This document shows positions 1 through 64,000 of a DNA stretch of 64,000 nt, piece after piece. The DNA lies in assembly GCA_035506215.1 (NCBI GenBank), contig DATJPW010000191.1:5689-69688 (forward strand). Direction: 5' to 3'. Numbering within the stretch: position 1 is the first letter of the stretch; every line of letters starts with the position of its first letter. The translations under genes and the position numbers were made by a program. The notes below the pieces were generated by a model. That model worked only from the letters and a program-made list of their open reading frames with translations, made no database searches and had not been told where the DNA came from. This DNA is from Desulfomonilaceae bacterium (GTDB lineage: Bacteria; Desulfobacterota; Desulfomonilia; Desulfomonilales; Desulfomonilaceae).

Positions 1-303
1 CAGGTGGAACGTTTACGGAGGCGAAGCGACGCTTCGAGTTCCGGAGGAACCGGTGGGGCAAGGAGATCGGACTCCTCTCCTTCCAGCCCTTTGAGGAACC
101 TGGTCAAGATTTGTAATTGTCGGCGGCTCAGTTTGCCTCGGAGGTTGCATAAGCGCTTTTCCACTACCTGCTCAAGGCACTCCGTGACATGGCTGTTTTT
201 TTGCCTACAGTTGATGAGTTCACACAGGAATCTATAATTCTCTCTGAATTCTGCCGGAACGCTTGCTAGGTCGAGATCGTCGACAGTTTTATCAACTTTC
301 ATT
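1..303 (-). CDS. hypothetical protein, N-terminal part only (ORF runs off the window start)
   Basis: ATG at 303-301 with AGGGAG about 8 nt upstream. 101 codons without a stop reach position 1. No family recognised. Confidence 0.35.
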
Positions 304-472
304 GGTGCTCCCTGTCGCCTTGGGGTAAGTCCATCAGATCGGGTACCGACGACGGCCTGCGGGCTTGCAGGCACCGGGGGGATGCGGTAGCACCATGTAA
401 CAACATTGTCAAGTATTGCTTTTATAATTAATTTTACTAGCTCAATATTATTAGTTAAACTTCTTTAATTCT

Positions 473-784
473 TCACCTGCTCCCACCACCGTCTCGGTAT
501 AGTTGCTGATGCTTTTTGAGGACGTCAGGATCTATCTTGATATTTCCCTTATACTTTTCTTTGTAGTCTTCGAGACTTTTCTTCTCTTGGTAGGAAAAGA
601 CCGTCGTTTCTATATATCCCACAATCTGTTCACCCTGAGGCAACTCTCGGACAAAGGCTACTCCGCTCATCAATGTTGTCTGGTTCACCCTGCATGCGTG
701 CACATAGCATCCCAGGACGATCCCGATTGCGGCCAATAACATGAAACAGATCAGATAGATGAAAATTTTCAACATCGGGATCAC
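473..784 (-). CDS. small membrane-anchored hypothetical protein
   Basis: 103-aa ORF with an N-terminal hydrophobic helix (IFIYLICFMLLAAIGIVLGC) and a charged C-terminal part. No family recognised. Confidence 0.4.
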   Translation of the reverse strand: MIPMLKIFIYLICFMLLAAIGIVLGCYVHACRVNQTTLMSGVAFVRELPQGEQIVGYIETTVFSYQEKKSLEDYKEKYKGNIKIDPDVLKKHQQLYRDGGGSR

Positions 785-852
785 CTCGTACGGATGGATT
801 TACGGGGACTGCCCCGCGGTGGATCAAATATGGACTAATACGATCATTCGAC

Positions 853-1737
853 TCAGAAATGATAAATCACGGCAATGCAGGCTACCAACCAGATGATTGT
901 GCAAAGAAGCAGCGGGGAATCCGTTAGAAGCAAAGCCGTTGGGGACCCTCCATCCTCTCGCCGATAAATTAGATACATGTATCGGAAAATCCCGTATGTG
1001 ACCAAGGGAATGGTAAAGGTCATCTTCTCTGCCTGTATGCCTGCTGCCGGGTTACCGAGCACCGAATATAGACAATAAAAAATGAACGTAGAGGTGGCTA
1101 CGATTTGCAGTAGCTGATCGAGCAGCGCAACGTTGTAGTTTTCGAGCACCGGACGATGACTTGTCGCATCATCCGTTAGCATTACCATTTCGTGACGGCG
1201 CTTTCCGAGGGCTAAAAAGATCGCCACTGAAAACGTACATAACACCAACCAACTGGATACGGACGCGCCCATTGCGGCCGCTCCACCCAGGACTCGTAGC
1301 AGGAAGCCTGTAGAAATGGTCAACACGTCCAGGATTACCAGATTTTTCAGTTTCAGTGAGTACAGGATCTGAAGAACCAGGTATGCTGCGAGAAAACCGT
1401 ATGCGGGCAAAGGCAACCTTGCGACGCCTGCAAGAAGAACAGCTCCTAACAGAAGCCCGAACATAAAAAGTAGGGCCGATCCGGGTGAGACCTCACCCGA
1501 TGCAAGTGGGCGGGTTTTCTTGAGAGGATGGACCCTGTCCTGTTCCATGTCCATATAGTCGTTCAACATATATGCGGCAGACGAAGTCAGGCAGAAAGCC
1601 AGGCACATTCCGGAAACTTTGATCACATCGTCCGCAACAAAAAGCTTACCGCTAAAGACCAGAGGCATGAAAACAAACCCATTCTTGATCCACTGGGTGG
1701 GCCTCATGAGTTTTATGAGAGGTTTTAAAGAGTTCAT
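853..1737 (-). CDS. UbiA-family prenyltransferase (decaprenyl-phosphate phosphoribosyltransferase-like)
   Basis: Asp-rich motif NDYMDMEQD (NDxxDxxxD) and a polytopic membrane profile over 294 aa. Confidence 0.8.
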   Translation of the reverse strand: MNSLKPLIKLMRPTQWIKNGFVFMPLVFSGKLFVADDVIKVSGMCLAFCLTSSAAYMLNDYMDMEQDRVHPLKKTRPLASGEVSPGSALLFMFGLLLGAVLLAGVARLPLPAYGFLAAYLVLQILYSLKLKNLVILDVLTISTGFLLRVLGGAAAMGASVSSWLVLCTFSVAIFLALGKRRHEMVMLTDDATSHRPVLENYNVALLDQLLQIVATSTFIFYCLYSVLGNPAAGIQAEKMTFTIPLVTYGIFRYMYLIYRREDGGSPTALLLTDSPLLLCTIIWLVACIAVIYHF

Positions 1738-1947
1738 GGGATGCGTTTGATCACCTAATCTTCAATCAAATTGAAAGTAATTCCCTAACACAAAGACCTC
1801 TGTATGTAAATTAGAACTGAAGGCAGCCGGACCGCAAGATCTCTGATGTTCTCGTTTAAGGACCTACTCCCCGTTGACTGGGCCCTTTCGATCAACACTT
1901 GGTTCGGCTGACGAAATGAGTTATTTTTTAATTGCAAAGGAGCAAGA

Positions 1948-2235
1948 ATGGGATCTATGAACGAATCGGCACTCGAAGAAAATCGCCGAATCCGCATGCT
2001 CAGAATCGTGACGGACCTCCTGGTGCAAGTACTCATGACCAGACCGATGACTTTGTCGGACGCGGACATGATGATACATGGCGTCAGAAACCTTGCGCTG
2101 AAGCTATTTCCGGGCAAAGAACATGTCTTTGATCTTATATATCTCCCCCGTTTCCGCAGGGCGCTTCGGGAGGCGGGTCTTCTGAGGCCTGACCTTCACG
2201 CGGTCACGGATGGTAATTTGGATCGGTCGAGTTAA
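1948..2235 (+). CDS. hypothetical protein
   Basis: 95-aa ORF with AAGGAG 5-6 nt upstream of the ATG and a helical-looking sequence. No family recognised. Confidence 0.45.
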   Translation: MGSMNESALEENRRIRMLRIVTDLLVQVLMTRPMTLSDADMMIHGVRNLALKLFPGKEHVFDLIYLPRFRRALREAGLLRPDLHAVTDGNLDRSS

Positions 2236-2315
2236 GAGCAATAAGAAAGTCCGGGGGAGTGGCTGCCGTTAATTACGGTTCGATTCCGTTCAACATTGTC
2301 GGGAGGCTTGGGAAC

Positions 2316-3533
2316 ATGGCTGATCTTGATATGATCAGGTCTCTGACCGTGAAAGGCACAAGCAAAATTGTGCTGGTGGTCATGGATGGACTTGGTGGGC
2401 TTCCGCGGGAGACACTAGGCCCTACAGAACTGGAGGCCGCTAACACGCCCCATCTGAACCGGCTTGCAAGAGAAGGAATGGTGGGGCTGATGCACCCGGT
2501 CGGCATCGGCATCTCACCCGGTAGCGGACCCGGTCATCTGGGCCTGTTTGGGTACGATCCGATTAAGTACTTGATCGGAAGAGGCGTGCTTGAGGCTGTT
2601 GGGATTGGGCTGACGCTTACGGACCAGGATGTGGCGGCTCGGGGGAACTTCTGCACCGTCGACGATGACGGTCTTATAACGGACCGCCGCGCAGGTAGAA
2701 TTTCGACGGAAGAATGCGGCCGAATGGTGGATCTCATAAAAGGTATTAGTCTACCCGGCGTGGATCTCATCGTTAAACCGGTCCGGGATTACCGTTTCGC
2801 TCTGGTGCTCCGGGGCACCGGACTTTCGGCCGCTCTTAATGAAACCGATCCACAGATGACCGGCGTGAAGCCGCTTGCGATCCAGCCCCTTGATGATTCG
2901 TCAGAGGCGAAATTTACAGCCGAACTTGTCCACGAGTGGGTGGAAAAAGTTCGAGAATGCATAAAGGATCAGCATCCTGCCAACATGGTCACCTTGCGAG
3001 GGTGGTCGCGGGAGCCGGGGCTCCCATCCTTCGAGGATGTGTTCAAGCTTAAAGCAGCGGCCCTAGCCGTATACCCGATGTACAAAGGTCTGGCGAGTCT
3101 GGTGGGCATGACGCTTATCCAGGGTCTCGCGACGATTGATGATCAGTTGTCCGCGTTGAAGCACCACTGGGACTCATTCGACTTCTTCTTCGTTCATTAC
3201 AAATATACTGATAGCCGGGGCGAGGACGGAGATTTCGATGCGAAAGTCCGGGAGATAGAGAAGGTCGACGCGGTGATTCCTCGCATCCTCGAGTTAAAAC
3301 CCGATATGTTGGTGGTCACGGGAGACCACTCTACGCCCGCGGTCTTGAGGTCGCATAGCTGGCATCCGGTCCCTGTTCTACTCTGGGCCCCCGGAGTTAC
3401 GCGCGCGAATCCTGATGTTACGGAATTCGGGGAAACTCAGTGCCTGCGAGGGGTCCTCGGGCAATTCAGAGGACCGGACCTAATGAATCTGATCACCGCC
3501 TACTCTCGGCGACAAGCCAAATACGGCGCTTGA
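2316..3533 (+). CDS. apgM: cofactor-independent phosphoglycerate mutase, archaeal type (ApgM)
   Basis: VVMDGLGG metalloenzyme N-terminal motif, TGDHSTP near the C-terminus and about 405 aa. Start placed at ATG 2316, behind GGGAGG at 2301-2306. Confidence 0.85.
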   Translation: MADLDMIRSLTVKGTSKIVLVVMDGLGGLPRETLGPTELEAANTPHLNRLAREGMVGLMHPVGIGISPGSGPGHLGLFGYDPIKYLIGRGVLEAVGIGLTLTDQDVAARGNFCTVDDDGLITDRRAGRISTEECGRMVDLIKGISLPGVDLIVKPVRDYRFALVLRGTGLSAALNETDPQMTGVKPLAIQPLDDSSEAKFTAELVHEWVEKVRECIKDQHPANMVTLRGWSREPGLPSFEDVFKLKAAALAVYPMYKGLASLVGMTLIQGLATIDDQLSALKHHWDSFDFFFVHYKYTDSRGEDGDFDAKVREIEKVDAVIPRILELKPDMLVVTGDHSTPAVLRSHSWHPVPVLLWAPGVTRANPDVTEFGETQCLRGVLGQFRGPDLMNLITAYSRRQAKYGA

Positions 3534-3557
3534 AAGCGAAGTGAAGAGAAAAAAGGT

Positions 3558-3615
3558 CTTGGGGAAAACTTTTTTGCAAAAAAGTTTCCCCCAAACCCCC
3601 TTCAAAAAACTCTTG
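3558..3615 (+). repeat. REP/MITE-like palindromic element, copy 1 (forward orientation)
   Basis: Hairpin GGGGAAAACTTTTTTGCAAAAAAGTTTCCCC followed by CAAACCCCCTTCAAAAAACTCTTG. Starts 24 nt after the apgM stop. Confidence 0.85.
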
Positions 3616-3768
3616 ATTAGGCGAGTCGAGCAATTACGTTGCCCAGACATACTGGCGCAACAAAGACTATGTGCCTCTTGTAAGCCTCGCCACTCGGTAA
3701 GGGTAGACCAACTGAGAGTTTTCTTCTTTCTCGTTCCCAAGCGGGAGCCTGGGACCGAGAACTATTTT

Positions 3769-3826
3769 AGGAGTTTTGGGGGAGGGGTCTGGGGAGGGCG
3801 TTTTTGCAAAAACGTCCTCCCCAGAA
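3769..3826 (-). repeat. REP/MITE-like palindromic element, copy 2 (reverse orientation)
   Basis: AGGAGTTTTGGGGGAGGGGTCTGGGGAGGGCGTTTTTGCAAAAACGTCCTCCCCAG is the reverse complement of the family consensus. Lies in the 5' region of the GSCFA gene. Confidence 0.85.
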
Positions 3827-3853
3827 TTCCCTGCCTGCCTCGGAGGCACGAAG

Positions 3854-4813
3854 ATGGCTCGTTCGGATGTTCATCCCACACATTCTTTTCAGTCGTGGCA
3901 GGTTTGGCCGGGCTCTTACGACAATGCAAAGCTTGACAAGTCATGTCTCCGGCCTCTCGGGTGTGATCTAAGGATCTCAAAATCTACCCGCATTGCGTCC
4001 ATGGGTTCCTGCTTCGCCCGTGAAATCAAGAACGTACTCATCAGAGAAGGATTTTCGTACATAACCGAAGAAACGCATCACCCGGCGGCTATTCACGCCA
4101 GTGCGGCTTGGGAGCGGGTTTATAACGTCTTCTGTATGCGCCAGATTTTCGAGTACACCTTCGGGGATTGGAATGCTGCTAAGCGGTGGTGGGAAGCGCC
4201 CGTGTCAGGAAAGATCCAGGACCCGTTTCGAAGAATAGTGCTCTATGACACCCTCGAACAGGCCGAAGCGGACTTCGTGACCCACAAACTCTGCTCCCGG
4301 AGTGCCCTGGAGAGGGCTGAGGTCCTGATTCTGACACTGGGCCTGACCGAGATCTGGGAGGATGCGATCGATGACTCGGTCATCTGTTTGCCGTCAGGCC
4401 CGTACGTCAACGAAGGCGGCGACATGGGCCGCTACCGATTCCGAGTGAGCAGATATGCAGAGAATCTGGAAAATCTTGAACGTATTCATCAAATCATGGC
4501 GTTGCACAATCCGGCGTGCCGCATCATTATCACTGTGTCGCCGGTTCATCTCTGGGCGACGTTTCGTGAAGATTCCGATGTGATCAGTGCGAGCTGTAAT
4601 TCGAAATCTACACTCCGGGCCGTAGCAGACGAGTTCGTCGCTCGTCACGAAAACGCGTACTATTTTCCGGCCTTCGAGATGGCGACCATATACCAACCGA
4701 TGATGGGCCGGCCCATCTTCGCCGAAGGCAGAGAGAACTTCCATGTCAATAGCGAAACAGTGGAACTTATCATGAAGGGTTTCTTCGAGTTCTATTGCGA
4801 TGATAATCAATAA
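3854..4813 (+). CDS. GSCFA domain-containing protein
   Basis: Literal GSCFA motif (IASMGSCFAREIKN) near the N-terminus. Start chosen at ATG 3854 behind GGAGG at 3842-3846; the longer track ORF begins inside repeat copy 2. Confidence 0.75.
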   Translation: MARSDVHPTHSFQSWQVWPGSYDNAKLDKSCLRPLGCDLRISKSTRIASMGSCFAREIKNVLIREGFSYITEETHHPAAIHASAAWERVYNVFCMRQIFEYTFGDWNAAKRWWEAPVSGKIQDPFRRIVLYDTLEQAEADFVTHKLCSRSALERAEVLILTLGLTEIWEDAIDDSVICLPSGPYVNEGGDMGRYRFRVSRYAENLENLERIHQIMALHNPACRIIITVSPVHLWATFREDSDVISASCNSKSTLRAVADEFVARHENAYYFPAFEMATIYQPMMGRPIFAEGRENFHVNSETVELIMKGFFEFYCDDNQ

Positions 4814-4966
4814 TTTCCAGCCCCCGAACTTTGCTCTTTTTCAGAATCAACAGTGAACCGGAACGACACTCAGTTTGTGGAGCAAAAAAAAGTTTTTTTG
4901 GATTTTCTGACCATTTCTTTCAAGTCGTTACCTCTCATTCCGAGAATTTGCTTTAATATCGCCTAG

Positions 4967-4996
4967 TTGACAATTTCCTTAATAAATTGATAGAAT
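4967..4996 (+). promoter_or_regulatory. sigma70-type promoter candidate
   Basis: TTGACA (4967-4972), 18-nt spacer, TAGAAT (4991-4996). Confidence 0.5.
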
Positions 4997-5003
4997 TAGC
5001 CTC

Positions 5004-6155
5004 GTGGGGAGGGAAATCCCTTTTGTGAGGATTTTCATCCCCATGCGTGTTTTTGCGGAGCCTATGCCGCGAGATTGCTGCCAACAGTTGGGGTCAGCTT
5101 GTTCGCGTCACGGTTTGCCGGAACCGGATTCAAGAATGCCGGGTGACTCATTTTCTCTCCGCATCGCTCGGGGCTCGGAAAATCACCACAAAGAAGTTTT
5201 ATTGCCTTGTTGGGGAGGGAACCGGAGAGGGCGTTCTTATAAAGACGTCCTCTCCAGCAATTTTTCGAAAATTTTATTGGTCGCAGTGGTTCTATCGCTT
5301 TGCTCTTGCACGCTCATGAGTCAGTCTCCTTATTTGACCCAGAATACCCAGGTGCCTATTCTTGAAGACGGTTGCGGGCTGGTCACGTCGCTCAACGGCC
5401 AGGTGCCGTATCAGAGATGGCGGGTCCCTCCTTGGGACATTGACATGCAATACGTGTGGCTCGTGGGCAATTACGACTTCAGAAAATACGACCGGGTTGA
5501 GATGATCCTTTACTTTCACGGCACACAGCCCAAGGACTATTACCCGGTTTTTCGCAAAGAACTTGAACAGCTTGCGCTGAAGCGACCGGACCAGCCATTT
5601 GTGTTCGTGGGTATGGTAGACAAACCTCAAATAGAGCCTGAATGCGGAAATCAAGACCGTTGGGGCATCTTGGCGCCCAAAAGAGGTGAACCGCCGGAGG
5701 CTCTGTTCCAAGTACTGAACCAGATTTTCAGGGCTTTTCGGACAAGATTCCCTAACATCAGGAAAGACAATACTCACATTGTGCTGTCAGGCTTCTCCGG
5801 TGGAGGAAAGGTGTTAAGCGCAATAGGCAACTGGCTGGCCCGCACCGACAAAGAAGATCCGTACGCAGAGGTTTTTAGGTCCCGATTGAGCAAAATCGTC
5901 TATTTTGATTGCTGGTTCGACAAAGATGTGGTCGAAACCGTACCCGCATTACTGGAAAGCAACCCGGACATGAAGATAGTGGGAACGGTCCACATGAAAA
6001 AGCCTCTTGAGCACGCCTCCATGCTCGCCAACAAATTTGGAATGAAAGCGGACAAGCAAAAACGCGAATTGGTCGGCCTGGACGGCAGACTAACCATCTA
6101 TCGGAACGATTCCCACTGGGAAGCCATGATCGGCAGACTCAAAGAAGCCCTCTGA
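5004..6155 (+). CDS. putative lipoprotein with alpha/beta-hydrolase-like serine motif (start uncertain)
   Basis: GFSGGG nucleophile-elbow-like motif (IVLSGFSGGGKV) and a lipobox-like VVLSLCSC. The first ~85 codons of the track ORF cover repeat copy 3 and look non-coding, so the real start is probably around 5271-5319 (TTG 5277, GTG 5286 or ATG 5319). Confidence 0.5.
   Translation: MGREIPFVRIFIPMRVFAEPMPRDCCQQLGSACSRHGLPEPDSRMPGDSFSLRIARGSENHHKEVLLPCWGGNRRGRSYKDVLSSNFSKILLVAVVLSLCSCTLMSQSPYLTQNTQVPILEDGCGLVTSLNGQVPYQRWRVPPWDIDMQYVWLVGNYDFRKYDRVEMILYFHGTQPKDYYPVFRKELEQLALKRPDQPFVFVGMVDKPQIEPECGNQDRWGILAPKRGEPPEALFQVLNQIFRAFRTRFPNIRKDNTHIVLSGFSGGGKVLSAIGNWLARTDKEDPYAEVFRSRLSKIVYFDCWFDKDVVETVPALLESNPDMKIVGTVHMKKPLEHASMLANKFGMKADKQKRELVGLDGRLTIYRNDSHWEAMIGRLKEAL
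5207..5257 (-). repeat. REP/MITE-like palindromic element, copy 3 (reverse orientation, diverged loop)
   Basis: GGGGAGGGAACCGGAGAGGGCGTTCTTATAAAGACGTCCTCTCCAG. Same architecture as the family, but the centre is TTATAA instead of TTGCAA. Confidence 0.7.
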
Positions 6156-6183
6156 TATCTTCTCCATTTCCCGAAACAAACGC

Positions 6184-6214
6184 TTGACCTGTCTATAGCT
6201 TCATAGTTCAAGAT
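6184..6214 (+). promoter_or_regulatory. possible long-spacer (MerR-type) promoter upstream of the merB-like gene
   Basis: TTGACC (6184-6189), 19-nt spacer containing CTATAG, then CAAGAT (6209-6214). Weak -10; speculative. Confidence 0.2.
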
Positions 6215-6328
6215 TCGTCTCTGCCGAGGGCCGCGGCACATCTCGTCGTAACGAACCGTGATCACGACCGCTTTTCAGATCAAGGTTCTCCGGCCGCGGA
6301 TATCATTTCGCATGAGGAGGCATTTGCC

Positions 6329-7090
6329 GTGAAAAACAAAATAATGATCGGCCTCTGGCGGTTTATGTTGAATGTTCCCCCATCGCTGTGGGAGAAACGG
6401 ACTCTTAAGGCAAAACAGAAATTTGCAACAGAATTTGGCTTCATGTCTGGTGAGCATCGATCAGTTCACCATTATGTGGTCAGGGAACTTCCGTATTACG
6501 GAAAGCCGTTACATCCGGAAAGCATCTCCGACAAATTGGGGCTCCCAATTGACCGGGTGAACGCCATCCTGGACGACCTGCAAGAGCATATGACATTTCT
6601 GTTCAGAAACGACCAAGGAGAAGTTGTTTGGGCCTACCCTGTAACTGTTGATAAAACGCCTCATCAAGTGACTTTTAACACCGGTGAACAATTGTACGCG
6701 GCCTGAGCTGTTGACGCGTTTGCGACGCCCTTCGTGCAAGGGCGATTGAGGCAAGAACACATTTCGGTTATCGTCAATACTGAATGCGCTCATTGCGCTC
6801 AACCCATGGAAATCGTTATCGACAGCGAGCTGCAATTCAGCGTGAAGCAGGAAGGCTGCGAGCCGATCGTCTTTATACCTGACGTAGATTTGTTTAAGCT
6901 TGAAGACGAAAGCATCATCAATGCGTTCTGAAACGAGAGCGTCTTCTTCTGGTCAGAAGAACATGCAAAAGATGATCGTAGAAAAGGACAGAGAGTGCGA
7001 GGAGCATACCTAACGGCTACGCAGATGGCACGGGGCACCAAGATAATTCAGAGCGCAATTTTCGGCTTTGACGCTGCAGTCCTTCCCTGA
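6329..7090 (+). CDS. MerB-like organomercurial (alkylmercury) lyase family protein with two predicted selenocysteines (TGA 6704-6706 and TGA 6929-6931 read as Sec)
   Basis: One continuous frame from GTG 6329 (GAGGAGG 8 nt upstream) to TGA 7088-7090, interrupted only by two TGA codons. Read-through gives LYAA-U-AVDAFATPF (MerB LYAWC96ALD99TLIFPAL) and NAF-U-NESVFFWSEEHA (MerB SFC159CHVHFFASVPTAEDWA), plus a MerB-like wHTH N-terminus and ECAHC (MerB SSHC117). A hairpin follows each TGA. Confidence 0.7.
6726..6744 (+). promoter_or_regulatory. SECIS-like hairpin 1
   Basis: 7-bp stem CGCCCTT/AAGGGCG with loop CGUGC. The stem starts 19 nt after TGA 6704-6706. Confidence 0.5.
6939..6966 (+). promoter_or_regulatory. 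SECIS-like hairpin 2
   Basis: Upper 7-bp stem TTCTTCT/AGAAGAA (6944-6950/6955-6961) with loop GGUC. Lower 4-bp stem 6939-6942/6963-6966 across a C-C mismatch. The first loop G is at +23 from the U of UGA, as I recall for E. coli fdhF. Confidence 0.55.
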
Positions 7091-7256
7091 AGCTCTCTCT
7101 TGTAATGGCTTCACTGAAGAAATCGCAGAGAACCGGAGGTTACAACAGATCCGCGCATGAGCGCGGAAGCCGCTACTAGTGGATTGTCAGCGTTCCGGTC
7201 CACCTCTGCGGTAGACGATTGCTATAAGTAATAGTATTGTAGCGTCAGGGCGAACC

Positions 7257-7820
7257 ATGTACACCATCGGAAAATTGGCCAAGAAGTTCGGGCTCTCGCG
7301 AAGTACTCTTTTGTACTATGATTCCATAGGATTGCTCAAACCCAACTCGCATACTCAGGCGGGTTACAGACACTACTCCGAAGATGACGCGAAGCGTCTG
7401 GAGCAAATCTGCCTATATCGCCGCGTCGGATTATCGCTCAAAAACATTGCGAGAGCGCTGGATTTTCCAGAAAACCGCCTCACAACTGTTCTGGAAAAGA
7501 GACTTCAAGAACTCAACGAGGACATACAACAACTGCGCGAACAGCAACGATTCATTGTGGGGATATTGAAAAACAGCGACCTATCTAGGAACATCGGGGT
7601 GATGAACAAAGATACGTGGACCTCCATACTGGCAGCGTCCGGCTTCACCGAAGAAGATATGCGGCGGTGGCACATCGACTTTGAGCGCCTTTCACCACGA
7701 AAGCATTTAGAATTTCTGCAATTTTTGTGTATTCCTGAAACGGAGATCGGGATCATCCGGTCGTGGTCTTCATCCGCTGGGAACGAAAGAGCGCATCATT
7801 CGAGTCAGTTTTGCGACTAA
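7257..7820 (+). CDS. MerR-family transcriptional regulator
   Basis: N-terminal MerR HTH (YTIGKLAKKFGLSRSTLLYYDSIGLL...GYRHYSEDD) and a coiled-coil (LQELNEDIQQLREQQ). No cysteines where the Hg-binding triad of MerR would sit. Confidence 0.8.
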   Translation: MYTIGKLAKKFGLSRSTLLYYDSIGLLKPNSHTQAGYRHYSEDDAKRLEQICLYRRVGLSLKNIARALDFPENRLTTVLEKRLQELNEDIQQLREQQRFIVGILKNSDLSRNIGVMNKDTWTSILAASGFTEEDMRRWHIDFERLSPRKHLEFLQFLCIPETEIGIIRSWSSSAGNERAHHSSQFCD

Positions 7821-7901
7821 TGTTGCGCGTTCCCGTCGGATTCACTTTCACCCCGATGCTAAACACTGATAGGCCCGATGCAACTAGCTGGGAGGCTTGG
7901 C

Positions 7902-9026
7902 ATGTCCTATGACGATATCTCAGTTCTACACTCCGGAGATGAATACGGCAACGACATGGTCGTAAAGATCTCTTTCACCAGCGGCCGGGAAATTCTCGCT
8001 CTGGCCACCAGGAACCTATACTCAGGTGATTGGGACTTCGGACCTACTTGGAATTATGTGATCAAATCAGACAAGTCTTTCCTCGTGGATACCGGTAGAA
8101 GAGGAAGGGGCCTGCAGCTCATGCAGATGATGGAAAACTCCGGGACCAAAGTTAATGATCTGGACTTCGTGATCCTCAGCCACGGTCACGAAGATCATGA
8201 CGGCGGCCTGTTTGCCTTGAATCAGACGGCCGGTCTGGAAATCATGGCTCACGAAACTTATGAGGCGCTTAGAGAATTTTCGCCAGAGCGGGCGCCGTCA
8301 ACACGGGTGGAGCGCTATCCCGCCTCTTGTTGGCATTGCCCTTTGTCAGAAAGCTTTGCGGAAAAGAATTGCAGTGAGTACCACAAGGAGCGGCGCTCGC
8401 TCAAAGTGACTTCCATCAGCCAAGAGAAGCATGATCTCGGCCAAGGAGTCTCTTTGTTTCATGTTCCCGGGCACTCACCGGATTGCATCGCTCTTCTGCT
8501 CGACGACGAGGTGATCCTCACCGGCGACACGATCCTCCCAGAGATCACTCCGCACCCATCGAGGGCGCATTACTTCGAAAGCACGCAATGCATGTTACCT
8601 CCGCATTATGCGGACACGAACCGGCTTTACGGATTGGATGTATACATTCGGTCGGTGAAGCGACTAATTGGGATCGCGGGCAGATTTCCGAACCTTACGG
8701 TTTTACCGGGCCACAGATTTTTTAACGACAGTAAATGTAACCTGCTGGATCTCGGCGCCCGCTGCAACGAGTTGATTCAACATCATATCCAGCGCTGCTC
8801 TGATTTCGTGGATCTTGTTCGTTCAGGGCCCAAGACACCTGAAGAGATTGCCCACGAATATTTTGAACCGGAATTGCTTTCGGGGTTCGGTATCAATCTT
8901 GCCCTAAACGAAGTGCTCAGTCACTGTGAACTCATGGAATTGAGTGGGGATATCATCTGGACTGACGGCAAAGTCATTTCCACCGGGACCAGGAATTCCG
9001 AGGCTTTCATCAGGAACATTGAGTAG
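7902..9026 (+). CDS. MBL-fold metallo-hydrolase
   Basis: HGHEDHDGG (HxHxDH) motif. Start at ATG 7902 behind GGGAGG. Confidence 0.75.
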   Translation: MSYDDISVLHSGDEYGNDMVVKISFTSGREILALATRNLYSGDWDFGPTWNYVIKSDKSFLVDTGRRGRGLQLMQMMENSGTKVNDLDFVILSHGHEDHDGGLFALNQTAGLEIMAHETYEALREFSPERAPSTRVERYPASCWHCPLSESFAEKNCSEYHKERRSLKVTSISQEKHDLGQGVSLFHVPGHSPDCIALLLDDEVILTGDTILPEITPHPSRAHYFESTQCMLPPHYADTNRLYGLDVYIRSVKRLIGIAGRFPNLTVLPGHRFFNDSKCNLLDLGARCNELIQHHIQRCSDFVDLVRSGPKTPEEIAHEYFEPELLSGFGINLALNEVLSHCELMELSGDIIWTDGKVISTGTRNSEAFIRNIE

Positions 9027-9072
9027 AGTTACGGAGTAGATCCTTGGGCAGCAAAACACCGCACTGCCACCG

Positions 9073-9438
9073 CTAAAGCATGCGATAACAAACTCCCAGG
9101 ACAGTAGCAGCCTCTGCCAGGCGACGGTCTGAGGTCCAAAGGGAAATGTCCGAAATCACCGCGGAACCAAGCAGGTGAACGTCTACATACGCCAGGCCCT
9201 TACCCATCAAATGGTTGTTTTCGATGAAAGTCAGTATTTCTTCGTGACTTGCCACCTCTGCTGGCGGAAGGTCATGCAATAGTGACAAGATTTCAATTCG
9301 GTTCGTGAGATTTCCACATGCCAATTCGCCGATTACAAATGGGTGACACCACACCACCCCTTCATTGAGCAAGTCGGCCAGCCGATCGTTCCCCTCGCGC
9401 AGATGCGAGACCCAAATAGAAGTATCTACCAGGACCAT
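9073..9438 (-). CDS. vapC: type II toxin VapC (PIN domain ribonuclease)
   Basis: MVLVDTSIWVSHL N-terminus typical of PIN/VapC, 121 aa. The start lies 1 nt after the vapB stop. Confidence 0.85.
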   Translation of the reverse strand: MVLVDTSIWVSHLREGNDRLADLLNEGVVWCHPFVIGELACGNLTNRIEILSLLHDLPPAEVASHEEILTFIENNHLMGKGLAYVDVHLLGSAVISDISLWTSDRRLAEAATVLGVCYRML

Positions 9439-9439
9439 C

Positions 9440-9646
9440 TCAGACGTCCTCGGTTGTTCGTCGCCTCGGCTGTTCTAAGTTCTTTTCGGTTCCGCCGAGT
9501 TTGGCTAATCTCCTGCCGCTTTCGCGGGCTATCAAGGCCTCCAGGCCCAGCCTCACCAGAGAAGTTTTTTGCTTAACCCCCGTGAGCTTCGATGCTTTCG
9601 CGATCAAGTCATCCTCGATGATCAAAGTAGTCCTCATGGCACGCAC
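9440..9646 (-). CDS. vapB: type II antitoxin VapB
   Basis: MRTTLIIEDDLIAKA... antitoxin signature, 65-68 aa, directly upstream of vapC. The start may be the second ATG, at 9637. Confidence 0.8.
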   Translation of the reverse strand: MRAMRTTLIIEDDLIAKASKLTGVKQKTSLVRLGLEALIARESGRRLAKLGGTEKNLEQPRRRTTEDV

Positions 9647-9667
9647 TCCCGGTATATGGAATAAAAT

Positions 9668-9683
9668 ATGTATAATTATGCAT
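9668..9683. promoter_or_regulatory. near-perfect 16-bp palindrome, candidate VapB operator/promoter
   Basis: ATGTATAATTATGCAT (two mismatches from perfect dyad symmetry), about 25 nt upstream of vapB in an AT-rich stretch. Confidence 0.35.
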
Positions 9684-9912
9684 CATTCATATGTATTTAG
9701 CAAGGCCCTAAGGATGGGTGAACAACGGAAGCCGCATCGCTCCACTTCTTTTCGTGAGTTAGCTCGGTGGGGCGCTCGATTCAACGCATCCTATGGGCTC
9801 CATCCATAATACCCAGTTAATACAATGCCTTACCCACACCGCTTCCTTGACTGCTTCCTATAGATGTGTTATAAATGGTTCCGCGGAAACGGTTTCGCGT
9901 CGGAGTGATAGC

Positions 9913-11211
9913 ATGTTGTCGTCCCGTGACCGAGCCCTGGAAGACAATTACGAAGAGACCGTAATGTTTTTGTGCGGCCTTGAACGGTTCGGCATATTGT
10001 TAGGGCTGGAAAACATAAGCCTCCTTCTCGCGCAACTGGGCAGTCCTCAAAAAACTTTCCCGGCCATTCACGTGGCAGGCAGCAACGGGAAAGGTTCAAC
10101 AGCGTCGTTCATATTCAATATTTTGCGTGAGGCAGGGTATAAGGCCGCTCTGTACACTTCGCCTCACCTCAATGATTTCCGTGAACGCATAAGGATTAAC
10201 GGCTCACTGGTGTCGAAAGAGGCGGTCATCAAATCGACCGAAAAGATCCGGGAGGTTTATAACCCGGAGCGCACCACCTTCTTCGAGTTTACTACGGCAA
10301 TTGCCTTCGATTGCATAGCCCGCGCCAAACCGGATATGGCCGTAATAGAGGTGGGACTTGGAGGTCGTCTTGACGCCACCAACATCCTGGAACCGCTTGT
10401 CACGGTGATCACGGACATCTCCCGAGAGCATGAGGATTACCTGGGCACGGGCATAGCCGCGGTCGCGAGAGAAAAGGCGGGCATTATCAAGTCACATGTC
10501 CCGCTCATAACCGGCGCAGGGAGGAGCGAAGCTCGCAGGGTCATCCTCGAAGCCGCTCGGAACGCGTCCGCAACGGTGAAGGAGTTCGGTAAGAACTTCG
10601 TGGGGCTAAGGACAAGTCTCAATGTTTTTACCTATAAATCCAACAGACTGGTGCTGGAGGACATTTCTCTTACAATGCCGGGCAGCCATCAAATGAAGAA
10701 CGCGGCCCTCGCCTGTGCGGTCGTGGAAGAGCTTCGTGATCAGGGTTACCAGATTCCCGAACTCGCAATTCGGAACGGCATCCGAAAGACTTCGTTCCCA
10801 GGCCGTTTTGAGATCCTCCGGAAACAACCGGATGTAATAATTGACGGGGCCCACACGCTCGAGGGGATGAGGCTGCTGAAAAGCACTTTCCGGCAACTCT
10901 ACCCGGAAGTTAAAGCGCTGTTGCTACTGGGCATGCTCAAGGACAAGAACTACGAAGCATTGGTTAACATCATTGCGCCAATAGCCCGAGAAGTGGTTTG
11001 TGTACCCCCTCAAGGGCCGCGCGCGCTGGACCCGGCCGAGCTGGCCTCGCTGATTAGCAAACGAGGAATTCCCGTAACCTCAGCGGCGAGTATTTCGGAA
11101 GGATTTGACATGCTTCTGAAAAAGGCCAAGAAACAAGACGTCCTACTCGCTGCGGGTTCGCTGTATATGATAGGTCCGGTCAGACGAGCCTGCGGGTTCA
11201 AGGATGATTGA
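9913..11211 (+). CDS. folC: bifunctional folylpolyglutamate synthase / dihydrofolate synthase
   Basis: HVAGSNGKGST P-loop of Mur-ligase/FolC type and about 432 aa from ATG 9913. Confidence 0.85.
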   Translation: MLSSRDRALEDNYEETVMFLCGLERFGILLGLENISLLLAQLGSPQKTFPAIHVAGSNGKGSTASFIFNILREAGYKAALYTSPHLNDFRERIRINGSLVSKEAVIKSTEKIREVYNPERTTFFEFTTAIAFDCIARAKPDMAVIEVGLGGRLDATNILEPLVTVITDISREHEDYLGTGIAAVAREKAGIIKSHVPLITGAGRSEARRVILEAARNASATVKEFGKNFVGLRTSLNVFTYKSNRLVLEDISLTMPGSHQMKNAALACAVVEELRDQGYQIPELAIRNGIRKTSFPGRFEILRKQPDVIIDGAHTLEGMRLLKSTFRQLYPEVKALLLLGMLKDKNYEALVNIIAPIAREVVCVPPQGPRALDPAELASLISKRGIPVTSAASISEGFDMLLKKAKKQDVLLAAGSLYMIGPVRRACGFKDD

Positions 11212-13640
11212 ATGAAGATCGCTTTGCTTCGCTCTCAATGACAAATCAATCAGCCAGAAGGACAAAGAAGTCCTGCGGAATTCTTGCGGTGGGGCCTTAT
11301 ATCAACAGGAAAATCTCAATTAATCGCTACCGACGGGACACGCGCGTCGGTGAATCACCACGATGCTGTGGGTCGCAACGGCAGCGACTGCTATGGTGTT
11401 TTACAGCCTTAATGTTTTGCGCGGCCCTGTCAACTGTCCCTCTCCGCCTTCATGCGGCGCCCGTGACGGCCCAAAAAACCTCGGATGACGTTACACCCAA
11501 AGAATCGGCAATAATTCCAACGGACATCCCGGTTCAGATTTCCGCAGAGAGGCTTTCATTCAATTATCAAACCAATACCTATACCGCGCGGGGCAATGTT
11601 ACGGTCAGTCAAGGGAATACCCGGCTTCGAGCCGACAGTATAGCGTACGAGGGAGACACCGGTAATCTTACGGCCTCAGGCGGAGTAATCGTGCGTACCG
11701 GTGGCGATGTGGTTGAGGCAGACAAAATCACCATAAAACTTAGTGCCGGGACCGGAGTAATGGTCAACGGAAAGCTGTTTCTCACTCGTAACAACATTTA
11801 CCTGGAAGGTAAGAAACTGGAGAAAACGGGTGATTCCAGCTACGTTGTTGAAGACGGCAGCTTCACCACCTGCAACGGGCCCACTCCCGACTGGAGGATT
11901 ACAGGAAAAGACCTGGACGTAACGCTTGAAGGTTACGGCACGTTGAGACACGGGTTCTTTTACATTAAAAATATTCCGGTCTTTTATCTCCCGTGGATGG
12001 TGTATCCTGCAAAGCGGCAGCGACAGACCGGCTTCCTCATGCCGACGCTTGGAAACAGCAGCATCCGCGGATTTGACTTTAGGTTGCCTTTTTTCATTAG
12101 CTTTTCACCTAGCGTGGACTCCACGATTATGCCGCGAATTTGCACGAACCGGGCCGCGCAGGTAGGGCTGGAGTTCCGATATAACCCGTATGAAGACATA
12201 CAAGGCTTTTTTTACGGCGAGTACACCTATGACTGGAAATACGAGACCGATGCGACAGCCAAAAATCACCGCTTTTACGTCACCGGCCGCCACGAGCAGG
12301 AGTTCGTGGGAAAGGTCAGATTAAAGGCAAATGGGAGTTGGGTATCGGATCGGGATTATTTCGAGTTCTGGGGTACTAGATTCGACAGGCGGCTTCGGTT
12401 CCGCTATTTGGAGTCAAACGCCGTTGTATACAGACAGTGGGACGATTTCCTGGTGCAAGCGGAGGCAAGGCATTTTGACAATCTGGACTTGCCCAATAAT
12501 GCCCTGACGATCCAGAATATGCCCACCGTTACAGGCACCGCATTCTTCCAGCAGATTCCCTACACGCCGTTTTATTTTAGTTCGGACCTCGCGTTCGATC
12601 ATTACTTTGCCCCGGTCATGGATAAACAATGGATGGGTAGCCGTGTTCAGGCAGATACCCGACTTAGCTTGCCGATCTCATTCGGGCGCTATCTCAAGCT
12701 GGAACCGGCCATGACCTACTTCGCGAAGGCCTATTCGGCTGATTATTATGATCGAGACAAGAGTATAGCGTCTGTCCGCGCTGCTCGAACCGACTTGTAT
12801 CAAATCAACGCGGACCTGTTCACCGACTGGAACGCAGTCTACGGAGGCGGGTTGTTCGGGTTTGAAAAGATCAAACACTCCGTTCGACCCCGTTTCTCAT
12901 GGGTCTACCGACCGTTTGCCAAGCCCGGCACTTTCCCATATTTTGACGATACCGACCGGATGGACCAAGTGAGTCTGCTGACAGCAGAGTTGCGTCAGAG
13001 CCTGACCGGCCGAGTCGGGCCACACGATTACCTTGATTTTTTCACTTTGAGCGTCTCGCAGGGTTACGATTTTCAGAGTGCCCGGTCGCCGGCCGATCCT
13101 TTGGGTGAGAGATATCCTCTTAAGTACCGTTTGACCAATACCCAAGCGGAACTGATACTAAAACCTCATACGCTGATAGATCTCAGCGCTCAGGCGGAAT
13201 ATGATCCGGCTTTCAACAGGGCCCGCAGATATAGTGTAAACATGGGGCTCATGGATCATCGTGGAGACTTGTTGCGTGTACTTCACCAGTTTACTGAAGG
13301 CGACAGACAGGAAGACTTGAATCGACAGACTAATGTGAACCTTCAATTGAAACTGACTTCAAGCCTTGATTGCTTTTTCGAGAATCAATACACTCATCAA
13401 TTCAACTTTTCATATTTTACGAGCCTTGGTGTCAGCTATCATCCGCAGTGCTGGAATATTCTATTGAGGTATTCAGAAATTCGCGAGCAGGACCCGGTAA
13501 CCCGAAAAATCAAAGAACCGGACCAGACTGTTTTTGTGACCCTTTCGCTATATGGGCTTGGCCAGATTTACCAGTTCAGCCGGGATTGGGCAGAGATCCT
13601 GGGCCACAGCCCCGCGCAAACGCCTATCTCTTCACGATGA
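11208..13640 (+). CDS. lptD: LPS-assembly outer membrane protein LptD (start uncertain)
   Basis: OstA-like N-terminal domain (RLRADSIAYEGDTGNLTASGGVIV), GFLMPTLGNSSIRGFDFRLPFF motif, and a signal-like segment ending LHA-AP. The TTG at 11208 overlaps the folC stop; alternative ATG at 11238. Confidence 0.8.
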   Translation: MNEDRFASLSMTNQSARRTKKSCGILAVGPYINRKISINRYRRDTRVGESPRCCGSQRQRLLWCFTALMFCAALSTVPLRLHAAPVTAQKTSDDVTPKESAIIPTDIPVQISAERLSFNYQTNTYTARGNVTVSQGNTRLRADSIAYEGDTGNLTASGGVIVRTGGDVVEADKITIKLSAGTGVMVNGKLFLTRNNIYLEGKKLEKTGDSSYVVEDGSFTTCNGPTPDWRITGKDLDVTLEGYGTLRHGFFYIKNIPVFYLPWMVYPAKRQRQTGFLMPTLGNSSIRGFDFRLPFFISFSPSVDSTIMPRICTNRAAQVGLEFRYNPYEDIQGFFYGEYTYDWKYETDATAKNHRFYVTGRHEQEFVGKVRLKANGSWVSDRDYFEFWGTRFDRRLRFRYLESNAVVYRQWDDFLVQAEARHFDNLDLPNNALTIQNMPTVTGTAFFQQIPYTPFYFSSDLAFDHYFAPVMDKQWMGSRVQADTRLSLPISFGRYLKLEPAMTYFAKAYSADYYDRDKSIASVRAARTDLYQINADLFTDWNAVYGGGLFGFEKIKHSVRPRFSWVYRPFAKPGTFPYFDDTDRMDQVSLLTAELRQSLTGRVGPHDYLDFFTLSVSQGYDFQSARSPADPLGERYPLKYRLTNTQAELILKPHTLIDLSAQAEYDPAFNRARRYSVNMGLMDHRGDLLRVLHQFTEGDRQEDLNRQTNVNLQLKLTSSLDCFFENQYTHQFNFSYFTSLGVSYHPQCWNILLRYSEIREQDPVTRKIKEPDQTVFVTLSLYGLGQIYQFSRDWAEILGHSPAQTPISSR

Positions 13641-13796
13641 GGGTGGATGTCGATGGAAATAGTTTGCAGACCTCCCGTCCTGCATGGATTTCCATAGATT
13701 TCTTCATAGAACTTGAGTTCTTGTGGGTGGTCCGGGGTCCCGCGGCGTTCCGGCATTGAAAAAGCTCCCCGGACGTTCCTGCCCTGTCTTTCCCTT

Positions 13797-14666
13797 TCAT
13801 TCATAGATAAGAAACACCCCGATTGCCATCACGGAAGCCCCTGTGAGGCGGTAGCTAATGTTCTCTTCGTGGAAGAGTAGCCTGCCCAGGATGACGCCGA
13901 AAACCAGGCTCAATCTTTTTACGGAGATCATGTATGCCACAGGCGCCAAGCTCAAGGATAGAAAATGTGTAAGCTGTGCTCCAGCCATCAACAATCCCCC
14001 CAGCATAAACAAAGGGACGGCGTCTCTGTTGAGGCCTTGCCTGCTTACTCCCATCCGGAAACGCAATAGGTTTATGACCGCAAACGCAATCGCGGCACAG
14101 ATAACCAGAACAGCGCCAAATGGAATCGCACCGTAAAGCAGAATACCTTTCTTGCCCAATGCGGATGTGACTGACCAGGCAAAGGCCACCAACAGCATTC
14201 GTCTGCAACCCGGCTCAACGAATATCGCTTGGATAGGAGCAATCAGGCTTCTATTCAGCAAGTCCCCGTTCAAGATGTAGGCTCCGATTGTGACCAAACC
14301 AATTCCCGCGGCCCCTCTCACGCTGATGCTTTCCCCCAGCAGCACTGACGAAGTCAGAATCGTCAGGACAGGTGTGAACGCCAGCAACGGCAAGGTCAAT
14401 GAAATCGGAGCCATTCGCAGCGCGGAAAGGAAAAGGTAGTAAGCACATATTTCCAGCGGCAAGGCTATTATGATTAACAAGATGAGATCCTGCGAGACAG
14501 GCATCAAATCCTGTGACAAGAAAAGCGGCGTCAGAACCAGCGCCGCTATGCTCAGCATCACGGAGCCGGTTAACCATTCGTCGTTGTCCCACATTATCCG
14601 CTTGGAGACTGCATCGGAGCATGCTGTCAAGAAAGCGCAGCCCAGTGCGAGCACAAACCAGCTCAT
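13797..14666 (-). CDS. EamA/DMT-family transporter
   Basis: 289 aa, about 10 TM helices, with the two-fold EamA-like repeat pattern. Confidence 0.7.
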   Translation of the reverse strand: MSWFVLALGCAFLTACSDAVSKRIMWDNDEWLTGSVMLSIAALVLTPLFLSQDLMPVSQDLILLIIIALPLEICAYYLFLSALRMAPISLTLPLLAFTPVLTILTSSVLLGESISVRGAAGIGLVTIGAYILNGDLLNRSLIAPIQAIFVEPGCRRMLLVAFAWSVTSALGKKGILLYGAIPFGAVLVICAAIAFAVINLLRFRMGVSRQGLNRDAVPLFMLGGLLMAGAQLTHFLSLSLAPVAYMISVKRLSLVFGVILGRLLFHEENISYRLTGASVMAIGVFLIYE

Positions 14667-14682
14667 GGGGTGTGTACCGACC

Positions 14683-15138
14683 TTAATCTATGCTCGAAGA
14701 TTCGAGGCGGCGCTTGATCCGGCCCAGATGGGACCCTTCCCAGTATATCCGCCCGCACTTGGGACATTCGTGGAACTCCGATTTCATGCGAATGATCATT
14801 TTCGGGACTCGCCCGACCACCTGGGTTCTCGGAATTTCGATCACAGGGACATTGCAAATTACGCACCTGGTGAAAAACCGATCCGGGTCAGCTCGCAGCT
14901 CAAGTTCGGACAACACCTGCTTCAACTGCTGCATAGGGTCCTTAGCTGTGACGGTGACCACTCTGGGATCTCCGCTTAATTCCCTGGGTGTTACAAAATA
15001 CCGGCCAGGTGACGGAACGGACCTTGGATATGCCGCGTCAAACCCGAGTATCCGCAACCACTTGGCTAACCGTCCCAGAGTTCCGTCAACGTCGAAATAT
15101 GGCTGCTGGGTGGTGAATTTCTTGGAATTAATTTCCAT
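14683..15138 (-). CDS. Mut7-C RNase domain protein (DUF82)
   Basis: GTLGRLAKWLRILGFDA N-terminal motif plus a C-terminal zinc ribbon (RCVICN ... CPKCGRIYWEGSH). Confidence 0.75.
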   Translation of the reverse strand: MEINSKKFTTQQPYFDVDGTLGRLAKWLRILGFDAAYPRSVPSPGRYFVTPRELSGDPRVVTVTAKDPMQQLKQVLSELELRADPDRFFTRCVICNVPVIEIPRTQVVGRVPKMIIRMKSEFHECPKCGRIYWEGSHLGRIKRRLESSSID

Positions 15139-15252
15139 GAGTCCTGATAACAGATCACGTCAAAGTGGTTGCGCGCGGCTCCATCGTGCAGGAACCTGCG
15201 GATTGCCACTCCTATGTGTTCGGATCTCCAATATCTTTGGGCATAGATTGGT

Positions 15253-16062
15253 TTAGGCGGCAGCCTTATCCAATGAAAGGGGCTGAGTCTCAACAATTTT
15301 TTCTTTGTGCCCCACAACAAGCAGGTCCGATGCCAGACGCGGATAACGTCCCGCAATTAGCAGGATCGTTCGTCGGTACCAAGCATAATTCTCAAGACGT
15401 CGCATCAAGCGAATTCTATTGCGGAATAAACGAAATCCGGTAATTCCGGTAATGTGAAATTTAGCCGAGCTAATCTGCTCAATCAGCGATTGAAAAGAAT
15501 AGTAGGTTATCCTACAGGCCCTTTCTGCCTCTTTCCAATTCGATTGCACGTCCAAGGCGATGGCAGTTCGCTCTTTATAGATTCTTCTCATGAGCCTCTT
15601 CGTTACCGAGAAGAGCTTTGGGAGTGCGCTGATGGGGTTATAAACAAATAATTTTCCACTAACAGTCAACACGCGATAAAATTCAGCAAGCGCTTCAGCG
15701 GCATTGGGCAAATACATGAGGACTTCATTGCACACTACTATATCAAAAGACCCGCTTTCAAACGGAAGACCATCAACGAGATTGACCTGGAAAAGCCCTT
15801 CGTACGCTTCTTTTGTTGCAGCTTGCCTGAGCTGATTCGGCCACAGGTCCACTCCAAAAAGCCTGCATCCCGCTTCCGCTCCACAAAAAACAGCGAGATT
15901 GCCCGGACCGCAACCGACGTCCAGGATGCGAAGAGGTGCGGGCACAGACAGCCGTTCGCGTAAAATCGCTTCAGCGAGACAAGGGAAATGTGCAAATTTC
16001 AGGTGCTGACTGAAACCTTCTCGCATTATCCACGGGATCTTTTTGGCAACAGCTTTCTTCAC
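15253..16062 (-). CDS. class I SAM-dependent methyltransferase
   Basis: ILDVGCGPGNL motif I and an acidic motif II (FGVD). Confidence 0.75.
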   Translation of the reverse strand: MKKAVAKKIPWIMREGFSQHLKFAHFPCLAEAILRERLSVPAPLRILDVGCGPGNLAVFCGAEAGCRLFGVDLWPNQLRQAATKEAYEGLFQVNLVDGLPFESGSFDIVVCNEVLMYLPNAAEALAEFYRVLTVSGKLFVYNPISALPKLFSVTKRLMRRIYKERTAIALDVQSNWKEAERACRITYYSFQSLIEQISSAKFHITGITGFRLFRNRIRLMRRLENYAWYRRTILLIAGRYPRLASDLLVVGHKEKIVETQPLSLDKAAA

Positions 16063-16337
16063 GGCACCGCCTGCGCAAGAGAATTATTTATATCAAGTGG
16101 GCGAAAATCTGTCAAGGAAAGTTCGCTTCTGAAGGGGTTTACAAGATTTCCACATAATGTTTTGAAAATCTCATGAAAACGAGTAACCATTCTCTCATAC
16201 GAGGGCGGATCAGCCGGAAGAGCCGGAGATTTATCACTGCCTCTGTGTTCTCGGCGATAACATAATATTATTCAACCTCTCCGGCCTTCCGTGTAACTGA
16301 ACAGAGACAGTACAAAATCGAAAAAGAGGGTTGCACC

Positions 16338-16706
16338 ATGAAAATCAAAATCAGTATCGGAAGCCTTTCTATGGAGGCGGAGTTGAACAGCACGCCGACA
16401 GCTCAAAAGGTAGCGAACGCCTTGCCCCTAAAGTCGAATTTCAGCACGTGGGGTGACGAAATTTATTTTTCCATTCCGGTGTCGGCGTCGTTAGAATCCA
16501 ACGCGCGAGCGGTGGTCGAGCTTGGCGACATTGGTTACTGGCCGCAGGGGGCTGCATTCTGTATCTTCTTCGGGCAAACGCCCATGAGTTCGCCAGGCAA
16601 AATAATCCCGGCCTCACCGGTAAATGTCATAGGTAAAATTCTGGGCGACGCCACGAAATTCAAAGAAGTGATGCACGAAAGGCAAGTGGTGGTAGAAGCA
16701 GGGTAA
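16338..16706 (+). CDS. cyclophilin-like fold protein (TM1367-like)
   Basis: 122 aa; MKIKI...AELNSTPTAQKV...WGDEIYF...GDIGYWPQGAAFCIFFG pattern. Confidence 0.55.
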   Translation: MKIKISIGSLSMEAELNSTPTAQKVANALPLKSNFSTWGDEIYFSIPVSASLESNARAVVELGDIGYWPQGAAFCIFFGQTPMSSPGKIIPASPVNVIGKILGDATKFKEVMHERQVVVEAG

Positions 16707-16722
16707 GAAGATAGCATTGGCT

Positions 16723-16787
16723 AAGAGTTTTCTGGGGGACACTTCTTTGCAAAAAAGTGTCCCCCAGACCCCCTTCAAAAAACTCCT
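16723..16787 (+). repeat. REP/MITE-like palindromic element, copy 4 (forward)
   Basis: AAGAGTTTTCTGGGGGACACTTCTTTGCAAAAAAGTGTCCCCCAGACCCCCTTCAAAAAACTCCT. Terminal inverted repeat AAGAGTTTT/AAAACTCCT. Starts 16 nt after the stop of the + strand gene. Confidence 0.9.
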
Positions 16788-16929
16788 GTACGATAGCCGC
16801 GAACCAACAAGTAGACGAGAGGCTTGGTTGACCGCACACGTAGTTAATCGTGCGGGGCCTCAAAATTGACACACTCTGTTATGGTCCCACGCTGTTGGTC
16901 GGGTCTTGCCCGCCGTGTCACAAATATAT

Positions 16930-16993
16930 AAGAGTTTTTGGGGAGGGGCTTGGGGAAGGCGTTTTTGCAAAAATACCCTCACCAAGAACTCTT
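16930..16993 (-). repeat. REP/MITE-like palindromic element, copy 5 (reverse)
   Basis: AAGAGTTTTTGGGGAGGGGCTTGGGGAAGGCGTTTTTGCAAAAATACCCTCACCAAGAACTCTT. Perfect 7-bp termini AAGAGTT/AACTCTT. Ends 4 nt from the stop of the - strand multicopper oxidase gene. Confidence 0.85.
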
Positions 16994-16997
16994 GAAA

Positions 16998-18620
16998 CTA
17001 TATTCCTCGTCGCGGGAGCGGGGGGTCTCCTTCGACGACCAGAATAGCCATACCGGTAGCCAAGTGCCACTCAATATGGCAATGAAAGAACCAGAACCCG
17101 GGATTATCGGCCTCCCACTGCACGACAGCCCAAGACTTGCGGGGTATGCTGAGAGTATCTTTTTGGATGGGATCTCTCTCGTTAAGGGCTTGCCCGTTAT
17201 AGTTGCCTGCGTCTTCGGCTCCCACCCCCAGCACGTGGAAGTAGTGTCCGTGCAGATGAAATGGATGACTCATCTTTGATTGATTGTTAATAACCAGGCG
17301 AACGACATCCCCTTGCTTGAGTCTCATTTGTGTGACAGGTGGGTCCGGCGGATTCCGGTCCGCTGTCAACGGTTTCTTGGGCAACTCGAAGATCTGTCCG
17401 TTGACCATCCACTTGTACGGCATCATCGACCCTGTGAGTAGGAGGAGCTTGTTCGTCGTTGGCCCCGTAATCTTCCGGAGCGCATACGGCTTGAGGTCCC
17501 CCAACTTGAGAGACGCGCCCCAGGTGGCTTTTGTCTGGGGCAGCGCTTGAGGAGCGCCTTTGTATCTTAGCACCGCAAGAGCATGGTCTTCTCTATTCTC
17601 CTCCAGAGTTTTGGCTCGAATCCAATAATTAGCCGCGGGCCGGTCTGCGTTCACGACAACATCGTATCGCTCCCCAACGTCGATGATCAGGTTGTTCACA
17701 TCGAGGGGCCTGGTCAGTGCGCCGTCAGTGGCAATGACGGACAGTTTGTGTTCGTCAATGGCAAATCGGAATGCGTAGGTGGATGAGGCATTAATGATCC
17801 GAAATCGAATTCGATCCTTCGCTTTGACTTCATAAGTTTCCAGAGGCCCTTCAGAGCTTGAATCAAATCTTCCCTTACCGTTGATCAAGGCCGATTCAAA
17901 CGGCACGTCACCAACATCGGGCATACCTTCCGAGTCCATGTCCATCATCATTTTCGCACCTTTTTTGTCGGTAGCCGTGCCCATGTCCATTTTCATACCT
18001 TTTTGCTCAGAGGTCATGCGCATGTACGCACCCCTTTTCAGGTTCGCCAAAATCTGTTCCGCGGGGATGTGGAACCAATCGTTGATCATGATGATGCGAT
18101 CGTAATCGTAGTCGTTCTTATATGGATCGTTGTTTTCTTCGATGATTAAAGGGCCGAACAACCCGTCGGAGTACTGGAGTCCGGCGTGAGAGTGATACCA
18201 ATGAGTCCCGGCCGGATAAGCCCTGAATCTGTATGTGTAGCAATCGCGGGGTTGAATGGCGGCCTGCGAGATCCTCTCCACACCATCCATAAACCAGGTA
18301 CCGTTCTGGTGCATGCCGTGCCAGTGTATCGTGGTTGGTTGCGGCAAGTTGTTGCACAAGGTAACTGCGATCTCCTCACCTTCCTTGGCACGTATCGTGG
18401 GACCTGGAAACATGCCGTTTATCGCCAGGATGCCTCCTTCTTTTGGCTTTGAGTCTGGCCATTTTGCAGGCTTCAGTATCCCCGTTTTGAATTCAAATTG
18501 TCTCTTACCTTCCTGTGCCGCCATGACGAGCGGTAAGGTCCCGCGCCGTATGAGCGCTACGCCGGTCAGACCTGCCGCTACGATAAGGAACTTCCTCCTT
18601 GTCAGAGTAATTGCGCCCAT
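16998..18620 (-). CDS. multicopper oxidase (Tat-exported, CueO/laccase-like)
   Basis: Copper-site motifs HWHGMHQ, HSHAGLQ, HPFHLHGH and HCHIEWHLATGM. Twin-arginine leader TRRKFLIVAAG. Confidence 0.9.
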   Translation of the reverse strand: MGAITLTRRKFLIVAAGLTGVALIRRGTLPLVMAAQEGKRQFEFKTGILKPAKWPDSKPKEGGILAINGMFPGPTIRAKEGEEIAVTLCNNLPQPTTIHWHGMHQNGTWFMDGVERISQAAIQPRDCYTYRFRAYPAGTHWYHSHAGLQYSDGLFGPLIIEENNDPYKNDYDYDRIIMINDWFHIPAEQILANLKRGAYMRMTSEQKGMKMDMGTATDKKGAKMMMDMDSEGMPDVGDVPFESALINGKGRFDSSSEGPLETYEVKAKDRIRFRIINASSTYAFRFAIDEHKLSVIATDGALTRPLDVNNLIIDVGERYDVVVNADRPAANYWIRAKTLEENREDHALAVLRYKGAPQALPQTKATWGASLKLGDLKPYALRKITGPTTNKLLLLTGSMMPYKWMVNGQIFELPKKPLTADRNPPDPPVTQMRLKQGDVVRLVINNQSKMSHPFHLHGHYFHVLGVGAEDAGNYNGQALNERDPIQKDTLSIPRKSWAVVQWEADNPGFWFFHCHIEWHLATGMAILVVEGDPPLPRRGI

Positions 18621-18928
18621 TTTGAAATTCCTCCCAGGAGTGCCGTTAAGACTTGTGTACGATCAAGGTCCGATGACCTTGGCAGCGTGCCGCACTTCGA
18701 CACCCTTCTCCCTATAGACATGCAATGTGGTCATTCGATCTTGCGCGTCCGTCATTCCCGCGTGTGCAGGAACCCGGAACGAATTGTGGTGGACATTCGG
18801 TTACCCAATGCTGTTAAATTAAGGCGATTGACATATGGCGGATGCCAACATGAGGCGTCGGACGCATGTGTTTATCAATGGCGGATTATCAGTTGCCTAT
18901 GGACAATGAAAAGGAGAAGGAAATAGCC

Positions 18929-19351
18929 ATGGCTCGCGGGATCGTTTGTCTGGTCGCATTTAGTCTGGTTTTCTTGGTCAGCGCTGCAATGGCAGCGGAT
19001 TCAGAGAAGGAAACGGCTGCGGTTGCAGCGGCTGAGAAATGGTTGGCCGTAGTTGACCAAGGAAGATACGCTGAAAGTTGGCAGGAAGCGGCAGAGTACT
19101 TCCGCACAGCAGTTGGAAAAGAACAGTGGGAGCAGGCCCTGCTGGCGGTGCGGAAACCTCTTGGCAACCTCATATCGCGGAAAGTGAAATCAACGACGTA
19201 TACGACCTCGCTGCCGGGCGCTCCTGATGGCCAGTATGTCGTGATCCAGTTTGAGACCTCATTCGCAAACAAGAAAGACGCGGTGGAGACCGTAAGCCCC
19301 ATGATGGACAAGGATGGGAAGTGGCGGGTCTCCGGCTATTACATCAAGTAA
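18929..19351 (+). CDS. DUF4019 domain-containing secreted protein
   Basis: Signal peptide MARGIVCLVAFSLVFLVSAAMA; AEKWLAVVDQGRYAESW ... GKWRVSGYYI pattern. Confidence 0.65.
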   Translation: MARGIVCLVAFSLVFLVSAAMAADSEKETAAVAAAEKWLAVVDQGRYAESWQEAAEYFRTAVGKEQWEQALLAVRKPLGNLISRKVKSTTYTTSLPGAPDGQYVVIQFETSFANKKDAVETVSPMMDKDGKWRVSGYYIK

Positions 19352-19447
19352 TCAAAGCAGGAACCGGGTATGCGAACCTGACAGGATGAGGTTAGTGGAG
19401 CAGATTTCATCCTGGAGAGCCTACCCGCGACAAGAATTCAGCAAAGA

Positions 19448-19927
19448 ATGAGCGTACACAGCGCGGGTATTCTTCTATTCAGATTCAAGAACAAGAAGCT
19501 CGAAGTCCTGCTTGTTCACCCTGGTGGACCCTACTGGTCAAGAAAAGACCAGGGCGCCTGGTCTATCCCCAAAGGAATATTCGAAGAGAACGAGAATGCG
19601 CTGGATGCGGCGAAAAGAGAATTCATGGAAGAGACCGGCCATGAAGTTGAAGGTGAATTCATCGAATTGGGCGAATTGGAGCAGCCTAGCAGAAAAATAG
19701 TTCACGTCTGGGCGCTCGAAAAGGACATCGATGAAACAAAAATAAAGAGCAACACTTTCACAATAGAATGGCCGAAGAATTCCGGGAAAATAAGAGAGTT
19801 TCCCGAGGTAGATAAAGGCGGTTGGTTCGGTTGGGATGAAGCGAGAACTAAGATGGTAAAAGGCCAAGTTAGCTTCCTGGACCGGCTCGCGAAGAAAATA
19901 AATTACGTTCCGCCCGGAAAGGAGTGA
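19448..19927 (+). CDS. NUDIX hydrolase
   Basis: Nudix box GIFEENENALDAAKREFMEETG. Confidence 0.85.
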   Translation: MSVHSAGILLFRFKNKKLEVLLVHPGGPYWSRKDQGAWSIPKGIFEENENALDAAKREFMEETGHEVEGEFIELGELEQPSRKIVHVWALEKDIDETKIKSNTFTIEWPKNSGKIREFPEVDKGGWFGWDEARTKMVKGQVSFLDRLAKKINYVPPGKE

Positions 19928-19933
19928 CCAACC

Positions 19934-20248
19934 ATGATAGCGAGACATTGGAGAGGGATCGCCAAATCCGGGCAGGCCGACACTTATGTCCACCATCTTA
20001 GGACCGACACTTTTCCGAAACTTTCAAGAATCACCGGATTTATTAGAGCGTACATCCTGAAAAGGGAAGTCCACCAGGGAACAGAATTCCTAATAGTAAC
20101 AGTTTGGGAATCAATGGAGGCAATTGAACGCTTTGCAGGCGCAACAACAGATGTGGCTGTGGTTCCTGATGTCGTTCAAGCCATGATGGTTGAATACGAT
20201 AAATATGTCAGCCATTATGAGGTCGCGGAAACTTACGCACCTGCCTAA
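19934..20248 (+). CDS. antibiotic-biosynthesis-monooxygenase (ABM)-like dimeric alpha/beta-barrel protein
   Basis: 104 aa; ...FLIVTVWESMEAIERFAG pattern typical of ABM domains. Confidence 0.55.
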   Translation: MIARHWRGIAKSGQADTYVHHLRTDTFPKLSRITGFIRAYILKREVHQGTEFLIVTVWESMEAIERFAGATTDVAVVPDVVQAMMVEYDKYVSHYEVAETYAPA

Positions 20249-20285
20249 CCCGAAATCGATTTCCATTCCAACGAGGAGTGGAGGA

Positions 20286-20764
20286 ATGAACAGAAGAGAA
20301 TTCTCAGAAAGTGGAGGGCCTGCCAGCGGCGATCCTGTCACAGGTCCGGACAATTTAGCAAAGGCTGAGGAGAAAAAAGCCGATCATTTGATCAAACTGG
20401 TGTTCTGCGCTAGACGTCATCCCAGTATGTCGCGTAGCGAATTCCAACAGTACTGGTTAAACCATCACGGACCTTTGTTCCAGAAATTCGCTAGACCTAC
20501 CGGGCAGTTCGTTACGTGCAAAGCCACACCATCGATTCGCCATTGAACGAGAACCTCAAGAAATCAAGAGGATTGTCCGAGGAGCACGACGGAGTAGGCG
20601 AAATCTGGTGGCGGTCCGAACAGGACTTTCTTGCGGCAATTGCTTCTCCGGAAGGTCAGAAACTGCGCGCGATATTCATTGAAGACGAAAGCAAATTCAT
20701 CGACTTGAGTGCTTCGTCAGCATTTTTCACTGTCGAGCACGTTCTCGTTGACCGCGGCACTTGA
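20286..20764 (+). pseudogene. EthD-family protein gene interrupted by a frameshift
   Basis: The N-terminal half (KLVFCARRHPSMSRSEFQQYWLNHHGPLFQKFA) is in the frame ending at 20546. The C-terminal half (RYVQSHT...DGVGEIWWRSEQDFLAAIASPEG...) is in the -1 frame, open from 20495 to 20764. Confidence 0.6.
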
Positions 20765-20876
20765 CACGGACCGTTTCTTTTCATTCGGAACGGTATGGCG
20801 GAAAAGCCGACGTGAAAGCCTCTTTTTCTGCGGAAACAGCTCTGACTTCAGATCTCCAATAGCAGGCTTTCTGAAC

Positions 20877-21695
20877 ATGATTCAAATCGAGCACGCTGGT
20901 GAGGTTACAAAGTTCAGGTTGGCCCGCACTCTTTTCGGCCGAGGCTTGTATTTTACCGCGGCATATCTGGTGGACGGCCTCATGGTGGACACCGGATGCG
21001 CGTATACGGTCCGTGAACTGACAGACGCGTTGAAGGACTCGAAAATACACACCATTGTCAACACGCATAGCCATGAAGATCACGTGGGAGCCAACGCAGC
21101 GCTGCACGCGCAATTCGGTACACGAGTCCTTGCTCACCAACATGCTTTGCCTATCATGGAAGAGCCAGGGAAAGTGCGCCTCCGGCCATATCAGCGTGTC
21201 ATGTGGGGTTACCCGGAACCCTGCCGAGCCGAATCCGTCGGCGACTCGGTGGAGACGGAACACCACCTTTTCCGAATCATATATACGCCAGGCCACAGTC
21301 CGGACCACATATCCCTCTTCGAGCCTGATCGCGGATGGCTGTTCACGGGCGACGCATACGTAGGTGGCCGAGACCGGGCCCTACGGCTTGATTACAATGT
21401 CTGGCAGATCATCGATTCTTTGAAGAAACTGGCCTCACTTGACCCGCAGGTCATCTATGCCGGAAGTGGTTCCATTAGACGCGACGCTCGAAAGGAATTG
21501 GAGGCTAAAATTCAGTACTTGGAAAAGACCGGAGAACTGGTCGTGGCGTTGCACCGAAAAGGTTGGAGCAGACGCCGCATCCGTCTGGAAGTTCTGGGCC
21601 GCGAAATGCCGATAGCGCTCTATACCCTTGGCCATTTCAGCGGGAAGAACCTTATACGCTCGTATATAGAGGACTACGAAGTCGTCTGTTTCTGA
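20877..21695 (+). CDS. MBL-fold metallo-hydrolase
   Basis: THSHEDHVGAN (HxHxDH) motif; start at ATG 20877. Confidence 0.75.
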   Translation: MIQIEHAGEVTKFRLARTLFGRGLYFTAAYLVDGLMVDTGCAYTVRELTDALKDSKIHTIVNTHSHEDHVGANAALHAQFGTRVLAHQHALPIMEEPGKVRLRPYQRVMWGYPEPCRAESVGDSVETEHHLFRIIYTPGHSPDHISLFEPDRGWLFTGDAYVGGRDRALRLDYNVWQIIDSLKKLASLDPQVIYAGSGSIRRDARKELEAKIQYLEKTGELVVALHRKGWSRRRIRLEVLGREMPIALYTLGHFSGKNLIRSYIEDYEVVCF

Positions 21696-22087
21696 GGGGG
21701 ACTCACAATAACCCTGTACAAAGCCATTCCCACCATCAGGTCCCCAACGAGAATCGCAATATCCGGAAACATCGACTCGATCAGCCAGGCCAATGGTTGC
21801 TCCCTGGGACTAACTTTGATCCACCCCTCGAGGGTGGACACAATGGTCAGGTCAGTCATCATTATGATGCCCAGATACGCCAAGAAGCTATTGAGCAATA
21901 AGGCCCACAAGGCCGTCTTTCTGAAAAGAAACAGAATGCTGACCAGGACCAGGTCGGCGGAGGCAAATAGAGTAGCCCAGAAATTGGTCAAATTGGCCAG
22001 GGGAGGATGTATCCTATCGTGAAGAATGAATGCTCCAATGGCAAAGCCGACGAGCGCGATCCACAATTGCACGCGCTGTGTGTTCAT
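21674..22087 (-). CDS. hypothetical integral membrane protein
   Basis: 137 aa with about 4 hydrophobic helices; GAGGTGG upstream of the ATG. Confidence 0.45.
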   Translation of the reverse strand: MNTQRVQLWIALVGFAIGAFILHDRIHPPLANLTNFWATLFASADLVLVSILFLFRKTALWALLLNSFLAYLGIIMMTDLTIVSTLEGWIKVSPREQPLAWLIESMFPDIAILVGDLMVGMALYRVIVSPPQKQTTS

Positions 22088-22096
22088 GATGCCACC

Positions 22097-22204
22097 TCAC
22101 TGGAAATGGACTGAATAACCAAGTAAAAACAAGGCGCTGATAACAATTACATGAAGGATTATCCAACCGGGCTTCAGGAACAAGATCTGTTGGATCATTT
22201 CCAT
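22097..22204 (-). CDS. small hydrophobic peptide (35 aa), hypothetical
   Basis: MEMIQQILFLKPGWIILHVIVISALFLLGYSVHFQ. Its ATG overlaps the stop of the upstream small ORF by 1 nt. Confidence 0.3.
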   Translation of the reverse strand: MEMIQQILFLKPGWIILHVIVISALFLLGYSVHFQ

Positions 22205-22320
22205 CACCTCGCCAAAAGCGTTGATAATAAGCGGCCTGCGGTATACACGACGGTGAATCCTATGAAATGGACCACCCACCACCTGAAACTAAGAAAGCCC
22301 CATTTTTTCGGCATCTTCAT
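22204..22320 (-). CDS. small hydrophobic peptide (38 aa), hypothetical
   Basis: MKMPKKWGFLSFRWWVVHFIGFTVVYTAGRLLSTLLAR; GAGGAG upstream. Confidence 0.3.
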   Translation of the reverse strand: MKMPKKWGFLSFRWWVVHFIGFTVVYTAGRLLSTLLAR

Positions 22321-22748
22321 AGTCCCATCTCCTCTTTTCCCCCCAAAATATGCACCGGTTTCAAGCTTGATTGTAATGGTTGAGTGCCCCCCGAGCAGTC
22401 GGCAAGAACTGACGTTATGCTTCAATCAGGATAGCACAATCTCTTTTTCTAAGACAATCCTTACCGAGATGCATAAGAAACCATCCAGTTACTAGTGGCG
22501 AAAGATTGTCATTGAGAGCGAATCGATAGGAGCGCATGGCATGCGTCCTTGTCTCGCGAAACACCTGATTGGTTCGGTAGAGGCCGGCGTCCCTGCCGGC
22601 TCATCATTTCCGCACCGGCACGGAGGCCGGTGCCTACCGATCAGGATACCCCGCATTCCGCGGCGTCTGACGGAAATGGAGATCTCTTCGTCGCTGTCAC
22701 TCGTCGGAATGACGAAAAACCAAAGATTTTCTCCCGGGACTTTACTCC

Positions 22749-23696
22749 CTACCCTTCGTCCCGTCCCGCCCGGATTCTTGCCGGTGATAATTCGTCTTTT
22801 TCACTCTGAACCTGCAGCAGTACAATGGCCGCTATAACGAAAACTCCGCCGATGATTTGGAGAGGATCGAGTGTCTCCCCAAGCAAAATGAACGCAATAA
22901 AACCAGCAGAGATGGGTTCGACGGTCGATGTTATGGTTGCGCGGGTTGAGCGAATATAATTCACCCCGACGAAGAACAGGCCAAAAGGTATAATGGTGCC
23001 GAATATGGCTATGTAGAGCATGTATATCCACTGTTCGGCCGTGTATGCGAAGTAGACAAAGTGAAGCGGAGGTTGGAGAATGTTCCAGGTCAACGCAGCG
23101 AAAACTAAAGCATAAAGCACGACGGTCCAGGGCTGGTAACGGTGCATAACTCGTTCACCCAGGAGACTATACAATGCAAAGAGAACCGCGGAGGCCAAAC
23201 CCGCCAACGCGCCGTCCCGATTCACATTCAGCAACTCCAGATTGTACCCGCCTACTACGAGATAGCATCCGAAAAGTGACAGCAACAGCGCGATGACTTT
23301 GATTGCGGTCAATCGCTCATGCCAAAAGCCTATGGAATACGCGGTCACGAACACCGGCGAGGTGTATTGAATCAGGATCGCAGCCGCCACTTGCATTTTG
23401 CTTATGGTGTACAGGTATGCAGCCTGAACTAGAGCCAATCCCACGCCGCCCAGAACCAGGAAATAGGCTATGTCTTGCGTGCGGATCCTCAAGCGTTGTT
23501 TTGTGAATAGCCTCAGGAACAGCCCCAAGGAAAAAGCCGCAATTGTCAGACGGATCTGAACCAACTGGAAAGGCGTTACGCCTCCAAGAAAAAGCGCTTT
23601 GCTAACAGTGCCCGATGATGCCCATAAAACTGCGGCCGCTATCACGCTCAGGTAGCCTATTACAGGGTTCGTCAATATGCGTCGCGTTTCTGGCAT
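22749..23696 (-). CDS. EamA/DMT-family transporter
   Basis: About 10 TM helices; start placed at ATG 23696 (MPETRRIL...). Confidence 0.7.
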   Translation of the reverse strand: MPETRRILTNPVIGYLSVIAAAVLWASSGTVSKALFLGGVTPFQLVQIRLTIAAFSLGLFLRLFTKQRLRIRTQDIAYFLVLGGVGLALVQAAYLYTISKMQVAAAILIQYTSPVFVTAYSIGFWHERLTAIKVIALLLSLFGCYLVVGGYNLELLNVNRDGALAGLASAVLFALYSLLGERVMHRYQPWTVVLYALVFAALTWNILQPPLHFVYFAYTAEQWIYMLYIAIFGTIIPFGLFFVGVNYIRSTRATITSTVEPISAGFIAFILLGETLDPLQIIGGVFVIAAIVLLQVQSEKDELSPARIRAGRDEG

Positions 23697-23830
23697 CTCG
23701 CTTCTCACGGCGCCTCCGTTTTTTTCATGTAACCGAAAAGTCGTTGCGCTCACTAAAGTATCAGGGGACACGATGATCGATCAACGATTTGTCTCACACA
23801 AACTTTTTACACGTTTTCCGGAGGGAATAC

Positions 23831-24331
23831 ATGAACACAATGAAAATCGGGATGGCCATGGTCCTGGCACTGGCGGTCATGAGCCTAGCCGCGACCTGTT
23901 CGGCGGTTGAACCGGCTGGAAAAAGCGATGGTGAGGCATTTTGCGGATCACCGTTGGCAAAGCTTGTAATGGGGAACATCGGCCGATTCCTCGTCCTCAG
24001 ATCTGAGCTAGGGCTAACAAATGACCAGAGAAAAAAGATCGCTGGAATCGTGAAGAGCCACCGTGACGAAATCCGACCGGTTGCCAAAGCTCTTCTTGAA
24101 AAGAGACGGGCGGTTAGGGAAGCGGTGATCAACAAGCCGGGCGATGAAGCTGCTATTCGCACGGCAGCGACAGACCTAGGCCAAGCCATTGGAGATGCGT
24201 CAGTTCTGGCATCTAAAGTGGGAGCTCAGGTGAAACCGGTGCTTACACCGCAACAAGTGGAACGGATCGAAAACTTCAGGGCAGCCACTCAAAAGGCCAC
24301 ATCAGACTGGCTGGACCAAATGGGCAAGTAG
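23831..24331 (+). CDS. Spy/CpxP-family periplasmic protein (LTXXQ motifs)
   Basis: Signal peptide MNTMKIGMAMVLALAVMSLAATCSA; LTNDQRKKI and LTPQQVERI motifs. Confidence 0.7.
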   Translation: MNTMKIGMAMVLALAVMSLAATCSAVEPAGKSDGEAFCGSPLAKLVMGNIGRFLVLRSELGLTNDQRKKIAGIVKSHRDEIRPVAKALLEKRRAVREAVINKPGDEAAIRTAATDLGQAIGDASVLASKVGAQVKPVLTPQQVERIENFRAATQKATSDWLDQMGK

Positions 24332-24344
24332 GATAGGAAACGGT

Positions 24345-24408
24345 AAGAACGTTTGGAGAGGCCCTTTTTGTAAAAAGGGCCTCCCCAAACCCCTCCCCAA
24401 AAACTTCC
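24345..24408 (+). repeat. REP/MITE-like palindromic element, copy 6 (forward)
   Basis: AAGAACGTTTGGAGAGGCCCTTTTTGTAAAAAGGGCCTCCCCAAACCCCTCCCCAAAAACTTCC. Starts 13 nt after the stop of the Spy-like gene. Confidence 0.8.
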
Positions 24409-24416
24409 AAACGGTT

Positions 24417-25061
24417 TTGGAAAGACAAGTACTCTGGTATATGGTGTTCATGTTTCTAACAAGCGGTTTAATTGCGTCTCCAACGGAAAACACGCTCCTG
24501 AGTTGCCAGGAGATCGATCTTCGAGACATCAACAGTTGCCTCGACGGCGATGGCAATGCTTACGCCAGGTTGGTTGAAAGAAACCAGAGCATGGTGGCCG
24601 CGCGTATGTGGCGTTTTACAAGGGACAAAACGGCTCACCAGGAACTGGTGCAGGAAGTCTTTGTGGAAGCCTATCTCAGCCTGAGCAAATATGGAGCCAA
24701 GGCCCCTTTTCAGCACTGGCTGTCCCGAATCGCAACTATTGTGGGATACCGTTTTTGGAAATACCGCTCACGCGAGCGGTCGAGGTCTTCAATTCCCATC
24801 GAAGAAGAGCTCGATCAACTGGTGGCCGCCGAGCCCGAAAGCATGGATCCCTCTGTTGCGGCGGATGTACTGCATTCATTACTGGAGCAATTGCCGCCAC
24901 GTGATAGATTGGTGCTGGTTCTCCGGTACGTGGAAGATCGTAGTGTTGAGGAGACCGCCGAGCTGACCGGTTGGACCGGCGCAATGGTTAAGGTTCAATC
25001 GTGGCGCGCAAGGAAAAAACTGCGGAAACTTCTGCAAGATGCAGGAGTGGAGGTCGAGTAA
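24417..25061 (+). CDS. ECF-type RNA polymerase sigma factor (start uncertain)
   Basis: Region 2 (ELVQEVFVEAYLSL) and region 4 HTH (RDRLVLVLRYVEDRSVEETAELTGWTGAMVKVQSWRARKKL). Confidence 0.8.
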   Translation: MERQVLWYMVFMFLTSGLIASPTENTLLSCQEIDLRDINSCLDGDGNAYARLVERNQSMVAARMWRFTRDKTAHQELVQEVFVEAYLSLSKYGAKAPFQHWLSRIATIVGYRFWKYRSRERSRSSIPIEEELDQLVAAEPESMDPSVAADVLHSLLEQLPPRDRLVLVLRYVEDRSVEETAELTGWTGAMVKVQSWRARKKLRKLLQDAGVEVE

Positions 25062-25315
25062 TGAACGAACTGGAGATCCTAAAGAAATTGGCCGCTGCGG
25101 CCGCCAGAGAAGAAGTGCCGCAAGTGCGAGTCGGCTCGCGTCCCATTGAGATCCCAACCGCGGCTGAAGATGATTTCAGCCGACCCCTTGTATGGATCGC
25201 CGGTTTTGCATCCGCAATGGCTCTGCCTGCGATAATATTTGCCGTGTATACGCTCGACTCGTGGACGGACCCGCTGCTCGGCGTCATCGATGGTTTGAAT
25301 TGGATACTGTCATGA
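25061..25315 (+). CDS. small single-pass membrane protein, candidate anti-sigma factor
   Basis: The ATG overlaps the sigma-factor TAA by 1 nt. 84 aa with one TM helix (LVWIAGFASAMALPAIIFAVY). No zf-HC2 motif. Confidence 0.4.
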   Translation: MNELEILKKLAAAAAREEVPQVRVGSRPIEIPTAAEDDFSRPLVWIAGFASAMALPAIIFAVYTLDSWTDPLLGVIDGLNWILS

Positions 25316-25767
25316 CAGATCAAAACTCCGAAATTTCGTCCTCCACTGTCGGTCTTTCGATTCCACGCAAGGCTGGACGCGGGCGTTCAGTCCTCCTCGG
25401 ACTGATAATCTTGCTTTGCGGGATCTTAATCGGAGCGGGCGTTACAATCGTTGTCCTTCACAAAGTGGTCCTTCACGCGATCCATCATCCGGAAGAGATG
25501 CCCAGGCGTGTTACTGAGCGGCTCCGACATAAGCTTGGTCTTTCGGACGAGCAGGCGGTGAAGGTAAGAGCCATTCTGACTGAGAGACAAAAGGCCTTTC
25601 AGGAGTTGCGCCGCGCGGCCCGACCCAAAGTGGAACGAGAGATCGAGCGCCTTAAGGAGGAAATCGCATCGGTCCTGGACGAAAAGCAGGCTCGCAAGTG
25701 GCGTGAACAGCTTGAGAAATTGCGGCGGAAATGGGTGCCGCCGCCTACACCTGACCGGCAGCCGTAA
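25312..25767 (+). CDS. membrane-anchored Spy/CpxP-like (LTXXQ-type) protein
   Basis: ATGA overlap with the previous ORF; TM helix LLGLIILLCGILIGAGVTIVVL; LSDEQAVKVRAILTERQ motif. Confidence 0.5.
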   Translation: MTDQNSEISSSTVGLSIPRKAGRGRSVLLGLIILLCGILIGAGVTIVVLHKVVLHAIHHPEEMPRRVTERLRHKLGLSDEQAVKVRAILTERQKAFQELRRAARPKVEREIERLKEEIASVLDEKQARKWREQLEKLRRKWVPPPTPDRQP

Positions 25768-25846
25768 CCACTGACGGACCGAAAAAGCAGGGGAAAGCAG
25801 TCATACCGAAGTTTTGATCGTCTGAGATCCTATGGCAAAGTTGGTA

Positions 25847-26545
25847 CTAAACAAGCAGGTATTTTCTTCTAATCTCTTCGTTCTGTCTCAGTTCTTCAAT
25901 TGTCCCATGATACTTTATAACACCGTTATCTATGATGTATCCACGATCACTGAGTCGCAAAGCGGCTTTTTGATTCTGCTCAGCCAGTAAAACGGTCAGG
26001 CCCGTTTCTTTTAACGCCATAATATGTTCTTCCAGCATGCTCACAATCAGCGGCGCCAGACCTTCAGTAGGTTCGTCCAGCAACATGAACTCGGGATTCG
26101 TCATCAATGCCCGGGCTATGGTCAGCATTTGCTGTTCTCCACCGCTGAGAAAACCGGCTTTTCGTGAATCAATATGTTTCAACGCGGGGAAAAAATCGTA
26201 AACTCTCTCCATAGTCCATGCTCCGGACACATTGGCCCGTCTTTCGGATATTTCAAGATTCTCTCCCACCGTAAGGTCTGCAAAAACTCTGCGATCATCC
26301 GGCACGTACCCGATCCCCATTCGTGCAAGGAGGTATGGCTTCCCGCCCGTGATGTCTTCATCCTTGTAAAGGATTCTTCCCTTTCGAGGTGGAGTCAATC
26401 CCATGATGCTTCGCATGATGGTGCTTTTCCCGGCTCCGTTTCTTCCTAGAACGCATACGATTTCACCCTTCGAGACATCGAGGGAAACCCCGAATAAAAT
26501 GTGGCTCAGTCCGTAAAAGGTATCTATTCCTTCCACTTTGAGCAT
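25847..26545 (-). CDS. livF: branched-chain amino acid ABC transporter ATP-binding protein LivF
   Basis: Walker A GRNGAGKST, signature LSGGEQQ, Walker B MLLDEP. Confidence 0.85.
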   Translation of the reverse strand: MLKVEGIDTFYGLSHILFGVSLDVSKGEIVCVLGRNGAGKSTIMRSIMGLTPPRKGRILYKDEDITGGKPYLLARMGIGYVPDDRRVFADLTVGENLEISERRANVSGAWTMERVYDFFPALKHIDSRKAGFLSGGEQQMLTIARALMTNPEFMLLDEPTEGLAPLIVSMLEEHIMALKETGLTVLLAEQNQKAALRLSDRGYIIDNGVIKYHGTIEELRQNEEIRRKYLLV

Positions 26546-27282
26546 CAGTCCGAACCTCCCAGGTATGCCTCTTGAACCCGCTTATTTTGCTTTACTTCGT
26601 CGGGATCTCCCTGGATGATGGACGTGCCCTGCTGCATCACCATGATTTTGGTCGCAATGGAGAACACCAGCTCCATATCGTGCTCACAAAACAGAATCGT
26701 CAACCCCATTTCCTTGGTCAGGCGATTGATCAGACCTATAGTGGCGAAGGTCTCTTCTGGTGACATGCCGGCCGTGGGTTCGTCCAGAATCAAGAGTTCA
26801 GGGTCATTCCCCAGGGCGATCGCGATCTCTAGGACTTTTTGCTCCCCGTGTGACAGCGAGCCACTGACTCTGTCGGCGGACCGGGAAAGCCCAACAGCAT
26901 CCAGAATATCTCTGGTTTCCTTCACGGCGAGGCTTCGAGCCGGTGTAAGGAGACTGTATGTTCGTCCCAGATGTGAGAGCACGGCTGCTTGCACGTTTTC
27001 GAAAACAGTAAGCCGGCTGAATATGTTGACAACTTGATAGGATAGGCTTATGCCCCTTCGACAGATCGTGTGCGGACGCAGTCCGGCTATGTCCTCGCCC
27101 TTAAAGATAATTCTTCCTTTGTCCGGCTTCAGATGGCCGGTGATTAATTTGAATAACGTACTCTTGCCCGCGCCGTTGGGCCCTATAACAGCCACTACCT
27201 GGCCCGCTTCGACCTCTAAGTTGCCGTTATTAACCGCGAGGAAATGATCAAAGGACTTCTGAACGTTTTGCACGCTCAACAT
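26545..27282 (-). CDS. livG: branched-chain amino acid ABC transporter ATP-binding protein LivG
   Basis: Walker A GPNGAGKST, signature LSHGEQK, Walker B LILDEP. Confidence 0.85.
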   Translation of the reverse strand: MLSVQNVQKSFDHFLAVNNGNLEVEAGQVVAVIGPNGAGKSTLFKLITGHLKPDKGRIIFKGEDIAGLRPHTICRRGISLSYQVVNIFSRLTVFENVQAAVLSHLGRTYSLLTPARSLAVKETRDILDAVGLSRSADRVSGSLSHGEQKVLEIAIALGNDPELLILDEPTAGMSPEETFATIGLINRLTKEMGLTILFCEHDMELVFSIATKIMVMQQGTSIIQGDPDEVKQNKRVQEAYLGGSD

Positions 27283-28242
27283 TTAGATATCCTCTCGCAA
27301 AACGACTGCCGGACGCGTTTTGAACTTCTCCTGCAAATAGCCCAGAACGCCTTCAGGCAGAAAATATATCAGCAGCATCAGTATTATCGCCAGGACGAGG
27401 GTCCAGTATTCCGTGTAAATCCCGACCACGGTCCTCAGCGTGACAATGATGGCCGCGCCCAGCATGGGACCGAAAAAGGTGAACCATCCGCCTAGCAGGC
27501 ACATTATGAATATTTCCAATGACATGTGCCAGAACAACAAATCAGGGAAAACTGAGCCCTCAACGGCCACAAAAAGGACACCGGCAACTCCTGCAAAAAA
27601 GCCTGCAACCAACTGGCCCACAAGCTGGTGGGCCATAACGTTTACGCCTATGCCCTCACTTCTCTCCGGGTTGTCCCGGATCGCTTGAAAAATGCGGCCG
27701 AAGGGCGAGTTTATGACCATGTACATAACGGCTAGAGAAATCGCCCCGATGATTAACGTGAAGTAATAAGAGCCGGTGATAGACGAAATCATCGCAGGCA
27801 AAGGCACGCCGTGTATTCCGTCGTCACCGCCGGTGAAGGAATACCATCTGAATGCAAGCGCCCAAACGAGGGACCCCAGAGCGATCTGGAGCATGCCAAA
27901 GTAGAGCTTCGACAACCGAACACAGATCAGTCCCATAACAAAGGCGAGCATAGAAGCGACAATCGGCCCGGTGATGAATCCGACAAACGGCGGGAGAGAT
28001 GTCTTGGTAAGCATCAGGGCCACCGCGTAAGCACCTACCCCAAAAAAGACGCCATGGTGGAACTGATACATACCTCCAAAACCCAGGACTATATTCAGAC
28101 TGGTCGCCAGCAGCCCGGTGACCATGATCAGGGCAACGAAATAGACGTAGAACCTCGTCAGGAACAGAGGCGCCGTAACCAGGACGATTACGGCTCCCAG
28201 CCCAAACATGAGCGCTGTCCAACTCTTCAATCCACTGAACAA
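27283..28242 (-). CDS. livM: branched-chain amino acid ABC transporter permease (LivM-like)
   Basis: Polytopic permease positioned between livH and livG. Confidence 0.8.
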   Translation of the reverse strand: MFSGLKSWTALMFGLGAVIVLVTAPLFLTRFYVYFVALIMVTGLLATSLNIVLGFGGMYQFHHGVFFGVGAYAVALMLTKTSLPPFVGFITGPIVASMLAFVMGLICVRLSKLYFGMLQIALGSLVWALAFRWYSFTGGDDGIHGVPLPAMISSITGSYYFTLIIGAISLAVMYMVINSPFGRIFQAIRDNPERSEGIGVNVMAHQLVGQLVAGFFAGVAGVLFVAVEGSVFPDLLFWHMSLEIFIMCLLGGWFTFFGPMLGAAIIVTLRTVVGIYTEYWTLVLAIILMLLIYFLPEGVLGYLQEKFKTRPAVVLREDI

Positions 28243-28254
28243 AAGACGGCCTCC

Positions 28255-29151
28255 TCACCAGGTTGCTTTCAGAAGCCCTTTGGGCCGAAACAGGAGGACG
28301 ATGATTACCGCTACATAGGGGAAGACAATGGCAAATTGCGGCCATACGAGGATGCCTATGGAATCGGTAAGTCCGAAGATCAATGCGCCCAACAATGCTC
28401 CCCACATGTTTCCCAAACCGCCTATTATGACGATGAGGAAGGCTTCCATTATCAGCGTATGGTCCATTCCCTGGTTGATGTTCTGAGTGGGCGCAACCAA
28501 AGCCCCTCCGAGTCCGGCCAGGAAACATCCGATCACGAATACGAAGGCAAAAACCCAGCTCACATTGATTCCCACAGCTCCCACCATCTCGCGATCCACT
28601 GCAGCGGCCCGCGAAATCTTGCCTATCTTGGTTTTGTTGGTCAAAAACCACAATCCAAAGGCGACCAGCGGACCGATGATCAGCAGAAAAAGGCTGTAAC
28701 GCGGAAACGGCATGCCAAGAATCGAGAACGAGCCCTGTAGCAGGGGCGGGGCAGACAATGAGCGATAGTCAGAGCCCCAGATGAGTTTCACAAGGTCACG
28801 GAAAAGTAGCATAAAGGAAAACGTGAACAGGAGCAGCATCAAGTGCTCTCTTTCATACAGATGACAGAAAAGACCCCTTTCCACAGCGAGGCTTATCAAT
28901 GCCACTCCCAAAGGGGCAAAAATCAGGGCTAACCAGAAGCCCATCGAGCTGCCGCCGAAAAATACGGCTATGGAATAAGCCAAGAACGCGCCGATCATGT
29001 ATAACGAACCGTGGGCTATGTTGGGAATCCTGAGCACGCCCAGTACAAGGCTCAAACCTGAGGAAACAATGAACAAAATTGTCGTCCGGCTCAATCCCAC
29101 CAGAAATTGCTGGCCGATGGCAGAGATCGTAATGTGGGACGCGATTTCCAT
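28255..29151 (-). CDS. livH: branched-chain amino acid ABC transporter permease (LivH-like)
   Basis: Polytopic permease, first permease gene of the operon. Confidence 0.8.
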   Translation of the reverse strand: MEIASHITISAIGQQFLVGLSRTTILFIVSSGLSLVLGVLRIPNIAHGSLYMIGAFLAYSIAVFFGGSSMGFWLALIFAPLGVALISLAVERGLFCHLYEREHLMLLLFTFSFMLLFRDLVKLIWGSDYRSLSAPPLLQGSFSILGMPFPRYSLFLLIIGPLVAFGLWFLTNKTKIGKISRAAAVDREMVGAVGINVSWVFAFVFVIGCFLAGLGGALVAPTQNINQGMDHTLIMEAFLIVIIGGLGNMWGALLGALIFGLTDSIGILVWPQFAIVFPYVAVIIVLLFRPKGLLKATW

Positions 29152-29360
29152 GCTGAATACCTGCCAGTTCTGCTCAGGGCCCCGTGGAGCCGGGGGTCTG
29201 TGATTCGGTGTTCAAATGGAACGATAGAAGTGACTTTGAATTTGGTCACGATATCCGTAGGTTACCAGCCCATAATGGTTTGGAGGTCCTGCGTTCGGCT
29301 CCCCCGTGCACAAACCTCCAAGCCTGATGGCCACGAGCAGCAATCTTGCTGTAATTGGGC

Positions 29361-30590
29361 TTATTTCTCTTTCTCTCGAGCTTTCTTTATTTCGTCGAGC
29401 GAAGGCATCAGTTCTTCAGCCGGGATCGTTGTAATGTCGGTCGCGATAAGGAAATCATAACCGGGTACCTTCTTAGTGACGCCCATAAACATGGGAAGCA
29501 TCACCTGGTTGTCTCCGGCTCTCATGGTCAATTTGCCGATAGGGCTATCGATGCTTATCCCCGGTAAAGCTTCAGCAAATTTTTGTGGATCGACCTTTCC
29601 CGCTTTTTCATAGGCTTTGGCGATGAATTGGGCGGTGAACCAACCTACCAGACTGCCAAAAGAGGGATATCTATCGTACGCCTTCCTGAACTCGTCAACA
29701 AAGGCCTTTTGTTCCGGGGTGTCCGGATAGTAAAAGTAGTAATTCGCGGTTCCAATGACCCCTTCGGGCGCATCGGGACCCAGCGGTCTGAGAGTGGACA
29801 GCTCCGTTGCCGTGTGCATGAAGAAAGGGACCCTCTCGGTAAATCCCGTGGCCTTTGCCGCCTTCAAAAAGTTAGTGCAGCCCGAACCGCCGGTAGCGAT
29901 GATGACCGCATCCGGCTTGGCCGCGAGCATCGCTGTGATATAAGGCGTGAAATCCGGTTCGCCGACCTTCCACCAGGATTCGCCCAGCAATTTGACATCC
30001 GGCTTCAGCTTCTTGAGATTCTTCCAAACCCCGTCGGCAATGGCGTGTCCGTATTCGTAGTCGTCACCGGCAATCCAGTAAGTAACAAAGGGTTTCTTAG
30101 CCAGACCCACGGCGGCCGCTTTGCCGGCCATCTCTGTGTTTTCGTTCATGCAAAAGACATATTCGTGGCCCTTGGCCCCGGTTATCTTTTCGCTTTTCGA
30201 GTATGTAGCCAGAAAAGGTATCTTCTCTTTTTTGGCCAGGTCGGAAACTGCCAAAGCGACGGCGCTGTTGATGGTGCCCATGAGAAGATCAACCTTTTCC
30301 CTCATGATCAGCTCTTTGGCCGCGCTCAGTCCGAGGTCGACCTTGAACTTGTCGTCCCGGGTCACAAACGAAATCGGCCTGCCGAGCACGCCGCCCTTGG
30401 CGTTGATCTTGTCGACGGCCATTTTGAAACCGTCCCGAACATCATTGGTGTACGTGCTGGCCGGGCCGCTGTAGGTGTCGATAAGGCCGACTTTTATCGG
30501 CTCCGCCGCCTCTGTGGAAACCACAGGGACCAAGAGGCATGCAATGAGTCCCGCGCAGATGATGATTAAAGAAAGACTTTTCATGACCAC
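29361..30590 (-). CDS. ABC transporter substrate-binding protein (Leu/Ile/Val-binding type)
   Basis: Signal peptide, type-1 periplasmic binding protein pattern (IKVGLIDTYSGPAS...), first gene of the liv-like operon. Confidence 0.8.
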   Translation of the reverse strand: MVMKSLSLIIICAGLIACLLVPVVSTEAAEPIKVGLIDTYSGPASTYTNDVRDGFKMAVDKINAKGGVLGRPISFVTRDDKFKVDLGLSAAKELIMREKVDLLMGTINSAVALAVSDLAKKEKIPFLATYSKSEKITGAKGHEYVFCMNENTEMAGKAAAVGLAKKPFVTYWIAGDDYEYGHAIADGVWKNLKKLKPDVKLLGESWWKVGEPDFTPYITAMLAAKPDAVIIATGGSGCTNFLKAAKATGFTERVPFFMHTATELSTLRPLGPDAPEGVIGTANYYFYYPDTPEQKAFVDEFRKAYDRYPSFGSLVGWFTAQFIAKAYEKAGKVDPQKFAEALPGISIDSPIGKLTMRAGDNQVMLPMFMGVTKKVPGYDFLIATDITTIPAEELMPSLDEIKKAREKEK

Positions 30591-30874
30591 GTCTCCCTAT
30601 TGTTTGATTACTCGGTACGTGCCCTGTCTACCTTCGCTCTCAAGCCGCCGTTATCTGGCTAGTCCATTTAGGCGGCGACCATCTTTCGCTTTGGATTGGG
30701 CGAAAACAAGAAAGCTGTGCAGGATACAGAACCTCGTATGAATCGTTAAATCTCATTGGTATAGATTGTCAAGGCATTTCTCCCCATGTTTGGTCTTGGG
30801 CCAGTCCGCCCGTTATCGAGGGAGATCATTCTTGAGGGGTTTCATAACTTGGACAGCCAGTTGCCGAAGCAATC

Positions 30875-30885
30875 TGGTCAGACCA
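30875..30885. promoter_or_regulatory. GntR/FadR-type operator candidate 1
   Basis: Palindrome TGGTCAGACCA (t.GT.N.AC.a pattern) in the livK-gntR divergent intergenic region. Confidence 0.4.
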
Positions 30886-31064
30886 AATTTGGATAACAAG
30901 CTACGGGGCTTTTGTCAATCTCTTTTAGTCGTGGTTCAGCCGATTTTTTGCTATCATATCTTGAATAATTTTTTCAGCTAGATGGATTGATCGAGCCGGT
31001 CAATAACTATTGAAAACTCTTGACGAATGGAACTGAGTACCATATTCTTCCATCCCAAGCGATG

Positions 31065-31075
31065 TGGTCAGACCA
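31065..31075. promoter_or_regulatory. GntR/FadR-type operator candidate 2
   Basis: Identical palindrome TGGTCAGACCA, 190 bp from the first copy and about 134 nt upstream of the regulator start. Confidence 0.4.
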
Positions 31076-31208
31076 GATTCTCAAGCGTCACCGGCTTATG
31101 GTCCACGGCTTGAAAGGTTTCCAATAGTCTGTCTAAACGGTCTTCTGAATCGAGACAAAGCAGCCTCATCATTGCAGTCGTTTTCGGACGCCCGCCTGGA
31201 GTGGGAAT

Positions 31209-31940
31209 GTGAAGAACGTATATAAACGCATTAGACCGCAGAAAGTGACACAAGAAATCCTCGTTCAGATCAAAACCCTGATCAAGAATGGCAAATTGCA
31301 GCCGGGTGAAAGACTGCCTCCGGAAAGAACGCTGTGCGATGTACTTGGAGTGGGCAGGTCATCAGTTCGAGAGGCGCTGAACATGCTCCAAGCGCTGGGA
31401 TTTCTTGAGATAAAAAATCGGAAGGGCGTATTCGTTCGTTCCGTAAGTGGACCGCTGGCGGCTGACCCCCTCCGGCAGATCCTAGAAGAGGACAGGACCA
31501 AGCTTATTGATTTATATGAACTGAGAAAAGACATCGAGTTGGCTTCCGCATATTTTGCGGCAAAGATGCGATCTGATACAGATCTGGCGAATATGAGGGA
31601 ACTCTTGCGAAGAATGAAGGCGGATGCCCAAAACCCACGCTTGATGATACGTCACGATTTGGCATTCCATCTGGCCGTTGCTCAGGCAGCGGGTAATTTC
31701 CTCAGAATGCACATTCTAAAGAATATCTTCGATCTTACTGGAGACTTCATAGTGGTGGTAGCTGACAAATTCGGCCGCGAAGGGCGTTCCTCGCCTGCGA
31801 TCGAGTTCCACGAGGGGGTGTTCCGGGCCATTGAGAAAAAAGATCAACAAGCTGCCAGGGCACGCATGGACGAACATCTTTCGTGGGTCGAGCAAACATG
31901 GAAAGAATTGGCACGAACAAAAGTTCAGACAAAGGATTGA
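31209..31940 (+). CDS. GntR-family (FadR subfamily, FCD domain) transcriptional regulator
   Basis: wHTH motif LPPERTLCDVLGVGRSSVREALNMLQALGFLEIKNRKGVFV and a helical C-terminal FCD-like domain. Confidence 0.85.
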   Translation: MKNVYKRIRPQKVTQEILVQIKTLIKNGKLQPGERLPPERTLCDVLGVGRSSVREALNMLQALGFLEIKNRKGVFVRSVSGPLAADPLRQILEEDRTKLIDLYELRKDIELASAYFAAKMRSDTDLANMRELLRRMKADAQNPRLMIRHDLAFHLAVAQAAGNFLRMHILKNIFDLTGDFIVVVADKFGREGRSSPAIEFHEGVFRAIEKKDQQAARARMDEHLSWVEQTWKELARTKVQTKD

Positions 31941-31953
31941 ACAGACTGTGGCC

Positions 31954-33711
31954 TCAGATCGTAGCGGACTTGTGCCCGGGCAACGGGAAATATATGTGGA
32001 AGGTCGTACCTACGCCGACCTCGCTTTCCACCTTGATTTCGCCGCCCATTCTTTTGACGATACCGTAGCATATGGAAAGTCCTAACCCGGTACCTTTGCC
32101 GACCGGCTTAGTAGTGAAAAACGGCTCAAATATTCGGGTCAAATCGGCCTGTGCAATGCCGGGGCCGTTGTCCGAGACCTCCACAACAGCATAATTGTCA
32201 TCAAGTCTACTGGTAACGTTGATGATTCCACCTTTGTTGCCTATCGCGTCCAAACTGTTGTTGATCATATTGAGAAGGACTTGTTGAACTTCCGATGTTG
32301 AAATACTAACTGTAGGAAGTTCCTCTTCAAGGTTCGTATTAATTTTAACATTGCTGTAACGCGCCCTCTGTTCTGATAAATCCACCACTTCTTGAATCAA
32401 GTCATTTAGCTGGGCCTTCTTGATAGTGGGGTCGGTTTTCCGGGCAAAGCTCAAAAGCTTATGAGTGATCTCCTTGCAGCGCCTCCCCTGAGTCTGCAAG
32501 CGACTCAGAGACCGAGTAAATTCATCCAGTGTCGGCCATGATCGGATGTCTTCTTCTTCCAGAAGATCTTGCATCCAACCGGCTTCTTGCAACATCATTC
32601 CCAGCGGATTGTTGACCTCATGGGCTACTCCCGCGGCCAGTTCACCTAGAGCCGCGAGTTTGCCTGTTTCAATAAGCTGTTCATTGATGGCTCTCTTTTC
32701 GTGAGCTTCGTGGGCTATCCGTCTTGCCGTTCGGTTGGAGAGGACGAGGCTGCTGATCACTATAGCGACAATCCCGATGAGGAACACCAAAATCGTTGAA
32801 TCTCGTGCGGCGTACAGATCGGCATACATTTCGTCAGCGCTCTGATGATGCACCAAAACCCATGCGCCATTATTAATCAGCGTCATAAGATCGACGTAAT
32901 CTTTTCCCGATGTGTCGGCCCGTTCGATAATCTTCACGTCCGGGGGCGATTCCGGTTTGTCCGCAAAAAACTTGACGTAATCATCTTTGGACAATTTGGC
33001 TGCAGACCTCGCTGGGGTCTGCAACTCTCCGTCTCGATTGACCACATACGCAAGTCCGGTGACATCCGATCCTATGGTGTCCACGAGTCTTTTGAACGAT
33101 TCAAAATCAATCGTGGCCCGCGCGACGTACTTTTTACCCTCGTGTTCTCGACGCACTGTCAAAGCCAGGTGAGGCAGGTCGCGAAAACCGTAAAAAACAT
33201 CGCTCACATAATGATCTTGTTGCGACGCGTTGTGAAACCACGCAGCCTTTGAATAATCCGCGTGCTCCTGCTTGTACGGCCCTGCGTACGCAATTTGCGT
33301 ACCCGTATCATCCACCATCGTGAGATCGACTATCGAACCGCCGTATTCCGCCTGGAGCAGCGACAAGCTACTCCGCAGGAAATCTTCTGTGATTAACTGC
33401 TCTATAGAATGAGACCCCGCCAGAGTCCTCAAAGCATCGAGCCTATCCGTCAGAAAATTGTCAATGGATTCACGATGCTTGGTAATCTGTAACTTCGCGT
33501 AATTCAGGACTTTCTCTCGATAGGAAACTTGGAAATAATGACGGGTGACAGCAGATATGAGAACCAACGGTATCGTGGAAACAATGATCATTATAAGGGC
33601 CATGTTCCTGGCCAGGGACCTATAGTATCGTTTATCCTGATCGTTTTCATTCGCCATCGTGCTTGCCATGCTCCATACGTACGATACTTGGCCTAGATTT
33701 TGGGAGGTCAC
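31954..33711 (-). CDS. sensor histidine kinase with extracytoplasmic Cache-like domain
   Basis: Two TM helices flanking a ~270-aa periplasmic domain. H-box HEVNNPLG, N-box NNSLDA, G-boxes DNGPGI and GTGLGLS. Confidence 0.85.
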   Translation of the reverse strand: MTSQNLGQVSYVWSMASTMANENDQDKRYYRSLARNMALIMIIVSTIPLVLISAVTRHYFQVSYREKVLNYAKLQITKHRESIDNFLTDRLDALRTLAGSHSIEQLITEDFLRSSLSLLQAEYGGSIVDLTMVDDTGTQIAYAGPYKQEHADYSKAAWFHNASQQDHYVSDVFYGFRDLPHLALTVRREHEGKKYVARATIDFESFKRLVDTIGSDVTGLAYVVNRDGELQTPARSAAKLSKDDYVKFFADKPESPPDVKIIERADTSGKDYVDLMTLINNGAWVLVHHQSADEMYADLYAARDSTILVFLIGIVAIVISSLVLSNRTARRIAHEAHEKRAINEQLIETGKLAALGELAAGVAHEVNNPLGMMLQEAGWMQDLLEEEDIRSWPTLDEFTRSLSRLQTQGRRCKEITHKLLSFARKTDPTIKKAQLNDLIQEVVDLSEQRARYSNVKINTNLEEELPTVSISTSEVQQVLLNMINNSLDAIGNKGGIINVTSRLDDNYAVVEVSDNGPGIAQADLTRIFEPFFTTKPVGKGTGLGLSICYGIVKRMGGEIKVESEVGVGTTFHIYFPLPGHKSATI

Positions 33712-33731
33712 CTCTCAGGAACATCAAGGCG

Positions 33732-34577
33732 CTATAAACCCTTGGCGCCGGTGAGATCGGCCGTTGAGAGATCGACCCCATCCAGCACCGCCTTGTCAAA
33801 GTTCGCGCCCGTCAGGTCCGCTCCGTCCAGGTTTGCTTCCGTGAGATTTGCTCCCGACAGGTTGGCGCCTGTGAGAATGGCCCCCCATAATGTGGCCTTA
33901 TGCAGGTTTGCTTTGGTCAGGTCCGCCTCTGTGAGCGTGACTTTGAACAGTCTTGCAGTTGACAAATCGGCCCAGGACAAATCAGCTCGGAACAGTACGG
34001 CGTTTGACAAATCAGCGCCTGACAAATCGGCGTCAATCAGTCTGGCGCCGCTCAGCCTCGCCCGCATCAGCTTGGCTCTCGCCAGCTTCGTTTTGTGGAG
34101 ATACGCACCGGACAGATCGACATCCCTGAGATTGGCCTTGAACAGATTTGCAGATGCTAGTCTCGCATTGGACAAATCTGCCATCAGCAGGTTCGCTCCT
34201 GATAGCTGAGCGCCTGTCAAATCAGCCTCCGAGAGATTGGCCCTGTACAGGTTAGCTCCTGCAAGGTTTGCCTCAGCGAAACAGGCCTTGGTCAGGCGGG
34301 CCGACAAGACCTTCGCATCTGACAGGTCTGCTCTGGTCAAATCACTATCCTCCAGATTGGCCGCGTACAGTTTAGCCTCGCTCAAATTTGCCCTGGTCAG
34401 TTTGGCTCCCGAAAAAATACCGTTTCCCAATTCCGCCGCGCGCAAATCCGCTCCGGCCAGATTAGCCATAGACAGATCGACGCCCGATTTGACTGCCTCT
34501 TCCACCAATGATTGCAGGGACAGTGCTTCGGCCTCGAAAATTATTTCTCCTGTGAAACGATGTCTGATTAGGCCCAA
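33732..34577 (-). CDS. pentapeptide repeat protein
   Basis: About 45 consecutive A(D/N)LxG/A(D/N)LxxA pentapeptides (ANLSGANLTEANLDGADLTGANF...). Confidence 0.9.
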   Translation of the reverse strand: MGLIRHRFTGEIIFEAEALSLQSLVEEAVKSGVDLSMANLAGADLRAAELGNGIFSGAKLTRANLSEAKLYAANLEDSDLTRADLSDAKVLSARLTKACFAEANLAGANLYRANLSEADLTGAQLSGANLLMADLSNARLASANLFKANLRDVDLSGAYLHKTKLARAKLMRARLSGARLIDADLSGADLSNAVLFRADLSWADLSTARLFKVTLTEADLTKANLHKATLWGAILTGANLSGANLTEANLDGADLTGANFDKAVLDGVDLSTADLTGAKGL

Positions 34578-34872
34578 CCTAAACCTCTTAGTCGTGACTT
34601 AACAGTCTCGACTCAATTATCGGATGAAAGATAAACCTTTACACCCGGCGGCACAAGTCTCTCCTTCGCACGGAGGTTGAATGGCCCGGTACAATTGTGC
34701 ATCAAACATTGTTCCAGTGAAAACGAATTCGTTTCAAGAGATAGCAAAGCCCGGAAGGTGTGCGAAGTTCCGACCGAAAAGGGATACCTCCGTCCAGCCA
34801 AAGTTTAGGCGCCCTTGCTCGGCTTTATGAAAGGTTGAACATTAGTTGTTCAGACCATCAATCGCCTGACTG

Positions 34873-35166
34873 TCATTTTCCGATCTCAACACTCTTTGAA
34901 CAGCCGCTCGGACCTGCAGCCGGTGCAGCGCCATTCTTTGTGAGTTCTTCCTTTGCGGCCGTAAGAATGCCTGCGCCCGCGAGCAACTCTCGAATTCCCC
35001 CTTCGGAGGTGAAGCGTTTGAAATTTTGCGTGTAGAAATGGGAAGCCCCCAACAGGCCGGTGAGACAAACCAGGGACGTTTGTTTCCAGGTCAGGAAGGC
35101 TTGCAGATCGAGGCCGTTGTCCAGAATTGACCATGCAGCATTGATCAGTTCATTGAGGAACTCCAT
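34873..35166 (-). CDS. hypothetical protein
   Basis: 97-aa ORF from ATG 35166; no family recognised. Confidence 0.3.
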   Translation of the reverse strand: MEFLNELINAAWSILDNGLDLQAFLTWKQTSLVCLTGLLGASHFYTQNFKRFTSEGGIRELLAGAGILTAAKEELTKNGAAPAAGPSGCSKSVEIGK

Positions 35167-35301
35167 ATGCTCAACCCCCTCTGTATGGCTAATTTGATGT
35201 TGACTACCGCAGCGAGCGGAGGTTCCGTCCATGTGCATTTTTTTTTCGATTGTGAAATGCCGGATCACGCGGGATAATCCATGGGCGGGAGGGAGAGGAC
35301 T

Positions 35302-35724
35302 ATGGTTAGAATCATACTTGCTATTTTGGCCGTTTTTGCCGCGTGGTCAGCACTGGATTTCATCGTCCACGGTCTGATTCTTGCCGCCGCTTATCAGGCG
35401 ACGTCCCAGCTCTGGAGACCCATGACCCAGATGAAAATGGGCATCCTACATGTGGCCGTCCTCATTGCCGCAATCGCATTCGTTCTGATTTATCTGCGCC
35501 TCATTGCTCAAAAAGGCATCATCCGCGGCCTGGAATACGGCTTGTTGTTTGGACTGGCTACCGGTGTGTCAATGGGTTTTGGCACGTACTCCGTGATGCC
35601 GATCCCTGCATTCATGGCGATAGTCTGGTTCATCGGCAGCCTCGTTGAGGGAGCAGTGGGCGGCATCATTGCCGCGGCGATCATAAAGGAACAATCCACG
35701 TTTAAGAGAATCTTCGGCAGGTAG
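35302..35724 (+). CDS. hypothetical integral membrane protein
   Basis: 140 aa with four hydrophobic helices. Confidence 0.5.
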   Translation: MVRIILAILAVFAAWSALDFIVHGLILAAAYQATSQLWRPMTQMKMGILHVAVLIAAIAFVLIYLRLIAQKGIIRGLEYGLLFGLATGVSMGFGTYSVMPIPAFMAIVWFIGSLVEGAVGGIIAAAIIKEQSTFKRIFGR

Positions 35725-35945
35725 CGTGGGCTTTGCCAAAGGCGGCAGCGGATCGTCTGCAGGCCACCCGTGGTTTTGCGCGGGCTGTAATGGCCCCAAA
35801 ATCGAATGCGCGGAAGCATTCGGGGCATGCTTCCTGTATTCGGTTACCGGCCCGAAACTGCATCGTTGCAGTGCTTGCCCGCGATTCAGCTTACCCTACC
35901 GAAGAAGTAGTGAGTCGCAATCGCCTTATGCCTTCGGAGGATGTT

Positions 35946-36404
35946 ATGGACTACCGGCAAATGACTTCACCGTGCGGTTTGGATTGTTTCAATTGTCGAA
36001 TGTATCTGGCTAATGATGATACTGAATTGAGGACAGCCAATGCGGAAGCGCTCGGCTTGCCTTATGAAGAGGCAAAATGTGAGGGATGCAGGAACGCAGG
36101 CGGCACAATAGCCTTTCTGGGCGACACGGAACCATGCGATGTGTTCAGATGTGCAGCAGAGAAAGGTGTTGCCTTCTGTTATCAATGCTCGGATTTTCCC
36201 TGCGACTATCTGCATCCGTATGCGGACCAGGCGTCCGTGAGACAGCACAACACGAAGCTGTTCAATCTCTGTTTGATCAAGAAGATGGGCCTGGAGCAAT
36301 GGGCGAGAACCAAGGCAAAGAGCGTGAAGGAAACTTATTTCAACGGCAAGCTCAGAGTACATTCCAGGGAAAAGGCCGCGAAAGACGAGAGTTCAACCGC
36401 TTGA
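35946..36404 (+). CDS. DUF3795 domain-containing Cys-rich protein
   Basis: CGLDCFNC ... CEGCR ... CDVFRC ... CYQCSDFPCDYL cysteine pattern; GGAGGA upstream of ATG 35946. Confidence 0.7.
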   Translation: MDYRQMTSPCGLDCFNCRMYLANDDTELRTANAEALGLPYEEAKCEGCRNAGGTIAFLGDTEPCDVFRCAAEKGVAFCYQCSDFPCDYLHPYADQASVRQHNTKLFNLCLIKKMGLEQWARTKAKSVKETYFNGKLRVHSREKAAKDESSTA

Positions 36405-36664
36405 AGACGGGGGAAAAATGTCTGCTGTTTGCTAATTCCACTGGCTTCGGGATAAGGGTTTCATGAGGACTCCTTCCAAATCGTGTGACTATTCCCGCTG
36501 AGTTTTGTTATGAGGCAGTCTCCAGAGGCCTGCCGAAGGTGAGGCTATCAGTTTCGCGGACCTCGTCCTGATCTATATCCCCCTTTGACTCTCCATGGTT
36601 TCCCGGTTAATAATATAGCTTGATTACGGTTGCGGGCTTCTTTTTCTTAAGAATCGGGGCCTGC

Positions 36665-39600
36665 ATGACTGTGATCTCCAGAGGCAGGCCAATGCAACGG
36701 AACCTAGAGACCGCCGAACAACTCCGTAAAGAACTCGAAAAGATGCGAAAGCGCCTGATCCAGTTGGAATCGGCTGAGAGCGATCCTGGTCGAAGCAAGG
36801 ACGTACGCGAGGCAACTCACAGGAAACTTGCAAAGGCTCTCAAGTCGAACCCGGACAGTGTGCTCATCACTCGGCTCGACGACGGGATTGTCATCGACGC
36901 AAACGACAGCTTTCTTCGGACTATGGGCTATTCCCGGGAAGAAGTTGTCGGAAAAGCGTCCTCGGAATTGAGGTACTGGCCTAACGCCGAGGATCGGGAA
37001 TGGTTCATGAGGGCATTAAAAGCCTCCGAGGAATACTTCGGTCTTGAAACTGCCGTTCGGGCCAGAGATGGAAGAATTTTTCCCGCTCTGGTTTCAGGCC
37101 GAATAATTGAAGTCGATGGCGAACAGTGGGTGGTTTCCATCACACGTGACCTGTCCGGACTGAAAGAAGCGGACCGAGCTTTGCGGGACAGTCAAAAGCG
37201 GTACCTCGAGCTGGTGGACCAGGCGAATGACGTCATATACATGACCGACGCAAACGGCTTCTTTACACTTGTGAACCCGGCAGGACTGAAAACTACGGGC
37301 TATTCCGTGGAAGAAATGATCGGCAAACACTATTTGGAATTGATTCATCCTGAATACAAAGATCGGGTTGAGAAATTCTATGGAACACAATTCGTCAAAC
37401 GAATCCCGGACACCTATCTTGAGGTCCCGATCGTCACGAAGACAGGGGACACGGTCTGGCTAGGCCAAAATGTGCAATTGGTGATCGAAAACGACGCCGT
37501 CGTGGGGTTTCGGTCGATTTGCCGGGATATCACACAGCGCAAAAGGGCGGAGCTGAGGTTATCCAAGAGTGAACGTCGGTTCAGGATCCTGACCGAGAAT
37601 GCGCCTTTTGGGTTGTCGGTAATGGGCGGGGATGGACGATTTCACTATTTCAATCCCAAGTTTATGGAAATATTCGGCTATACGCTTGAAGACTTGCCGG
37701 ATAAGCGGACCTGGTTTGAAAAGGCGTATCCTGACGAGGCATACCGGCAAGAAGTTATGGCGATCTGGCAGGCCGATTCAGTAGGGGATGGAACGCCCGG
37801 AGAGGCCCCGCCACGAGTCTTCACCGTCCGATGCAAAGACGGGACTGACAAGATAATTCAGTTCAGGGCCGTTGTCATGGAACACGGCGCACAAATCCTG
37901 ACTTACCAGGACATTACACTCCAGGCAAAAAATGAACAGGCTCTCCGGGAAAGCGAAATTAAATATCGCACTCTTTTTGAATCCGCCAATGATGCAATTC
38001 TTGTGATGGATGGGGAACATTTCATTGATTGTAACACGCGCGCCTGGGAAATGTTCCGATGTGCAAAAGAACAAATCATGGGCGAAACCATTCATCGTTT
38101 TTGTGCAGAGCGGCAACGCGACGGCTCAGTCTCCCGAGAACAGGCTCAGGAATTTTTGAAAGCTGCGGCGGCCGGGAAAAAACAAATTTTTGAATGGCAA
38201 TGTCGTCGCTACGACGGTTCCGTCTTTGACGCCGAAATCAGCCTCGGCCGAATGGAATTATCCGGGCAAACACTTGTTTTGGTGATGGTGCGAAACATTA
38301 CCGAACGAGTGCTGGCACAGGAAGCACTCAAGGAACAACAGCAGATGCTGCATAATATTCTTGCCGCATCCCCGGTGGGAATAGCCCGACTGGAAGAGAG
38401 GAAGATCAGTTGGGTCAATGAAGCCATGATCAAAATGTTCGGCTACGATTCCGCTGAGGAGCTCATTCATAAGAGAGCGAGACAACTGTACGGCACTGAT
38501 GAAGAATATCAGCGGATCGGAGAGATTCTCTATGAAGGATACAAGAGTGGGACTGAGGCCGAGTCATATACGAAGTTCGTTCGCAAGGACGGCTCCGTAT
38601 TTGATGGACACGTTAGAATCAGCGCACCGGACCCGACCGACCTCAAGAAAGGCACCATCGCGGCATACTCCGACATTTCCCGCCTCAGAAAGATCGAAAC
38701 AGCTTTGAAGGAGTCGGAGCGCCGCTATCGTCGTTTGGTGGAACAGGTCCCTGACATCATCTTTTCATTGGATCCGGCCGGTCGATTCACTTTTGTGAAC
38801 GTGCAGGTCGAAAGATTCCTGGGGTACTCTACTGAGCACATGCTGAACACTTATCTGTGGGAGTATACGGTCCCTGAAAACAGGGCACTGGCAGAAACGG
38901 TGCTCCTGATAGGAGCCGAAGGAATATGGGATGAAGAGTTCGGTGTCCTGGACTCGGAGGGAAATAGGAAATGGGTCCGTATCCGCTGCCAGGCTTCGTG
39001 CGACGAGAGGGGCCTGCCTGTGGGATACGAAGGCGTAATGGTTGATAGGACGGCCAGGAAGGCATTGGAGGAAGAACTCCGAGTATCCAGAGAAGCTCTG
39101 GTGGCCAAGATGAGAATCATCGACGACCTGTATGCCCACTTGATTCAGTCAGGAAAATCCAAGGCTATTGCGGAACACACTGCTGAGGTGGCTCATGAGC
39201 TACGGCAACCGCTGGCCATTATCGGCGGGTTTGCTCGCAGGATGGCGAAACAATTGGAAGAAAGCGACATCATGGACGCTAATCGCCAGCGGGAGTGCTT
39301 CCATATCATGATCGCCGAAGTGCAGAGATTGGAAAAAATACTGGGCGCGTTGATAGATTTCGCCAGGCGTGACGTTATTCAAGTGGAAATGATCGATCCT
39401 AACCTCCTGATAAGAGAAGTGTTGCGAGTACATCAGGAGCGGTTCAGGGAAAAGAACCTTAGGGTCGAAACACAGTTTGGCGACCAGGTAGGCAATGTGT
39501 GGGTCAATTCAAACCGATTCGAGCACGTGATTCGCAACCTTCTATCCAACGCCATCGAGGCTTCGCCTGAAGGCGGCATGATATCGATTCGCACGGACGT

Positions 39601-39895
39601 GTTTGTCCCCAGCGATAAAGCCTTGCGAACCGGTGAATTGGCTTGGAAAAGGTATTTCGAGATGAAGATCCGAAATGAGGGTCGTACTATCCCTGCCGAA
39701 GAGATTCAGAGGTTCTTCGACCCCTTTTACACAACCAAAGACTATGGGATCGGCATTGGCTTGACCTTATGCAAGAAGATAGTCGAAGAGCACAATGGTT
39801 CGATTTCAGCCAAATCCGACGCGGAAGGCACTGTTTTGACAGTGTGGCTGCCTCTAAAATCGGCGGGACCGGTTTCACAGAGGCCTTCGAACTGA
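36665..39895 (+). CDS. multi-PAS sensor histidine kinase (start uncertain)
   Basis: At least five PAS/PAC-like modules, then H-box HELRQPL, N-box LLSNAIEAS and G2 GIGIGLTLC. Confidence 0.85.
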   Translation: MTVISRGRPMQRNLETAEQLRKELEKMRKRLIQLESAESDPGRSKDVREATHRKLAKALKSNPDSVLITRLDDGIVIDANDSFLRTMGYSREEVVGKASSELRYWPNAEDREWFMRALKASEEYFGLETAVRARDGRIFPALVSGRIIEVDGEQWVVSITRDLSGLKEADRALRDSQKRYLELVDQANDVIYMTDANGFFTLVNPAGLKTTGYSVEEMIGKHYLELIHPEYKDRVEKFYGTQFVKRIPDTYLEVPIVTKTGDTVWLGQNVQLVIENDAVVGFRSICRDITQRKRAELRLSKSERRFRILTENAPFGLSVMGGDGRFHYFNPKFMEIFGYTLEDLPDKRTWFEKAYPDEAYRQEVMAIWQADSVGDGTPGEAPPRVFTVRCKDGTDKIIQFRAVVMEHGAQILTYQDITLQAKNEQALRESEIKYRTLFESANDAILVMDGEHFIDCNTRAWEMFRCAKEQIMGETIHRFCAERQRDGSVSREQAQEFLKAAAAGKKQIFEWQCRRYDGSVFDAEISLGRMELSGQTLVLVMVRNITERVLAQEALKEQQQMLHNILAASPVGIARLEERKISWVNEAMIKMFGYDSAEELIHKRARQLYGTDEEYQRIGEILYEGYKSGTEAESYTKFVRKDGSVFDGHVRISAPDPTDLKKGTIAAYSDISRLRKIETALKESERRYRRLVEQVPDIIFSLDPAGRFTFVNVQVERFLGYSTEHMLNTYLWEYTVPENRALAETVLLIGAEGIWDEEFGVLDSEGNRKWVRIRCQASCDERGLPVGYEGVMVDRTARKALEEELRVSREALVAKMRIIDDLYAHLIQSGKSKAIAEHTAEVAHELRQPLAIIGGFARRMAKQLEESDIMDANRQRECFHIMIAEVQRLEKILGALIDFARRDVIQVEMIDPNLLIREVLRVHQERFREKNLRVETQFGDQVGNVWVNSNRFEHVIRNLLSNAIEASPEGGMISIRTDVFVPSDKALRTGELAWKRYFEMKIRNEGRTIPAEEIQRFFDPFYTTKDYGIGIGLTLCKKIVEEHNGSISAKSDAEGTVLTVWLPLKSAGPVSQRPSN

Positions 39896-40126
39896 CCGGT
39901 TGATTCCGGCTTCGACAACCAAGCTGTTGGTTTACAGATGTACTGTTTTTTTCTTAAATTAAGCGGACTCATCAGACCGGTTTCACCAAGTTTCACTTGA
40001 CAGATTGCGAATTTCCGATTATTTTTGATATGTTGGTTGTTTGACGGAGTTCGTTACAACTTGGTTGCCGTTATTTTTGATAGTTATATGTTTTTGTTGA
40101 ATAGGATTATATATTTACTTACTAAC

Positions 40127-41395
40127 ATGTTGATAGTTCGTAAACAAGGGAGACTCTCTGCATTGCACTATAATCTTTTCGTCTTTGCTCTGATTACTTT
40201 TTTTATTTGCGCGGGGCAAGCGCAGGCGCTGGATCCTATTCATTCAGGGAATTCCTTTGAAGAGATGGTGAAACAGGTCGGCAGCGGCAAGCCCATTGTT
40301 CCACAGTGGCGACCTCAACCAGCCGCGTCTACAAGCAACAAGAAACCCTTTTCGACGGCGCCGTCCAAGAAAGTTTCTAACCTCCCGACCCAATCTGCCA
40401 CACGGCTGATCGGTCCCATTCAGAGCAAGACCGCGGTTGTCCGCTCATTCCCTTCTCCCAGTGAACGAGCTCTTTCACACACTACTCATTTTAATGAACA
40501 AGGCACATTGCCGGCGACTTCAGGACGAGAACCGTCACGGATCACGGCACTTGCCACAGCGCATTCTACACCAGCTTCGCAGCGGCTGGCTCCCCAGGCG
40601 CAGTTCAATTCCTACGGGCCGCGAGTCAAGGCCAAGGCGATGATGTGCGTCGACTGTGCTTCAAACAAAGTGATGTTGGCGAATAACGCGTCTGAACCTC
40701 TGCCCATAGCCAGCATTACGAAGCTCCTGACGGCCATGGTAGTAATCGACGAGATGGACCTGGATCGGGTGCTGGAGGTGCCTGCCGACATCGACGAGGT
40801 GGAGCCTCATAAGATCGGTATTCGACCGGGGGACATGTTCACCGTGCGCGATTTGTTGCATGGTATGCTCATCGCGTCGGGAAACGATTGCGCCGAGACA
40901 CTGGCTCGCGCATATCCGAAGGGCGGCCGCGTGGGGTTCATGTCTCGGATGAACAGCCGTGCCGCCGAGCTGGGGGCGCACCGAGTCAATCTATATACCC
41001 CTAGCGGACTTGACGTGAAAATGGCGTTGGGCAGGAAAGAAGGTAGGACGCTGGAAACCAGAAAGCCGAATGTGGCCAGTGCTGAAGATGTAGCCACGAT
41101 CGCTCGACACGCGTTCAGTTATCCTTTGATACGAGAGATCGCGGCAATGAAGACCTACACTATGAGGACACATAACACGGTGGCACGCGACTACCGCATA
41201 GCGTCGAACGATAAACTGCTCAGCAAGAACCTTCCCATTGCCGGAGCCAAAACCGGTTTCACCAACAGAGCCGGCCGATGCATTGTCGCTCTGTTCAAAG
41301 ACCAGCGGAAGGAGCACGTGATAGTCGTCCTGAACAGTCCGCAACACTTCAAAGCCGCCGAGAAAATCTACCGCTGGGCTTGCAAGGCTCTGTAG
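40127..41395 (+). CDS. D-alanyl-D-alanine carboxypeptidase (peptidase S11, PBP5/6-like)
   Basis: SITK (SxxK), SGND (SxN) and KTGFT (KTG) motifs; signal peptide and a ~170-aa Ser/Pro-rich linker. Confidence 0.8.
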   Translation: MLIVRKQGRLSALHYNLFVFALITFFICAGQAQALDPIHSGNSFEEMVKQVGSGKPIVPQWRPQPAASTSNKKPFSTAPSKKVSNLPTQSATRLIGPIQSKTAVVRSFPSPSERALSHTTHFNEQGTLPATSGREPSRITALATAHSTPASQRLAPQAQFNSYGPRVKAKAMMCVDCASNKVMLANNASEPLPIASITKLLTAMVVIDEMDLDRVLEVPADIDEVEPHKIGIRPGDMFTVRDLLHGMLIASGNDCAETLARAYPKGGRVGFMSRMNSRAAELGAHRVNLYTPSGLDVKMALGRKEGRTLETRKPNVASAEDVATIARHAFSYPLIREIAAMKTYTMRTHNTVARDYRIASNDKLLSKNLPIAGAKTGFTNRAGRCIVALFKDQRKEHVIVVLNSPQHFKAAEKIYRWACKAL

Positions 41396-41477
41396 AAAAC
41401 GAAATTCTTGGCCGGAACATTTGTCCCCCGTTGTGAGCGGCTTTCCCCCACACCTCTTCAAGCACTCCCAACCCTAT

Positions 41478-42587
41478 TCACGCTTCCTCTATCATTTTTC
41501 TGAATTTCTCAAACAAATATCGTGAATCATGAGGGCCGGGAGACGCTTCAGGATGATACTGGATTGCAGAGATCGGATATTTTCGGTGAACGAAGCCTTC
41601 AACAGTTCCGTCATTGAGATTTATGTGAGTGATCATGCACTCCGATTCGACGCTTGCAGGGTCCACCGCAAAGTTGTGGTTCTGAGAAGTTATCTCCACG
41701 TGGCCGGTCTCCAATCTCCGAACAGGATGATTCGCACCGTGATGCCCGAAGGTCAATTTGTAGGTCTTGCCGCCCAAAGCCAATCCTAAAATCTGATGCC
41801 CGAGGCAAATCCCTAGAATTGGCTTTTTCCCGATCAGATTTCTTACGCTCTCGATCACATAGGGCACTGCTTCCGGATCACCCGGCCCATTGGATAGAAA
41901 GATACCGTCCGGATTGAAATCCAGTATCTCGTCGCTGGAGGCAAACGCCGGGAATACTCTAACCTTCGCTCCTGCGTCCACCAACAGCCGCAATATATTT
42001 TGCTTGATCCCGCAATCGTAGGCAGCCACACGAAATCGGCCCTCACTTTTGGGGGCGGCGGCGTTCCAACGCCACGTTCCTTCTTCCCAGTCATATGGCT
42101 CGGCGCAGGTCACTTCCCTGACCAGGTCAAGACCTTCTATGTCGGGGTAGTCACGGACTTTTTTCAGAAGGCTTTGATAATCATGATCTTCCGTGGAGAT
42201 AATCCCCTTTTTGGCCCCAGTTTCACGGAGGTTCCGTGTGAGTTTTCTCGTGTCGATTCCTTGTACGCCTATTATCCCGTATTCCTTGAGAAAATCTTCG
42301 AGATCTTCGTTCTTTCGCCAGTTGCTTGGATGAGGGCAGTACTCCTTGACGATAAAACCGGCCAAATAGGGCTGAATCGATTCATTGTCTTCGAAGTTTA
42401 TGCCCGTATTTCCGATATGAGGGTAAGTCATGGTAACTATTTGCCCGCGATAAGAAGGGTCTGTGAGTATCTCCTGATATCCCGTAATGGCCGTATTGAA
42501 AACGACTTCGCCTATTTTCTCGCCAGGGGCCCCCATAGACGTTCCGCGCAAAATCGTGCCGTCATTCAGCACCAGAGTTGCCTTCAT
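41478..42587 (-). CDS. carA: carbamoyl-phosphate synthase small (glutaminase) subunit
   Basis: GICLGHQ catalytic Cys motif, HHGANHP, YHPEASPGPHD. Confidence 0.9.
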   Translation of the reverse strand: MKATLVLNDGTILRGTSMGAPGEKIGEVVFNTAITGYQEILTDPSYRGQIVTMTYPHIGNTGINFEDNESIQPYLAGFIVKEYCPHPSNWRKNEDLEDFLKEYGIIGVQGIDTRKLTRNLRETGAKKGIISTEDHDYQSLLKKVRDYPDIEGLDLVREVTCAEPYDWEEGTWRWNAAAPKSEGRFRVAAYDCGIKQNILRLLVDAGAKVRVFPAFASSDEILDFNPDGIFLSNGPGDPEAVPYVIESVRNLIGKKPILGICLGHQILGLALGGKTYKLTFGHHGANHPVRRLETGHVEITSQNHNFAVDPASVESECMITHINLNDGTVEGFVHRKYPISAIQYHPEASPGPHDSRYLFEKFRKMIEEA

Positions 42588-43768
42588 GATTGTCCTCTCA
42601 TAAATTCTCTCAATCTGTTCATCCCTGCGTCGATTCTCTCCTCAGGGGAGGTCATGGAAACCCGGAAATAACCTTCTCCACTCGGTCCGTAACCTACGCC
42701 GGGCGTTACCACCAGCCCCTGTTTGTCCAGAAGGTCAGCGCAAAACTGTACCGCTGAAGTATATACGTCAGGAATGCGGACCCAGAAATAATAGCCGGCC
42801 CTCGGCAACAGGAACGTGAACCCCATGTCGCGTAACGCCCGCGCAATGCGGTCTCGTCGGCCCTTAAACAGGGCCGTTCGTTCCTGATGAAAAGCGGCGG
42901 CAGCCGGATGACTTAAGGCCCGAGCGGCTGTTCTCTGAATTGCCATAAAAACCCCGGAATCAAAGTTGGACTTCAACGTGAGTAAGGCTTCTATCAGAGC
43001 TTTACCTCCCGTGACGAAGCCGATTCTCCAGCCCGTCATGTTGAAAGTTTTGGAGAACGAATGGATTTCTATGGCGATGTTTCGGGCTCCTTTTACTTTC
43101 ATTATGCTTATAGGCCGGTCTTCTTTTTCAAAATATACTTCAGAATATGCGTTATCAGAGAGAATCACAAGGTCATGCTTACGGCCGAACGCCACGAGTT
43201 TCTCAAAAAATTCTTCGTTTGCTACGGCCGATGTAGGGTTGTTGGGATAGTTCACGAACATAATTTTTGCGCTATCTGCAAGGTTCGGGTCTATGGCATC
43301 GAGGTTAGGGAGGAATGCTTGATCCTCTTTCAGAGGAATGTGGACCACTCTGCCGCCGGCAAATCCAATAGCCGCCTGGTACACCGGATAGCCCGGATCA
43401 GTAATAAGTCCTATGTCACCGGAATCCAAGAATACCATGGGCAAATGCGAGACAGCATCCTTCGCGCCGATAACCGCCATAATTTCCGACACCGGGTCGA
43501 GTTCCACGTCGAAGCGGGTTTGGAACCAGGCAGCCACTGCCGAGCAAAAGTCAGGTTCTCCCTTGTAGCTCGGATAAACATGATTGCGCGGGTCTCGCAT
43601 CTCTTCGTCCATTAAATCCAGGATGAAGCCGGGCGTCGGGCGATCGGGGTCCCCTACCGCCAGAGAGATAACGTCCATGCCCTTGGCTTGGGCGGCTTTG
43701 CGCTTCTCATCAATCAGGTGGAACAAGTATGGGGGCGTCTCCGTCACCCTTCTGGAAAACCTCATCAT
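42584..43768 (-). CDS. class I/II PLP-dependent aminotransferase (possibly LL-diaminopimelate aminotransferase type)
   Basis: YLF...ISLAVGDPD N-terminal pattern, NPNNPT, SFSKTFNMTGWRIG (PLP lysine). ATGA overlap with carA. Confidence 0.7.
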   Translation of the reverse strand: MMRFSRRVTETPPYLFHLIDEKRKAAQAKGMDVISLAVGDPDRPTPGFILDLMDEEMRDPRNHVYPSYKGEPDFCSAVAAWFQTRFDVELDPVSEIMAVIGAKDAVSHLPMVFLDSGDIGLITDPGYPVYQAAIGFAGGRVVHIPLKEDQAFLPNLDAIDPNLADSAKIMFVNYPNNPTSAVANEEFFEKLVAFGRKHDLVILSDNAYSEVYFEKEDRPISIMKVKGARNIAIEIHSFSKTFNMTGWRIGFVTGGKALIEALLTLKSNFDSGVFMAIQRTAARALSHPAAAAFHQERTALFKGRRDRIARALRDMGFTFLLPRAGYYFWVRIPDVYTSAVQFCADLLDKQGLVVTPGVGYGPSGEGYFRVSMTSPEERIDAGMNRLREFMRGQS

Positions 43769-44171
43769 TTCCCTCCGGATACTTCCGATTTGAGCTTGAT
43801 GCATGACCAAAGCGCACGGGGCGTGAAACAACCACAAGTGTCGCGATTTGCCCGGTCGCCCAGGAGGCAAACCCAACGCGGCTTTTCATCCCGCATTCGC
43901 GCGTCTCGCCGCGGTCACGGTAACCGCGTAAGAATACTGATTAGACCACTTTAAGCAAACTAATTCCATAATCAAGTTGACGGAAAGTGAACGCGTGAAA
44001 AGACCAGGTGGTTGCGGTCTGCTGCTCAGGTTTTCCTCCAGGTTTGGCCTGCATTGGCGTTGTTTATCGGCAACACTATTTTTGATATCAGCAAGCTGAA
44101 TGGTGTCAATGCGCTCCGCAGGTGATGACCGCAATATTCAGCCGGGTCTCAAGAGCGTCGGGGCCCGGTCC

Positions 44172-44201
44172 GGAACTGGCGAAGAAGCGTTCGTTCTTGA
44201 C
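44172..44201 (+). promoter_or_regulatory. sigmaE/ECF-type promoter candidate
   Basis: GGAACTG, 16 nt, TCTTGA (compare GGAACTT-N16-TCTGA), about 140 nt upstream of the ECF sigma gene. Confidence 0.3.
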
Positions 44202-44340
44202 TTTTTCTTCCGGATTCACGTATTTTCGTAAGGATTCTCTGCGGAGAAAAAATCTTCAAGTGTGTGTCTCCCCCGAAACAATTTTGAGTTGCCTTTGTCT
44301 CAATATCGTGAGTCTGGTTCTGTTCGCAGCAATTGCACCT

Positions 44341-44919
44341 GTGAACGACGAGGACAGAGACGCTGTTGAGAGGTCTGTCCAAGGGAATCGGGAGGCGTTC
44401 GATCTTCTAGTTGAAAAATACTACAAGAAAATCTATAACCTCGCCTACCGATTCGTTGGAGACCGAGAGGAGGCCAACGATCTGGCACAGGAGATATTCA
44501 CGGCGGCCTATAAGAACCTGAAGAAATTTCGGGGGGACGCCAAATTCTCCACTTGGTTATTCCAGATAGCGTCCAATAGAGGGAAAAATAAGTTTAAGTA
44601 TCTGAAACGCCGCGGTCACTTTGCCAACAGGTGGCAGAGTGAGGAGGATGAGGAGCGGGATCCTCTCCGGTCGGGAATCCCGGATCATTCGACAAATCCG
44701 GAAACCCTTTTAGCGGGTAAGCAGATACAAAGAATAGTGCAGAAAGCCATCGACGATCTCGACCCGGACCATAAAGAGATCGTCGTCTTGAGGGATATAG
44801 AAGGTTTTTCTTACGAAGAAATTGCTCGGATCTTAAATCTTCCGGAAGGAACTACAAAATCCCGCCTTCACAGGGCACGGATGGTTGTAAAAGAAAAACT
44901 GAAAAAGGCTTTATCATGA
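44341..44919 (+). CDS. ECF-type RNA polymerase sigma factor (RpoE-like)
   Basis: Region 2 (DLAQEIFTAAYKNLKKFRGDAKFSTWLFQIA) and region 4 (VVLRDIEGFSYEEIARILNLPEGTTKSRLHRAR). GTG 44341 chosen as start; the longer track ORF is unlikely. Confidence 0.8.
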   Translation: MNDEDRDAVERSVQGNREAFDLLVEKYYKKIYNLAYRFVGDREEANDLAQEIFTAAYKNLKKFRGDAKFSTWLFQIASNRGKNKFKYLKRRGHFANRWQSEEDEERDPLRSGIPDHSTNPETLLAGKQIQRIVQKAIDDLDPDHKEIVVLRDIEGFSYEEIARILNLPEGTTKSRLHRARMVVKEKLKKALS

Positions 44920-45800
44920 ATGACTGTAAGCGAATGAGCGATTTGTTCGGTGCTCTCCATGACGAGCAGCTCGATGGAGAGGTTGCGGAGAGTGTTCGTC
45001 GGCACCTCTCCAATTGTTCGGAATGCAGGGAAGACTTCAAATGGTACGGATTCACTGTTCACGCGTTGACCAGTCTTGAACGAGTCTCCCCTCCCAGCGA
45101 GTTCATGGTTCAAGTCCGTGCTAGACTTGATGGTGCTCAACCCGGTCTCTCCTTGGACTCATTCAGAAATATTTTTTCTTTATTCCCAAACCTTCCACTT
45201 CCTGTCGGGGTGACGGCACTTGCGCTCATTGCAGTTCTAGGTCTGAGTCTTTACAACTATGGGTCTGTGTACGTATTGCCGTCTGCGGCTTCGACCTATT
45301 TGTCCGAGCAACCTGAAGCGGGATTGTCGGCTGCTAAAGGGGTTGTTCCTTGGGACTCTCAGGGACAGGGCCGGAGCTTGATGGCCCGTTCACAGGAACC
45401 CTCACCTTCCAGTCTCGCCATTGTTCCTTATGCCGGCTCTATTTCTCGATCAAAGGAAGGCAATCTTGGATACCCAGGACGGGCCCTGCCCGCGGGGATC
45501 AATAATCTCACGGTGGAAAGTCCCAGTATCGATCAGGCGGTGGCATCCTTGAAACGCATATTACCCGATATTCGGGGCAGGCTTTTGGAAGAGCACTCCC
45601 GACAAATAGGGGGAACTGTCCTGACAGTCATCATTCCTCCTCAGGCTTACGGTAATCTTACAACCGAACTGGTCAATTACGGCGCGGTAGCGGTCGGACC
45701 TGACTCCGAAAGCTATTCGGCCTCAAGCCATTCGGCCTCGCCCTCTCCGGGAGAAACCGACGGCATGCGGCTGTACATACATTTTGTCCGGAGCAGATGA
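44916..45800 (+). CDS. anti-sigma factor with zf-HC2 motif
   Basis: ATGA overlap with the sigma gene; H-x3-C-x2-C motif (HLSNCSEC); one TM helix. Confidence 0.7.
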   Translation: MNDCKRMSDLFGALHDEQLDGEVAESVRRHLSNCSECREDFKWYGFTVHALTSLERVSPPSEFMVQVRARLDGAQPGLSLDSFRNIFSLFPNLPLPVGVTALALIAVLGLSLYNYGSVYVLPSAASTYLSEQPEAGLSAAKGVVPWDSQGQGRSLMARSQEPSPSSLAIVPYAGSISRSKEGNLGYPGRALPAGINNLTVESPSIDQAVASLKRILPDIRGRLLEEHSRQIGGTVLTVIIPPQAYGNLTTELVNYGAVAVGPDSESYSASSHSASPSPGETDGMRLYIHFVRSR

Positions 45801-46051
45801 GTCCCTCACCTAATTCTGCACAGGGATCTGCCGAGGCCCTCACTTTCCCAGTAAACTCTCCCTTCGCCACGAAAGGCGTTCTTGCCAAATTCATCAAGCC
45901 GGTTTTGTTTTAAGCGGCGTTTGAAACGCTTCCTCAAATACGAATGCCAATCATCGGTTGACATCCGGGGATTTTCCTTTCAACATCACATTCAAAAGAT
46001 TAGCGAGCGTTTGATTGATCCCTCTTCAGGGGATTATGAAAGGGGTTCCCA

Positions 46052-47125
46052 TTGAAATTGGGAATAATCGGTCTTACCGGGAGTGGGAAAAGCACTGTTT
46101 TCAGAGCGCTTACAGGAGGAGTGGAGTCCGGGGAACGCCGTGGACACCAGGAGCCCGGTCTGGGTGTAGTGAAGGTTGAAGATGCACGACTGGATTGGCT
46201 TGCAGCGCATTATAAGCCAAAAAAAGTCACGCCCGTACTGGTAGAATACTTGGATATTCCGGGAATTCCTGCAGAGGCTCGAACAGGTCGTTCCCTGGGG
46301 GACAAAGTCCTGCCCCATATCCGGCCGCTGGAAGCCCTGGTTCATTGCGTCAGATTCTTCGACTCACCCGCTCTTGGACCGCCTGAACCGTTGAAAGACT
46401 TTCTGGCCGGGGAGGAGGAATTGATCCTCTCAGACCTTGCAGTCGTAGAGAAACGGCTGGAAAGGCTGGAAAAGGATGTCGCCCGAGGCAGAAAGGACCT
46501 CTCCGAAGAACTTGAACTGCTGCGCGAGGCTGACAAATACCTAGACGAAGGAAAGCCGTTGAGGCTTTTCTCGGCCGCCGTGGATTCGGAGAAGCTCAGA
46601 GGCTTCGCTTTCCTTTCTGCCAAGCCGCAAATCATCCTGTTGAACGCGGGCGAAAACAAGAACAGAGATGAAATACAATCGATCCTGGAACAAATAAGGC
46701 AGAACACCGACGGCCAGGCTCACATTGCAGCGGATTGGCTTTATGCCGATACGGAAGCTGAAATAGCACGCTTGTCTGAAGAAGATGCAAGGGAATTCCT
46801 GAACGACCTGAACCTGGACGAAGGCGCCAAGAATAGAATAATCAAGAAATCATTTCAATTGCTTAACCTAATCGTGTTCTTCACCGTCGGAGAGGATGAA
46901 GTTAGAGCATGGCAACTACGGCAGGGTCAGACTGCCTTGAGGGCTGCCGGCACAGTGCACTCGGACATGGAGAGAGGTTTCATACGGGCTGAAGTGGTGG
47001 CTTTCGAGGACTTCAAACATGCCGGTTCAACTGCGGCGGCCCACAAAGTCGGGAAAGTTCGTCTTGAAGGTAAGGAGTATCACGTTGTGGACGGTGATAT
47101 CATATTGTTTCGCTTTAACGTGTGA
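46052..47125 (+). CDS. ychF: redox-regulated ATPase YchF
   Basis: P-loop GLTGSGKST and C-terminal AWQLRQGQTALRAAGTVHSDMERGFIRAEV motif. TTG start. Confidence 0.8.
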   Translation: MKLGIIGLTGSGKSTVFRALTGGVESGERRGHQEPGLGVVKVEDARLDWLAAHYKPKKVTPVLVEYLDIPGIPAEARTGRSLGDKVLPHIRPLEALVHCVRFFDSPALGPPEPLKDFLAGEEELILSDLAVVEKRLERLEKDVARGRKDLSEELELLREADKYLDEGKPLRLFSAAVDSEKLRGFAFLSAKPQIILLNAGENKNRDEIQSILEQIRQNTDGQAHIAADWLYADTEAEIARLSEEDAREFLNDLNLDEGAKNRIIKKSFQLLNLIVFFTVGEDEVRAWQLRQGQTALRAAGTVHSDMERGFIRAEVVAFEDFKHAGSTAAAHKVGKVRLEGKEYHVVDGDIILFRFNV

Positions 47126-47558
47126 TCCCAAGCGCCGGCCGATTCAGCCGGTAATGGATTGACTTCCGAACCGTACTTCGGAAAGCCGGAACTCTCGGCA
47201 GCTAATAAGTGTTTTTCATTGATTTTTTCGTCCACATGCTGTATGGTAAATCATTCTAAGCTTCATGAAATCAGAATTTGAGTGTGATCGACTGTAACAA
47301 TGCTTTCCTCAAGCGGCGTAGTCAGCGGATGTTACTATGGAATCTCTCGGAGAACCGAATACTGATTAGCTAAGGCTCTGTGTTGGGGGCCCTCAGCCGC
47401 AATATGAATATTCTGACTTTCAGAAGGGAGGTTTGACTGACAGTTTCTCCATACGGGTATTGAAACCTGAAGTTTTCACGAGTCTTTTCTAAGATGTTTG
47501 TCAGAAGCGTAGACTTTCGTGCGAATATCATTTATGGTAGGTCAAATGGAGGTATGAC

Positions 47559-47891
47559 ATGAGTAGGAAGTTCATCGTTGTCGTTCTTGTGGCCAGCTTT
47601 ATGCTCGTTTTGATGCTGGCCGTCACAAGCCAAGCCGGCGGCTTTTTTGTAGCGACTGCCAAGAATTTCAGGGGTGCCCTTTACAAGGGATTCGGACCGA
47701 CGCCGGGCCATGCATGCGAGGATGCCATCGTGAAATGTTCGCAGGATTCCTTTGCGCCTCCGAGCTGCAAAGTGATAGGGGTCCGAATGGAATGTCCTCC
47801 GCCCTTGTGTCCGCCGCCTCGGAAAGCCTATAAATCCCGCATGAGCAAGGTGTACCCTCAGGGTTACCCGATGGGCAGGCCCATGCCTTGA
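47559..47891 (+). CDS. small secreted Cys/Pro-rich protein
   Basis: GGAGG RBS, signal peptide ending SQA-GG, ECPPPLCPPP and C-terminal YPQGYPMGRPMP. Resembles the protein at 56221-56817. Confidence 0.55.
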   Translation: MSRKFIVVVLVASFMLVLMLAVTSQAGGFFVATAKNFRGALYKGFGPTPGHACEDAIVKCSQDSFAPPSCKVIGVRMECPPPLCPPPRKAYKSRMSKVYPQGYPMGRPMP

Positions 47892-47919
47892 ATTTAGAAA
47901 CGAGCATTCGTCAAATATT

Positions 47920-47953
47920 GCCTCTCGGATTATCTGAGGGGCATTTTTGTTTC
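47920..47953 (+). terminator. rho-independent terminator candidate
   Basis: Stem GCCTCTC/GAGGGGC (one G-U pair), 9-nt loop, then ATTTTTGTTT. Confidence 0.5.
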
Positions 47954-47986
47954 GAAAACAAGAGCATGACACCATGCGCTTGCGCA

Positions 47987-49918
47987 TCAACTAGGTAGGG
48001 TAGGAAGGATCTCTTCACCGGTGCCGTCCACGTTATAGCCCCCCAGGGCCAGCACTTTCTTCTTGAAGCTATCGCCTTTCATTACTTCCAGCAGCACTCG
48101 AATTTTCTCATCCTGAAAGAACTCCTCAGGAATTACCAAATCGTACTGCTCGGTGGCCACGGGGATAAAATCCAACCCAAGGGCGCGGGCCGCGGCCAGC
48201 ACACCCATACCGACGTCGGCCACACCGGATAAAACAGCCACTGCCACGGATGTGTGGGTATACTCTTCGATTTCGTAACCCTTGATCAGCGCGGGATCCA
48301 GTCCAAGACAATCCAAATGATAATCCAGCAATACCCTCGTTCCCGCGCCCGCCTGACGGTTGATGAATGTGACATCATTACGGGTGAGATCTTCGAAAGA
48401 TTGAATGGACTTGGGGTTCCCCTTTCGCACGATGAATCCCTGCTCCCTCATCACACCGTGAATCATCTTCACCGGGACATCAGGAATATATCTGCGAATA
48501 TATGACCAGTTGTACTCACCGGTTTCGACATCCAATAGATGCGAAGGAGCGACATGAGCTGCCAGGTTTTTCAGCGCCATGAGACCACCCAGACTGCCCA
48601 CATGACTCGAAGAGAGAAAGACATTGTGAGGGATCAGCTCGTCAGCCAGCAGGTCGAGGGTCAAGTCGTGGCTCCCAATGACAACCACCGTGCGATTTAT
48701 CTGATCGGCAGGTCTGAGAAGCTCCACATGCACCGCCGCTGCCCGCTCTATTCCTTCACTCCGTGCCGGTATGCGGAGAACTCCATCCGCTCTCGTTAAC
48801 GTAGCAATAGACCCCGCGCCTCTTGGAAGCGGGGCCGCAATAACTCGATCACCGACTTTTCCCAATCTGACACGCAGGAATTCTTCCCGACCCAGCTTGG
48901 ACGGTATCTTCCTGGCCGTGATGGCTGCCACGGTGGCCCGTAACCCGCTCGGAAGCCCTTGCATGGCCCGAAGCAACGGCGACCCAAAAACTTCAAAAGA
49001 AAAGACCGCTGATACCGGATAACCGGGATTCCCCATGACCGGCTTGTCCCCGATAATTCCGAGGATGGTCGGCTTGCCGGGCATCATCGCCACGCCGTGG
49101 ACCAGCACTTCGCCAAGTTCCTGTATGGCGGCTGCCGTGTAATCCTCGCTGCCCGCGGAAGAACCCGCATTTATAACTATTAAGTGTGCGTCGGAACGTA
49201 CCGCGTCGAGTAGCGCGGCCCTGATAGCCTCATACTCATCCGGCACGATCGGCCGACGCAATGCAACGCCTCCACTATCTTCGATCAGACCGGCCAGGAT
49301 GGAGGAATTATACTCGACGACTTCACCCGCGTTCGGCTCCCGCTCGATCAACGTCTCCGGCGGAACGAGTTCGGACCCGGTAGGAATGAGCACCACCTGG
49401 GGTTTCCGTACCACGTCCACCATTATGACACCGCCTGCCAGAAGTGCTCCCACTTCGTATGAAGTGACAACATGCCGAGCGGGAAGTATCATTTCCGTTG
49501 CGACAAAATCTTCACCCACACGTCTGGCGTTCTGCCAAGGGACCAGCGCTTGATCGATCTCGAAGGTCTCCTCGTCCACAAAATTCACATTCTCTATCAT
49601 TATCACGGCATTGGTACCGGGAGGCATTGGGCGGCCGGTGTTGACGGGCCAGGCGTCTTGTCCGATCCTTAAAGACACAAACCTATCAGGTCCGGCGCCA
49701 AACGTATTCTCTGCCGGCACTGCGAATCCATCCATCGCTGCTGTGTGAAAATGTGGGGAGGAAAGGCGAGCATAGACCGGGGTCGCTGTTACCCGACCTT
49801 TGGCCTCGGTGACCGGCACACTCTCAGATCCGGGAAAGCTTTTCTTGCTCAGTCGATTCAAAAAGACTGCCAAAGCTTCTTCCGGCGACTTCATGTCCAG
49901 ATATATGTTCCTTCTCAA
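47987..49918 (-). CDS. MoeA-like molybdopterin molybdotransferase fused to a C-terminal periplasmic-binding-protein-like domain
   Basis: MoeA N-terminal and MoCF domains (AAMDGFAV; SAGSEDY) plus a ~230-aa extension. The start is more likely ATG 49894 than TTG 49918. Confidence 0.7.
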   Translation of the reverse strand: MRRNIYLDMKSPEEALAVFLNRLSKKSFPGSESVPVTEAKGRVTATPVYARLSSPHFHTAAMDGFAVPAENTFGAGPDRFVSLRIGQDAWPVNTGRPMPPGTNAVIMIENVNFVDEETFEIDQALVPWQNARRVGEDFVATEMILPARHVVTSYEVGALLAGGVIMVDVVRKPQVVLIPTGSELVPPETLIEREPNAGEVVEYNSSILAGLIEDSGGVALRRPIVPDEYEAIRAALLDAVRSDAHLIVINAGSSAGSEDYTAAAIQELGEVLVHGVAMMPGKPTILGIIGDKPVMGNPGYPVSAVFSFEVFGSPLLRAMQGLPSGLRATVAAITARKIPSKLGREEFLRVRLGKVGDRVIAAPLPRGAGSIATLTRADGVLRIPARSEGIERAAAVHVELLRPADQINRTVVVIGSHDLTLDLLADELIPHNVFLSSSHVGSLGGLMALKNLAAHVAPSHLLDVETGEYNWSYIRRYIPDVPVKMIHGVMREQGFIVRKGNPKSIQSFEDLTRNDVTFINRQAGAGTRVLLDYHLDCLGLDPALIKGYEIEEYTHTSVAVAVLSGVADVGMGVLAAARALGLDFIPVATEQYDLVIPEEFFQDEKIRVLLEVMKGDSFKKKVLALGGYNVDGTGEEILPTLPS

Positions 49919-51179
49919 GACTCCTCCCTATCCAGCGGGCAAATAGATTAACGGTGACCTCCTCGCCCTTGTACAAGCCCTCGCAATCAGGTTCAATCGT
50001 AATGACCCCGTCAGCCCGTACCACTGATGAGATCATTCCTGACTTGGCCGGCATCGGGACCGCGATGATATCCTCGGCTCGCCTGAGGAGCCGAACGCGC
50101 ACAAAATCCATTCGACCTTCTCTCGAAGGAATGTTCCTGCTCAACAACGCCCGGCAACTGGGTCGAAGAAACGGCTGCAGCACTCCTTCCCCTTCGAGGC
50201 GGCGAATCAGCGGAATTATGAACTGTTCGAAACACATCATTGCAGAAACAGGATGCCCGGGCAGCCCCGCAATAGGCTGCCGACCGACTCGCGCTAATAT
50301 CAGTGGCTTCCCCGGCGATAGGGAAACGCCATGAACGAGGATTTCCGAATCCTCATGAGATCCGATAGCTTCAATCACATGGTCCCGGCTTCCCATGGAA
50401 CTACCGCCGGAGATGAGCACTAGGTCGGCTGACTGCATGGCCTGCTTGATCAGGGAAGAAAGCGCGTCCAGCCTGTCCGGAGCGACACCTATCCAGACAG
50501 GATTCGCATGGGCCTCCTGAATCATCGAGGTGATAGTATAGCGATTCACGTCCCGCATGCAGCCGGGAGGCGGTTGTTGGTCGATAGGAACGATTTCATC
50601 ACCTGAACTTATGACTGCCACTGCGGGTTTTCTGTGGACTTTAACGTTCTGCTTTCCCATCGCCGCCAACAGACCAAGGTCTTGAGGTCTCAGGCGATTG
50701 CCGGTCTCAAGAAGAGTTTCACCTTTCTTGAAATCCTCGCCACGCCGGACCACATTGTCGAACGGCGGTACGGCCTTAAATACCTCGAGAGTGTCGCGGC
50801 CGAGTTCCTCAGCGTGCTCGATCATGACAACCGCATCGGAATTCGAAGGCATTGCTCCGCCGGTCCAAATGCGGACTGCTTCCCCCTTTTTCAATTTGAT
50901 ATTCAGGATTTCCCCCATGGGGACTTCACCAATGATTCGGAAAAGAGCGGGCGCGCCTTCACCGGCCCCGAAAGTATCCATCGAGCGTACAGCGAAGCCA
51001 TCCATGGTTGAGCGGTCGAATCCCGGCATGTCCTCGGCTGCCTTCACAGACTCCGCGAGGACTCGAAACAATCCATCGCGCATTGATATTTGTTCCACTT
51101 CCAGGGGCCCGAACAGTTTGAGCAGCTCCAGGGCCTGATGGGGGGTAAGCACCTTCAGAAAAGGCTTCAGCATTGGCAT
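49824..51179 (-). CDS. moeA: molybdopterin molybdotransferase MoeA
   Basis: STMDGFAV, SGGSSMGSRDH and a MoeA domain IV ending ...EEVTVNL. It has a ~40-aa tail that overlaps the downstream paralogue. Confidence 0.8.
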   Translation of the reverse strand: MPMLKPFLKVLTPHQALELLKLFGPLEVEQISMRDGLFRVLAESVKAAEDMPGFDRSTMDGFAVRSMDTFGAGEGAPALFRIIGEVPMGEILNIKLKKGEAVRIWTGGAMPSNSDAVVMIEHAEELGRDTLEVFKAVPPFDNVVRRGEDFKKGETLLETGNRLRPQDLGLLAAMGKQNVKVHRKPAVAVISSGDEIVPIDQQPPPGCMRDVNRYTITSMIQEAHANPVWIGVAPDRLDALSSLIKQAMQSADLVLISGGSSMGSRDHVIEAIGSHEDSEILVHGVSLSPGKPLILARVGRQPIAGLPGHPVSAMMCFEQFIIPLIRRLEGEGVLQPFLRPSCRALLSRNIPSREGRMDFVRVRLLRRAEDIIAVPMPAKSGMISSVVRADGVITIEPDCEGLYKGEEVTVNLFARWIGRSLEKEHISGHEVAGRSFGSLFESTEQEKLSRI

Positions 51180-51342
51180 TTCTCTTTGAATTGATTGAAG
51201 ACCGCTACATGTGCAATTATAACTTTTGCGTAGGCTTACGTCAAAAAAGTCTCAACCCGGTCGTACCGCCCCAGTATGCCTGTCCGGCCTCAAGCCCAGA
51301 GCACTCCGGCGAATACCCGTGGCCTCAATAGAAGGATTCGGA

Positions 51343-52539
51343 ATGAATACTGATTCTCTCCACCAGAACAACTTCAATCTCAAGATCCTGATAATCCTAT
51401 CTTTCGGGCATCTCGCAACCGATTTTTGTCAAGGGGCCTTGCCGGCCATTTTGCCTTTTTTGAAAGCAAAATTGCTTTTGTCCTATACGATGACCGGCGT
51501 CATCATCCTGGCTTCGAATATCACATCTTCGGTGATTCAGCCCATCTTCGGCTACCTGTCGGACAGGCAAGAAAAGGCTTTCTTGCTTCCTTTCGGGTGC
51601 CTGTGCGCGGGTCTTGGGTTATCACTGCTGGGTATTCCTGATCATTATGAGCCTGTTCTCTTATTAGTGGTGGTCAGCGGACTCGGGATTGCGTCCTACC
51701 ATCCGGAAGGATTCAAGACTGCCCGCTTTTTTACCGGGAGCAAGATCGCTACTGGATTGGCCGTCTTCACTGTCGGCGGAAATATAGGGTTCGCAATCGG
51801 TCCCATGGCCGCGGGTTTCATAATTACACATTTCGGCCTCGATTATCTTCCGTTGATTCTTGTGTTTGCGTTCACATTCCTGTTCGCACTGCTTTGGAAT
51901 CGGCGTGTCCTGGCTCAAGCCCGGCCTGTGCGCCCCTCTAAAGGCAGCAGCCCAACTCATACGTCGAGGAGAGCATATCGTTCCCTTGGGTTCTTGATTG
52001 CCGCCGTTGTCATGAGGTCGTGGACCCATTTTGGTCTCATGACCTACATCCCCTTCTATTATATTGATCATGAAAAAGGGGACCCGTTTTACGCAGGATT
52101 GTTGGTCTCGGCTTTCCTCCTGGGAGGCGCGGTAGGAACATTGGGAGGATCACCTTTGGCTGATCGATGGGGTTACAAAAGATTCTTGATCCTGTCGATG
52201 ACCTTGACCAGTCTGCTATTCCCTTTGATTTTCGTGACTCAAGGCATCATGTTGTTTGTCACTCTCGCAGCCGTTGGTATGGCGCTTATCTCCAGCTTCA
52301 CGGTTACCATTGCCATGGCGCAGCAGATCCTGCCTCACAACCTTGGCGTCGCTTCCGGCCTCATGGCCGGTTTCGCCATCGGGACGGGAGGTATCGGCGT
52401 CACCATACTCGGAGTAATCGCTGACCACTTCGGCGTATCTTTGGCTTTGAAATCGATCAATTTGCTTCCGTGGATCGGGCTTCTGATCAGTTGCCTTATC
52501 AGCTATCCGGTACGGCATGTAGATACCGGAACGGATTGA
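51343..52539 (+). CDS. MFS transporter (Fsr-like)
   Basis: 12-TM profile with an FGHLATDFCQGALPAILPFL N-terminal motif. Confidence 0.7.
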   Translation: MNTDSLHQNNFNLKILIILSFGHLATDFCQGALPAILPFLKAKLLLSYTMTGVIILASNITSSVIQPIFGYLSDRQEKAFLLPFGCLCAGLGLSLLGIPDHYEPVLLLVVVSGLGIASYHPEGFKTARFFTGSKIATGLAVFTVGGNIGFAIGPMAAGFIITHFGLDYLPLILVFAFTFLFALLWNRRVLAQARPVRPSKGSSPTHTSRRAYRSLGFLIAAVVMRSWTHFGLMTYIPFYYIDHEKGDPFYAGLLVSAFLLGGAVGTLGGSPLADRWGYKRFLILSMTLTSLLFPLIFVTQGIMLFVTLAAVGMALISSFTVTIAMAQQILPHNLGVASGLMAGFAIGTGGIGVTILGVIADHFGVSLALKSINLLPWIGLLISCLISYPVRHVDTGTD

Positions 52540-52580
52540 ATCGAAATTAGCCAGTGCACGTAGGCCGTCGCCATTAGTCC

Positions 52581-53465
52581 ATGTCTTGCAGAACAATCCT
52601 TGTAATTCGTCCGGCCGCGCTTGGTGATACCATCTTGACCTTGCCGGTTCTGGATTCCATCCGGAAGGAACATCCCGGAGCGGCAATAACGTTTCTGGGT
52701 AATCGTGCGTACAGAGATCTGCTCCCGTCTTGGACCCGGTTCCATGCCTTCGACGATCCCGCGTGGTTGTGGCTCTTCAACACCGAGCAGACTGCTCCCC
52801 CCGGGTCCGCTCAGAGATATGACCGCGCGTATGTAATCCTTACGCGGCCCGAGGGAGTGATTCGAAATCTTCAAAGGTCCGGTACTGTCTCTGTACGCCA
52901 CTGTTCGTCGTCCCCTCAAGCTGGTCGGCACCTTGTGCAACACTTCCACGAAGCTCTTGGCCTGATCTTGCCGCCGCCGCGTCCGATTCTTACCCGTGTG
53001 TCCGACGGGCCGAGGAAGGACGTGATATGGGTGCATCCTGGAAGCGGCGGGCCAAGGAAATGCCTACCTCTCCGGAAATTTATGCAGATAGTGACGGAAC
53101 TGAGCAGAACCACAGGCTGGAAATTGGCGATTACAATTGGAGAGGAAGACGCATTTGTTCGCGAACAGCCGGGCTGGAATCAAATCATCCAATCAGGGGT
53201 TTCTATCCTGGAAAATAGATCGTTGCCGGAGCTATGCAGCCAGCTTGGGAACTCGAGGCTTTTTCTGGGTAACGATTCGGGGATAAGTCATCTGGCTGCA
53301 AATCTCGGCATTCCCTCCGTAGTTTTCTTCGTCGTGACAGATCCTGCCCAATGGGCTCCTTGGGTCCCCCCGGATCAGATGCGCGTCATTGATCTGAGGC
53401 GGCAAGATCTTGAGGAACTCGATTTTCACCCACAATTAGCGGAGATCAGGAATCTCCTTAGCTAG
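52581..53465 (+). CDS. glycosyltransferase family 9 (heptosyltransferase-like), short form
   Basis: ILVIRPAALGDTILTLPVL, HPGSGG and GNDSGISHLAA motifs. Confidence 0.7.
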   Translation: MSCRTILVIRPAALGDTILTLPVLDSIRKEHPGAAITFLGNRAYRDLLPSWTRFHAFDDPAWLWLFNTEQTAPPGSAQRYDRAYVILTRPEGVIRNLQRSGTVSVRHCSSSPQAGRHLVQHFHEALGLILPPPRPILTRVSDGPRKDVIWVHPGSGGPRKCLPLRKFMQIVTELSRTTGWKLAITIGEEDAFVREQPGWNQIIQSGVSILENRSLPELCSQLGNSRLFLGNDSGISHLAANLGIPSVVFFVVTDPAQWAPWVPPDQMRVIDLRRQDLEELDFHPQLAEIRNLLS

Positions 53466-53735
53466 CGCCACTCCGAGTTTTGGTAGCGTGCTGACAGGCC
53501 GGGACAACGCGGGAGGATACGGTTTGTCAAGCACTTGAGTTACTATATTATCACTTGATATCAATGCATTATACTTGAATCATCAAGTTATTAATTATAA
53601 AAATCCTGCCTATTCTTCATACAAATTCTAGATTATTTAGATAAATTTCGATATTATTGGTATTTTTTTCTTGACAATCAAAAAGTCAACTGTAATTGTC
53701 ATTCGTAACAGAAAGTTGTTCTCTGGAGGGAGGGT

Positions 53736-54737
53736 ATGTATTCAATAAAAACCCACACGCTATTAGTATGTCTAGTGTTTTTAGTAACACTTTTTGGGGG
53801 AGACTCTTACGCCTGGAACATGAACCAGGCGGATTGCCCGGATTACCCACAGGACTACTTCGTGCCTGCCGCAGCTCCAACTAACGCGGTCACAAAGGTC
53901 AAACCGACAAATAAAATATTCAAATGTAAGCCCACGGCTAAGGGCATCGCAGTCGACCCCTGGAACTTACGCTCGGACTGCATTCTTCCCATGACTCAAA
54001 CGAAAGGCTGGGAAGTCGATGCACAGGCCTTCTTTGCGAGAACCAAAGGCAAAGTTCGGTTTACTCAAGGGACCTTTTCAACATTTGGCTCCGTTGAGGA
54101 CGTGGACATCAATTCTGATCTGGGCGTTCCGGATCATGCCGTGATGGGCGAATTCTCCATCTCATACCGGTTCCGTCCGAGGTGGTCGCTGAGATATTCC
54201 ATCATGCCTATGGTCATGAACGGAACAGGGCAGCCGGGCCGAAATGTCATCTTTGGAACTATGACGGCTTTCACCAGTTTCCAGAATATATCGGTCAAGT
54301 GGGAACGCTTGCAGCAAAGCATCGCGCTCGTATACGACCCCATCCACAACCCATCATCTCGAGTGAGCCTTTTTGGAGGCTATGTCCGCATCAACGAAAG
54401 GTTGGCCGTGCTCCAAAGCGGTTTTGCCGGCGGCGGTACATTTGACAATGATATGAATATGGGAATGGCCGCGCTGGAATTCGAAAAGTGCCTCAAACAA
54501 ACCCGCATGTGCAATACTCTTTCCCTGGAATGTGGAGCAGGAGTGGCCTTCGGCGATGATGGATTCGGATCGGACCTGATGACCGGCCTGAAGTACAGCA
54601 TCCCCTTGAACAATGGCCGCTGGGGTTTCGTTAAGGGTGGATACAGATTCATGACCTACAAAAAGAAATATAGTGATTTCAAATTGTTCGATACAGCTAT
54701 GGAAGGCGGCTTCCTCCAAATGGGTCTTGTGTTCTGA
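53736..54737 (+). CDS. putative outer-membrane beta-barrel protein
   Basis: Signal peptide, alternating-hydrophobicity strands, C-terminal ...GFLQMGLVF, and an AT-rich promoter region upstream (TTGACA at 53671-53676). Confidence 0.45.
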   Translation: MYSIKTHTLLVCLVFLVTLFGGDSYAWNMNQADCPDYPQDYFVPAAAPTNAVTKVKPTNKIFKCKPTAKGIAVDPWNLRSDCILPMTQTKGWEVDAQAFFARTKGKVRFTQGTFSTFGSVEDVDINSDLGVPDHAVMGEFSISYRFRPRWSLRYSIMPMVMNGTGQPGRNVIFGTMTAFTSFQNISVKWERLQQSIALVYDPIHNPSSRVSLFGGYVRINERLAVLQSGFAGGGTFDNDMNMGMAALEFEKCLKQTRMCNTLSLECGAGVAFGDDGFGSDLMTGLKYSIPLNNGRWGFVKGGYRFMTYKKKYSDFKLFDTAMEGGFLQMGLVF

Positions 54738-54823
54738 TCGGACCGCTTAAGTTTCGGTGACCGCTCCCCACAGCGGTCAATTCATCAGTATTGCTTACGG
54801 CCGGCCGGAAAAATCACTCAAAA

Positions 54824-54882
54824 GCCCGACCGCTCCTCCGGCCGTTTTCCTCCCAGCTCTTAGTGCGGTCGGGCTTTTTTTT
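54824..54882 (+). terminator. rho-independent terminator candidate (long loop)
   Basis: GCCCGACCGC (54824-54833) pairs with GCGGTCGGGC (54865-54874) and is followed by T8. Confidence 0.5.
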
Positions 54883-55230
54883 GTCTAATGCCATCTCCGT
54901 TATTACATGTCAGGCCGATCACTTTTAAAAAAGTAATCTGAGTTGAAATTCGTTCCAGCACTGACCCCGCGTCCCGCGGGGTTAGTGGCACCCAAAGGCA
55001 CGAGTTCACGAAGATGGGAGCCACTGACTTGCGTTGCAAGCCCGTGATTCTTTATTCCAATGTTTCACGTTGAATCGCGAATCGGTATCAACAGAACCGG
55101 AAAATTGCACAGTGGAATCAGGCCGGTACGGATAGGGCCGCCTGACTCTCTTGCCCAAATAGGTCTGCGGTGCGAAACTAACCCGGAGAGGGAAGCCGTC
55201 TCAATTCGGTATGGAGAAAATCGCAAGGTC

Positions 55231-56019
55231 ATGAAACTGGAAAATAAAGTTTTGAAGCTCATTCTGGACGCGCCCGGCACGTCAAAGGAAAAGCTTCGGT
55301 CTCTGTTCGATCTAACCGAATACCGCCTGAAGAGAATTCTCAGACACATAGAAGCCGACCTCCCCGGCGCAACGCTCGTACATCATCCGGAAAATGGGGT
55401 TTGGATAGTGCAAATTGATCCCGCGAAGTGTCTTGGTGTTGACTGGATGGGAACGCTCGGTCGCGGATATGTCCAGTGTTCCAGAAGACCTCGGTTTTCC
55501 GATGGACGCTGTTGGCATCATTCCCGTTGGGAAAACCCTGAGATGATCGCTTTCGAGCGGAGATTGGGTTGCCTTTCCGGGCCGTGCGAACCTAGTCCAT
55601 ATAGCCTGAGCCAGTTGCCTATCATAGAGTTGGAGGAGCTTATTCAGGCCTTGAAAGATATTGTTCCCAAAACTTTTATGGATCGGAACAGAAAAAACAA
55701 GTTTATGGCAATGCTCCTTCCCGCCCTGGCGATATTGAGATGGAAGGATCAGATGCGGCGCCGGCGCATGGGCCACTGGATGCCCCCCGAATTTGCAGAG
55801 CGTCACAGACGATCTTCGGTGAACCTGTTTGAATTCAGTGTTAGACAACACTTTCAAGCTCTGGAGTTGTCGTCGGACTCTACCAGGGAAGATGTCTTGA
55901 AGGCATGGAAGAAGCTTGCCAAACGCTACCATCCCGACACTTCGGATGGAGATGAGGAGAAGATGAAAGCCATCAATTCGGCCAAAGAAAGAATATTCAA
56001 AATAAGAGGCTGGGATTGA
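55231..56019 (+). CDS. J-domain (DnaJ-like) protein with the J domain at the C-terminus
   Basis: C-terminal VLKAWKKLAKRYHPDTSDGDEEKMKAINSAKERI (HPD motif); N-terminal wHTH-like segment; Cys/His cluster CSRRPRFSDGRCWHH. Confidence 0.65.
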   Translation: MKLENKVLKLILDAPGTSKEKLRSLFDLTEYRLKRILRHIEADLPGATLVHHPENGVWIVQIDPAKCLGVDWMGTLGRGYVQCSRRPRFSDGRCWHHSRWENPEMIAFERRLGCLSGPCEPSPYSLSQLPIIELEELIQALKDIVPKTFMDRNRKNKFMAMLLPALAILRWKDQMRRRRMGHWMPPEFAERHRRSSVNLFEFSVRQHFQALELSSDSTREDVLKAWKKLAKRYHPDTSDGDEEKMKAINSAKERIFKIRGWD

Positions 56020-56164
56020 TCAGAGGCAGGCCGGCGCTGTGACACTCGTTGACATTTTTTCCGTAGGAATTCTTGCAGAAAGCCTCGGGCATGCTTTCAG
56101 GGTCTCACGTGTTTTTGAAAATCTTCTCCAGGGGTGGGGTGGGGATTTTGCCCAAATGAAAAAC

Positions 56165-56195
56165 AGGGGACCCTTGAGGGTCCCCTGCGGTTTTT
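56165..56195. terminator. bidirectional rho-independent terminator candidate between convergent genes
   Basis: 9-bp stem AGGGGACCC/GGGTCCCCT with loop TTGA. T5 follows on the + strand, and an A-rich run on the 5' side gives a U-tract on the - strand. Confidence 0.6.
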
Positions 56196-56220
56196 CCGTA
56201 GATCATAGACTGAGTACAGG

Positions 56221-56817
56221 CTACCAGTAGCTTCCAAAAACCCCTTCAGGAGGTCCGGCCAACAGGTAGGAAGCGACAGAAGTCTTTTGAGCAAATGGAG
56301 AGAATTTCTTCGGAGCCCCGCGGCCGAATCCCACTGGCCGGCCTGGTCCCATTCCATATCCCATGCCCGGTCCGTACCCCGGACCGCACATTGGCGGCGC
56401 ACACACGGGAGGCGGACACGGCGCGGCCGCAATCATACAAGGCCCACCGGGTGGCGGACAAGGCGGCCTGCAACCATCTTCCAGGAGGCAATCCACTAGC
56501 TTGAACGGAAGAGAAACAGCCCCGACGACTATTTTGCAAGCGCCTTCAAGTATCATTGCCAGGGGATTCTCCTTGCATTGACCGCATGGACGCGGTCCAC
56601 ACGCAGGAGGCCCGCATCTTGGAGGCGGACAAGGCGGCGCACACATAGGAGGTGGGCAAGGCATAGGCGCCGCACACACAGGAGGTGGACAGGCCATAGG
56701 CGGCATACACTGAGGAGTGCGACAGACCGGGCCGCCGGCCGATACCTGCGCTGCGGATGCAATTAGCAACATGCAGGCTATAAGCGCAGCACCTATGTAA
56801 ATTCTGTTCTTCATCAT
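56221..56817 (-). CDS. secreted Cys/Pro-rich repeat protein (CPPPxC repeats)
   Basis: Signal peptide ending VSA-GG. Two blocks of C-x3-5-C spaced by prolines (CPPPVC, CPPPMC, CPPPRC...) flank a hydrophobic core, followed by a Gly/Tyr/Met-rich tail. Confidence 0.6.
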   Translation of the reverse strand: MMKNRIYIGAALIACMLLIASAAQVSAGGPVCRTPQCMPPMACPPPVCAAPMPCPPPMCAPPCPPPRCGPPACGPRPCGQCKENPLAMILEGACKIVVGAVSLPFKLVDCLLEDGCRPPCPPPGGPCMIAAAPCPPPVCAPPMCGPGYGPGMGYGMGPGRPVGFGRGAPKKFSPFAQKTSVASYLLAGPPEGVFGSYW

Positions 56818-56988
56818 TAGACAACCCCTTTCACAAACCCACCTTGCGTGCCAAGGCGGACAGGCTCCCCAAAAGTAATATCATGCCGAATGGGTGGACA
56901 ATACCAAACAGTAGCGATAGGTGTCAATACTTTAAAAGGAAACGCTGTACGGGGCCGCTGATATCAACCATTTTGTCTTATTGTTTTT

Positions 56989-58365
56989 TCACTGCCCAAA
57001 AAGTTCCTCCTCTCCGGAGTCCAACGGAATCTCATCAGCAGGACCACTTTCGGGTCTTTTGGGGAATCCGACCCGACCGCATCCGAAATCCATGGAAGAC
57101 GAAGGCCCTATATTTTCAAGAATTTTTTGTTTGAAGCCTTGACCTTCAGGCATCCACTCTTGAACCATTGCGTCCAGCACAGGTTCGTGGTTCTTATCGA
57201 ACCGAATTTTTCCACGAGGACCTTCGATTTCGATTTCGGATACAAAATTTATCAATTGAGACGGATCACGTCGGTCAGGCGGGAGATCGGACATGCGCCA
57301 GACTATGTCCGCAATATCATATCCTTCCGCAGCCCGGACCACGTCGGTAACTTCACGGCGCAAAATCTTTTTGATTTTGCCTGCAAAGTCCTCCTGGGCT
57401 TTCATGAACGTGAGAGTTCTTACCCCAGCGCAGCTTTTTCCAAGATCGGTGAGCGTCCGAGGAAACGCTGTTAATGAATCAGGTCCTATGATTGGTTGTG
57501 TGAGAGGAGCATTTGCACCTCTGTAAGCTTTCAGGAACGACACCGCCTGTTCATGACGGAATGACGCGAAAACAAAGTCAGGTTTGGACTTGGCCACAGC
57601 GTCTCGGAGGTTCTTAATTTTTCCGGAACGGGCAGGTATCATCATCCTATCTGCAAACGCGCCTCCCACCTTCTCGAACCCATACGCGAAAGAATCCGCT
57701 TCTTCATTGCCCTGTGGATCGTCGTCGCCGGTCAGGAACACCTTCTTCCCTACATTTTTCAGCGCCCAAGCGGCTAACGGCTGAGCTGCCTGATATGAAT
57801 TGTTCCTGACCCTGAAGCTACCGGGAAGGCAAAACTCCCCGGCTACCAACCTCACTGAAGGGTTCGTTACGAACAGGATAATGTTTGCATTCGCAATCCC
57901 GTGGATCACCTTTTCAGATCCATCGAGGGAGGGCGGGCCTACCAGGACATGAACCTGTTTGGTCATGACAAGATCCGCAACAGCTTCCACCGTTTTGGCG
58001 TCATCCTGACCAGGATCTCTTTTCAGGATCTCCAGATTCGCAGCGTCCGATCCTTTTTCTTTCAAATACAACTCGAATCCGCTGAGTAGTGATTTGGCTT
58101 CGCCCGAAAACGGACCTTGTTCCGGGAGAATCATCCCCACCCTAAGGCGCTGTTTATCCGCCGTGGCGGCCGTTGGGAATCCTCCAAGCAGGAGGGCGGT
58201 CCCGGCGCCGGTCCAGACCAAGAAATCGCGGCGGCTAATTCGTGCCGCTTCTTTTCTATGGACGGGCCCGACAGACACTCCACGGCAGCCTCGATACAGA
58301 GCCTCAATCGAATTGGATATGGATTCTTGAATCTTTTTCGTATCCTTGTTCCCGGAACTCCGCAT
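56989..58365 (-). CDS. ABC-type substrate-binding protein (type-1 PBP, branched-chain amino-acid-binding-like), Tat-like leader
   Basis: SRRDFLVWTGAGTALLLGG leader and a PBP1-like body. The Tat motif lies about 45 aa from the first ATG, so the real start may be internal (for example GTG 58278). Confidence 0.6.
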   Translation of the reverse strand: MRSSGNKDTKKIQESISNSIEALYRGCRGVSVGPVHRKEAARISRRDFLVWTGAGTALLLGGFPTAATADKQRLRVGMILPEQGPFSGEAKSLLSGFELYLKEKGSDAANLEILKRDPGQDDAKTVEAVADLVMTKQVHVLVGPPSLDGSEKVIHGIANANIILFVTNPSVRLVAGEFCLPGSFRVRNNSYQAAQPLAAWALKNVGKKVFLTGDDDPQGNEEADSFAYGFEKVGGAFADRMMIPARSGKIKNLRDAVAKSKPDFVFASFRHEQAVSFLKAYRGANAPLTQPIIGPDSLTAFPRTLTDLGKSCAGVRTLTFMKAQEDFAGKIKKILRREVTDVVRAAEGYDIADIVWRMSDLPPDRRDPSQLINFVSEIEIEGPRGKIRFDKNHEPVLDAMVQEWMPEGQGFKQKILENIGPSSSMDFGCGRVGFPKRPESGPADEIPLDSGEEELFGQ

Positions 58366-58857
58366 TTTTTCTCAGTTCCCTTTCTCCACCTCATTGGAGA
58401 TTCTCAATGCAGTCACGAAACATGTCTCTTACGCTTCGGGAGAAGCAAGGTGAACCGCACGCTTTCATGAAGGCAATCAGGGCTCGCCTTGCCCAACCAG
58501 GGCTCCCCGAGGACCGGCACAGGTCGTGATTTCATTGAGAAAACCGGCTCGGTCTCGGGCATCCTACCCCAAGCCGCGCACAGTGTAAAGAAAACGAAGC
58601 CCGTAGACCCCTGGGCTAGCTCGGGAGAAAACAAGTTGAGCATGCGCCTCAGCATCGAACATGGAAAAAGGCTGTCACAACGATCCCCACGAACCGGCTT
58701 GCGATCCATAACAGGACGTTATATAAGAAAAGCAGTGTTATCAGGTCGGTTGCCGGAGACGGACAAGGACGGCTAGCAACCGCTGTTGCGACGTTCATTC
58801 CTTATTTGCAAGGAAGCCGGGTCAGACTTGAGCCGACTCCCACACTGAAGGTGAGCC

Positions 58858-59046
58858 ATGGCCGTGAACCCAAAATTATTGGAGCTGCTTGTCTGCCCCA
58901 AGTGCAAGGGTGATCTTGAACTCACTCAGAAGGGCGACGGTTTGATATGCCATGCCTGCCGCCTAAAATACGAGGTCAAGGACGATATCCCAATCATGTT
59001 GATAGATGAGGCAATTCCCCTTGATAAGGATGTGCCGGGAACCTGA
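58858..59046 (+). CDS. Trm112/YcaR-family small zinc-ribbon protein
   Basis: [15 protein letters not shown]...[24 protein letters not shown]. Confidence 0.8.
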
Positions 59047-59106
59047 GACGTGATAAGCACCCAAGATCAACATGGATTGGCGCCGTCGAATTAAGCCGTA
59101 GGAACA

Positions 59107-60189
59107 ATGAGTTTCAGTCTGGCCCCACCTGGAAAACCCTCTCGCATTCTTGTTCGTGGAACAAACTGGCTTGGCGACACAGTGATGAGCTTGCCGGCCA
59201 TCAAAGAAATCCGGAGACTGTTTCCATCGGCATATATAACGCTGTGGGCGCCGGCAAGTTTGGCCGCGCTCTGGGAAGTGACCGGGATTGCCGACGACAT
59301 CATCTCGTTTGACAATAATTCGGGCGGCCCCTGGCGAAGGCCATACCGGATGCGCAAACGGCTTGTATCGAAAGATTTCGATCTTGTGGTCCTCTTTCAG
59401 AATGCTTTTGAAAGCGCCTTCACTGCATGGCTTGCCCGGATACCGATGCGAGCAGGCTACCCCACCGACATGCGAGGTCTGCTGCTTAACATAAAGGTGC
59501 CTCTCACTCAGGAAATCCGCAGGAAACATCAAGTCTTCTACTATCTGGCGATCACAGACTTTTTGGCGAAAGTCTTTCAAATCCCAGCTTCGCCGGGAAC
59601 CCGGCCGGCCGATTGTTCCATCCCTCTCCGAGAGGAACTCCTTAACAGTGGTAAGAATGAGCTGTTATCCAGGCGTCTCGATCCGGAACTGCCCCTGTTC
59701 TGTCTTTGTCCCGGCTCGGTCAATTCCGACGCAAAGAGGTGGCCTGTGGACTACTTTGCTGAGTTGGCCGATCTCCTGATTGCCCATGTCGGTGGGCAGG
59801 TGGTGTTCCTGGGAACAGCCCAGGAGCATGCACTAATTGAGACTATTCGGTCGCTCATGCAGAATCGAGGTTCCGTCAACCTGGCTGGAACAGCCGACGT
59901 CGTAACCGCGATGGCTGTGATGAAGTTATCCACCGCAGTAATATCGAATGATACGGGAAGCGCGCACCTTGCCGCCGCAGCTTGCGCGCCGGTCTTAACG
60001 ATATTTGGACCGACATCTCCAGGCGCCACGGCGCCTTACGGACCCCATAGCTACACGATTCAGGGCGAAGCTCCGTGCGCTCCTTGTCGCCACTTCCGTT
60101 GCCCGGTCCCAGGCCAGCCCTGTATGCGGAGCGTCGAGCCCGGAACGGTTTTCCGCAAGATTCAGGGAATCACCATTCCTGATCCCTAA
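59107..60189 (+). CDS. waaF: LPS heptosyltransferase II (GT9)
   Basis: ILVRGTNWLGDTVMSLPAI, CPGSVNSDAKRWP and SNDTGSAHLAAA motifs. Confidence 0.8.
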   Translation: MSFSLAPPGKPSRILVRGTNWLGDTVMSLPAIKEIRRLFPSAYITLWAPASLAALWEVTGIADDIISFDNNSGGPWRRPYRMRKRLVSKDFDLVVLFQNAFESAFTAWLARIPMRAGYPTDMRGLLLNIKVPLTQEIRRKHQVFYYLAITDFLAKVFQIPASPGTRPADCSIPLREELLNSGKNELLSRRLDPELPLFCLCPGSVNSDAKRWPVDYFAELADLLIAHVGGQVVFLGTAQEHALIETIRSLMQNRGSVNLAGTADVVTAMAVMKLSTAVISNDTGSAHLAAAACAPVLTIFGPTSPGATAPYGPHSYTIQGEAPCAPCRHFRCPVPGQPCMRSVEPGTVFRKIQGITIPDP

Positions 60190-60208
60190 TCTTTTGGCAA
60201 CGGCCGAA

Positions 60209-61198
60209 ATGTTCATGGAAAATAAGCGCTCTCCTTTCATTAGCGTGATCATCCCGACGTTCAACCGCCTGAACTTGTTGAAGGAGACGCTGGAGTCCGT
60301 AAGGAGCCAGATCTTTCGCGACTTTGAAATCATCGTTGTAAATGATGGGTCGAGCGACGGGACCGGCAACTGGCTCAGCAATCAAACTGACATCCGAGTG
60401 ATCGAGCAAAACAACCTCGGTATAGCAACGGCAAGAAATAATGGTGCGGCTGCCGCCCGTGGCGTCTGGCTTGCTTTCTCGGATCATGATGACTTGTGGG
60501 CCCCCGATAAGCTACTGATTCAGGCCGAATTCATCCGAAACAATCCTGAAGTCGCTATGGTTGCGGCTCGACACGTCAGATTAGGTAAGGCTTATCATCG
60601 GCCGCGACGACCGCGTTGGATCAAAGGCGACCTCTTTTTAAAAGAGTATTCCCAAAGTTTTATGCATACGTCTTCGGTAATGATACGCAGCGACGTCTTT
60701 GAAGAGATCAAAGGCTTTCCCGTCAAATATCGGTTTGCTGACGAATTCGATGTCTGGCTGAAGATAACAGCGGACCACCCCACCGCCTATTTCGACGGAC
60801 CGCTGGTTTTTATTCGTTTTTACGAGTCCAATACCAGTCATGACCGCATCGGGGTGCGGACCGACACTTACGATATTTTGTTAAGGCATTACGATCCTGA
60901 GCGCGTTCCTCGAGAGGTCTTTCTCAGGACTTTGTCTGATCACGACATTTCCTTTGGCAGAGCGTACGCGCACGCGGGCAACCTTTCCGAGGCGCTGAAA
61001 TGGTTCCGAAGCTCTCTGCGAAGGACCCCACTCAGATTAAGAAGCTGGCGATATTACATCAGATACAGAATCTTGTCGGCATTAGGCAAGAAAGACGCGA
61101 CCGCGGTCGGGAGTCAACCGGAAGAGATCAGGAGTGAGAGTTTACCGCAAACTCGGCATCCTGCGGGGGCTCCTGACTCTACTTCAAAGCACTCCTAA
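60209..61198 (+). CDS. glycosyltransferase family 2
   Basis: ISVIIPTFNR...VVNDGSSDGT...DHDD motifs. Confidence 0.8.
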   Translation: MFMENKRSPFISVIIPTFNRLNLLKETLESVRSQIFRDFEIIVVNDGSSDGTGNWLSNQTDIRVIEQNNLGIATARNNGAAAARGVWLAFSDHDDLWAPDKLLIQAEFIRNNPEVAMVAARHVRLGKAYHRPRRPRWIKGDLFLKEYSQSFMHTSSVMIRSDVFEEIKGFPVKYRFADEFDVWLKITADHPTAYFDGPLVFIRFYESNTSHDRIGVRTDTYDILLRHYDPERVPREVFLRTLSDHDISFGRAYAHAGNLSEALKWFRSSLRRTPLRLRSWRYYIRYRILSALGKKDATAVGSQPEEIRSESLPQTRHPAGAPDSTSKHS

Positions 61199-62342
61199 AC
61201 AGTCGGACCGCTACAGGTGCTCGAAATTGAGCTTGGCAATCAAAATTCACCCTGAGACAGCACAGATCCTGAACTCAGATCCACGCGCCGTTTCGGATTT
61301 TCTTCTTTCCGTAATCGAACACCACGCTCGACTTCTCTCGGCCAACAGCAAATCCGTATTGAAGGACAGCCCGGAGAGCGCTGTGACACTGGTGAAACTG
61401 TCAGGTTTCCCCAAGGTCTGCGTGAAGGAACTCCGGTGGCGAGGTCGGATCCATGCGTTAAAGGGATTCTTGCGTCCCACCCAGGGTGAAAGGAGCTTCC
61501 GGAACGGATGGAGACTGCGCGAGGCCGGGTTCGGAGTAGCTGCCCCCCTCGCTCTTATCACAGACAGGCGACTGGGGATCGTGCGCGGCCAATGGGTGGT
61601 CATGGAAGTCATACCCGGTGCGGTCGAGCTGGACCGCTACGTTCTCAAGAGGGAGGCCGAAAGGTGGCAGCCCGAAGAAAAGATCGCTCTTATCAGGCTG
61701 TTCGGCCGGTTTCTGGGGTCCATGCATGCTGCCGGCGTCTTCCACTCCGACCTCAAGACTTGCAACATACTGGTCTCTGAAGACCCTCCCCAAGAAAGTG
61801 ATCCGTCAGACATGGGTCAAGATGATGCTATAGTCTCCGGCATTGAGAATTGCGCCAAAGATCACCCTCCCCTAACCCCTCCCGTCAAGGGAGGGGATGA
61901 GAAAACCCTCTCCTCAGGTGGGAGAGGGATGGGAGAGGGGGATCTTCAAGAGGGCCGACAAGACGCAATTTTCAGCGCAGTTCACCATAACAAAGCGCCG
62001 GCCTCTGGAAAAGCTGTTCGCTTTTCATTGCTGGATTATGATGAAGTACGCTTCTTCCGACATGTTTCCGGCAGACGCAGGATCAAAAACCTGATTCAGA
62101 TATTCTTATCAACGCCGGTTGCTATCAAAGCCACTCAGCGATTGCTCTTTCTTAACGAATATGCCCTGCACGCCGGCTTAAGTCCTTATGAGAAGCGAGA
62201 GACAGCCCGAGTGGTCATTGAAGCTGCGAGCGGAAAAAAGATACTGTATGTCGGGTTTAATGGGGATGTGCGGGAGCAATGGGACTCAACACCTAGTTCT
62301 TCCGGGTCGGCGCTTGAGAAACCAGAGAACCTTTCTCCATAG
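61134..62342 (+). CDS. lipopolysaccharide kinase (Kdo/WaaP family) with a large insertion in the catalytic core (start uncertain; alternative TTG 61227)
   Basis: Catalytic loop HSDLKTCNILV and the downstream LLDYDEVR (IDxD-like) motif are separated by about 84 aa instead of the usual short spacer. Confidence 0.7.
   Translation: MRVYRKLGILRGLLTLLQSTPKQSDRYRCSKLSLAIKIHPETAQILNSDPRAVSDFLLSVIEHHARLLSANSKSVLKDSPESAVTLVKLSGFPKVCVKELRWRGRIHALKGFLRPTQGERSFRNGWRLREAGFGVAAPLALITDRRLGIVRGQWVVMEVIPGAVELDRYVLKREAERWQPEEKIALIRLFGRFLGSMHAAGVFHSDLKTCNILVSEDPPQESDPSDMGQDDAIVSGIENCAKDHPPLTPPVKGGDEKTLSSGGRGMGEGDLQEGRQDAIFSAVHHNKAPASGKAVRFSLLDYDEVRFFRHVSGRRRIKNLIQIFLSTPVAIKATQRLLFLNEYALHAGLSPYEKRETARVVIEAASGKKILYVGFNGDVREQWDSTPSSSGSALEKPENLSP
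61864..61941 (+). repeat. GC-rich double-hairpin repeat embedded in frame in the kinase gene
   Basis: Hairpin A is CCCCTCCC-GTCAA-GGGAGGGG (61876-61896). Hairpin B is CCCTCTCC-TCAGGTG-GGAGAGGG (61906-61928). Translates as PPLTPPVKGGDEKTLSSGGRGMGEGD. Confidence 0.65.
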
Positions 62343-63543
62343 TGCGCGCCACGTATCTGGTCACCCTGCCGGTTTCTGCCATGCAGGCACCGACGAGCTC
62401 CACCAAGCGCTGAAAAAGCTCAGGTCGCGCTGCGCGGGCCTCGGCGAGCTTCTCCTCAACGGGGTAGCCATCCTCTTCGCGTACCAAATATTCCGGATCA
62501 TCGATTTCAGCATCATTAATCAACGCCTCCAGCGTTTGATTCACCGCGGGCGCAAGATCAACCGCTATCTTCGAGGAAGTCTTCATCACTTGTTGGAGCG
62601 GACCCTCAGAGCATTCTCCATCGTTTTCCAATGCTGAAATCCAGCGATGGACAGAGCCTCTCTTTACCGCGTCATTGATCAGGTAATGAATTGTGCTCTC
62701 GAAGATACGGTGCCGGTTCACGATATAATTTCTATTGCGAACCGGGGAGCGCTTGGAAAGCGGATTCAACAGGACTCGGTGAATTATTGTCATAAAAGAA
62801 AAGGGCAAGGCTCGGGCATGGTACGGTTGAGTCAAATCCTGGAGATAATGCGCCGCCCAGGCAGCGAAACGCCATGCCCAATAAATGGCTCCTTTTGCCT
62901 GAGCCAGTTGGGCGAGCGCTGAGAACAGCCTTACTCTTTGTTCCATGAAGCTTATGCGTAGGTCCGGGAAAATATAGGTCAGCACTGGGTTCTCATGGAG
63001 AAAAGCCATGTGGAATGCGGCCTGCGAACTCAGTCCGGTTTGCATACCAAAGGGCGCGCGGCCGTACGCATAGCTTTTCTCAAGAAACAAGTTCTGGTCC
63101 ATGCCCCAATCCGGTTCATCGGAAAAGGTTGCCATGACCTCGCTGATTTCAATGGATTCCTCATTTTCAGTCTGCACGTAAGAGGCCGAGGGAGGACCTG
63201 ATCTGGAGGTGTCATGCTCGACTCGACTGGAGACCTCCTCAGGTTTGAGTGCGCGAACGTATGAGATCACAGTTTTCGGATTTAGTCTGAGCTGGGCCAT
63301 CAGATCACCGGGGGAATTAATCTCCATCACGTCCGGTCTGCTCCGCGCCGCTTCCTCGCTCCGGGCGCTGGGCAAACCCGAATACGCGGCGATGACCTGC
63401 GGCAGGTCCTCACGTGCCAGTGCAATAAATTCATCAAGCTTCATGACATTTGTTTTGTCGGTCACAGATGTTATCCGGCAAGACTTGAGAGCTATTCGGG
63501 TCAGCAAATAATGGGTGTTCCAGGAAAGCCTTTCGCTCTTCAT
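62293..63543 (-). CDS. zinc-dependent phospholipase C / P1-nuclease-like protein
   Basis: LSWNTHYLL near the N-terminus and AWAAHYLQDLTQPYHA (H-x3-D-x3-P-x-H). Start placed at ATG 63543. Confidence 0.45.
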   Translation of the reverse strand: MKSERLSWNTHYLLTRIALKSCRITSVTDKTNVMKLDEFIALAREDLPQVIAAYSGLPSARSEEAARSRPDVMEINSPGDLMAQLRLNPKTVISYVRALKPEEVSSRVEHDTSRSGPPSASYVQTENEESIEISEVMATFSDEPDWGMDQNLFLEKSYAYGRAPFGMQTGLSSQAAFHMAFLHENPVLTYIFPDLRISFMEQRVRLFSALAQLAQAKGAIYWAWRFAAWAAHYLQDLTQPYHARALPFSFMTIIHRVLLNPLSKRSPVRNRNYIVNRHRIFESTIHYLINDAVKRGSVHRWISALENDGECSEGPLQQVMKTSSKIAVDLAPAVNQTLEALINDAEIDDPEYLVREEDGYPVEEKLAEARAARPELFQRLVELVGACMAETGRVTRYVARTMEKGSLVSQAPTRKN

Positions 63544-63547
63544 GGCT

Positions 63548-64000
63548 TCAACCAATGGAGCGATTTTGCTTGATGGCCGCTTCATCAAGATACGCGGTCA
63601 GATTATCGTCGGATTGCATGCTAATGCCCAATGCTTTGTGCCACACGTACGGCGATTCCATGCATAGGTAAATTGCCGCTTCGGGGGCACAATGCCTGAT
63701 CCTGTCCGAGAGTTGTTGGTAAATTTCAATACGCCGATCTTCATGCAAGCGGCGTTTACCATCCAAGCCCCTTAGAAATCCATCGTGGAAATACGGGACC
63801 GGGCCGAAACGCTCACGGGCAACCTGTTTCAGTCCCGAAACAAATCGTAGCACGCCGAGGGAAATCCACACGATTGAAGATGGGTCCAGACAATTAAATA
63901 TTTGATCTATTGTCCGGCAATAGTCATCCTCCCATCCCGGCAAAGGGATTATCGGATCGAAATGAAACCCAATGTGGTAACCCGCCCGTTGAGCCAAAAC
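63548..64000 (-). CDS. spore-photoproduct-lyase-like radical SAM protein, C-terminal part only (runs off the window end)
   Basis: AGYHIGFHFDPIIPLPGWEDDY...WISLGVLRF...DGKRRLHEDRRIEIY pattern typical of the SplB family C-terminus. Confidence 0.55.
   Translation of the reverse strand, partial: VLAQRAGYHIGFHFDPIIPLPGWEDDYCRTIDQIFNCLDPSSIVWISLGVLRFVSGLKQVARERFGPVPYFHDGFLRGLDGKRRLHEDRRIEIYQQLSDRIRHCAPEAAIYLCMESPYVWHKALGISMQSDDNLTAYLDEAAIKQNRSIG

Follow-up and report, generated by a model that had tools for sequence, protein, structure and literature searches.

Intergenic hairpin repeats with a mirror-image tail in Desulfomonilaceae: a probable family of BoxC/PIT-like design with a putative intrastrand triplex fold

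Results

The window (the whole 64,000-nt stretch of DNA analysed here) comes from the metagenome-assembled genome (MAG) of a Desulfomonilaceae bacterium. The six copies of a short repeat listed in a preliminary description of this DNA are all present, five being clear and one degenerate; three of them (3770–3826, 5207–5258 and 16930–16993) are in reverse orientation, so that the + strand carries the complement of their tail. The units and the spacers between paired units are as follows.

3543–3614, + strand: unit 1, non-A type; 5' flank GAAGAG (3543–3548)
3559–3594, + strand: hairpin of unit 1, TTGGGGAAAACTTTTTTG/CAAAAAAGTTTCCCCCAA
3595–3614, + strand: third-strand tail of unit 1, A-CCCCCTTC-AAAAAA-CTCTT
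3615–3769, no strand: spacer of the tail-to-tail pair formed by units 1 and 2; first ~60 nt conserved among congeners, remainder unalignable
3770–3826, − strand: unit 2, type A, reverse orientation
3770–3788 (+ strand numbering), − strand: tail complement of unit 2, AGGAGTTTTGGGGGAGGGG
3789–3826 (+ strand numbering), − strand: hairpin of unit 2, after the tail complement
5207–5258, − strand: unit 3, degenerate (32.3 bits), reverse orientation; tail without the A5-CTC end
5207–5220 (+ strand numbering), − strand: tail complement of unit 3, TTGTTGGGGAGGGA
5221–5258 (+ strand numbering), − strand: hairpin of unit 3, ACCGGAGAGGGCGTTCTTA/TAAAGACGTCCTCTCCAGC
16723–16787, + strand: unit 4, non-A type; 5' terminus AAGAGTT (16723–16729)
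16731–16768, + strand: hairpin of unit 4, TCTGGGGGACACTTCTTTG/CAAAAAAGTGTCCCCCAGA
16769–16787, + strand: tail of unit 4, CCCCCTTC-AAAAAA-CTCCT
16788–16929, no strand: spacer of the tail-to-tail pair formed by units 4 and 5, a pair located between convergent genes
16930–16993, − strand: unit 5, type A, reverse orientation; terminus AACTCTT (16987–16993)
16930–16948 (+ strand numbering), − strand: tail complement of unit 5, AAGAGTTTTTGGGGAGGGG
16949–16986 (+ strand numbering), − strand: hairpin of unit 5, after the tail complement
24344–24408, + strand: unit 6, type A, solo; 5' flank TAAGAAC (24344–24350)
24352–24389, + strand: hairpin of unit 6, TTTGGAGAGGCCCTTTTTG/TAAAAAGGGCCTCCCCAAA
24390–24408, + strand: tail of unit 6, CCCCTCCCC-AAAAA-CTTCC

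The hairpin of unit 1 begins 25 nt past the stop codon of apgM (3533), and that of unit 2 ends 28 nt upstream of the start of a GSCFA-family gene (ATG at 3854; ribosome-binding site GGAGG at 3842–3846). The 5' end of the latter had been suspected of being inflated to 3776, and orthologue alignment indeed places the true start at 3854. Unit 3 lies within an over-long ORF call (5004–6155). Unit 4 follows a cyclophilin-like gene (stop 16706) and unit 5 is located 4 nt from the stop end of a multicopper oxidase gene (16998–18620, minus strand); a consensus scan of the spacer between these two units detected no sigma-70-like promoter and no U-tract terminator. Unit 6 occupies most of the 85-nt gap between a Spy/LTXXQ-like gene (stop 24331) and an ORF for an ECF-type sigma factor (24417). 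The ORFs 3541–3936, 16938–17279 and 5047–5319, considered spurious, had no Pfam match, and no Y1 transposase gene is present on the contig of the window.

The tail motif matched five times in the window and never in 100 shuffles of it. In the whole MAG, nhmmer retrieved 49 loci, ~40 of them clear, and we estimate the number of repeat units at ~45–50. The motif was found in 13 of 24 Desulfomonilaceae genomes, with up to 128 matches, and in none of 16 genomes of the sister family, while the reversed motif, used as a control, gave no match. Copy number ranges from 0 to 128 among genera, and units are present at some orthologous intergenic sites and absent at others. A public scan for the repeat returned at least 119 stretches; among the matches listed, nearly all are MAGs of Desulfomonilaceae, 'Syntrophaceae' or Thermodesulfobacteriota. 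These data support the initial view of a dispersed, intergenic, REP-like family.

Each unit measures ~70 nt and comprises four parts: an AAGAGT terminus, a hairpin, a third strand lying directly 3' of the hairpin and forming the mirror image of its 3' arm, and an ACTCYT terminus. The inverted termini noted previously, AAGAGT...ACTC(C/T)T, hold as a family-wide consensus, although they are imperfect. The hairpin, first described as ~30 nt long, exists but extends over 36–40 nt (17–19 bp), as TCT/AGA-type outer pairs also co-vary; its 5' arm opens with a homopurine run (GGGGAGG, GGGGAAAA, GGAGGAAA and others) and its centre, TTTGCAAA, is of the T5-GC-A5 form. The compensatory stem changes reported for the window were borne out when 75 diverse copies were compared with 500 shuffles: 87.4% of the cells are paired (73.1 ± 0.7% in shuffles), 15 of the 17 pairs are altered on both sides, and 216 cells are changed on both sides against 70.8 ± 7.8, a count to be read knowing that the copies share descent, so that independent co-changes are far fewer than the cells counted. 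The stem covariation score of 0.433 (0.174 in shuffles) was reached by none of the 500 shuffles, and slid registers scored far lower. DNA folding gave z values of −4 to −6 in five of six tested cases and −2.3 for unit 1; unit 4 folds at −18.8 kcal/mol (z = −5.65) with its termini paired and its tail as an 11-nt bulge. As the stem is held by compensatory change, what has been conserved is a folded single strand or a cruciform.

The preliminary description had treated the 3' block as a plain conserved tail, missing its mirror relation to the hairpin, the polarity of the units towards genes and the tail-to-tail pairing of nearby units. The C-rich tail mirrors the 3' arm, which makes it a parallel complement to the purine 5' arm, and it co-varies with the stem. 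Of 32 copies, 30 have a tail that fits the mirror of the 3' half better than a direct copy (9.4 versus 6.4 on average), and the own tail of a unit outscored permuted tails in all 5000 permutations; the 82 copies that were not ascertained via the tail still exceed permutation (4.99 versus 4.23 ± 0.12). The parallel register of the 5' arm and the tail co-varies (0.450 versus 0.251, and 0.156 versus 0.092, each with 0/500 shuffles), whereas the antiparallel register shows no covariation (183/500 shuffles). At columns 20–24 the unslid parallel register scores best; at the near-invariant G-run columns slid registers score above it. A G that breaks the inner A-run reappears in the A-run of the tail (18/9/4/142, odds ratio 71, p = 2e-14); in 16 of 18 cases, spread over four offsets, it stands where the mirror relation predicts. 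The lengths of the two A-runs correlate (rho = 0.86). At one orthologous locus, that of unit 1 beside apgM, a three-way change of stem and tail is seen across five species, GGGG/CCCC/CCCCC having its counterpart in GGAGG/CCTCC/CCTCC in four congeners. The match is statistical and inexact: many tails depart from it at one or two positions, and CCCCTCC tails occur with some GGGGAA stems.

This imperfection, the homopolymeric nature of the blocks and the relatedness of the copies by descent would suit a structurally meaningless mirror, a by-product of low-complexity C-, T- and A-run blocks and of a few subfamilies inheriting stem and tail jointly; moreover, GGGGAGGGG is its own mirror, so that type A units cannot tell a mirror from a direct repeat. 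We nevertheless regard this as very improbable: the asymmetric variants (AGAAAA with AAAAGA, AAAAGAG with CAGAAAA, at four offsets) reject a direct repeat, the parallel register beats shuffles where the antiparallel one does not and at columns 20–24 also beats slid registers, and at least six stem lineages obey the mirror rule. It is likewise scarcely credible that the selected structure is a G-quadruplex of the G-rich strand (GGGGAGGGG-TCT-GGGGAGGG), or an i-motif of the C-rich strand, that rivals the hairpin and involves no triplex. The bottom strand of type A units does offer four G-tracts separated by loops of 1–3 nt; however, non-A units (GAAGGGGG-TTT-GGGGGAAAC) have only two G-tracts and an unchanged architecture, and a quadruplex leaves the covariation of A/T positions and of the distant A-run unexplained.

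Units are polar with respect to genes: the start or stop of a gene lies ~25–40 nt from their hairpin side, and their tail is directed into the spacer. Median distances to the gene end are 24.5 nt on the hairpin side and 188 nt on the tail side in the source genome, and 41 and 189 nt in relatives, where the hairpin side is the closer one in 70 of 95 units (p = 4e-6). Stop codons are faced by 78 of 127 units (61%), in most of which the hairpin begins 5–45 nt from the stop, and starts by the remaining 39%. The tight spacing to stop codons is also compatible with an RNA-level role.

Such a role would make the unit a UTR element of the neighbouring gene: past stops, the hairpin would be a 3'-end barrier or a terminator devoid of U-tract, and the tail might form a pyrimidine-motif RNA triple helix (as in ENE/MALAT1 3'-end protection) or a Rho-loading or anti-Shine-Dalgarno-like patch, the same hairpin serving before starts as a 5'-UTR stabiliser. 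The placement of the stop-facing units and the high stability of the hairpin in DNA folding would fit this proposal, as would the resemblance of tails such as ACCTCCTTC to the 3' end of 16S rRNA, the gene for which is absent from the assembly. RNA can also form pyrimidine-motif intrastrand triplexes (PMC4666352). However, for the 39% of units that face starts the mRNA is the G-rich strand, and purine-motif triplexes are not formed in RNA (PMC4666352). No U-tract follows the stem, terminator scans gave inconsistent matches, and BoxC/PIT elements showed neither promoter nor terminator activity (PMC4666352). Furthermore, the G-T versus A-C asymmetry from which a preferred strand had been deduced is real in copies 2 and 3 and vanishes across the family: the top strands of 181 copies together contain 79 G.T/T.G and 85 A.C/C.A. 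A preferred strand is therefore not supported, and G.U is not in excess of A.C on either strand. An RNA-level element therefore seems unlikely to us.

Units occur solo or as tail-to-tail heterotypic pairs at gene boundaries. Among 23 neighbouring pairs, 20 are tail-to-tail, 3 tandem and none head-to-head, and 13 of the 20 associate a type A with a non-A unit. This arrangement would be expected if a pair and its spacer (165–302 bp) formed a non-autonomous mobile element with inverted ends of ~70–100 bp, of which solo units would be remnants, the hairpin and mirrored strand being read by a putative single-strand transposase by analogy with guide-sequence recognition in IS200/IS605 or RAYT. That hypothesis would account for the outer, hairpin side abutting genes, and it agrees with the extended inverted repeat TATATGGCTGGCGGAACCAC...GTGGTTCCGCCAGCCATATA of some pairs, with the presence or absence of units at orthologous sites and with the range of copy numbers among genera. 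We judge it improbable, however. No target-site duplication was detected around units or pairs (mean longest common substring of the flanks 4.7, versus 4.78 in controls), spacers are for the most part unrelated from one pair to another, and the Y1 genes of the genome and 0.94 Mb around units yielded neither an autonomous element nor a cognate Y1/RAYT transposase. The six Y1 transposase genes of the genome are flanked by other hairpins (shared ones at contig C382, clusters resembling REPs at C111 and C79), and no unit adjoins any of these genes; the 0.94 Mb contains a single Y1 fragment, which does not adjoin a unit. All five congeners also retain the two units of the apgM locus. The MITE status initially considered is hence not upheld.

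At the apgM locus, the hairpin of unit 2 is nearly invariant in five species (two single-base differences), the flanking coding DNA being ~72–78% identical. Conservation at orthologous sites could reflect gene conversion among copies instead of selection.

Discussion

Taken as one whole, the explanation that we find on balance probable is that of a lineage-specific (Desulfomonilaceae), non-coding, intergenic repeat family of the REP/BIME kind, built on the BoxC/PIT 'intrastrand triplex motif' design and selected for a triplex fold at the DNA level. The mirrored tail would place the family with the BoxC/PIT/TMECO intrastrand-triplex repeats, and its sequence signature matches that of an intrastrand triple helix (PMC4666352); the selected fold would consist of the hairpin with a third strand in its major groove. 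On the C-rich strand, the CCCCTCC tail would run parallel to the purine arm through C+.G-C and T.A-T triads (class III, R-Y-H), and the A-run that follows in the tail would be antiparallel to the one in the other arm (A.A-T, G.G-C). The same geometry on the G-rich strand would bring G.G-C and A.A-T triads to the outer half and T.A-T and C+.G-C to the inner half (class I, RH-R-Y), amounting to an alternate-strand triple helix with little need for cytosine protonation. Four or five consecutive C+.G-C triads are unfavourable at neutral pH, and at the purine-strand switch 3 bp (CCC/GGG) stand opposite CC, which makes no standard triad. Such a structure would arise where the DNA is transiently single-stranded, or else through supercoiling, as a cruciform with triplex. 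A DNA-level structure is most likely, judging from the sequences, because both strands are foldable, mismatches show no strand bias and starts and stops are both faced; the element may then act as a topological or boundary element, an obstacle to polymerases or a protein landing site. For the repeats of E. coli, triplex formation was observed in vitro and not detected in vivo (PMC4666352).

BoxC elements, also termed PIT (potential intrastrand triplex) or TMECO, are known from Proteobacteria, E. coli among them (Holder et al. 2015, PMC4666352; Hoyne et al. 2000, as cited there); TMECO are intergenic, have no transposon link and form inverted pairs that always associate types A and B (PMC4666352). 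The present units resemble them in having three consecutive blocks on one strand, namely a 9-nt purine block, rich in G/C and containing one A, then its Watson-Crick partner and, after a 3-nt loop, a third that mirrors one of the other two. Both are strictly intergenic, present in tens of copies per genome without link to a transposase, solo or in inverted pairs of two subtypes (A + B there, A + non-A in 13 of 20 here), and differ sharply in copy number between close relatives. However, the block order is R-Y-H/RH-R-Y (classes III and I) here and Y-R-RH (classes II and IV) in TMECO, the pattern of which had no match in this genome. The hairpin is twice as long, its middle is variable and compensated, and its centre is a conserved T5-GC-A5 instead of a 3–6 nt loop; mirroring by the third strand extends to the inner A/T half, which would imply alternate-strand recognition; and AAGAGT/ACTCYT termini are added. 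Placement at gene ends is polar where TMECO have no preferred distance, three-way covariation occurs naturally where TMECO copies are nearly identical, and the phylum is different.

With the REP/BIME/REPIN and RAYT systems of E. coli and Pseudomonas, the family shares short intergenic palindromes in tens to hundreds of copies, compensatory upkeep of the stem, an asymmetry giving head and tail, inverted doublets of two subtypes (Y/Z in BIMEs) and a frequent position just past stop codons. It differs by the lack of a GT[AG]G head, by a larger unit (~70 nt) with a mirrored third strand and by the absence of any RAYT flanked by units, the RAYT-like genes of the genome having their own, different REPs. 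The pyrimidine-strand mirror repeat CCTCCCC-NNN-CCCCTCC and the third strand of the (T,G) type (TTTTT-GGGGAGGGG), set against purine tracts that alternate between strands, recall H-DNA and the alternate-strand triple helices obtained by design (de Bizemont et al. 1996, listed in PMC2532714). Here, however, the purine strand comes from the hairpin arm of the same strand, so that a long duplex mirror repeat is not needed, the arms are short (7–9 nt + 5–6 nt), and the element, in contrast to designed ones, is natural, repeated and evolutionarily varied. MITEs of the Correia and ERIC types are comparable in their terminal inverted repeats, long-hairpin folding, intergenic location and presence or absence between species, but the present units show no detectable target-site duplication, no parent IS was found and internal spacers are unconserved between copies. 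A true MITE of this lineage, with terminal inverted repeat CATAGGCGCTAACTT and a ~11-bp duplication, inserts into these units and illustrates the form that a MITE signature takes here.

The window copies belong to a family of intergenic repeats

All six copies for which the preliminary description had proposed one shared architecture were recognized by direct reading of the window, and a repeat finder grouped them as direct and inverted matches of 50–64 nt. Each copy, hereafter a unit, is ~70 nt long and comprises a terminus AAGAGT, a hairpin of 17–19 bp, a tail and a terminus ACTCYT; two subtypes, type A and non-A, are distinguished. With orientation defined as hairpin, then tail, the units lie as follows:

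3543-3614, + strand, unit 1
3770-3826, - strand, unit 2
5207-5258, - strand, unit 3 (degenerate)
16723-16787, + strand, unit 4
16930-16993, - strand, unit 5
24344-24408, + strand, unit 6

The adjoining genes are apgM, a GSCFA-family gene, a cyclophilin-like gene, a multicopper oxidase, a Spy/LTXXQ-like gene and an ECF-type sigma factor, and all units analysed, in this genome and in relatives, are intergenic. Five matches to the tail motif CCCCNNACCCCYYCMMMAAAAC were found in the window, against none in 100 shuffled versions. The open reading frames that cross the units, previously regarded as spurious, have no Pfam match; in annotation the units give rise to false ORFs and to over-long gene starts.

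A profile built from 12 copies retrieved 49 loci with varied stems, ~40 of them clear, from the 5.56-Mb genome assembly (403 contigs, 51.8% G+C), whose contig C191 carries the window. For one protein encoded in this genome, a Desulfomonilaceae MAG was the nearest relative bearing a name. Among 24 further genomes from the family, 13 carried the type A tail motif, with 1 to 128 matches each, and it was present in none of 16 genomes of the sister family, while a reversed control of the tail pattern had no match in any genome searched. A scan using one genome per species yielded at least 119 stretches with the tail motif; among the matches listed, nearly all were MAGs labelled Desulfomonilaceae, Desulfomonile, 'Syntrophaceae', Thermodesulfobacteriota or delta proteobacterium. 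One entire unit of type A was also seen at L155:7600-7665 (L-numbers designate stretches around units from other records), which is the 31.9-kb IMG/VR contig IMGVR_UViG_3300013125_000682, filed as viral. In some relatives many tail-motif matches lie within ~100 nt of contig ends, and assembly breaks there may be caused by the units; the present genome showed no enrichment at contig ends (3 of 47 units vs 5.8% expected). The units had no match in Rfam at the gathering threshold, and relaxing the search to E ≤ 1 gave only weak miRNA-hairpin matches far below threshold.

The hairpin is under structural constraint

The 17-pair stem was tested on an alignment of 75 diverse copies (alignment A2). 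Paired cells amounted to 87.4%, vs 73.1 ± 0.7% after shuffling, and 216 cells were changed on both sides, vs 70.8 ± 7.8. The compensatory stem changes first described from the window recur in this larger sample, both sides being altered in 15 of the 17 pairs. The stem covariation score (0.433 vs 0.174) was reached by none of 500 shuffles and collapsed when the partner column was slid. Five of six DNA folds tested had energies of −16 to −19 kcal/mol (z = −4 to −6), that of unit 1 being weaker (−13.5 kcal/mol, z = −2.3). The outermost three pairs also co-vary (TCT/AGA, CCG/CGG, TTT/AAA, GCT/AGC), and the tail therefore begins right at the stem foot. These data indicate that the hairpin is under structural constraint and that the units, like REP elements, are imperfect palindromes with many intergenic copies and a compensated stem. 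The preferred strand that had been deduced from two copies did not hold: the tail-bearing strands of 181 copies carry 79 G.T/T.G and 85 A.C/C.A stem mismatches.

The tail mirrors the stem

We compared the first 20 nt 3' of the stem with the hairpin 3' half in 32 copies from this genome. Mean alignment scores were 9.4 for the mirror (the sequence reversed but not complemented), 6.4 for the direct copy, 4.3 for the reverse complement and 4.5 for the complement, and the mirror was best in 30 of the 32 copies. Each hairpin matched its own tail better than permuted tails (9.38 vs 7.20 ± 0.31; 0 of 5000 permutations). A tail that mirrors the 3' arm is a parallel complement of the 5' arm, and in 82 copies ascertained independently of the tail, the parallel-complement prefix averaged 4.99 vs 4.23 ± 0.12, above all 2000 permutations. 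In alignment A2, covariation between 5' arm and tail in the parallel register was 0.450 vs 0.251 at columns 20–24 (0 of 500 shuffles), with the unslid register on top, and 0.156 vs 0.092 at the near-invariant G-run (0 of 500), where slid registers score higher.

The same relation was seen in the A-run of the 3' half. A G within this run was found in both the 3' half and the tail in 18 copies, in the inner run only in 9, in the tail only in 4 and in neither in 142 (odds ratio 71, p = 2e-14), and in 16 of the 18 cases the interrupting G stood at the mirrored position, at four different offsets (e.g., AGAAAA with AAAAGA, or AAAAGAG with CAGAAAA). The A-run lengths of the two parts are correlated (rho = 0.86), and a G beside the A-run in the 3' arm corresponds to a C in the tail. 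The match is statistical, many tails being off by one or two bases.

Two simpler relations were rejected: (i) a tail acting as a competing 3' arm, by attenuator-like antiparallel pairing with the 5' arm, showed no covariation (70.9% vs 70.7%; 183 of 500 shuffles), and (ii) a tail that directly repeats the 3' arm fitted less well than a mirrored one in 30 of the 32 copies, and the asymmetric A-run variants contradict it. In one unit, at L051:2855-2935, the outer 3' arm is tandemly duplicated (GTCCCTCCCCGA twice).

The units may encode an intrastrand triplex

A mirror relation is exactly what triple helices demand, and we know of no copying process from which it would arise. The 5' arm always opens with a homopurine run and the 3' arm with the matching pyrimidines, which the tail carries in mirrored form after ~3 nt. 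Purine, pyrimidine and third blocks thus lie on one strand with a significant parallel-complement relation: read along the C-rich strand they follow R-Y-H (class III), and along the G-rich one RH-R-Y (class I), classes III and I having been defined as the pyrimidine-motif and purine-motif intrastrand triplexes, respectively (PMC4666352). Folding tools consider Watson-Crick pairs only, and the triplex reading rests on sequence. In the inner half the purines are on the other arm, and the A-run of the tail (a T-run on the G-rich strand) would have the polarity for the other triplex motif, so that a single strand-switching third strand could read the entire stem. Such switching is a principle known from designed (T,G) oligonucleotides; PMC2532714 lists a title on it. 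On the G-rich strand, such an alternate-strand triplex would require almost no protonated cytosine, the outer half being read through G.G-C and A.A-T triads and the inner half through T.A-T and C+.G-C.

A bolder and less probable reading is that the units are selected for an alternate-strand intrastrand DNA triplex over nearly the whole 17–19 bp stem, and that the cell uses it to mark gene boundaries in an oriented manner, for instance to absorb supercoils, to block polymerases or to dock a protein. If true, this would be the first bacterial repeat family in which comparative three-way covariation marks a triplex as the conserved feature.

Comparison with the BoxC/PIT/TMECO repeats

The BoxC/PIT/TMECO repeats of E. 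coli, which follow the pattern CCCTCNCCC-N3-6-GGGNGAGGG-N3-GGGNGAGGG with loops of 1–6 nt, are present in 23 intergenic copies in strain K-12 with no link to mobile elements, and form five inverted pairs that join type A with type B every time (Holder et al. 2015, PMC4666352). Their triplex is stable in vitro and was undetected in vivo; neither promoter nor terminator activity was found for them, and they are associated with local genome instability (PMC4666352). A whole-genome pattern search for the TMECO consensus gave no match in the present genome. The units resemble TMECO in triplex design and in pairing habit: among 23 neighbouring pairs less than 450 nt apart, 20 are tail-to-tail, 3 tandem and none head-to-head, the tail-to-tail pairs combine type A with non-A in 13 of 20 cases, and pair spacers measure 57–182 nt. 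Both families are thus intergenic and multi-copy, with inverted pairs mixing two subtypes. In contrast to TMECO, however, the present units have another block order, another taxon and the termini AAGAGT/ACTCYT; their stem is twice as long, with a compensated middle, a conserved T5-GC-A5 centre and a mirrored A-run, and their first 'loop' is a ~24-nt inner stem-loop.

The units form a repeat family that is REP/BIME-like and belongs with the intrastrand-triplex (BoxC/PIT) repeats; what is chiefly new is the mirror covariation. The E. coli repeats have been known for decades, but their copies are almost identical, so that sequence comparison was never able to show whether the triplex is the target of evolution. 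The present units are diverse, and their tail varies with the stem in the triple-helix register and not in the ordinary pairing register. This covariation makes the question of whether intrastrand triplexes are maintained in bacteria directly testable, the natural A and non-A variants being ready-made compensatory mutants.

BoxC-like Y-R-R block motifs occur elsewhere in the genome, at C12:42286-42350, at C22:1561-1595 and at other sites (e.g., CTCTCCCCTCGCGGGAGAGGGAAGGGTGAGGGGGA), and a loose BoxC-like pattern gave 318 overlapping matches. This lineage seems to harbour repeats of the triplex type quite generally.

Position of the units relative to genes

In the present genome, the hairpin side is separated from the nearest gene end by a median of 24.5 nt, whereas on the tail side the non-coding DNA extends for a median of 188 nt; 18 units face a stop and 14 a start. 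For 95 units of relatives the medians were 41 nt and 189 nt, respectively; the hairpin side was the nearer in 70 of these (p = 4e-6), and 60 face a stop and 35 a start. We lean towards a DNA-level structural role at gene boundaries. The main rival, a role at the RNA level in untranslated regions, appears unlikely. The hairpin adjoins start codons as well as stop codons, and the G+C-rich hairpin followed by a U-tract that makes an intrinsic terminator was not found, the tail being C/A-rich; a terminator scan flagged units 1 and 3 only, because of their local flanks.

Further candidates were discarded. A consensus scan for a promoter in the A/T-rich box 3' of the tail (CTCC-TATAAT-like) gave no sigma-70-like promoter within or between the members of the two pairs (units 1 and 2, units 4 and 5); the −24/−12 spacing did not fit a sigma-54 promoter by eye; and spacers that are unrelated among loci, except between partner units and orthologues, spoke against a tRNA or sRNA gene within them. 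Mimicry of the 16S anti-Shine-Dalgarno sequence would be another candidate, but the assembly lacks the 3' end of the 16S gene.

Units 1 and 2, in the apgM-GSCFA intergenic region, are found at the same places in four congeneric species with a coding identity of ~72–78%, among which the inter-unit spacer is mostly unalignable. In unit 2 the hairpin hardly varies (two single-base differences in five species), and unit 1 shows a coordinated triple change, from GGGG to GGAGG in the 5' arm, from CCCC to CCTCC in the 3' arm and from CCCCC to CCTCC in the tail. Both the conservation and the triple change could result from selection or from conversion by other copies of the family. In one congener (L022:2030-2072) the 5' flank of unit 1, which is purine-rich, has grown into a (GAA)n tract.

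Mobility of the units

Other orthologous intergenic sites carry a unit in relatives and none in the present genome, which points to turnover; insertion boundaries are unreadable there, the intergenic DNA being too diverged (~75% coding identity). As in MITEs, each unit has terminal inverted repeats (AAGAGT...ACTCYT), and in pairs whole units constitute inverted ends of ~70–100 bp. The second main rival holds that unit pairs are transposon ends. Some pairs do have a longer inverted repeat extending into the spacer, which leaves room for a composite mobile unit; against this, the flanks of 20 pairs show no direct repeat above chance (4.7 vs 4.78 for shuffled partners, the ends being inexact and duplications of 2–3 bp below resolution). 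We consider such an origin improbable. In the DNA adjoining ~230 units from this genome and relative loci, no autonomous parent IS with the same ends was seen. At L043:1693-1900 and L102:4324-4560, an inverted repeat extends past the tails of pairs (TATATGGCTGGCGGAACCAC ... GTGGTTCCGCCAGCCATATA), and a TATATGGCTGGCGG extension also follows many solo units (e.g., C341:34460 and C51:52782).

Y1/RAYT-type transposase genes, which are tied to REP repeats, are common in carriers and non-carriers alike. The genome has six Y1 genes, flanked by other hairpins (shared ones at C382, clusters resembling REPs at C111 and C79), and none of the six is near a unit; 0.94 Mb around units in relatives contained only one Y1 fragment, with another gene between it and the unit. 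A cognate RAYT, for which a search elsewhere in the genome had been suggested, was not found among the six, and a RAYT/IS200 link is ruled out for the Y1 genes examined. The REP tetranucleotide GT[AG]G is absent from the hairpin 5' foot, where the flank reads (G/T)AAGAG(T) by consensus, with 2–6 nt after it. At C111:31196-32040 and C79:25514-26156, two RAYT-like Y1 genes are flanked by their own REP hairpin clusters (GGGCCGGCAGGGACGCCGGCCC / GCGCCGGCCTCCGTGCCGGCGC, and GGACCGGCAnnnTGCCGGTCC); both are REP-RAYT systems of the ordinary sort, present alongside the units.

Other repeats associated with the units

A separate classical MITE of ~170–190 bp, with inverted ends CATAGGCGCTAACTT...AAGTTAGCGCCTATG, was found at the following places:

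L054:5276-5560, MITE copy
L062:3975-4260, MITE copy
L023:1075-1330, MITE copy
L049, ~3270-3560 in reverse-complement coordinates, minus strand, MITE copy
contigs C122, C268, C304 and C374 of the present genome, MITE copies

This MITE sits at the same spot, the 3' arm/tail junction, in at least five independent units, making the predicted triplex turn a preferred insertion target and the units a favoured landing site of another mobile element. Where both ends are visible, ~11 bp are duplicated at the junction (e.g., CCCCGAACCCC, CCCCAGACCCC and CCCCCACCCCC). The MITE interior carries BoxC-like triplex blocks, e.g., CCCTCCTTTGGTAAAGGAGGGACAGGGAGGA.

A mini-hairpin, TCCCGCG-N3-8-CGCGGGA, occurs 47 times in the genome vs ~3 expected. 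Examples, including some from other records, are:

C341:34617, mini-hairpin
C84:115, mini-hairpin
C162:36606, mini-hairpin
C285:14194, mini-hairpin
window 60653 (C191:60653, contig coordinates), mini-hairpin, outside the present finding
L021 and L025, mini-hairpin in unit 1
L110:3710, mini-hairpin

It often lies nested in loops that belong to other palindromic repeats; in two congeners it has taken the place of the GCAAAAAAG loop of unit 1, and several units of the present genome have it in their loop or tail.

What the first reader, a model, noticed from the sequence alone, without database searches (positions are those of the whole stretch)
6329..7090. MerB-like organomercurial lyase with both catalytic cysteine positions encoded by in-frame TGA (predicted double selenocysteine)
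The ORF track shows fragments 6329..6706 and 6734..6931, which are in the same frame. Reading through TGA 6704-6706 and TGA 6929-6931 gives one uninterrupted 253-residue frame that ends at TGA 7088-7090. The read-through product resembles MerB along its whole length. It has a wHTH-like N-terminus (VVRELPYYGKPLHPESISDKLGLPIDRVNAILDDL), LYAA-U-AVDAFATPF against MerB LYAWC96ALD99TLIFPAL, ECAHC against SSHC117, and NAF-U-NESVFFWSEEHA against SFC159CHVHFFASVPTAEDWA. The two TGA codons therefore sit at the positions of the two catalytic thiols (Cys96 and Cys159), and the Asp99 equivalent is retained. Family-typical sequence continues after each TGA, which a true stop would not preserve. Each TGA is followed by a hairpin at SECIS-like distance. 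The first is 6726-6744, with a 7-bp stem and loop CGUGC. The second is 6939-6966, with a 7-bp upper stem, loop GGUC whose first G is at +23 from the UGA as I recall for E. coli fdhF, and a 4-bp lower stem across a mismatch. A Se-for-S replacement at both nucleophiles of a C-Hg protonolysis enzyme would be chemically notable because of selenium's very high Hg affinity. Standard gene callers would miss it. I cannot tell from memory whether Sec-containing MerB homologues have already been catalogued.
Basis: partly seen in the sequence, partly recalled or inferred. Interest (0 to 1): 0.9.

Follow-up and report, generated by a model that had tools for sequence, protein, structure and literature searches.

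The report
MerB-like enzyme with two selenocysteines
This gene encodes a relative of the bacterial methylmercury-cleaving enzyme MerB in which both metal-gripping cysteines are replaced by selenocysteine. The family is widespread in anaerobic bacteria but hidden, because gene finders cut it at the first UGA.

Summary
Window 6329-7090 (+) is one 253-codon frame with in-frame TGA at 6704 and 6929. With U read as C it passes Pfam MerB, and the two TGAs align to MerB Cys96 and Cys159, with Asp99 retained.

Comparative evidence for Sec recoding is very strong:
- All 80 fetched relatives (53-68% identity), out of 471 species genomes with a relative, have TGA at both columns and no other internal stop. 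Their terminal stops are mixed TGA/TAA/TAG.
- All three segments show equal purifying selection.
- Each TGA is followed by a conserved hairpin that meets the published bacterial SECIS criteria, with frozen synonymous sites and some compensatory changes.
- Relatives with Cys at site 1 or at site 2 exist.
- Database "full-length" homologues with Trp at both sites are TGA mistranslations.

It is neither canonical MerB nor the known single-Sec MerB-like selenoprotein SaoL: both HMM cut-offs are failed, and there is no CU motif, SAO locus or mer operon. The only recurrent neighbour is a MerR- or MarR-type regulator.

Sec machinery could not be checked in this genome. The substrate (methylmercury or another organometal) is inferred, not shown. 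I rate it a new variant of a known kind.

The parts
6329..7090 (+). Coding sequence of a 253-residue MerB-superfamily selenoprotein. It starts at GTG 6329 and carries two in-frame UGA (Sec126, Sec201). The terminal stop is TGA 7088-7090.
   Evidence: frame, Pfam MerB 51.8 bits, alignment to MerB. (81/81 orthologous sequences have the same two TGAs). (pN/pS 0.37, 0.39 and 0.31 in the three segments). (MerB fold for a 61%-identical homologue).
6314..6320 (+). Shine-Dalgarno-like GAGGAGG, 8 nt upstream of the GTG start.
   Evidence: Read directly from the sequence. Homologues begin at the same MKNK(L/I)M(L/I)GLWR N-terminus.
6704..6706 (+). UGA-1 = Sec126, in the column of MerB Cys96.
   Evidence: alignment. 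(TGA in 81/81). (Cys in C/U-type relatives P0005, P0007, P0022, P0069, P0072, P0073, P0078, P0080, P0090).
6713..6715 (+). GAC = Asp129, the equivalent of MerB Asp99 (proton donor).
   Evidence: alignment. (Asp in 81/81, with GAC 66 and GAT 15).
6726..6744 (+). SECIS element 1: 7-bp stem CGCCCUU/AAGGGCG with apical loop CGUGC, 26 nt after UGA-1. It overlaps codons Thr-Pro-Phe-Val-Gln-Gly-Arg.
   Evidence: 93.8% of cells paired against 32-59% in slid controls; G-C to U-A compensatory change in 6 sequences. (synonymous entropy 0.19 against 0.83 elsewhere). (-12.2 kcal/mol). (all bSECIS criteria met).
6785..6796 (+). Conserved C153-A-H-C156 motif. C153 is in the column of MerB Cys117.
   Evidence: C153 in 81/81, C156 in 93%. 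(C153 aligned to MerB Cys117). Its role is inferred only.
6929..6931 (+). UGA-2 = Sec201, in the column of MerB Cys159.
   Evidence: alignment. (TGA in 81/81). (Cys in P0026 and P0070).
6939..6966 (+). SECIS element 2: lower stem GCGU/AUGC, 1x1 C/C mismatch, 7-bp upper stem UUCUUCU/AGAAGAA, apical loop GGUC at +23..+26. It overlaps codons Ser-Val-Phe-Phe-Trp-Ser-Glu-Glu-His-Ala.
   Evidence: 98.8% of cells paired against 39-66% in slid controls; U-A to C-G compensatory change in 13 sequences. (TTC, TTC and GAA each 81/81). (-11.3 kcal/mol). (E. coli fdhF SECIS has the same GGUC loop at +22..+25). (criteria met).
7257..7820 (+). MerR-family transcription regulator. It belongs to the one protein cluster that recurs next to this gene family (directly upstream on the same strand in 17-19 other loci).
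   Evidence: Pfam MerR_1, MerR, MerR-DNA-bind. (cluster of 20 loci including the window). (no specific NCBIfam equivalog reached).

Best explanation
Window 6329-7090 encodes a genuine, intact selenoprotein of the MerB (alkylmercury lyase) superfamily. Both metal-ligating nucleophiles of MerB (Cys96 and Cys159) are selenocysteine, and the proton-donor Asp99 is retained.

Shown by comparative sequence evidence: each UGA is recoded by its own bacterial-type SECIS hairpin lying in the coding sequence just downstream, presumably read by SelB and Sec-tRNA(Sec).

Inferred from homology and the predicted MerB fold: the two selenolates and the Asp converge on one site. There they bind the soft metal atom of an organometallic substrate (R-Hg+ as the prime candidate), and the Asp protonates the carbon, releasing R-H and leaving the metal on a diselenolate.

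Inferred: Sec would give tighter, lower-pKa ligation suited to trace substrate levels in anoxic habitats.

Context: the gene is a stand-alone unit, usually with its own MerR- or MarR-type regulator. It is not part of a mer operon or of the SAO locus. It belongs to a previously uncatalogued family present in at least 471 species-level genomes, mainly Desulfobacterota/Syntrophales with some Nitrospirota.

Not resolved: the substrate, and how the metal leaves the site.
For: Family and active-site columns:
- Pfam MerB 51.8 bits against a cut-off of 27.
- Alignment to PDB MerB puts the TGAs on Cys96 and Cys159 and keeps Asp99.
- An AF2 model of a 61%-identical homologue (pLDDT 89, pTM 0.87) matches MerB and MerB2 structures with probability 1.0, E 1e-10 and TM 0.74-0.80 normalised to target length.

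Recoding rather than termination:
- 471 genome relatives were found. In the best 80 plus the window, 81/81 have TGA at both columns and no other internal stop, while terminal stops are TGA 42, TAA 23, TAG 16.
- pN/pS is equal in the three segments: 0.37, 0.39, 0.31.
- Relatives exist with Cys at site 1, and others with Cys at site 2.
- 115 database fragments end exactly at site 1.
- Trp at both sites in JGI proteins is a mistranslated stop.
- The gene is identical in three independent assemblies.

SECIS elements:
- Hairpins are conserved, with 93.8% and 98.8% of cells paired, and show compensatory changes.
- Synonymous sites are frozen in the stems: entropy 0.19 and 0.42 against 0.83 elsewhere, p = 4e-6.
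- All four published bSECIS criteria are met at both sites.
- The site-2 loop GGUC is the same as in E. coli fdhF, one nucleotide further from the UGA.

Host lineage: Thermodesulfobacteriota are among the most selenoprotein-rich bacteria (PMC13188914).
Against: - No selA, selB, selC or selD is visible in the 64-kb window or in the 60 locus flanks scanned (L004-L063). The machinery is assumed from the lineage.
- No direct evidence of Se incorporation or of any enzymatic activity.
- The protein fails the curated MerB HMM cut-offs (61.9 against 193, and 50.7 against 200).
- There is no merA, merT or merP nearby. The associated MerR-like and MarR-like regulators, in the examples read, have no cysteines, so they are not classical Hg(II) sensors.
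- A diselenolate-Hg product should be extremely stable, so catalytic turnover is hard to explain.
- Some relatives that have lost the TGA keep the hairpins (L001 and L084 at site 1; L086 at both sites). Hairpin presence is therefore not perfectly coupled to UGA.
- The 80 loci examined were the most similar ones, which biases the sample towards U/U forms.
Confidence: 0.85

Rival explanations
1. It is a real double-Sec protein with a MerB fold, but not a C-metal lyase. The two Sec residues might form a redox-active diselenide, or a very high-affinity soft-metal (Hg, Cu, Cd, Ag) binding, sequestration or chaperone site. Alternatively they might act on a non-mercury organometal(loid) such as organotin, organolead or organoarsenic.
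For: - It fails the MerB equivalog cut-offs.
- There is no mer operon, and the regulators read lack Cys.
- The family is chromosomal, essentially absent from plasmids, and broadly distributed in ordinary anoxic habitats. That looks more like housekeeping or stress physiology than contaminant resistance.
- Haft and Gwadz argue that Sec at the metal site of SaoL makes non-Hg substrates plausible, and note that MerB binds other metals.
- A diselenolate would release Hg(II) poorly.
Against: - The proton-donor Asp is invariant in all 81 U/U sequences. It is often lost in divergent relatives that lack a nucleophile at site 1. This is the pattern expected if the triad works together in protonolysis.
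- The whole MerB fold is kept, not just a metal site.
Confidence: 0.3
2. It is a decaying pseudogene of a merB-like gene, and the TGAs are inactivating nonsense mutations.
For: There are two in-frame stops, and public annotations call only short fragments.
Against: - 81/81 sequences at 53-68% identity carry exactly these two TGAs and no other stop or frameshift.
- Downstream segments are under the same purifying selection as the first.
- The internal stops are always TGA while terminal stops vary.
- The hairpins are conserved.
Confidence: 0.01
3. UGA is read as a standard amino acid (Trp or Gly) through an alternative genetic code or near-cognate read-through, as the JGI translations with Trp at both sites imply.
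For: Many database proteins of the family show W at both positions.
Against: - Those W residues are in-frame stops under the standard code on short contigs.
- The same gene family ends in TGA as its true stop in 42 of 81 cases.
- The host lineages (Desulfobacterota, Nitrospirota) are not known to reassign UGA (established knowledge).
- Both positions align to catalytic Cys residues, and Cys occurs there in relatives.
- SECIS-type hairpins follow both codons.
Confidence: 0.02
4. The gene gives two products depending on selenium. When selenium is scarce, translation stops at UGA-1 and releases a 125-residue winged-helix N-terminal protein with its own (for example regulatory) role. The full-length enzyme is made only when Sec-tRNA is available.
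For: - The N-terminal 125 residues form a compact helical/winged-helix-like unit in the model, with weak structural resemblance to MarR-type regulators.
- UGA recoding is never fully efficient (established knowledge).
Against: - There is no evidence for a function of the fragment.
- Canonical MerB has the same N-terminal domain as part of the enzyme.
- C/U relatives dispense with the first stop.
Confidence: 0.05

Closest known systems
SaoL, the MerB-like 'selenocysteine-assisted organometallic lyase' (NCBIfam NF040728; Haft & Gwadz 2022, bioRxiv 10.1101/2022.07.06.499078)
   Same: - MerB-superfamily (PF03243) protein of strict anaerobes.
- Sec at the metal-binding site, in the column of MerB Cys159.
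- Asp retained.
- Routinely truncated in databases at the UGA.
- Function presumed to be organometallic and untested.
   Different: - SaoL has one Sec, in a Cys-Sec (CU) dipeptide, and keeps Cys at the Cys96 column. Here both columns are Sec, and the residue before Sec201 is Phe.
- The window protein scores 50.2 bits against the SaoL cut-off of 140, and only over its N-terminal part.
- SaoL marks a conserved nine-gene SAO locus (ABC transporter, efflux pump and others) found in about 52 species, mostly Firmicutes. This family is a stand-alone gene with a MerR- or MarR-type regulator, found in at least 471 species, mostly Desulfobacterota.
Canonical organomercurial lyase MerB (EC 4.99.1.2; R831b MerB, PDB 3F0P/1S6L; MerB2, PDB 5C17)
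   Same: - Same fold (TM 0.74-0.80).
- Same three active-site columns, Cys96/Asp99/Cys159.
- Same column for the buried Cys117 (C153 here).
   Different: - About 19% identity, with both nucleophiles Sec instead of Cys.
- An extra ~40-residue N-terminal hairpin plus helix, and a CxxC at the Cys117 column.
- Fails NCBIfam MerB cut-offs.
- Not in a mer operon, with no MerA partner to accept Hg(II).
- Chromosomal in anaerobes rather than plasmid- or transposon-borne.
E. coli fdhF-type bacterial SECIS elements
   Same: - Hairpin in the coding sequence directly after the UGA.
- Small apical loop with G in its first positions.
- Site 2 has the same GGUC tetraloop sequence, one nucleotide further from the UGA.
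   Different: - There are two independent SECIS elements in one short gene.
- The stems are unrelated in sequence to fdhF, and no bulged U equivalent is evident.
- The site-1 loop is CGUGC, 26 nt from the UGA.
Selenoprotein forms of HgcA/HgcB (mercury methylation)
   Same: Sec placed at presumed Hg-contacting positions in proteins of mercury/organometal chemistry, in the same anaerobic guilds.
   Different: The fold and reaction are unrelated (a corrinoid methyl-transfer protein). They have a single Sec in a CU motif. No genomic linkage to this gene was seen in the flanks examined.

Membership tests
Bacterial selenoprotein gene (UGA recoded as Sec) | In-frame UGA conserved in orthologues, with the reading frame continuing and no other stops | tested here: met
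   81/81 sequences have TGA at both columns and no other internal stop. Terminal stops are mixed. Purifying selection is equal in all three segments.
Bacterial selenoprotein gene (UGA recoded as Sec) | bSECIS element after the UGA: loop of 3-9 nt, upper stem of 4-16 bp, G in the first two loop positions, 16-37 nt spacing, MFE at or below -7.5 kcal/mol (PMC13188914, Fig. 2) | tested here: met
   Site 1: 7-bp stem, loop CGUGC, 26-nt spacing, -12.2 kcal/mol. Site 2: 7-bp upper stem, loop GGUC, 19-nt spacing, -11.3 kcal/mol. Both are conserved, with compensatory changes and frozen synonymous sites.
Bacterial selenoprotein gene (UGA recoded as Sec) | Cys-containing homologues with Cys aligned to the UGA (Cys/Sec pair) | tested here: met
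   Site 1: Cys in P0005, P0007, P0022, P0069, P0072, P0073, P0078, P0080, P0090. Site 2: Cys in P0026 and P0070. Both columns are Cys in canonical MerB.
Bacterial selenoprotein gene (UGA recoded as Sec) | Sec machinery (selA, selB, selC, selD) in the same genome | not testable with these tools
   Only 64 kb of this genome is available. It holds no tRNA gene, and the selA/selB-sized ORFs are MoeA paralogues. No tRNA-Sec was found in the 60 locus flanks scanned, L004-L063. The trait is assumed from the lineage.
Bacterial selenoprotein gene (UGA recoded as Sec) | Selenium shown in the protein (75Se labelling or mass spectrometry) | not testable with these tools
   This needs an experiment.
MerB superfamily (Pfam PF03243) | Score above the Pfam gathering threshold | tested here: met
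   51.8 bits against 27, E 9.9e-14, residues 107-234.
MerB superfamily (Pfam PF03243) | MerB three-dimensional fold | tested here: met
   The AF2 model of homologue P0003 (61% identical; pLDDT 89.2) matches MerB and MerB2 chains as its top 11 PDB hits, with probability 1.0 and TM 0.60-0.80 normalised to target length, 0.71-0.80 for the ten crystal-structure chains.
MerB superfamily (Pfam PF03243) | Active-site triad at the Cys96/Asp99/Cys159 columns | tested here: met
   The columns hold Sec126, Asp129 and Sec201. All three are invariant in 81 sequences.
Canonical organomercurial lyase MerB (NCBIfam NF009710 / NF033555) | Score above the curated equivalog cut-off | tested here: not met
   61.9 bits against 193, and 50.7 against 200.
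Canonical organomercurial lyase MerB (NCBIfam NF009710 / NF033555) | mer operon context (merA, merT/merP, Hg-sensing MerR) | tested here: not met
   The window neighbours are GSCFA, an unknown ORF, a generic MerR-family regulator, an MBL-fold protein, FolC and LptD. No mer genes recur in the 81 loci. The regulator reaches no MerR equivalog cut-off.
Canonical organomercurial lyase MerB (NCBIfam NF009710 / NF033555) | Protonolysis of C-Hg bonds | not testable with these tools
   This needs an enzyme assay.
SaoL (NCBIfam NF040728) | Score above the curated cut-off | tested here: not met
   50.2 bits against 140. The match covers residues 64-173 only.
SaoL (NCBIfam NF040728) | Single Sec in a CU dipeptide, with Cys kept at the Cys96 column | tested here: not met
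   The motif is AF-U-N with no preceding Cys, and the Cys96 column is also Sec, against the SaoL description.
SaoL (NCBIfam NF040728) | Location in the nine-gene SAO neighbourhood | tested here: not met
   No ABC transporter, efflux or SaoC/T/D-like cluster recurs. Only MerR- or MarR-type regulators do.

The most novel reading that the evidence does not exclude
This double-selenocysteine MerB-like family could be the missing mer-independent enzyme that breaks carbon-mercury bonds (or other carbon-metal(loid) bonds) in anoxic sediments and groundwater. It would operate in the same Desulfobacterota/Syntrophales guilds that make methylmercury, using a diselenolate active site to work at trace substrate levels. 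It has been invisible to merB surveys because every gene caller truncates it.
Probability: 0.3. Interest if true: 0.9.

Novelty: new variant of a known kind. Interest (0 to 1): 0.72.

Why it matters
Selenoprotein biology. A MerB-type site with both ligands as Sec would be a diselenolate centre for carbon-metal chemistry. The catalogues I could read list only SaoL, with one Sec, among MerB-like selenoproteins, and say that few prokaryotic families have 2-3 Sec.

Mercury biogeochemistry. Who degrades methylmercury in anoxic settings, and by what enzyme, remains unsettled (PMC10114901). This family sits in typical anaerobic lineages in at least 471 species. It would be missed by merB surveys that rely on called proteins with the catalytic cysteines. 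That gives a concrete, cloneable candidate.

Annotation. The family is split into 125-aa and 65-aa ORFs or mistranslated with Trp in public data, and NCBIfam has no model for it. Correcting this would affect hundreds of genomes.

Tried and rejected
- Rfam gathering scan of the window: nothing found. Rfam reported no match to any family at gathering thresholds, and I did not check whether it holds a general bacterial SECIS model.
- tRNA-Sec search in the window and in 60 locus flanks (L004-L063): none found, which is uninformative given how little of each genome is held.
- The selA/selB-sized ORF pair at 47987-51179 turned out to be two MoeA paralogues.
I used homologue P0003 instead.
I used P0041 and P0003 to show that W is an in-frame stop.
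- I expected hairpin loss in Cys-bearing relatives as a clean control. The result was mixed: L085 and L003 have lost or weakened hairpins, but L001 and L084 keep hairpin 1 and L086 keeps both. I do not use this as evidence either way.
- Single-sequence folding z-scores are weak, so I do not rest the SECIS claim on thermodynamics.
- Another TGA-ending ORF with an open continuation (20709-21695) is an ordinary MBL-fold protein whose extension matches nothing. I dropped it.
- Pseudogene and alternative-code readings were considered and rejected (see the rival explanations).
Full report
OBSERVATION

GTG 6329 is preceded by GAGGAGG at 6314-6320. It opens a 253-codon frame interrupted only by TGA 6704-6706 (codon 126) and TGA 6929-6931 (codon 201), and closed by TGA 7088-7090.

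With each U read as C, the product passes Pfam MerB (PF03243, 51.8 bits against a cut-off of 27, E 9.9e-14). phmmer against PDB sequences finds only MerB chains at significant E-values. It aligns LYAA-U-AVD with LYAW-C96-ALD99, and AF-U-NESVFFWS with SF-C159-CHVHFFAS. C153 falls on MerB Cys117.

The 762-nt gene is identical, TGAs included, in three independent metagenome assemblies. There it is annotated as a 125-aa ORF, and in one case also a 65-aa ORF. The stops are therefore not sequencing errors.

IS IT RECODING OR DECAY?

A word-indexed search of 5.8 billion proteins gave 67 relatives in three classes:
- About 35 N-terminal fragments end exactly at ...YAA (site 1).
- Three proteins have Cys at site 1 and end exactly at site 2.
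- The 'full-length' proteins, almost all from JGI short contigs, have Trp at both sites.

The DNA of two of the Trp proteins shows in-frame stops under the standard code at both positions. One of them is only 35% identical to the window protein. The Trp residues are therefore an artefact of translating short contigs with a code in which UGA is sense.

A scan of one genome per GTDB species found 471 genomes encoding a relative. I took the 80 best (53-68% identity). They are mostly Syntrophales/Smithellaceae, Desulfobacterales, Desulfomonilaceae and other Desulfobacterota, plus some Nitrospirota and others.

In a codon-aware alignment of the window plus these 80, all 81 sequences have TGA at both columns. 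None has any other internal stop or frameshift. The true terminal stops are TGA 42, TAA 23 and TAG 16. One extra 'internal' TGA listed for L052 is an artefact of its N-terminally truncated match and my length cut-off.

Proportions of synonymous and non-synonymous differences are the same before TGA-1, between the TGAs and after TGA-2 (pN/pS 0.37, 0.39, 0.31, with synonymous sites near saturation). So the sequence after each TGA evolves as translated protein. This excludes a pseudogene.

An exhaustive profile search of 1.84 billion cluster representatives found 849 hits at E of 0.001 or better. Most listed matches end at profile position 125 and several at position 200.

SECIS ELEMENTS

Hairpin 1 (6726-6744) has a 7-bp stem, CGCCCUU/AAGGGCG, and a CGUGC loop.

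Hairpin 2 (6939-6966) has a 4-bp lower stem, a C/C mismatch, a 7-bp upper stem UUCUUCU/AGAAGAA, and a GGUC loop.

On the window sequence alone they are only modestly more stable than shuffles (z -0.5 to -2.2). I rest the case on comparison instead.

Across 81 sequences, 93.8% and 98.8% of pair cells are standard pairs, against 32-66% when the 3' partners are slid. There are compensatory changes: G-C to U-A in 6 sequences at site 1, and U-A to C-G in 13 at site 2, plus wobble-compatible changes.

Because the stems are coding, the sharper test is synonymous variation. In the stems the codons are frozen: CCC 80/81, TTC 81/81, GTG 81/81 and GGG 81/81 at site 1, and TTC, TTC and GAA each 81/81 at site 2. 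Normalised synonymous entropy is 0.19 and 0.42 there. It is 0.83 at equally conserved residues elsewhere in the gene (Mann-Whitney p = 4e-6).

Both hairpins meet all four constraints of the published bacterial SECIS model (loop 3-9 nt, upper stem 4-16 bp, G in the first two loop positions, 16-37 nt from the UGA, MFE at or below -7.5 kcal/mol; PMC13188914).

I verified the E. coli fdhF SECIS sequence against 5,419 genomes. Its apical loop is GGUC at +22..+25. The site-2 loop here is GGUC at +23..+26.

A hoped-for control gave a mixed answer. I asked whether relatives that carry a sense codon have lost the hairpin. L085 and the Ser/Cys form L003 have lost or weakened hairpins. L001 and L084 (TGT at site 1) keep hairpin 1, and L086 (GGT/TTA) keeps both. 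I read these as recent conversions but cannot show it.

CYS/SEC PAIRS

- Site 1 is Cys in several independent cluster representatives that then stop at site 2: P0005, P0007, P0022, P0069, P0072, P0073, P0078, P0080, P0090.
- Site 2 is Cys in P0026 and P0070, which have Ser at site 1.
- More divergent relatives with Gly or Glu at site 1 have often also lost the Asp.
- No Cys/Cys member of this family was seen among the top 150 representatives.
- Canonical MerB has Cys at both columns.

STRUCTURE AND FAMILY PLACEMENT

The tool refuses modified sequences, so I modelled P0003. It is a U/U form written W/W, 61% identical to the window protein, and I used a 21-sequence alignment. The model is confident (pLDDT 89.2, pTM 0.87). 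Its only significant PDB matches are MerB and MerB2 (probability 1.0, E about 1e-10, TM 0.74-0.80 normalised to target length).

The family has about 40 extra N-terminal residues (a beta-hairpin plus a helix) and a conserved C153-x-x-C156.

It is not canonical MerB: NCBIfam scores are 61.9 against 193, and 50.7 against 200. It is not SaoL: 50.2 against 140, over the N-terminal part only. No NCBIfam model is specific for it.

CONTEXT

In the window the gene lies between GSCFA and an unknown 383-aa ORF on one side, and a MerR-family regulator (7257-7820), an MBL-fold protein, FolC and LptD on the other.

Clustering ORFs within 6 kb in all 81 loci shows only two recurrent neighbours. Both are small regulators placed directly beside the gene on the same strand. 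One is a MerR-family protein (20 loci including the window; directly upstream in 17). The other is a MarR-family protein (19 loci; directly upstream in 17).

Neither reaches any specific NCBIfam equivalog. The examples I read contain no cysteine, so they are not classical thiolate Hg(II) sensors.

There is no merA, merT or merP and no SAO locus. A tblastn against 72,556 plasmids found one weak hit only.

No Sec machinery is visible in the window or in the 60 flanks scanned, L004-L063. This is uninformative because so little of each genome is held. The host lineages are among the most selenoprotein-rich bacteria (PMC13188914).

HOW IT PROBABLY WORKS

Shown by comparative sequence evidence: two UGA codons are decoded, each with its own SECIS, giving a full-length MerB-fold protein with Sec126, Asp129 and Sec201 at the MerB active-site columns.

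Inferred from MerB enzymology (established for R831b MerB): the two chalcogenolates bind the metal of R-Hg+, Asp protonates the carbon, R-H leaves, and the metal stays bound.

Inferred: selenolates are fully ionised at neutral pH and softer than thiolates. They would bind more tightly and could activate the C-metal bond more strongly. A demethylation review cites a selone-based MerB mimic that cleaves MeHg at 21 degrees C (PMC10114901).

Unresolved:
- How the metal leaves a diselenolate without a MerA partner. The conserved CxxC is a candidate hand-off pair, but this is untested.
- Whether mercury is the physiological metal at all.

I put about 0.93 on 'genuine double-Sec selenoprotein of the MerB superfamily'. 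I put about 0.45 on 'organomercurial lyase in vivo'. The rest goes mainly to another organometal substrate or to a binding or redox role.

COMPARISON WITH WHAT IS KNOWN, AND NOVELTY

A MerB-like selenoprotein is already described. SaoL (Haft and Gwadz 2022) has one Sec in a CU motif at the Cys159 column, Cys at the Cys96 column, and a nine-gene SAO neighbourhood, mostly in Firmicutes.

A 2022 review and a 2026 review of prokaryotic selenoproteins list only that MerB-like entry, with one Sec. The 2026 review states that only a small subset of its 119 families have 2-3 Sec.

Full-text searches for MerB, alkylmercury lyase or organomercurial lyase together with selenoprotein terms found nothing else. 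The preprint does not mention a two-Sec form.

The present family differs from SaoL in sequence family, number and position of Sec, motif, neighbourhood and taxonomic range. I therefore rate it a new variant of a known kind. The literature library is incomplete, so prior description elsewhere cannot be excluded.

VERDICT

The Sec machinery and the function are untested. Interest is 0.72. The finding is not categorically new, but it is a striking active-site chemistry, a large hidden family, and a concrete candidate for anaerobic organomercury (or other organometal) cleavage.

Noticed in passing
L087:361-1125, L088:515-1273 (and about 28 of the proteins P0001-P0046): JGI metagenome proteins of this family carry Trp at both TGA positions. 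The DNA has in-frame stops under the standard code, so short contigs were evidently translated with a code that reads UGA as sense. Artefacts of this kind can disguise selenoproteins as ordinary Trp-containing proteins in large protein databases.
   Followed up: yes
L086:2030-2782: One relative has GGT at site 1 and TTA at site 2, yet keeps both SECIS-type hairpins intact, including the synonymous positions. It could be a recent loss of Sec, a neofunctionalised copy, or an assembly error.
   Followed up: partly
window 6950-6955 (alignment A4, columns 22 and 27); for example L013, L022, L028: In 13 sequences Trp208 (UGG) is replaced by Arg (CGG), always together with UCA to UCG in the next codon. 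This turns the closing U-A pair of SECIS-2 into C-G, so an amino-acid change is coupled to RNA pairing.
   Followed up: partly
L001:9475-13092, L002, L084:1882-2724, L086:407-1897: The relatives that are not U/U sit next to SAM-dependent methyltransferases. These are TPMT/TehB-like in L086 and L001/L002, and UbiE/CMAS-like in L084. In L001 the neighbours also include PhzF, GNAT acetyltransferases and an Asp/Glu racemase. This context differs from that of the U/U forms.
   Followed up: no
window 47987-51179 (-): Two adjacent MoeA (molybdopterin molybdenumtransferase) paralogues. The downstream one is fused to a C-terminal PBP-like periplasmic-binding-type domain. They were checked because their sizes resembled selA and selB.
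   Followed up: partly
window 7257-7820 (+) and, for example, L004:2981-3562, L061:9501-9950: The MerR-like and MarR-like regulators that flank this gene family contain no cysteine in the examples read, and reach no specific NCBIfam equivalog. Their inducer is unknown.
   Followed up: partly
window 20709-22019 (+): An MBL-fold ORF ends in TGA after ...EVVCF and is followed by 108 in-frame codons. The extension matches no family, and there is no evidence of recoding.
   Followed up: partly
window 5004-6155 (+): The 383-aa ORF directly upstream of the selenoprotein gene has no Pfam or NCBIfam match. It does not recur next to the gene in other loci.
   Followed up: partly
window 16998-18620 (-): A three-domain multicopper oxidase lies about 10 kb downstream of the MerB-like gene. 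No link to it was tested.
   Followed up: no
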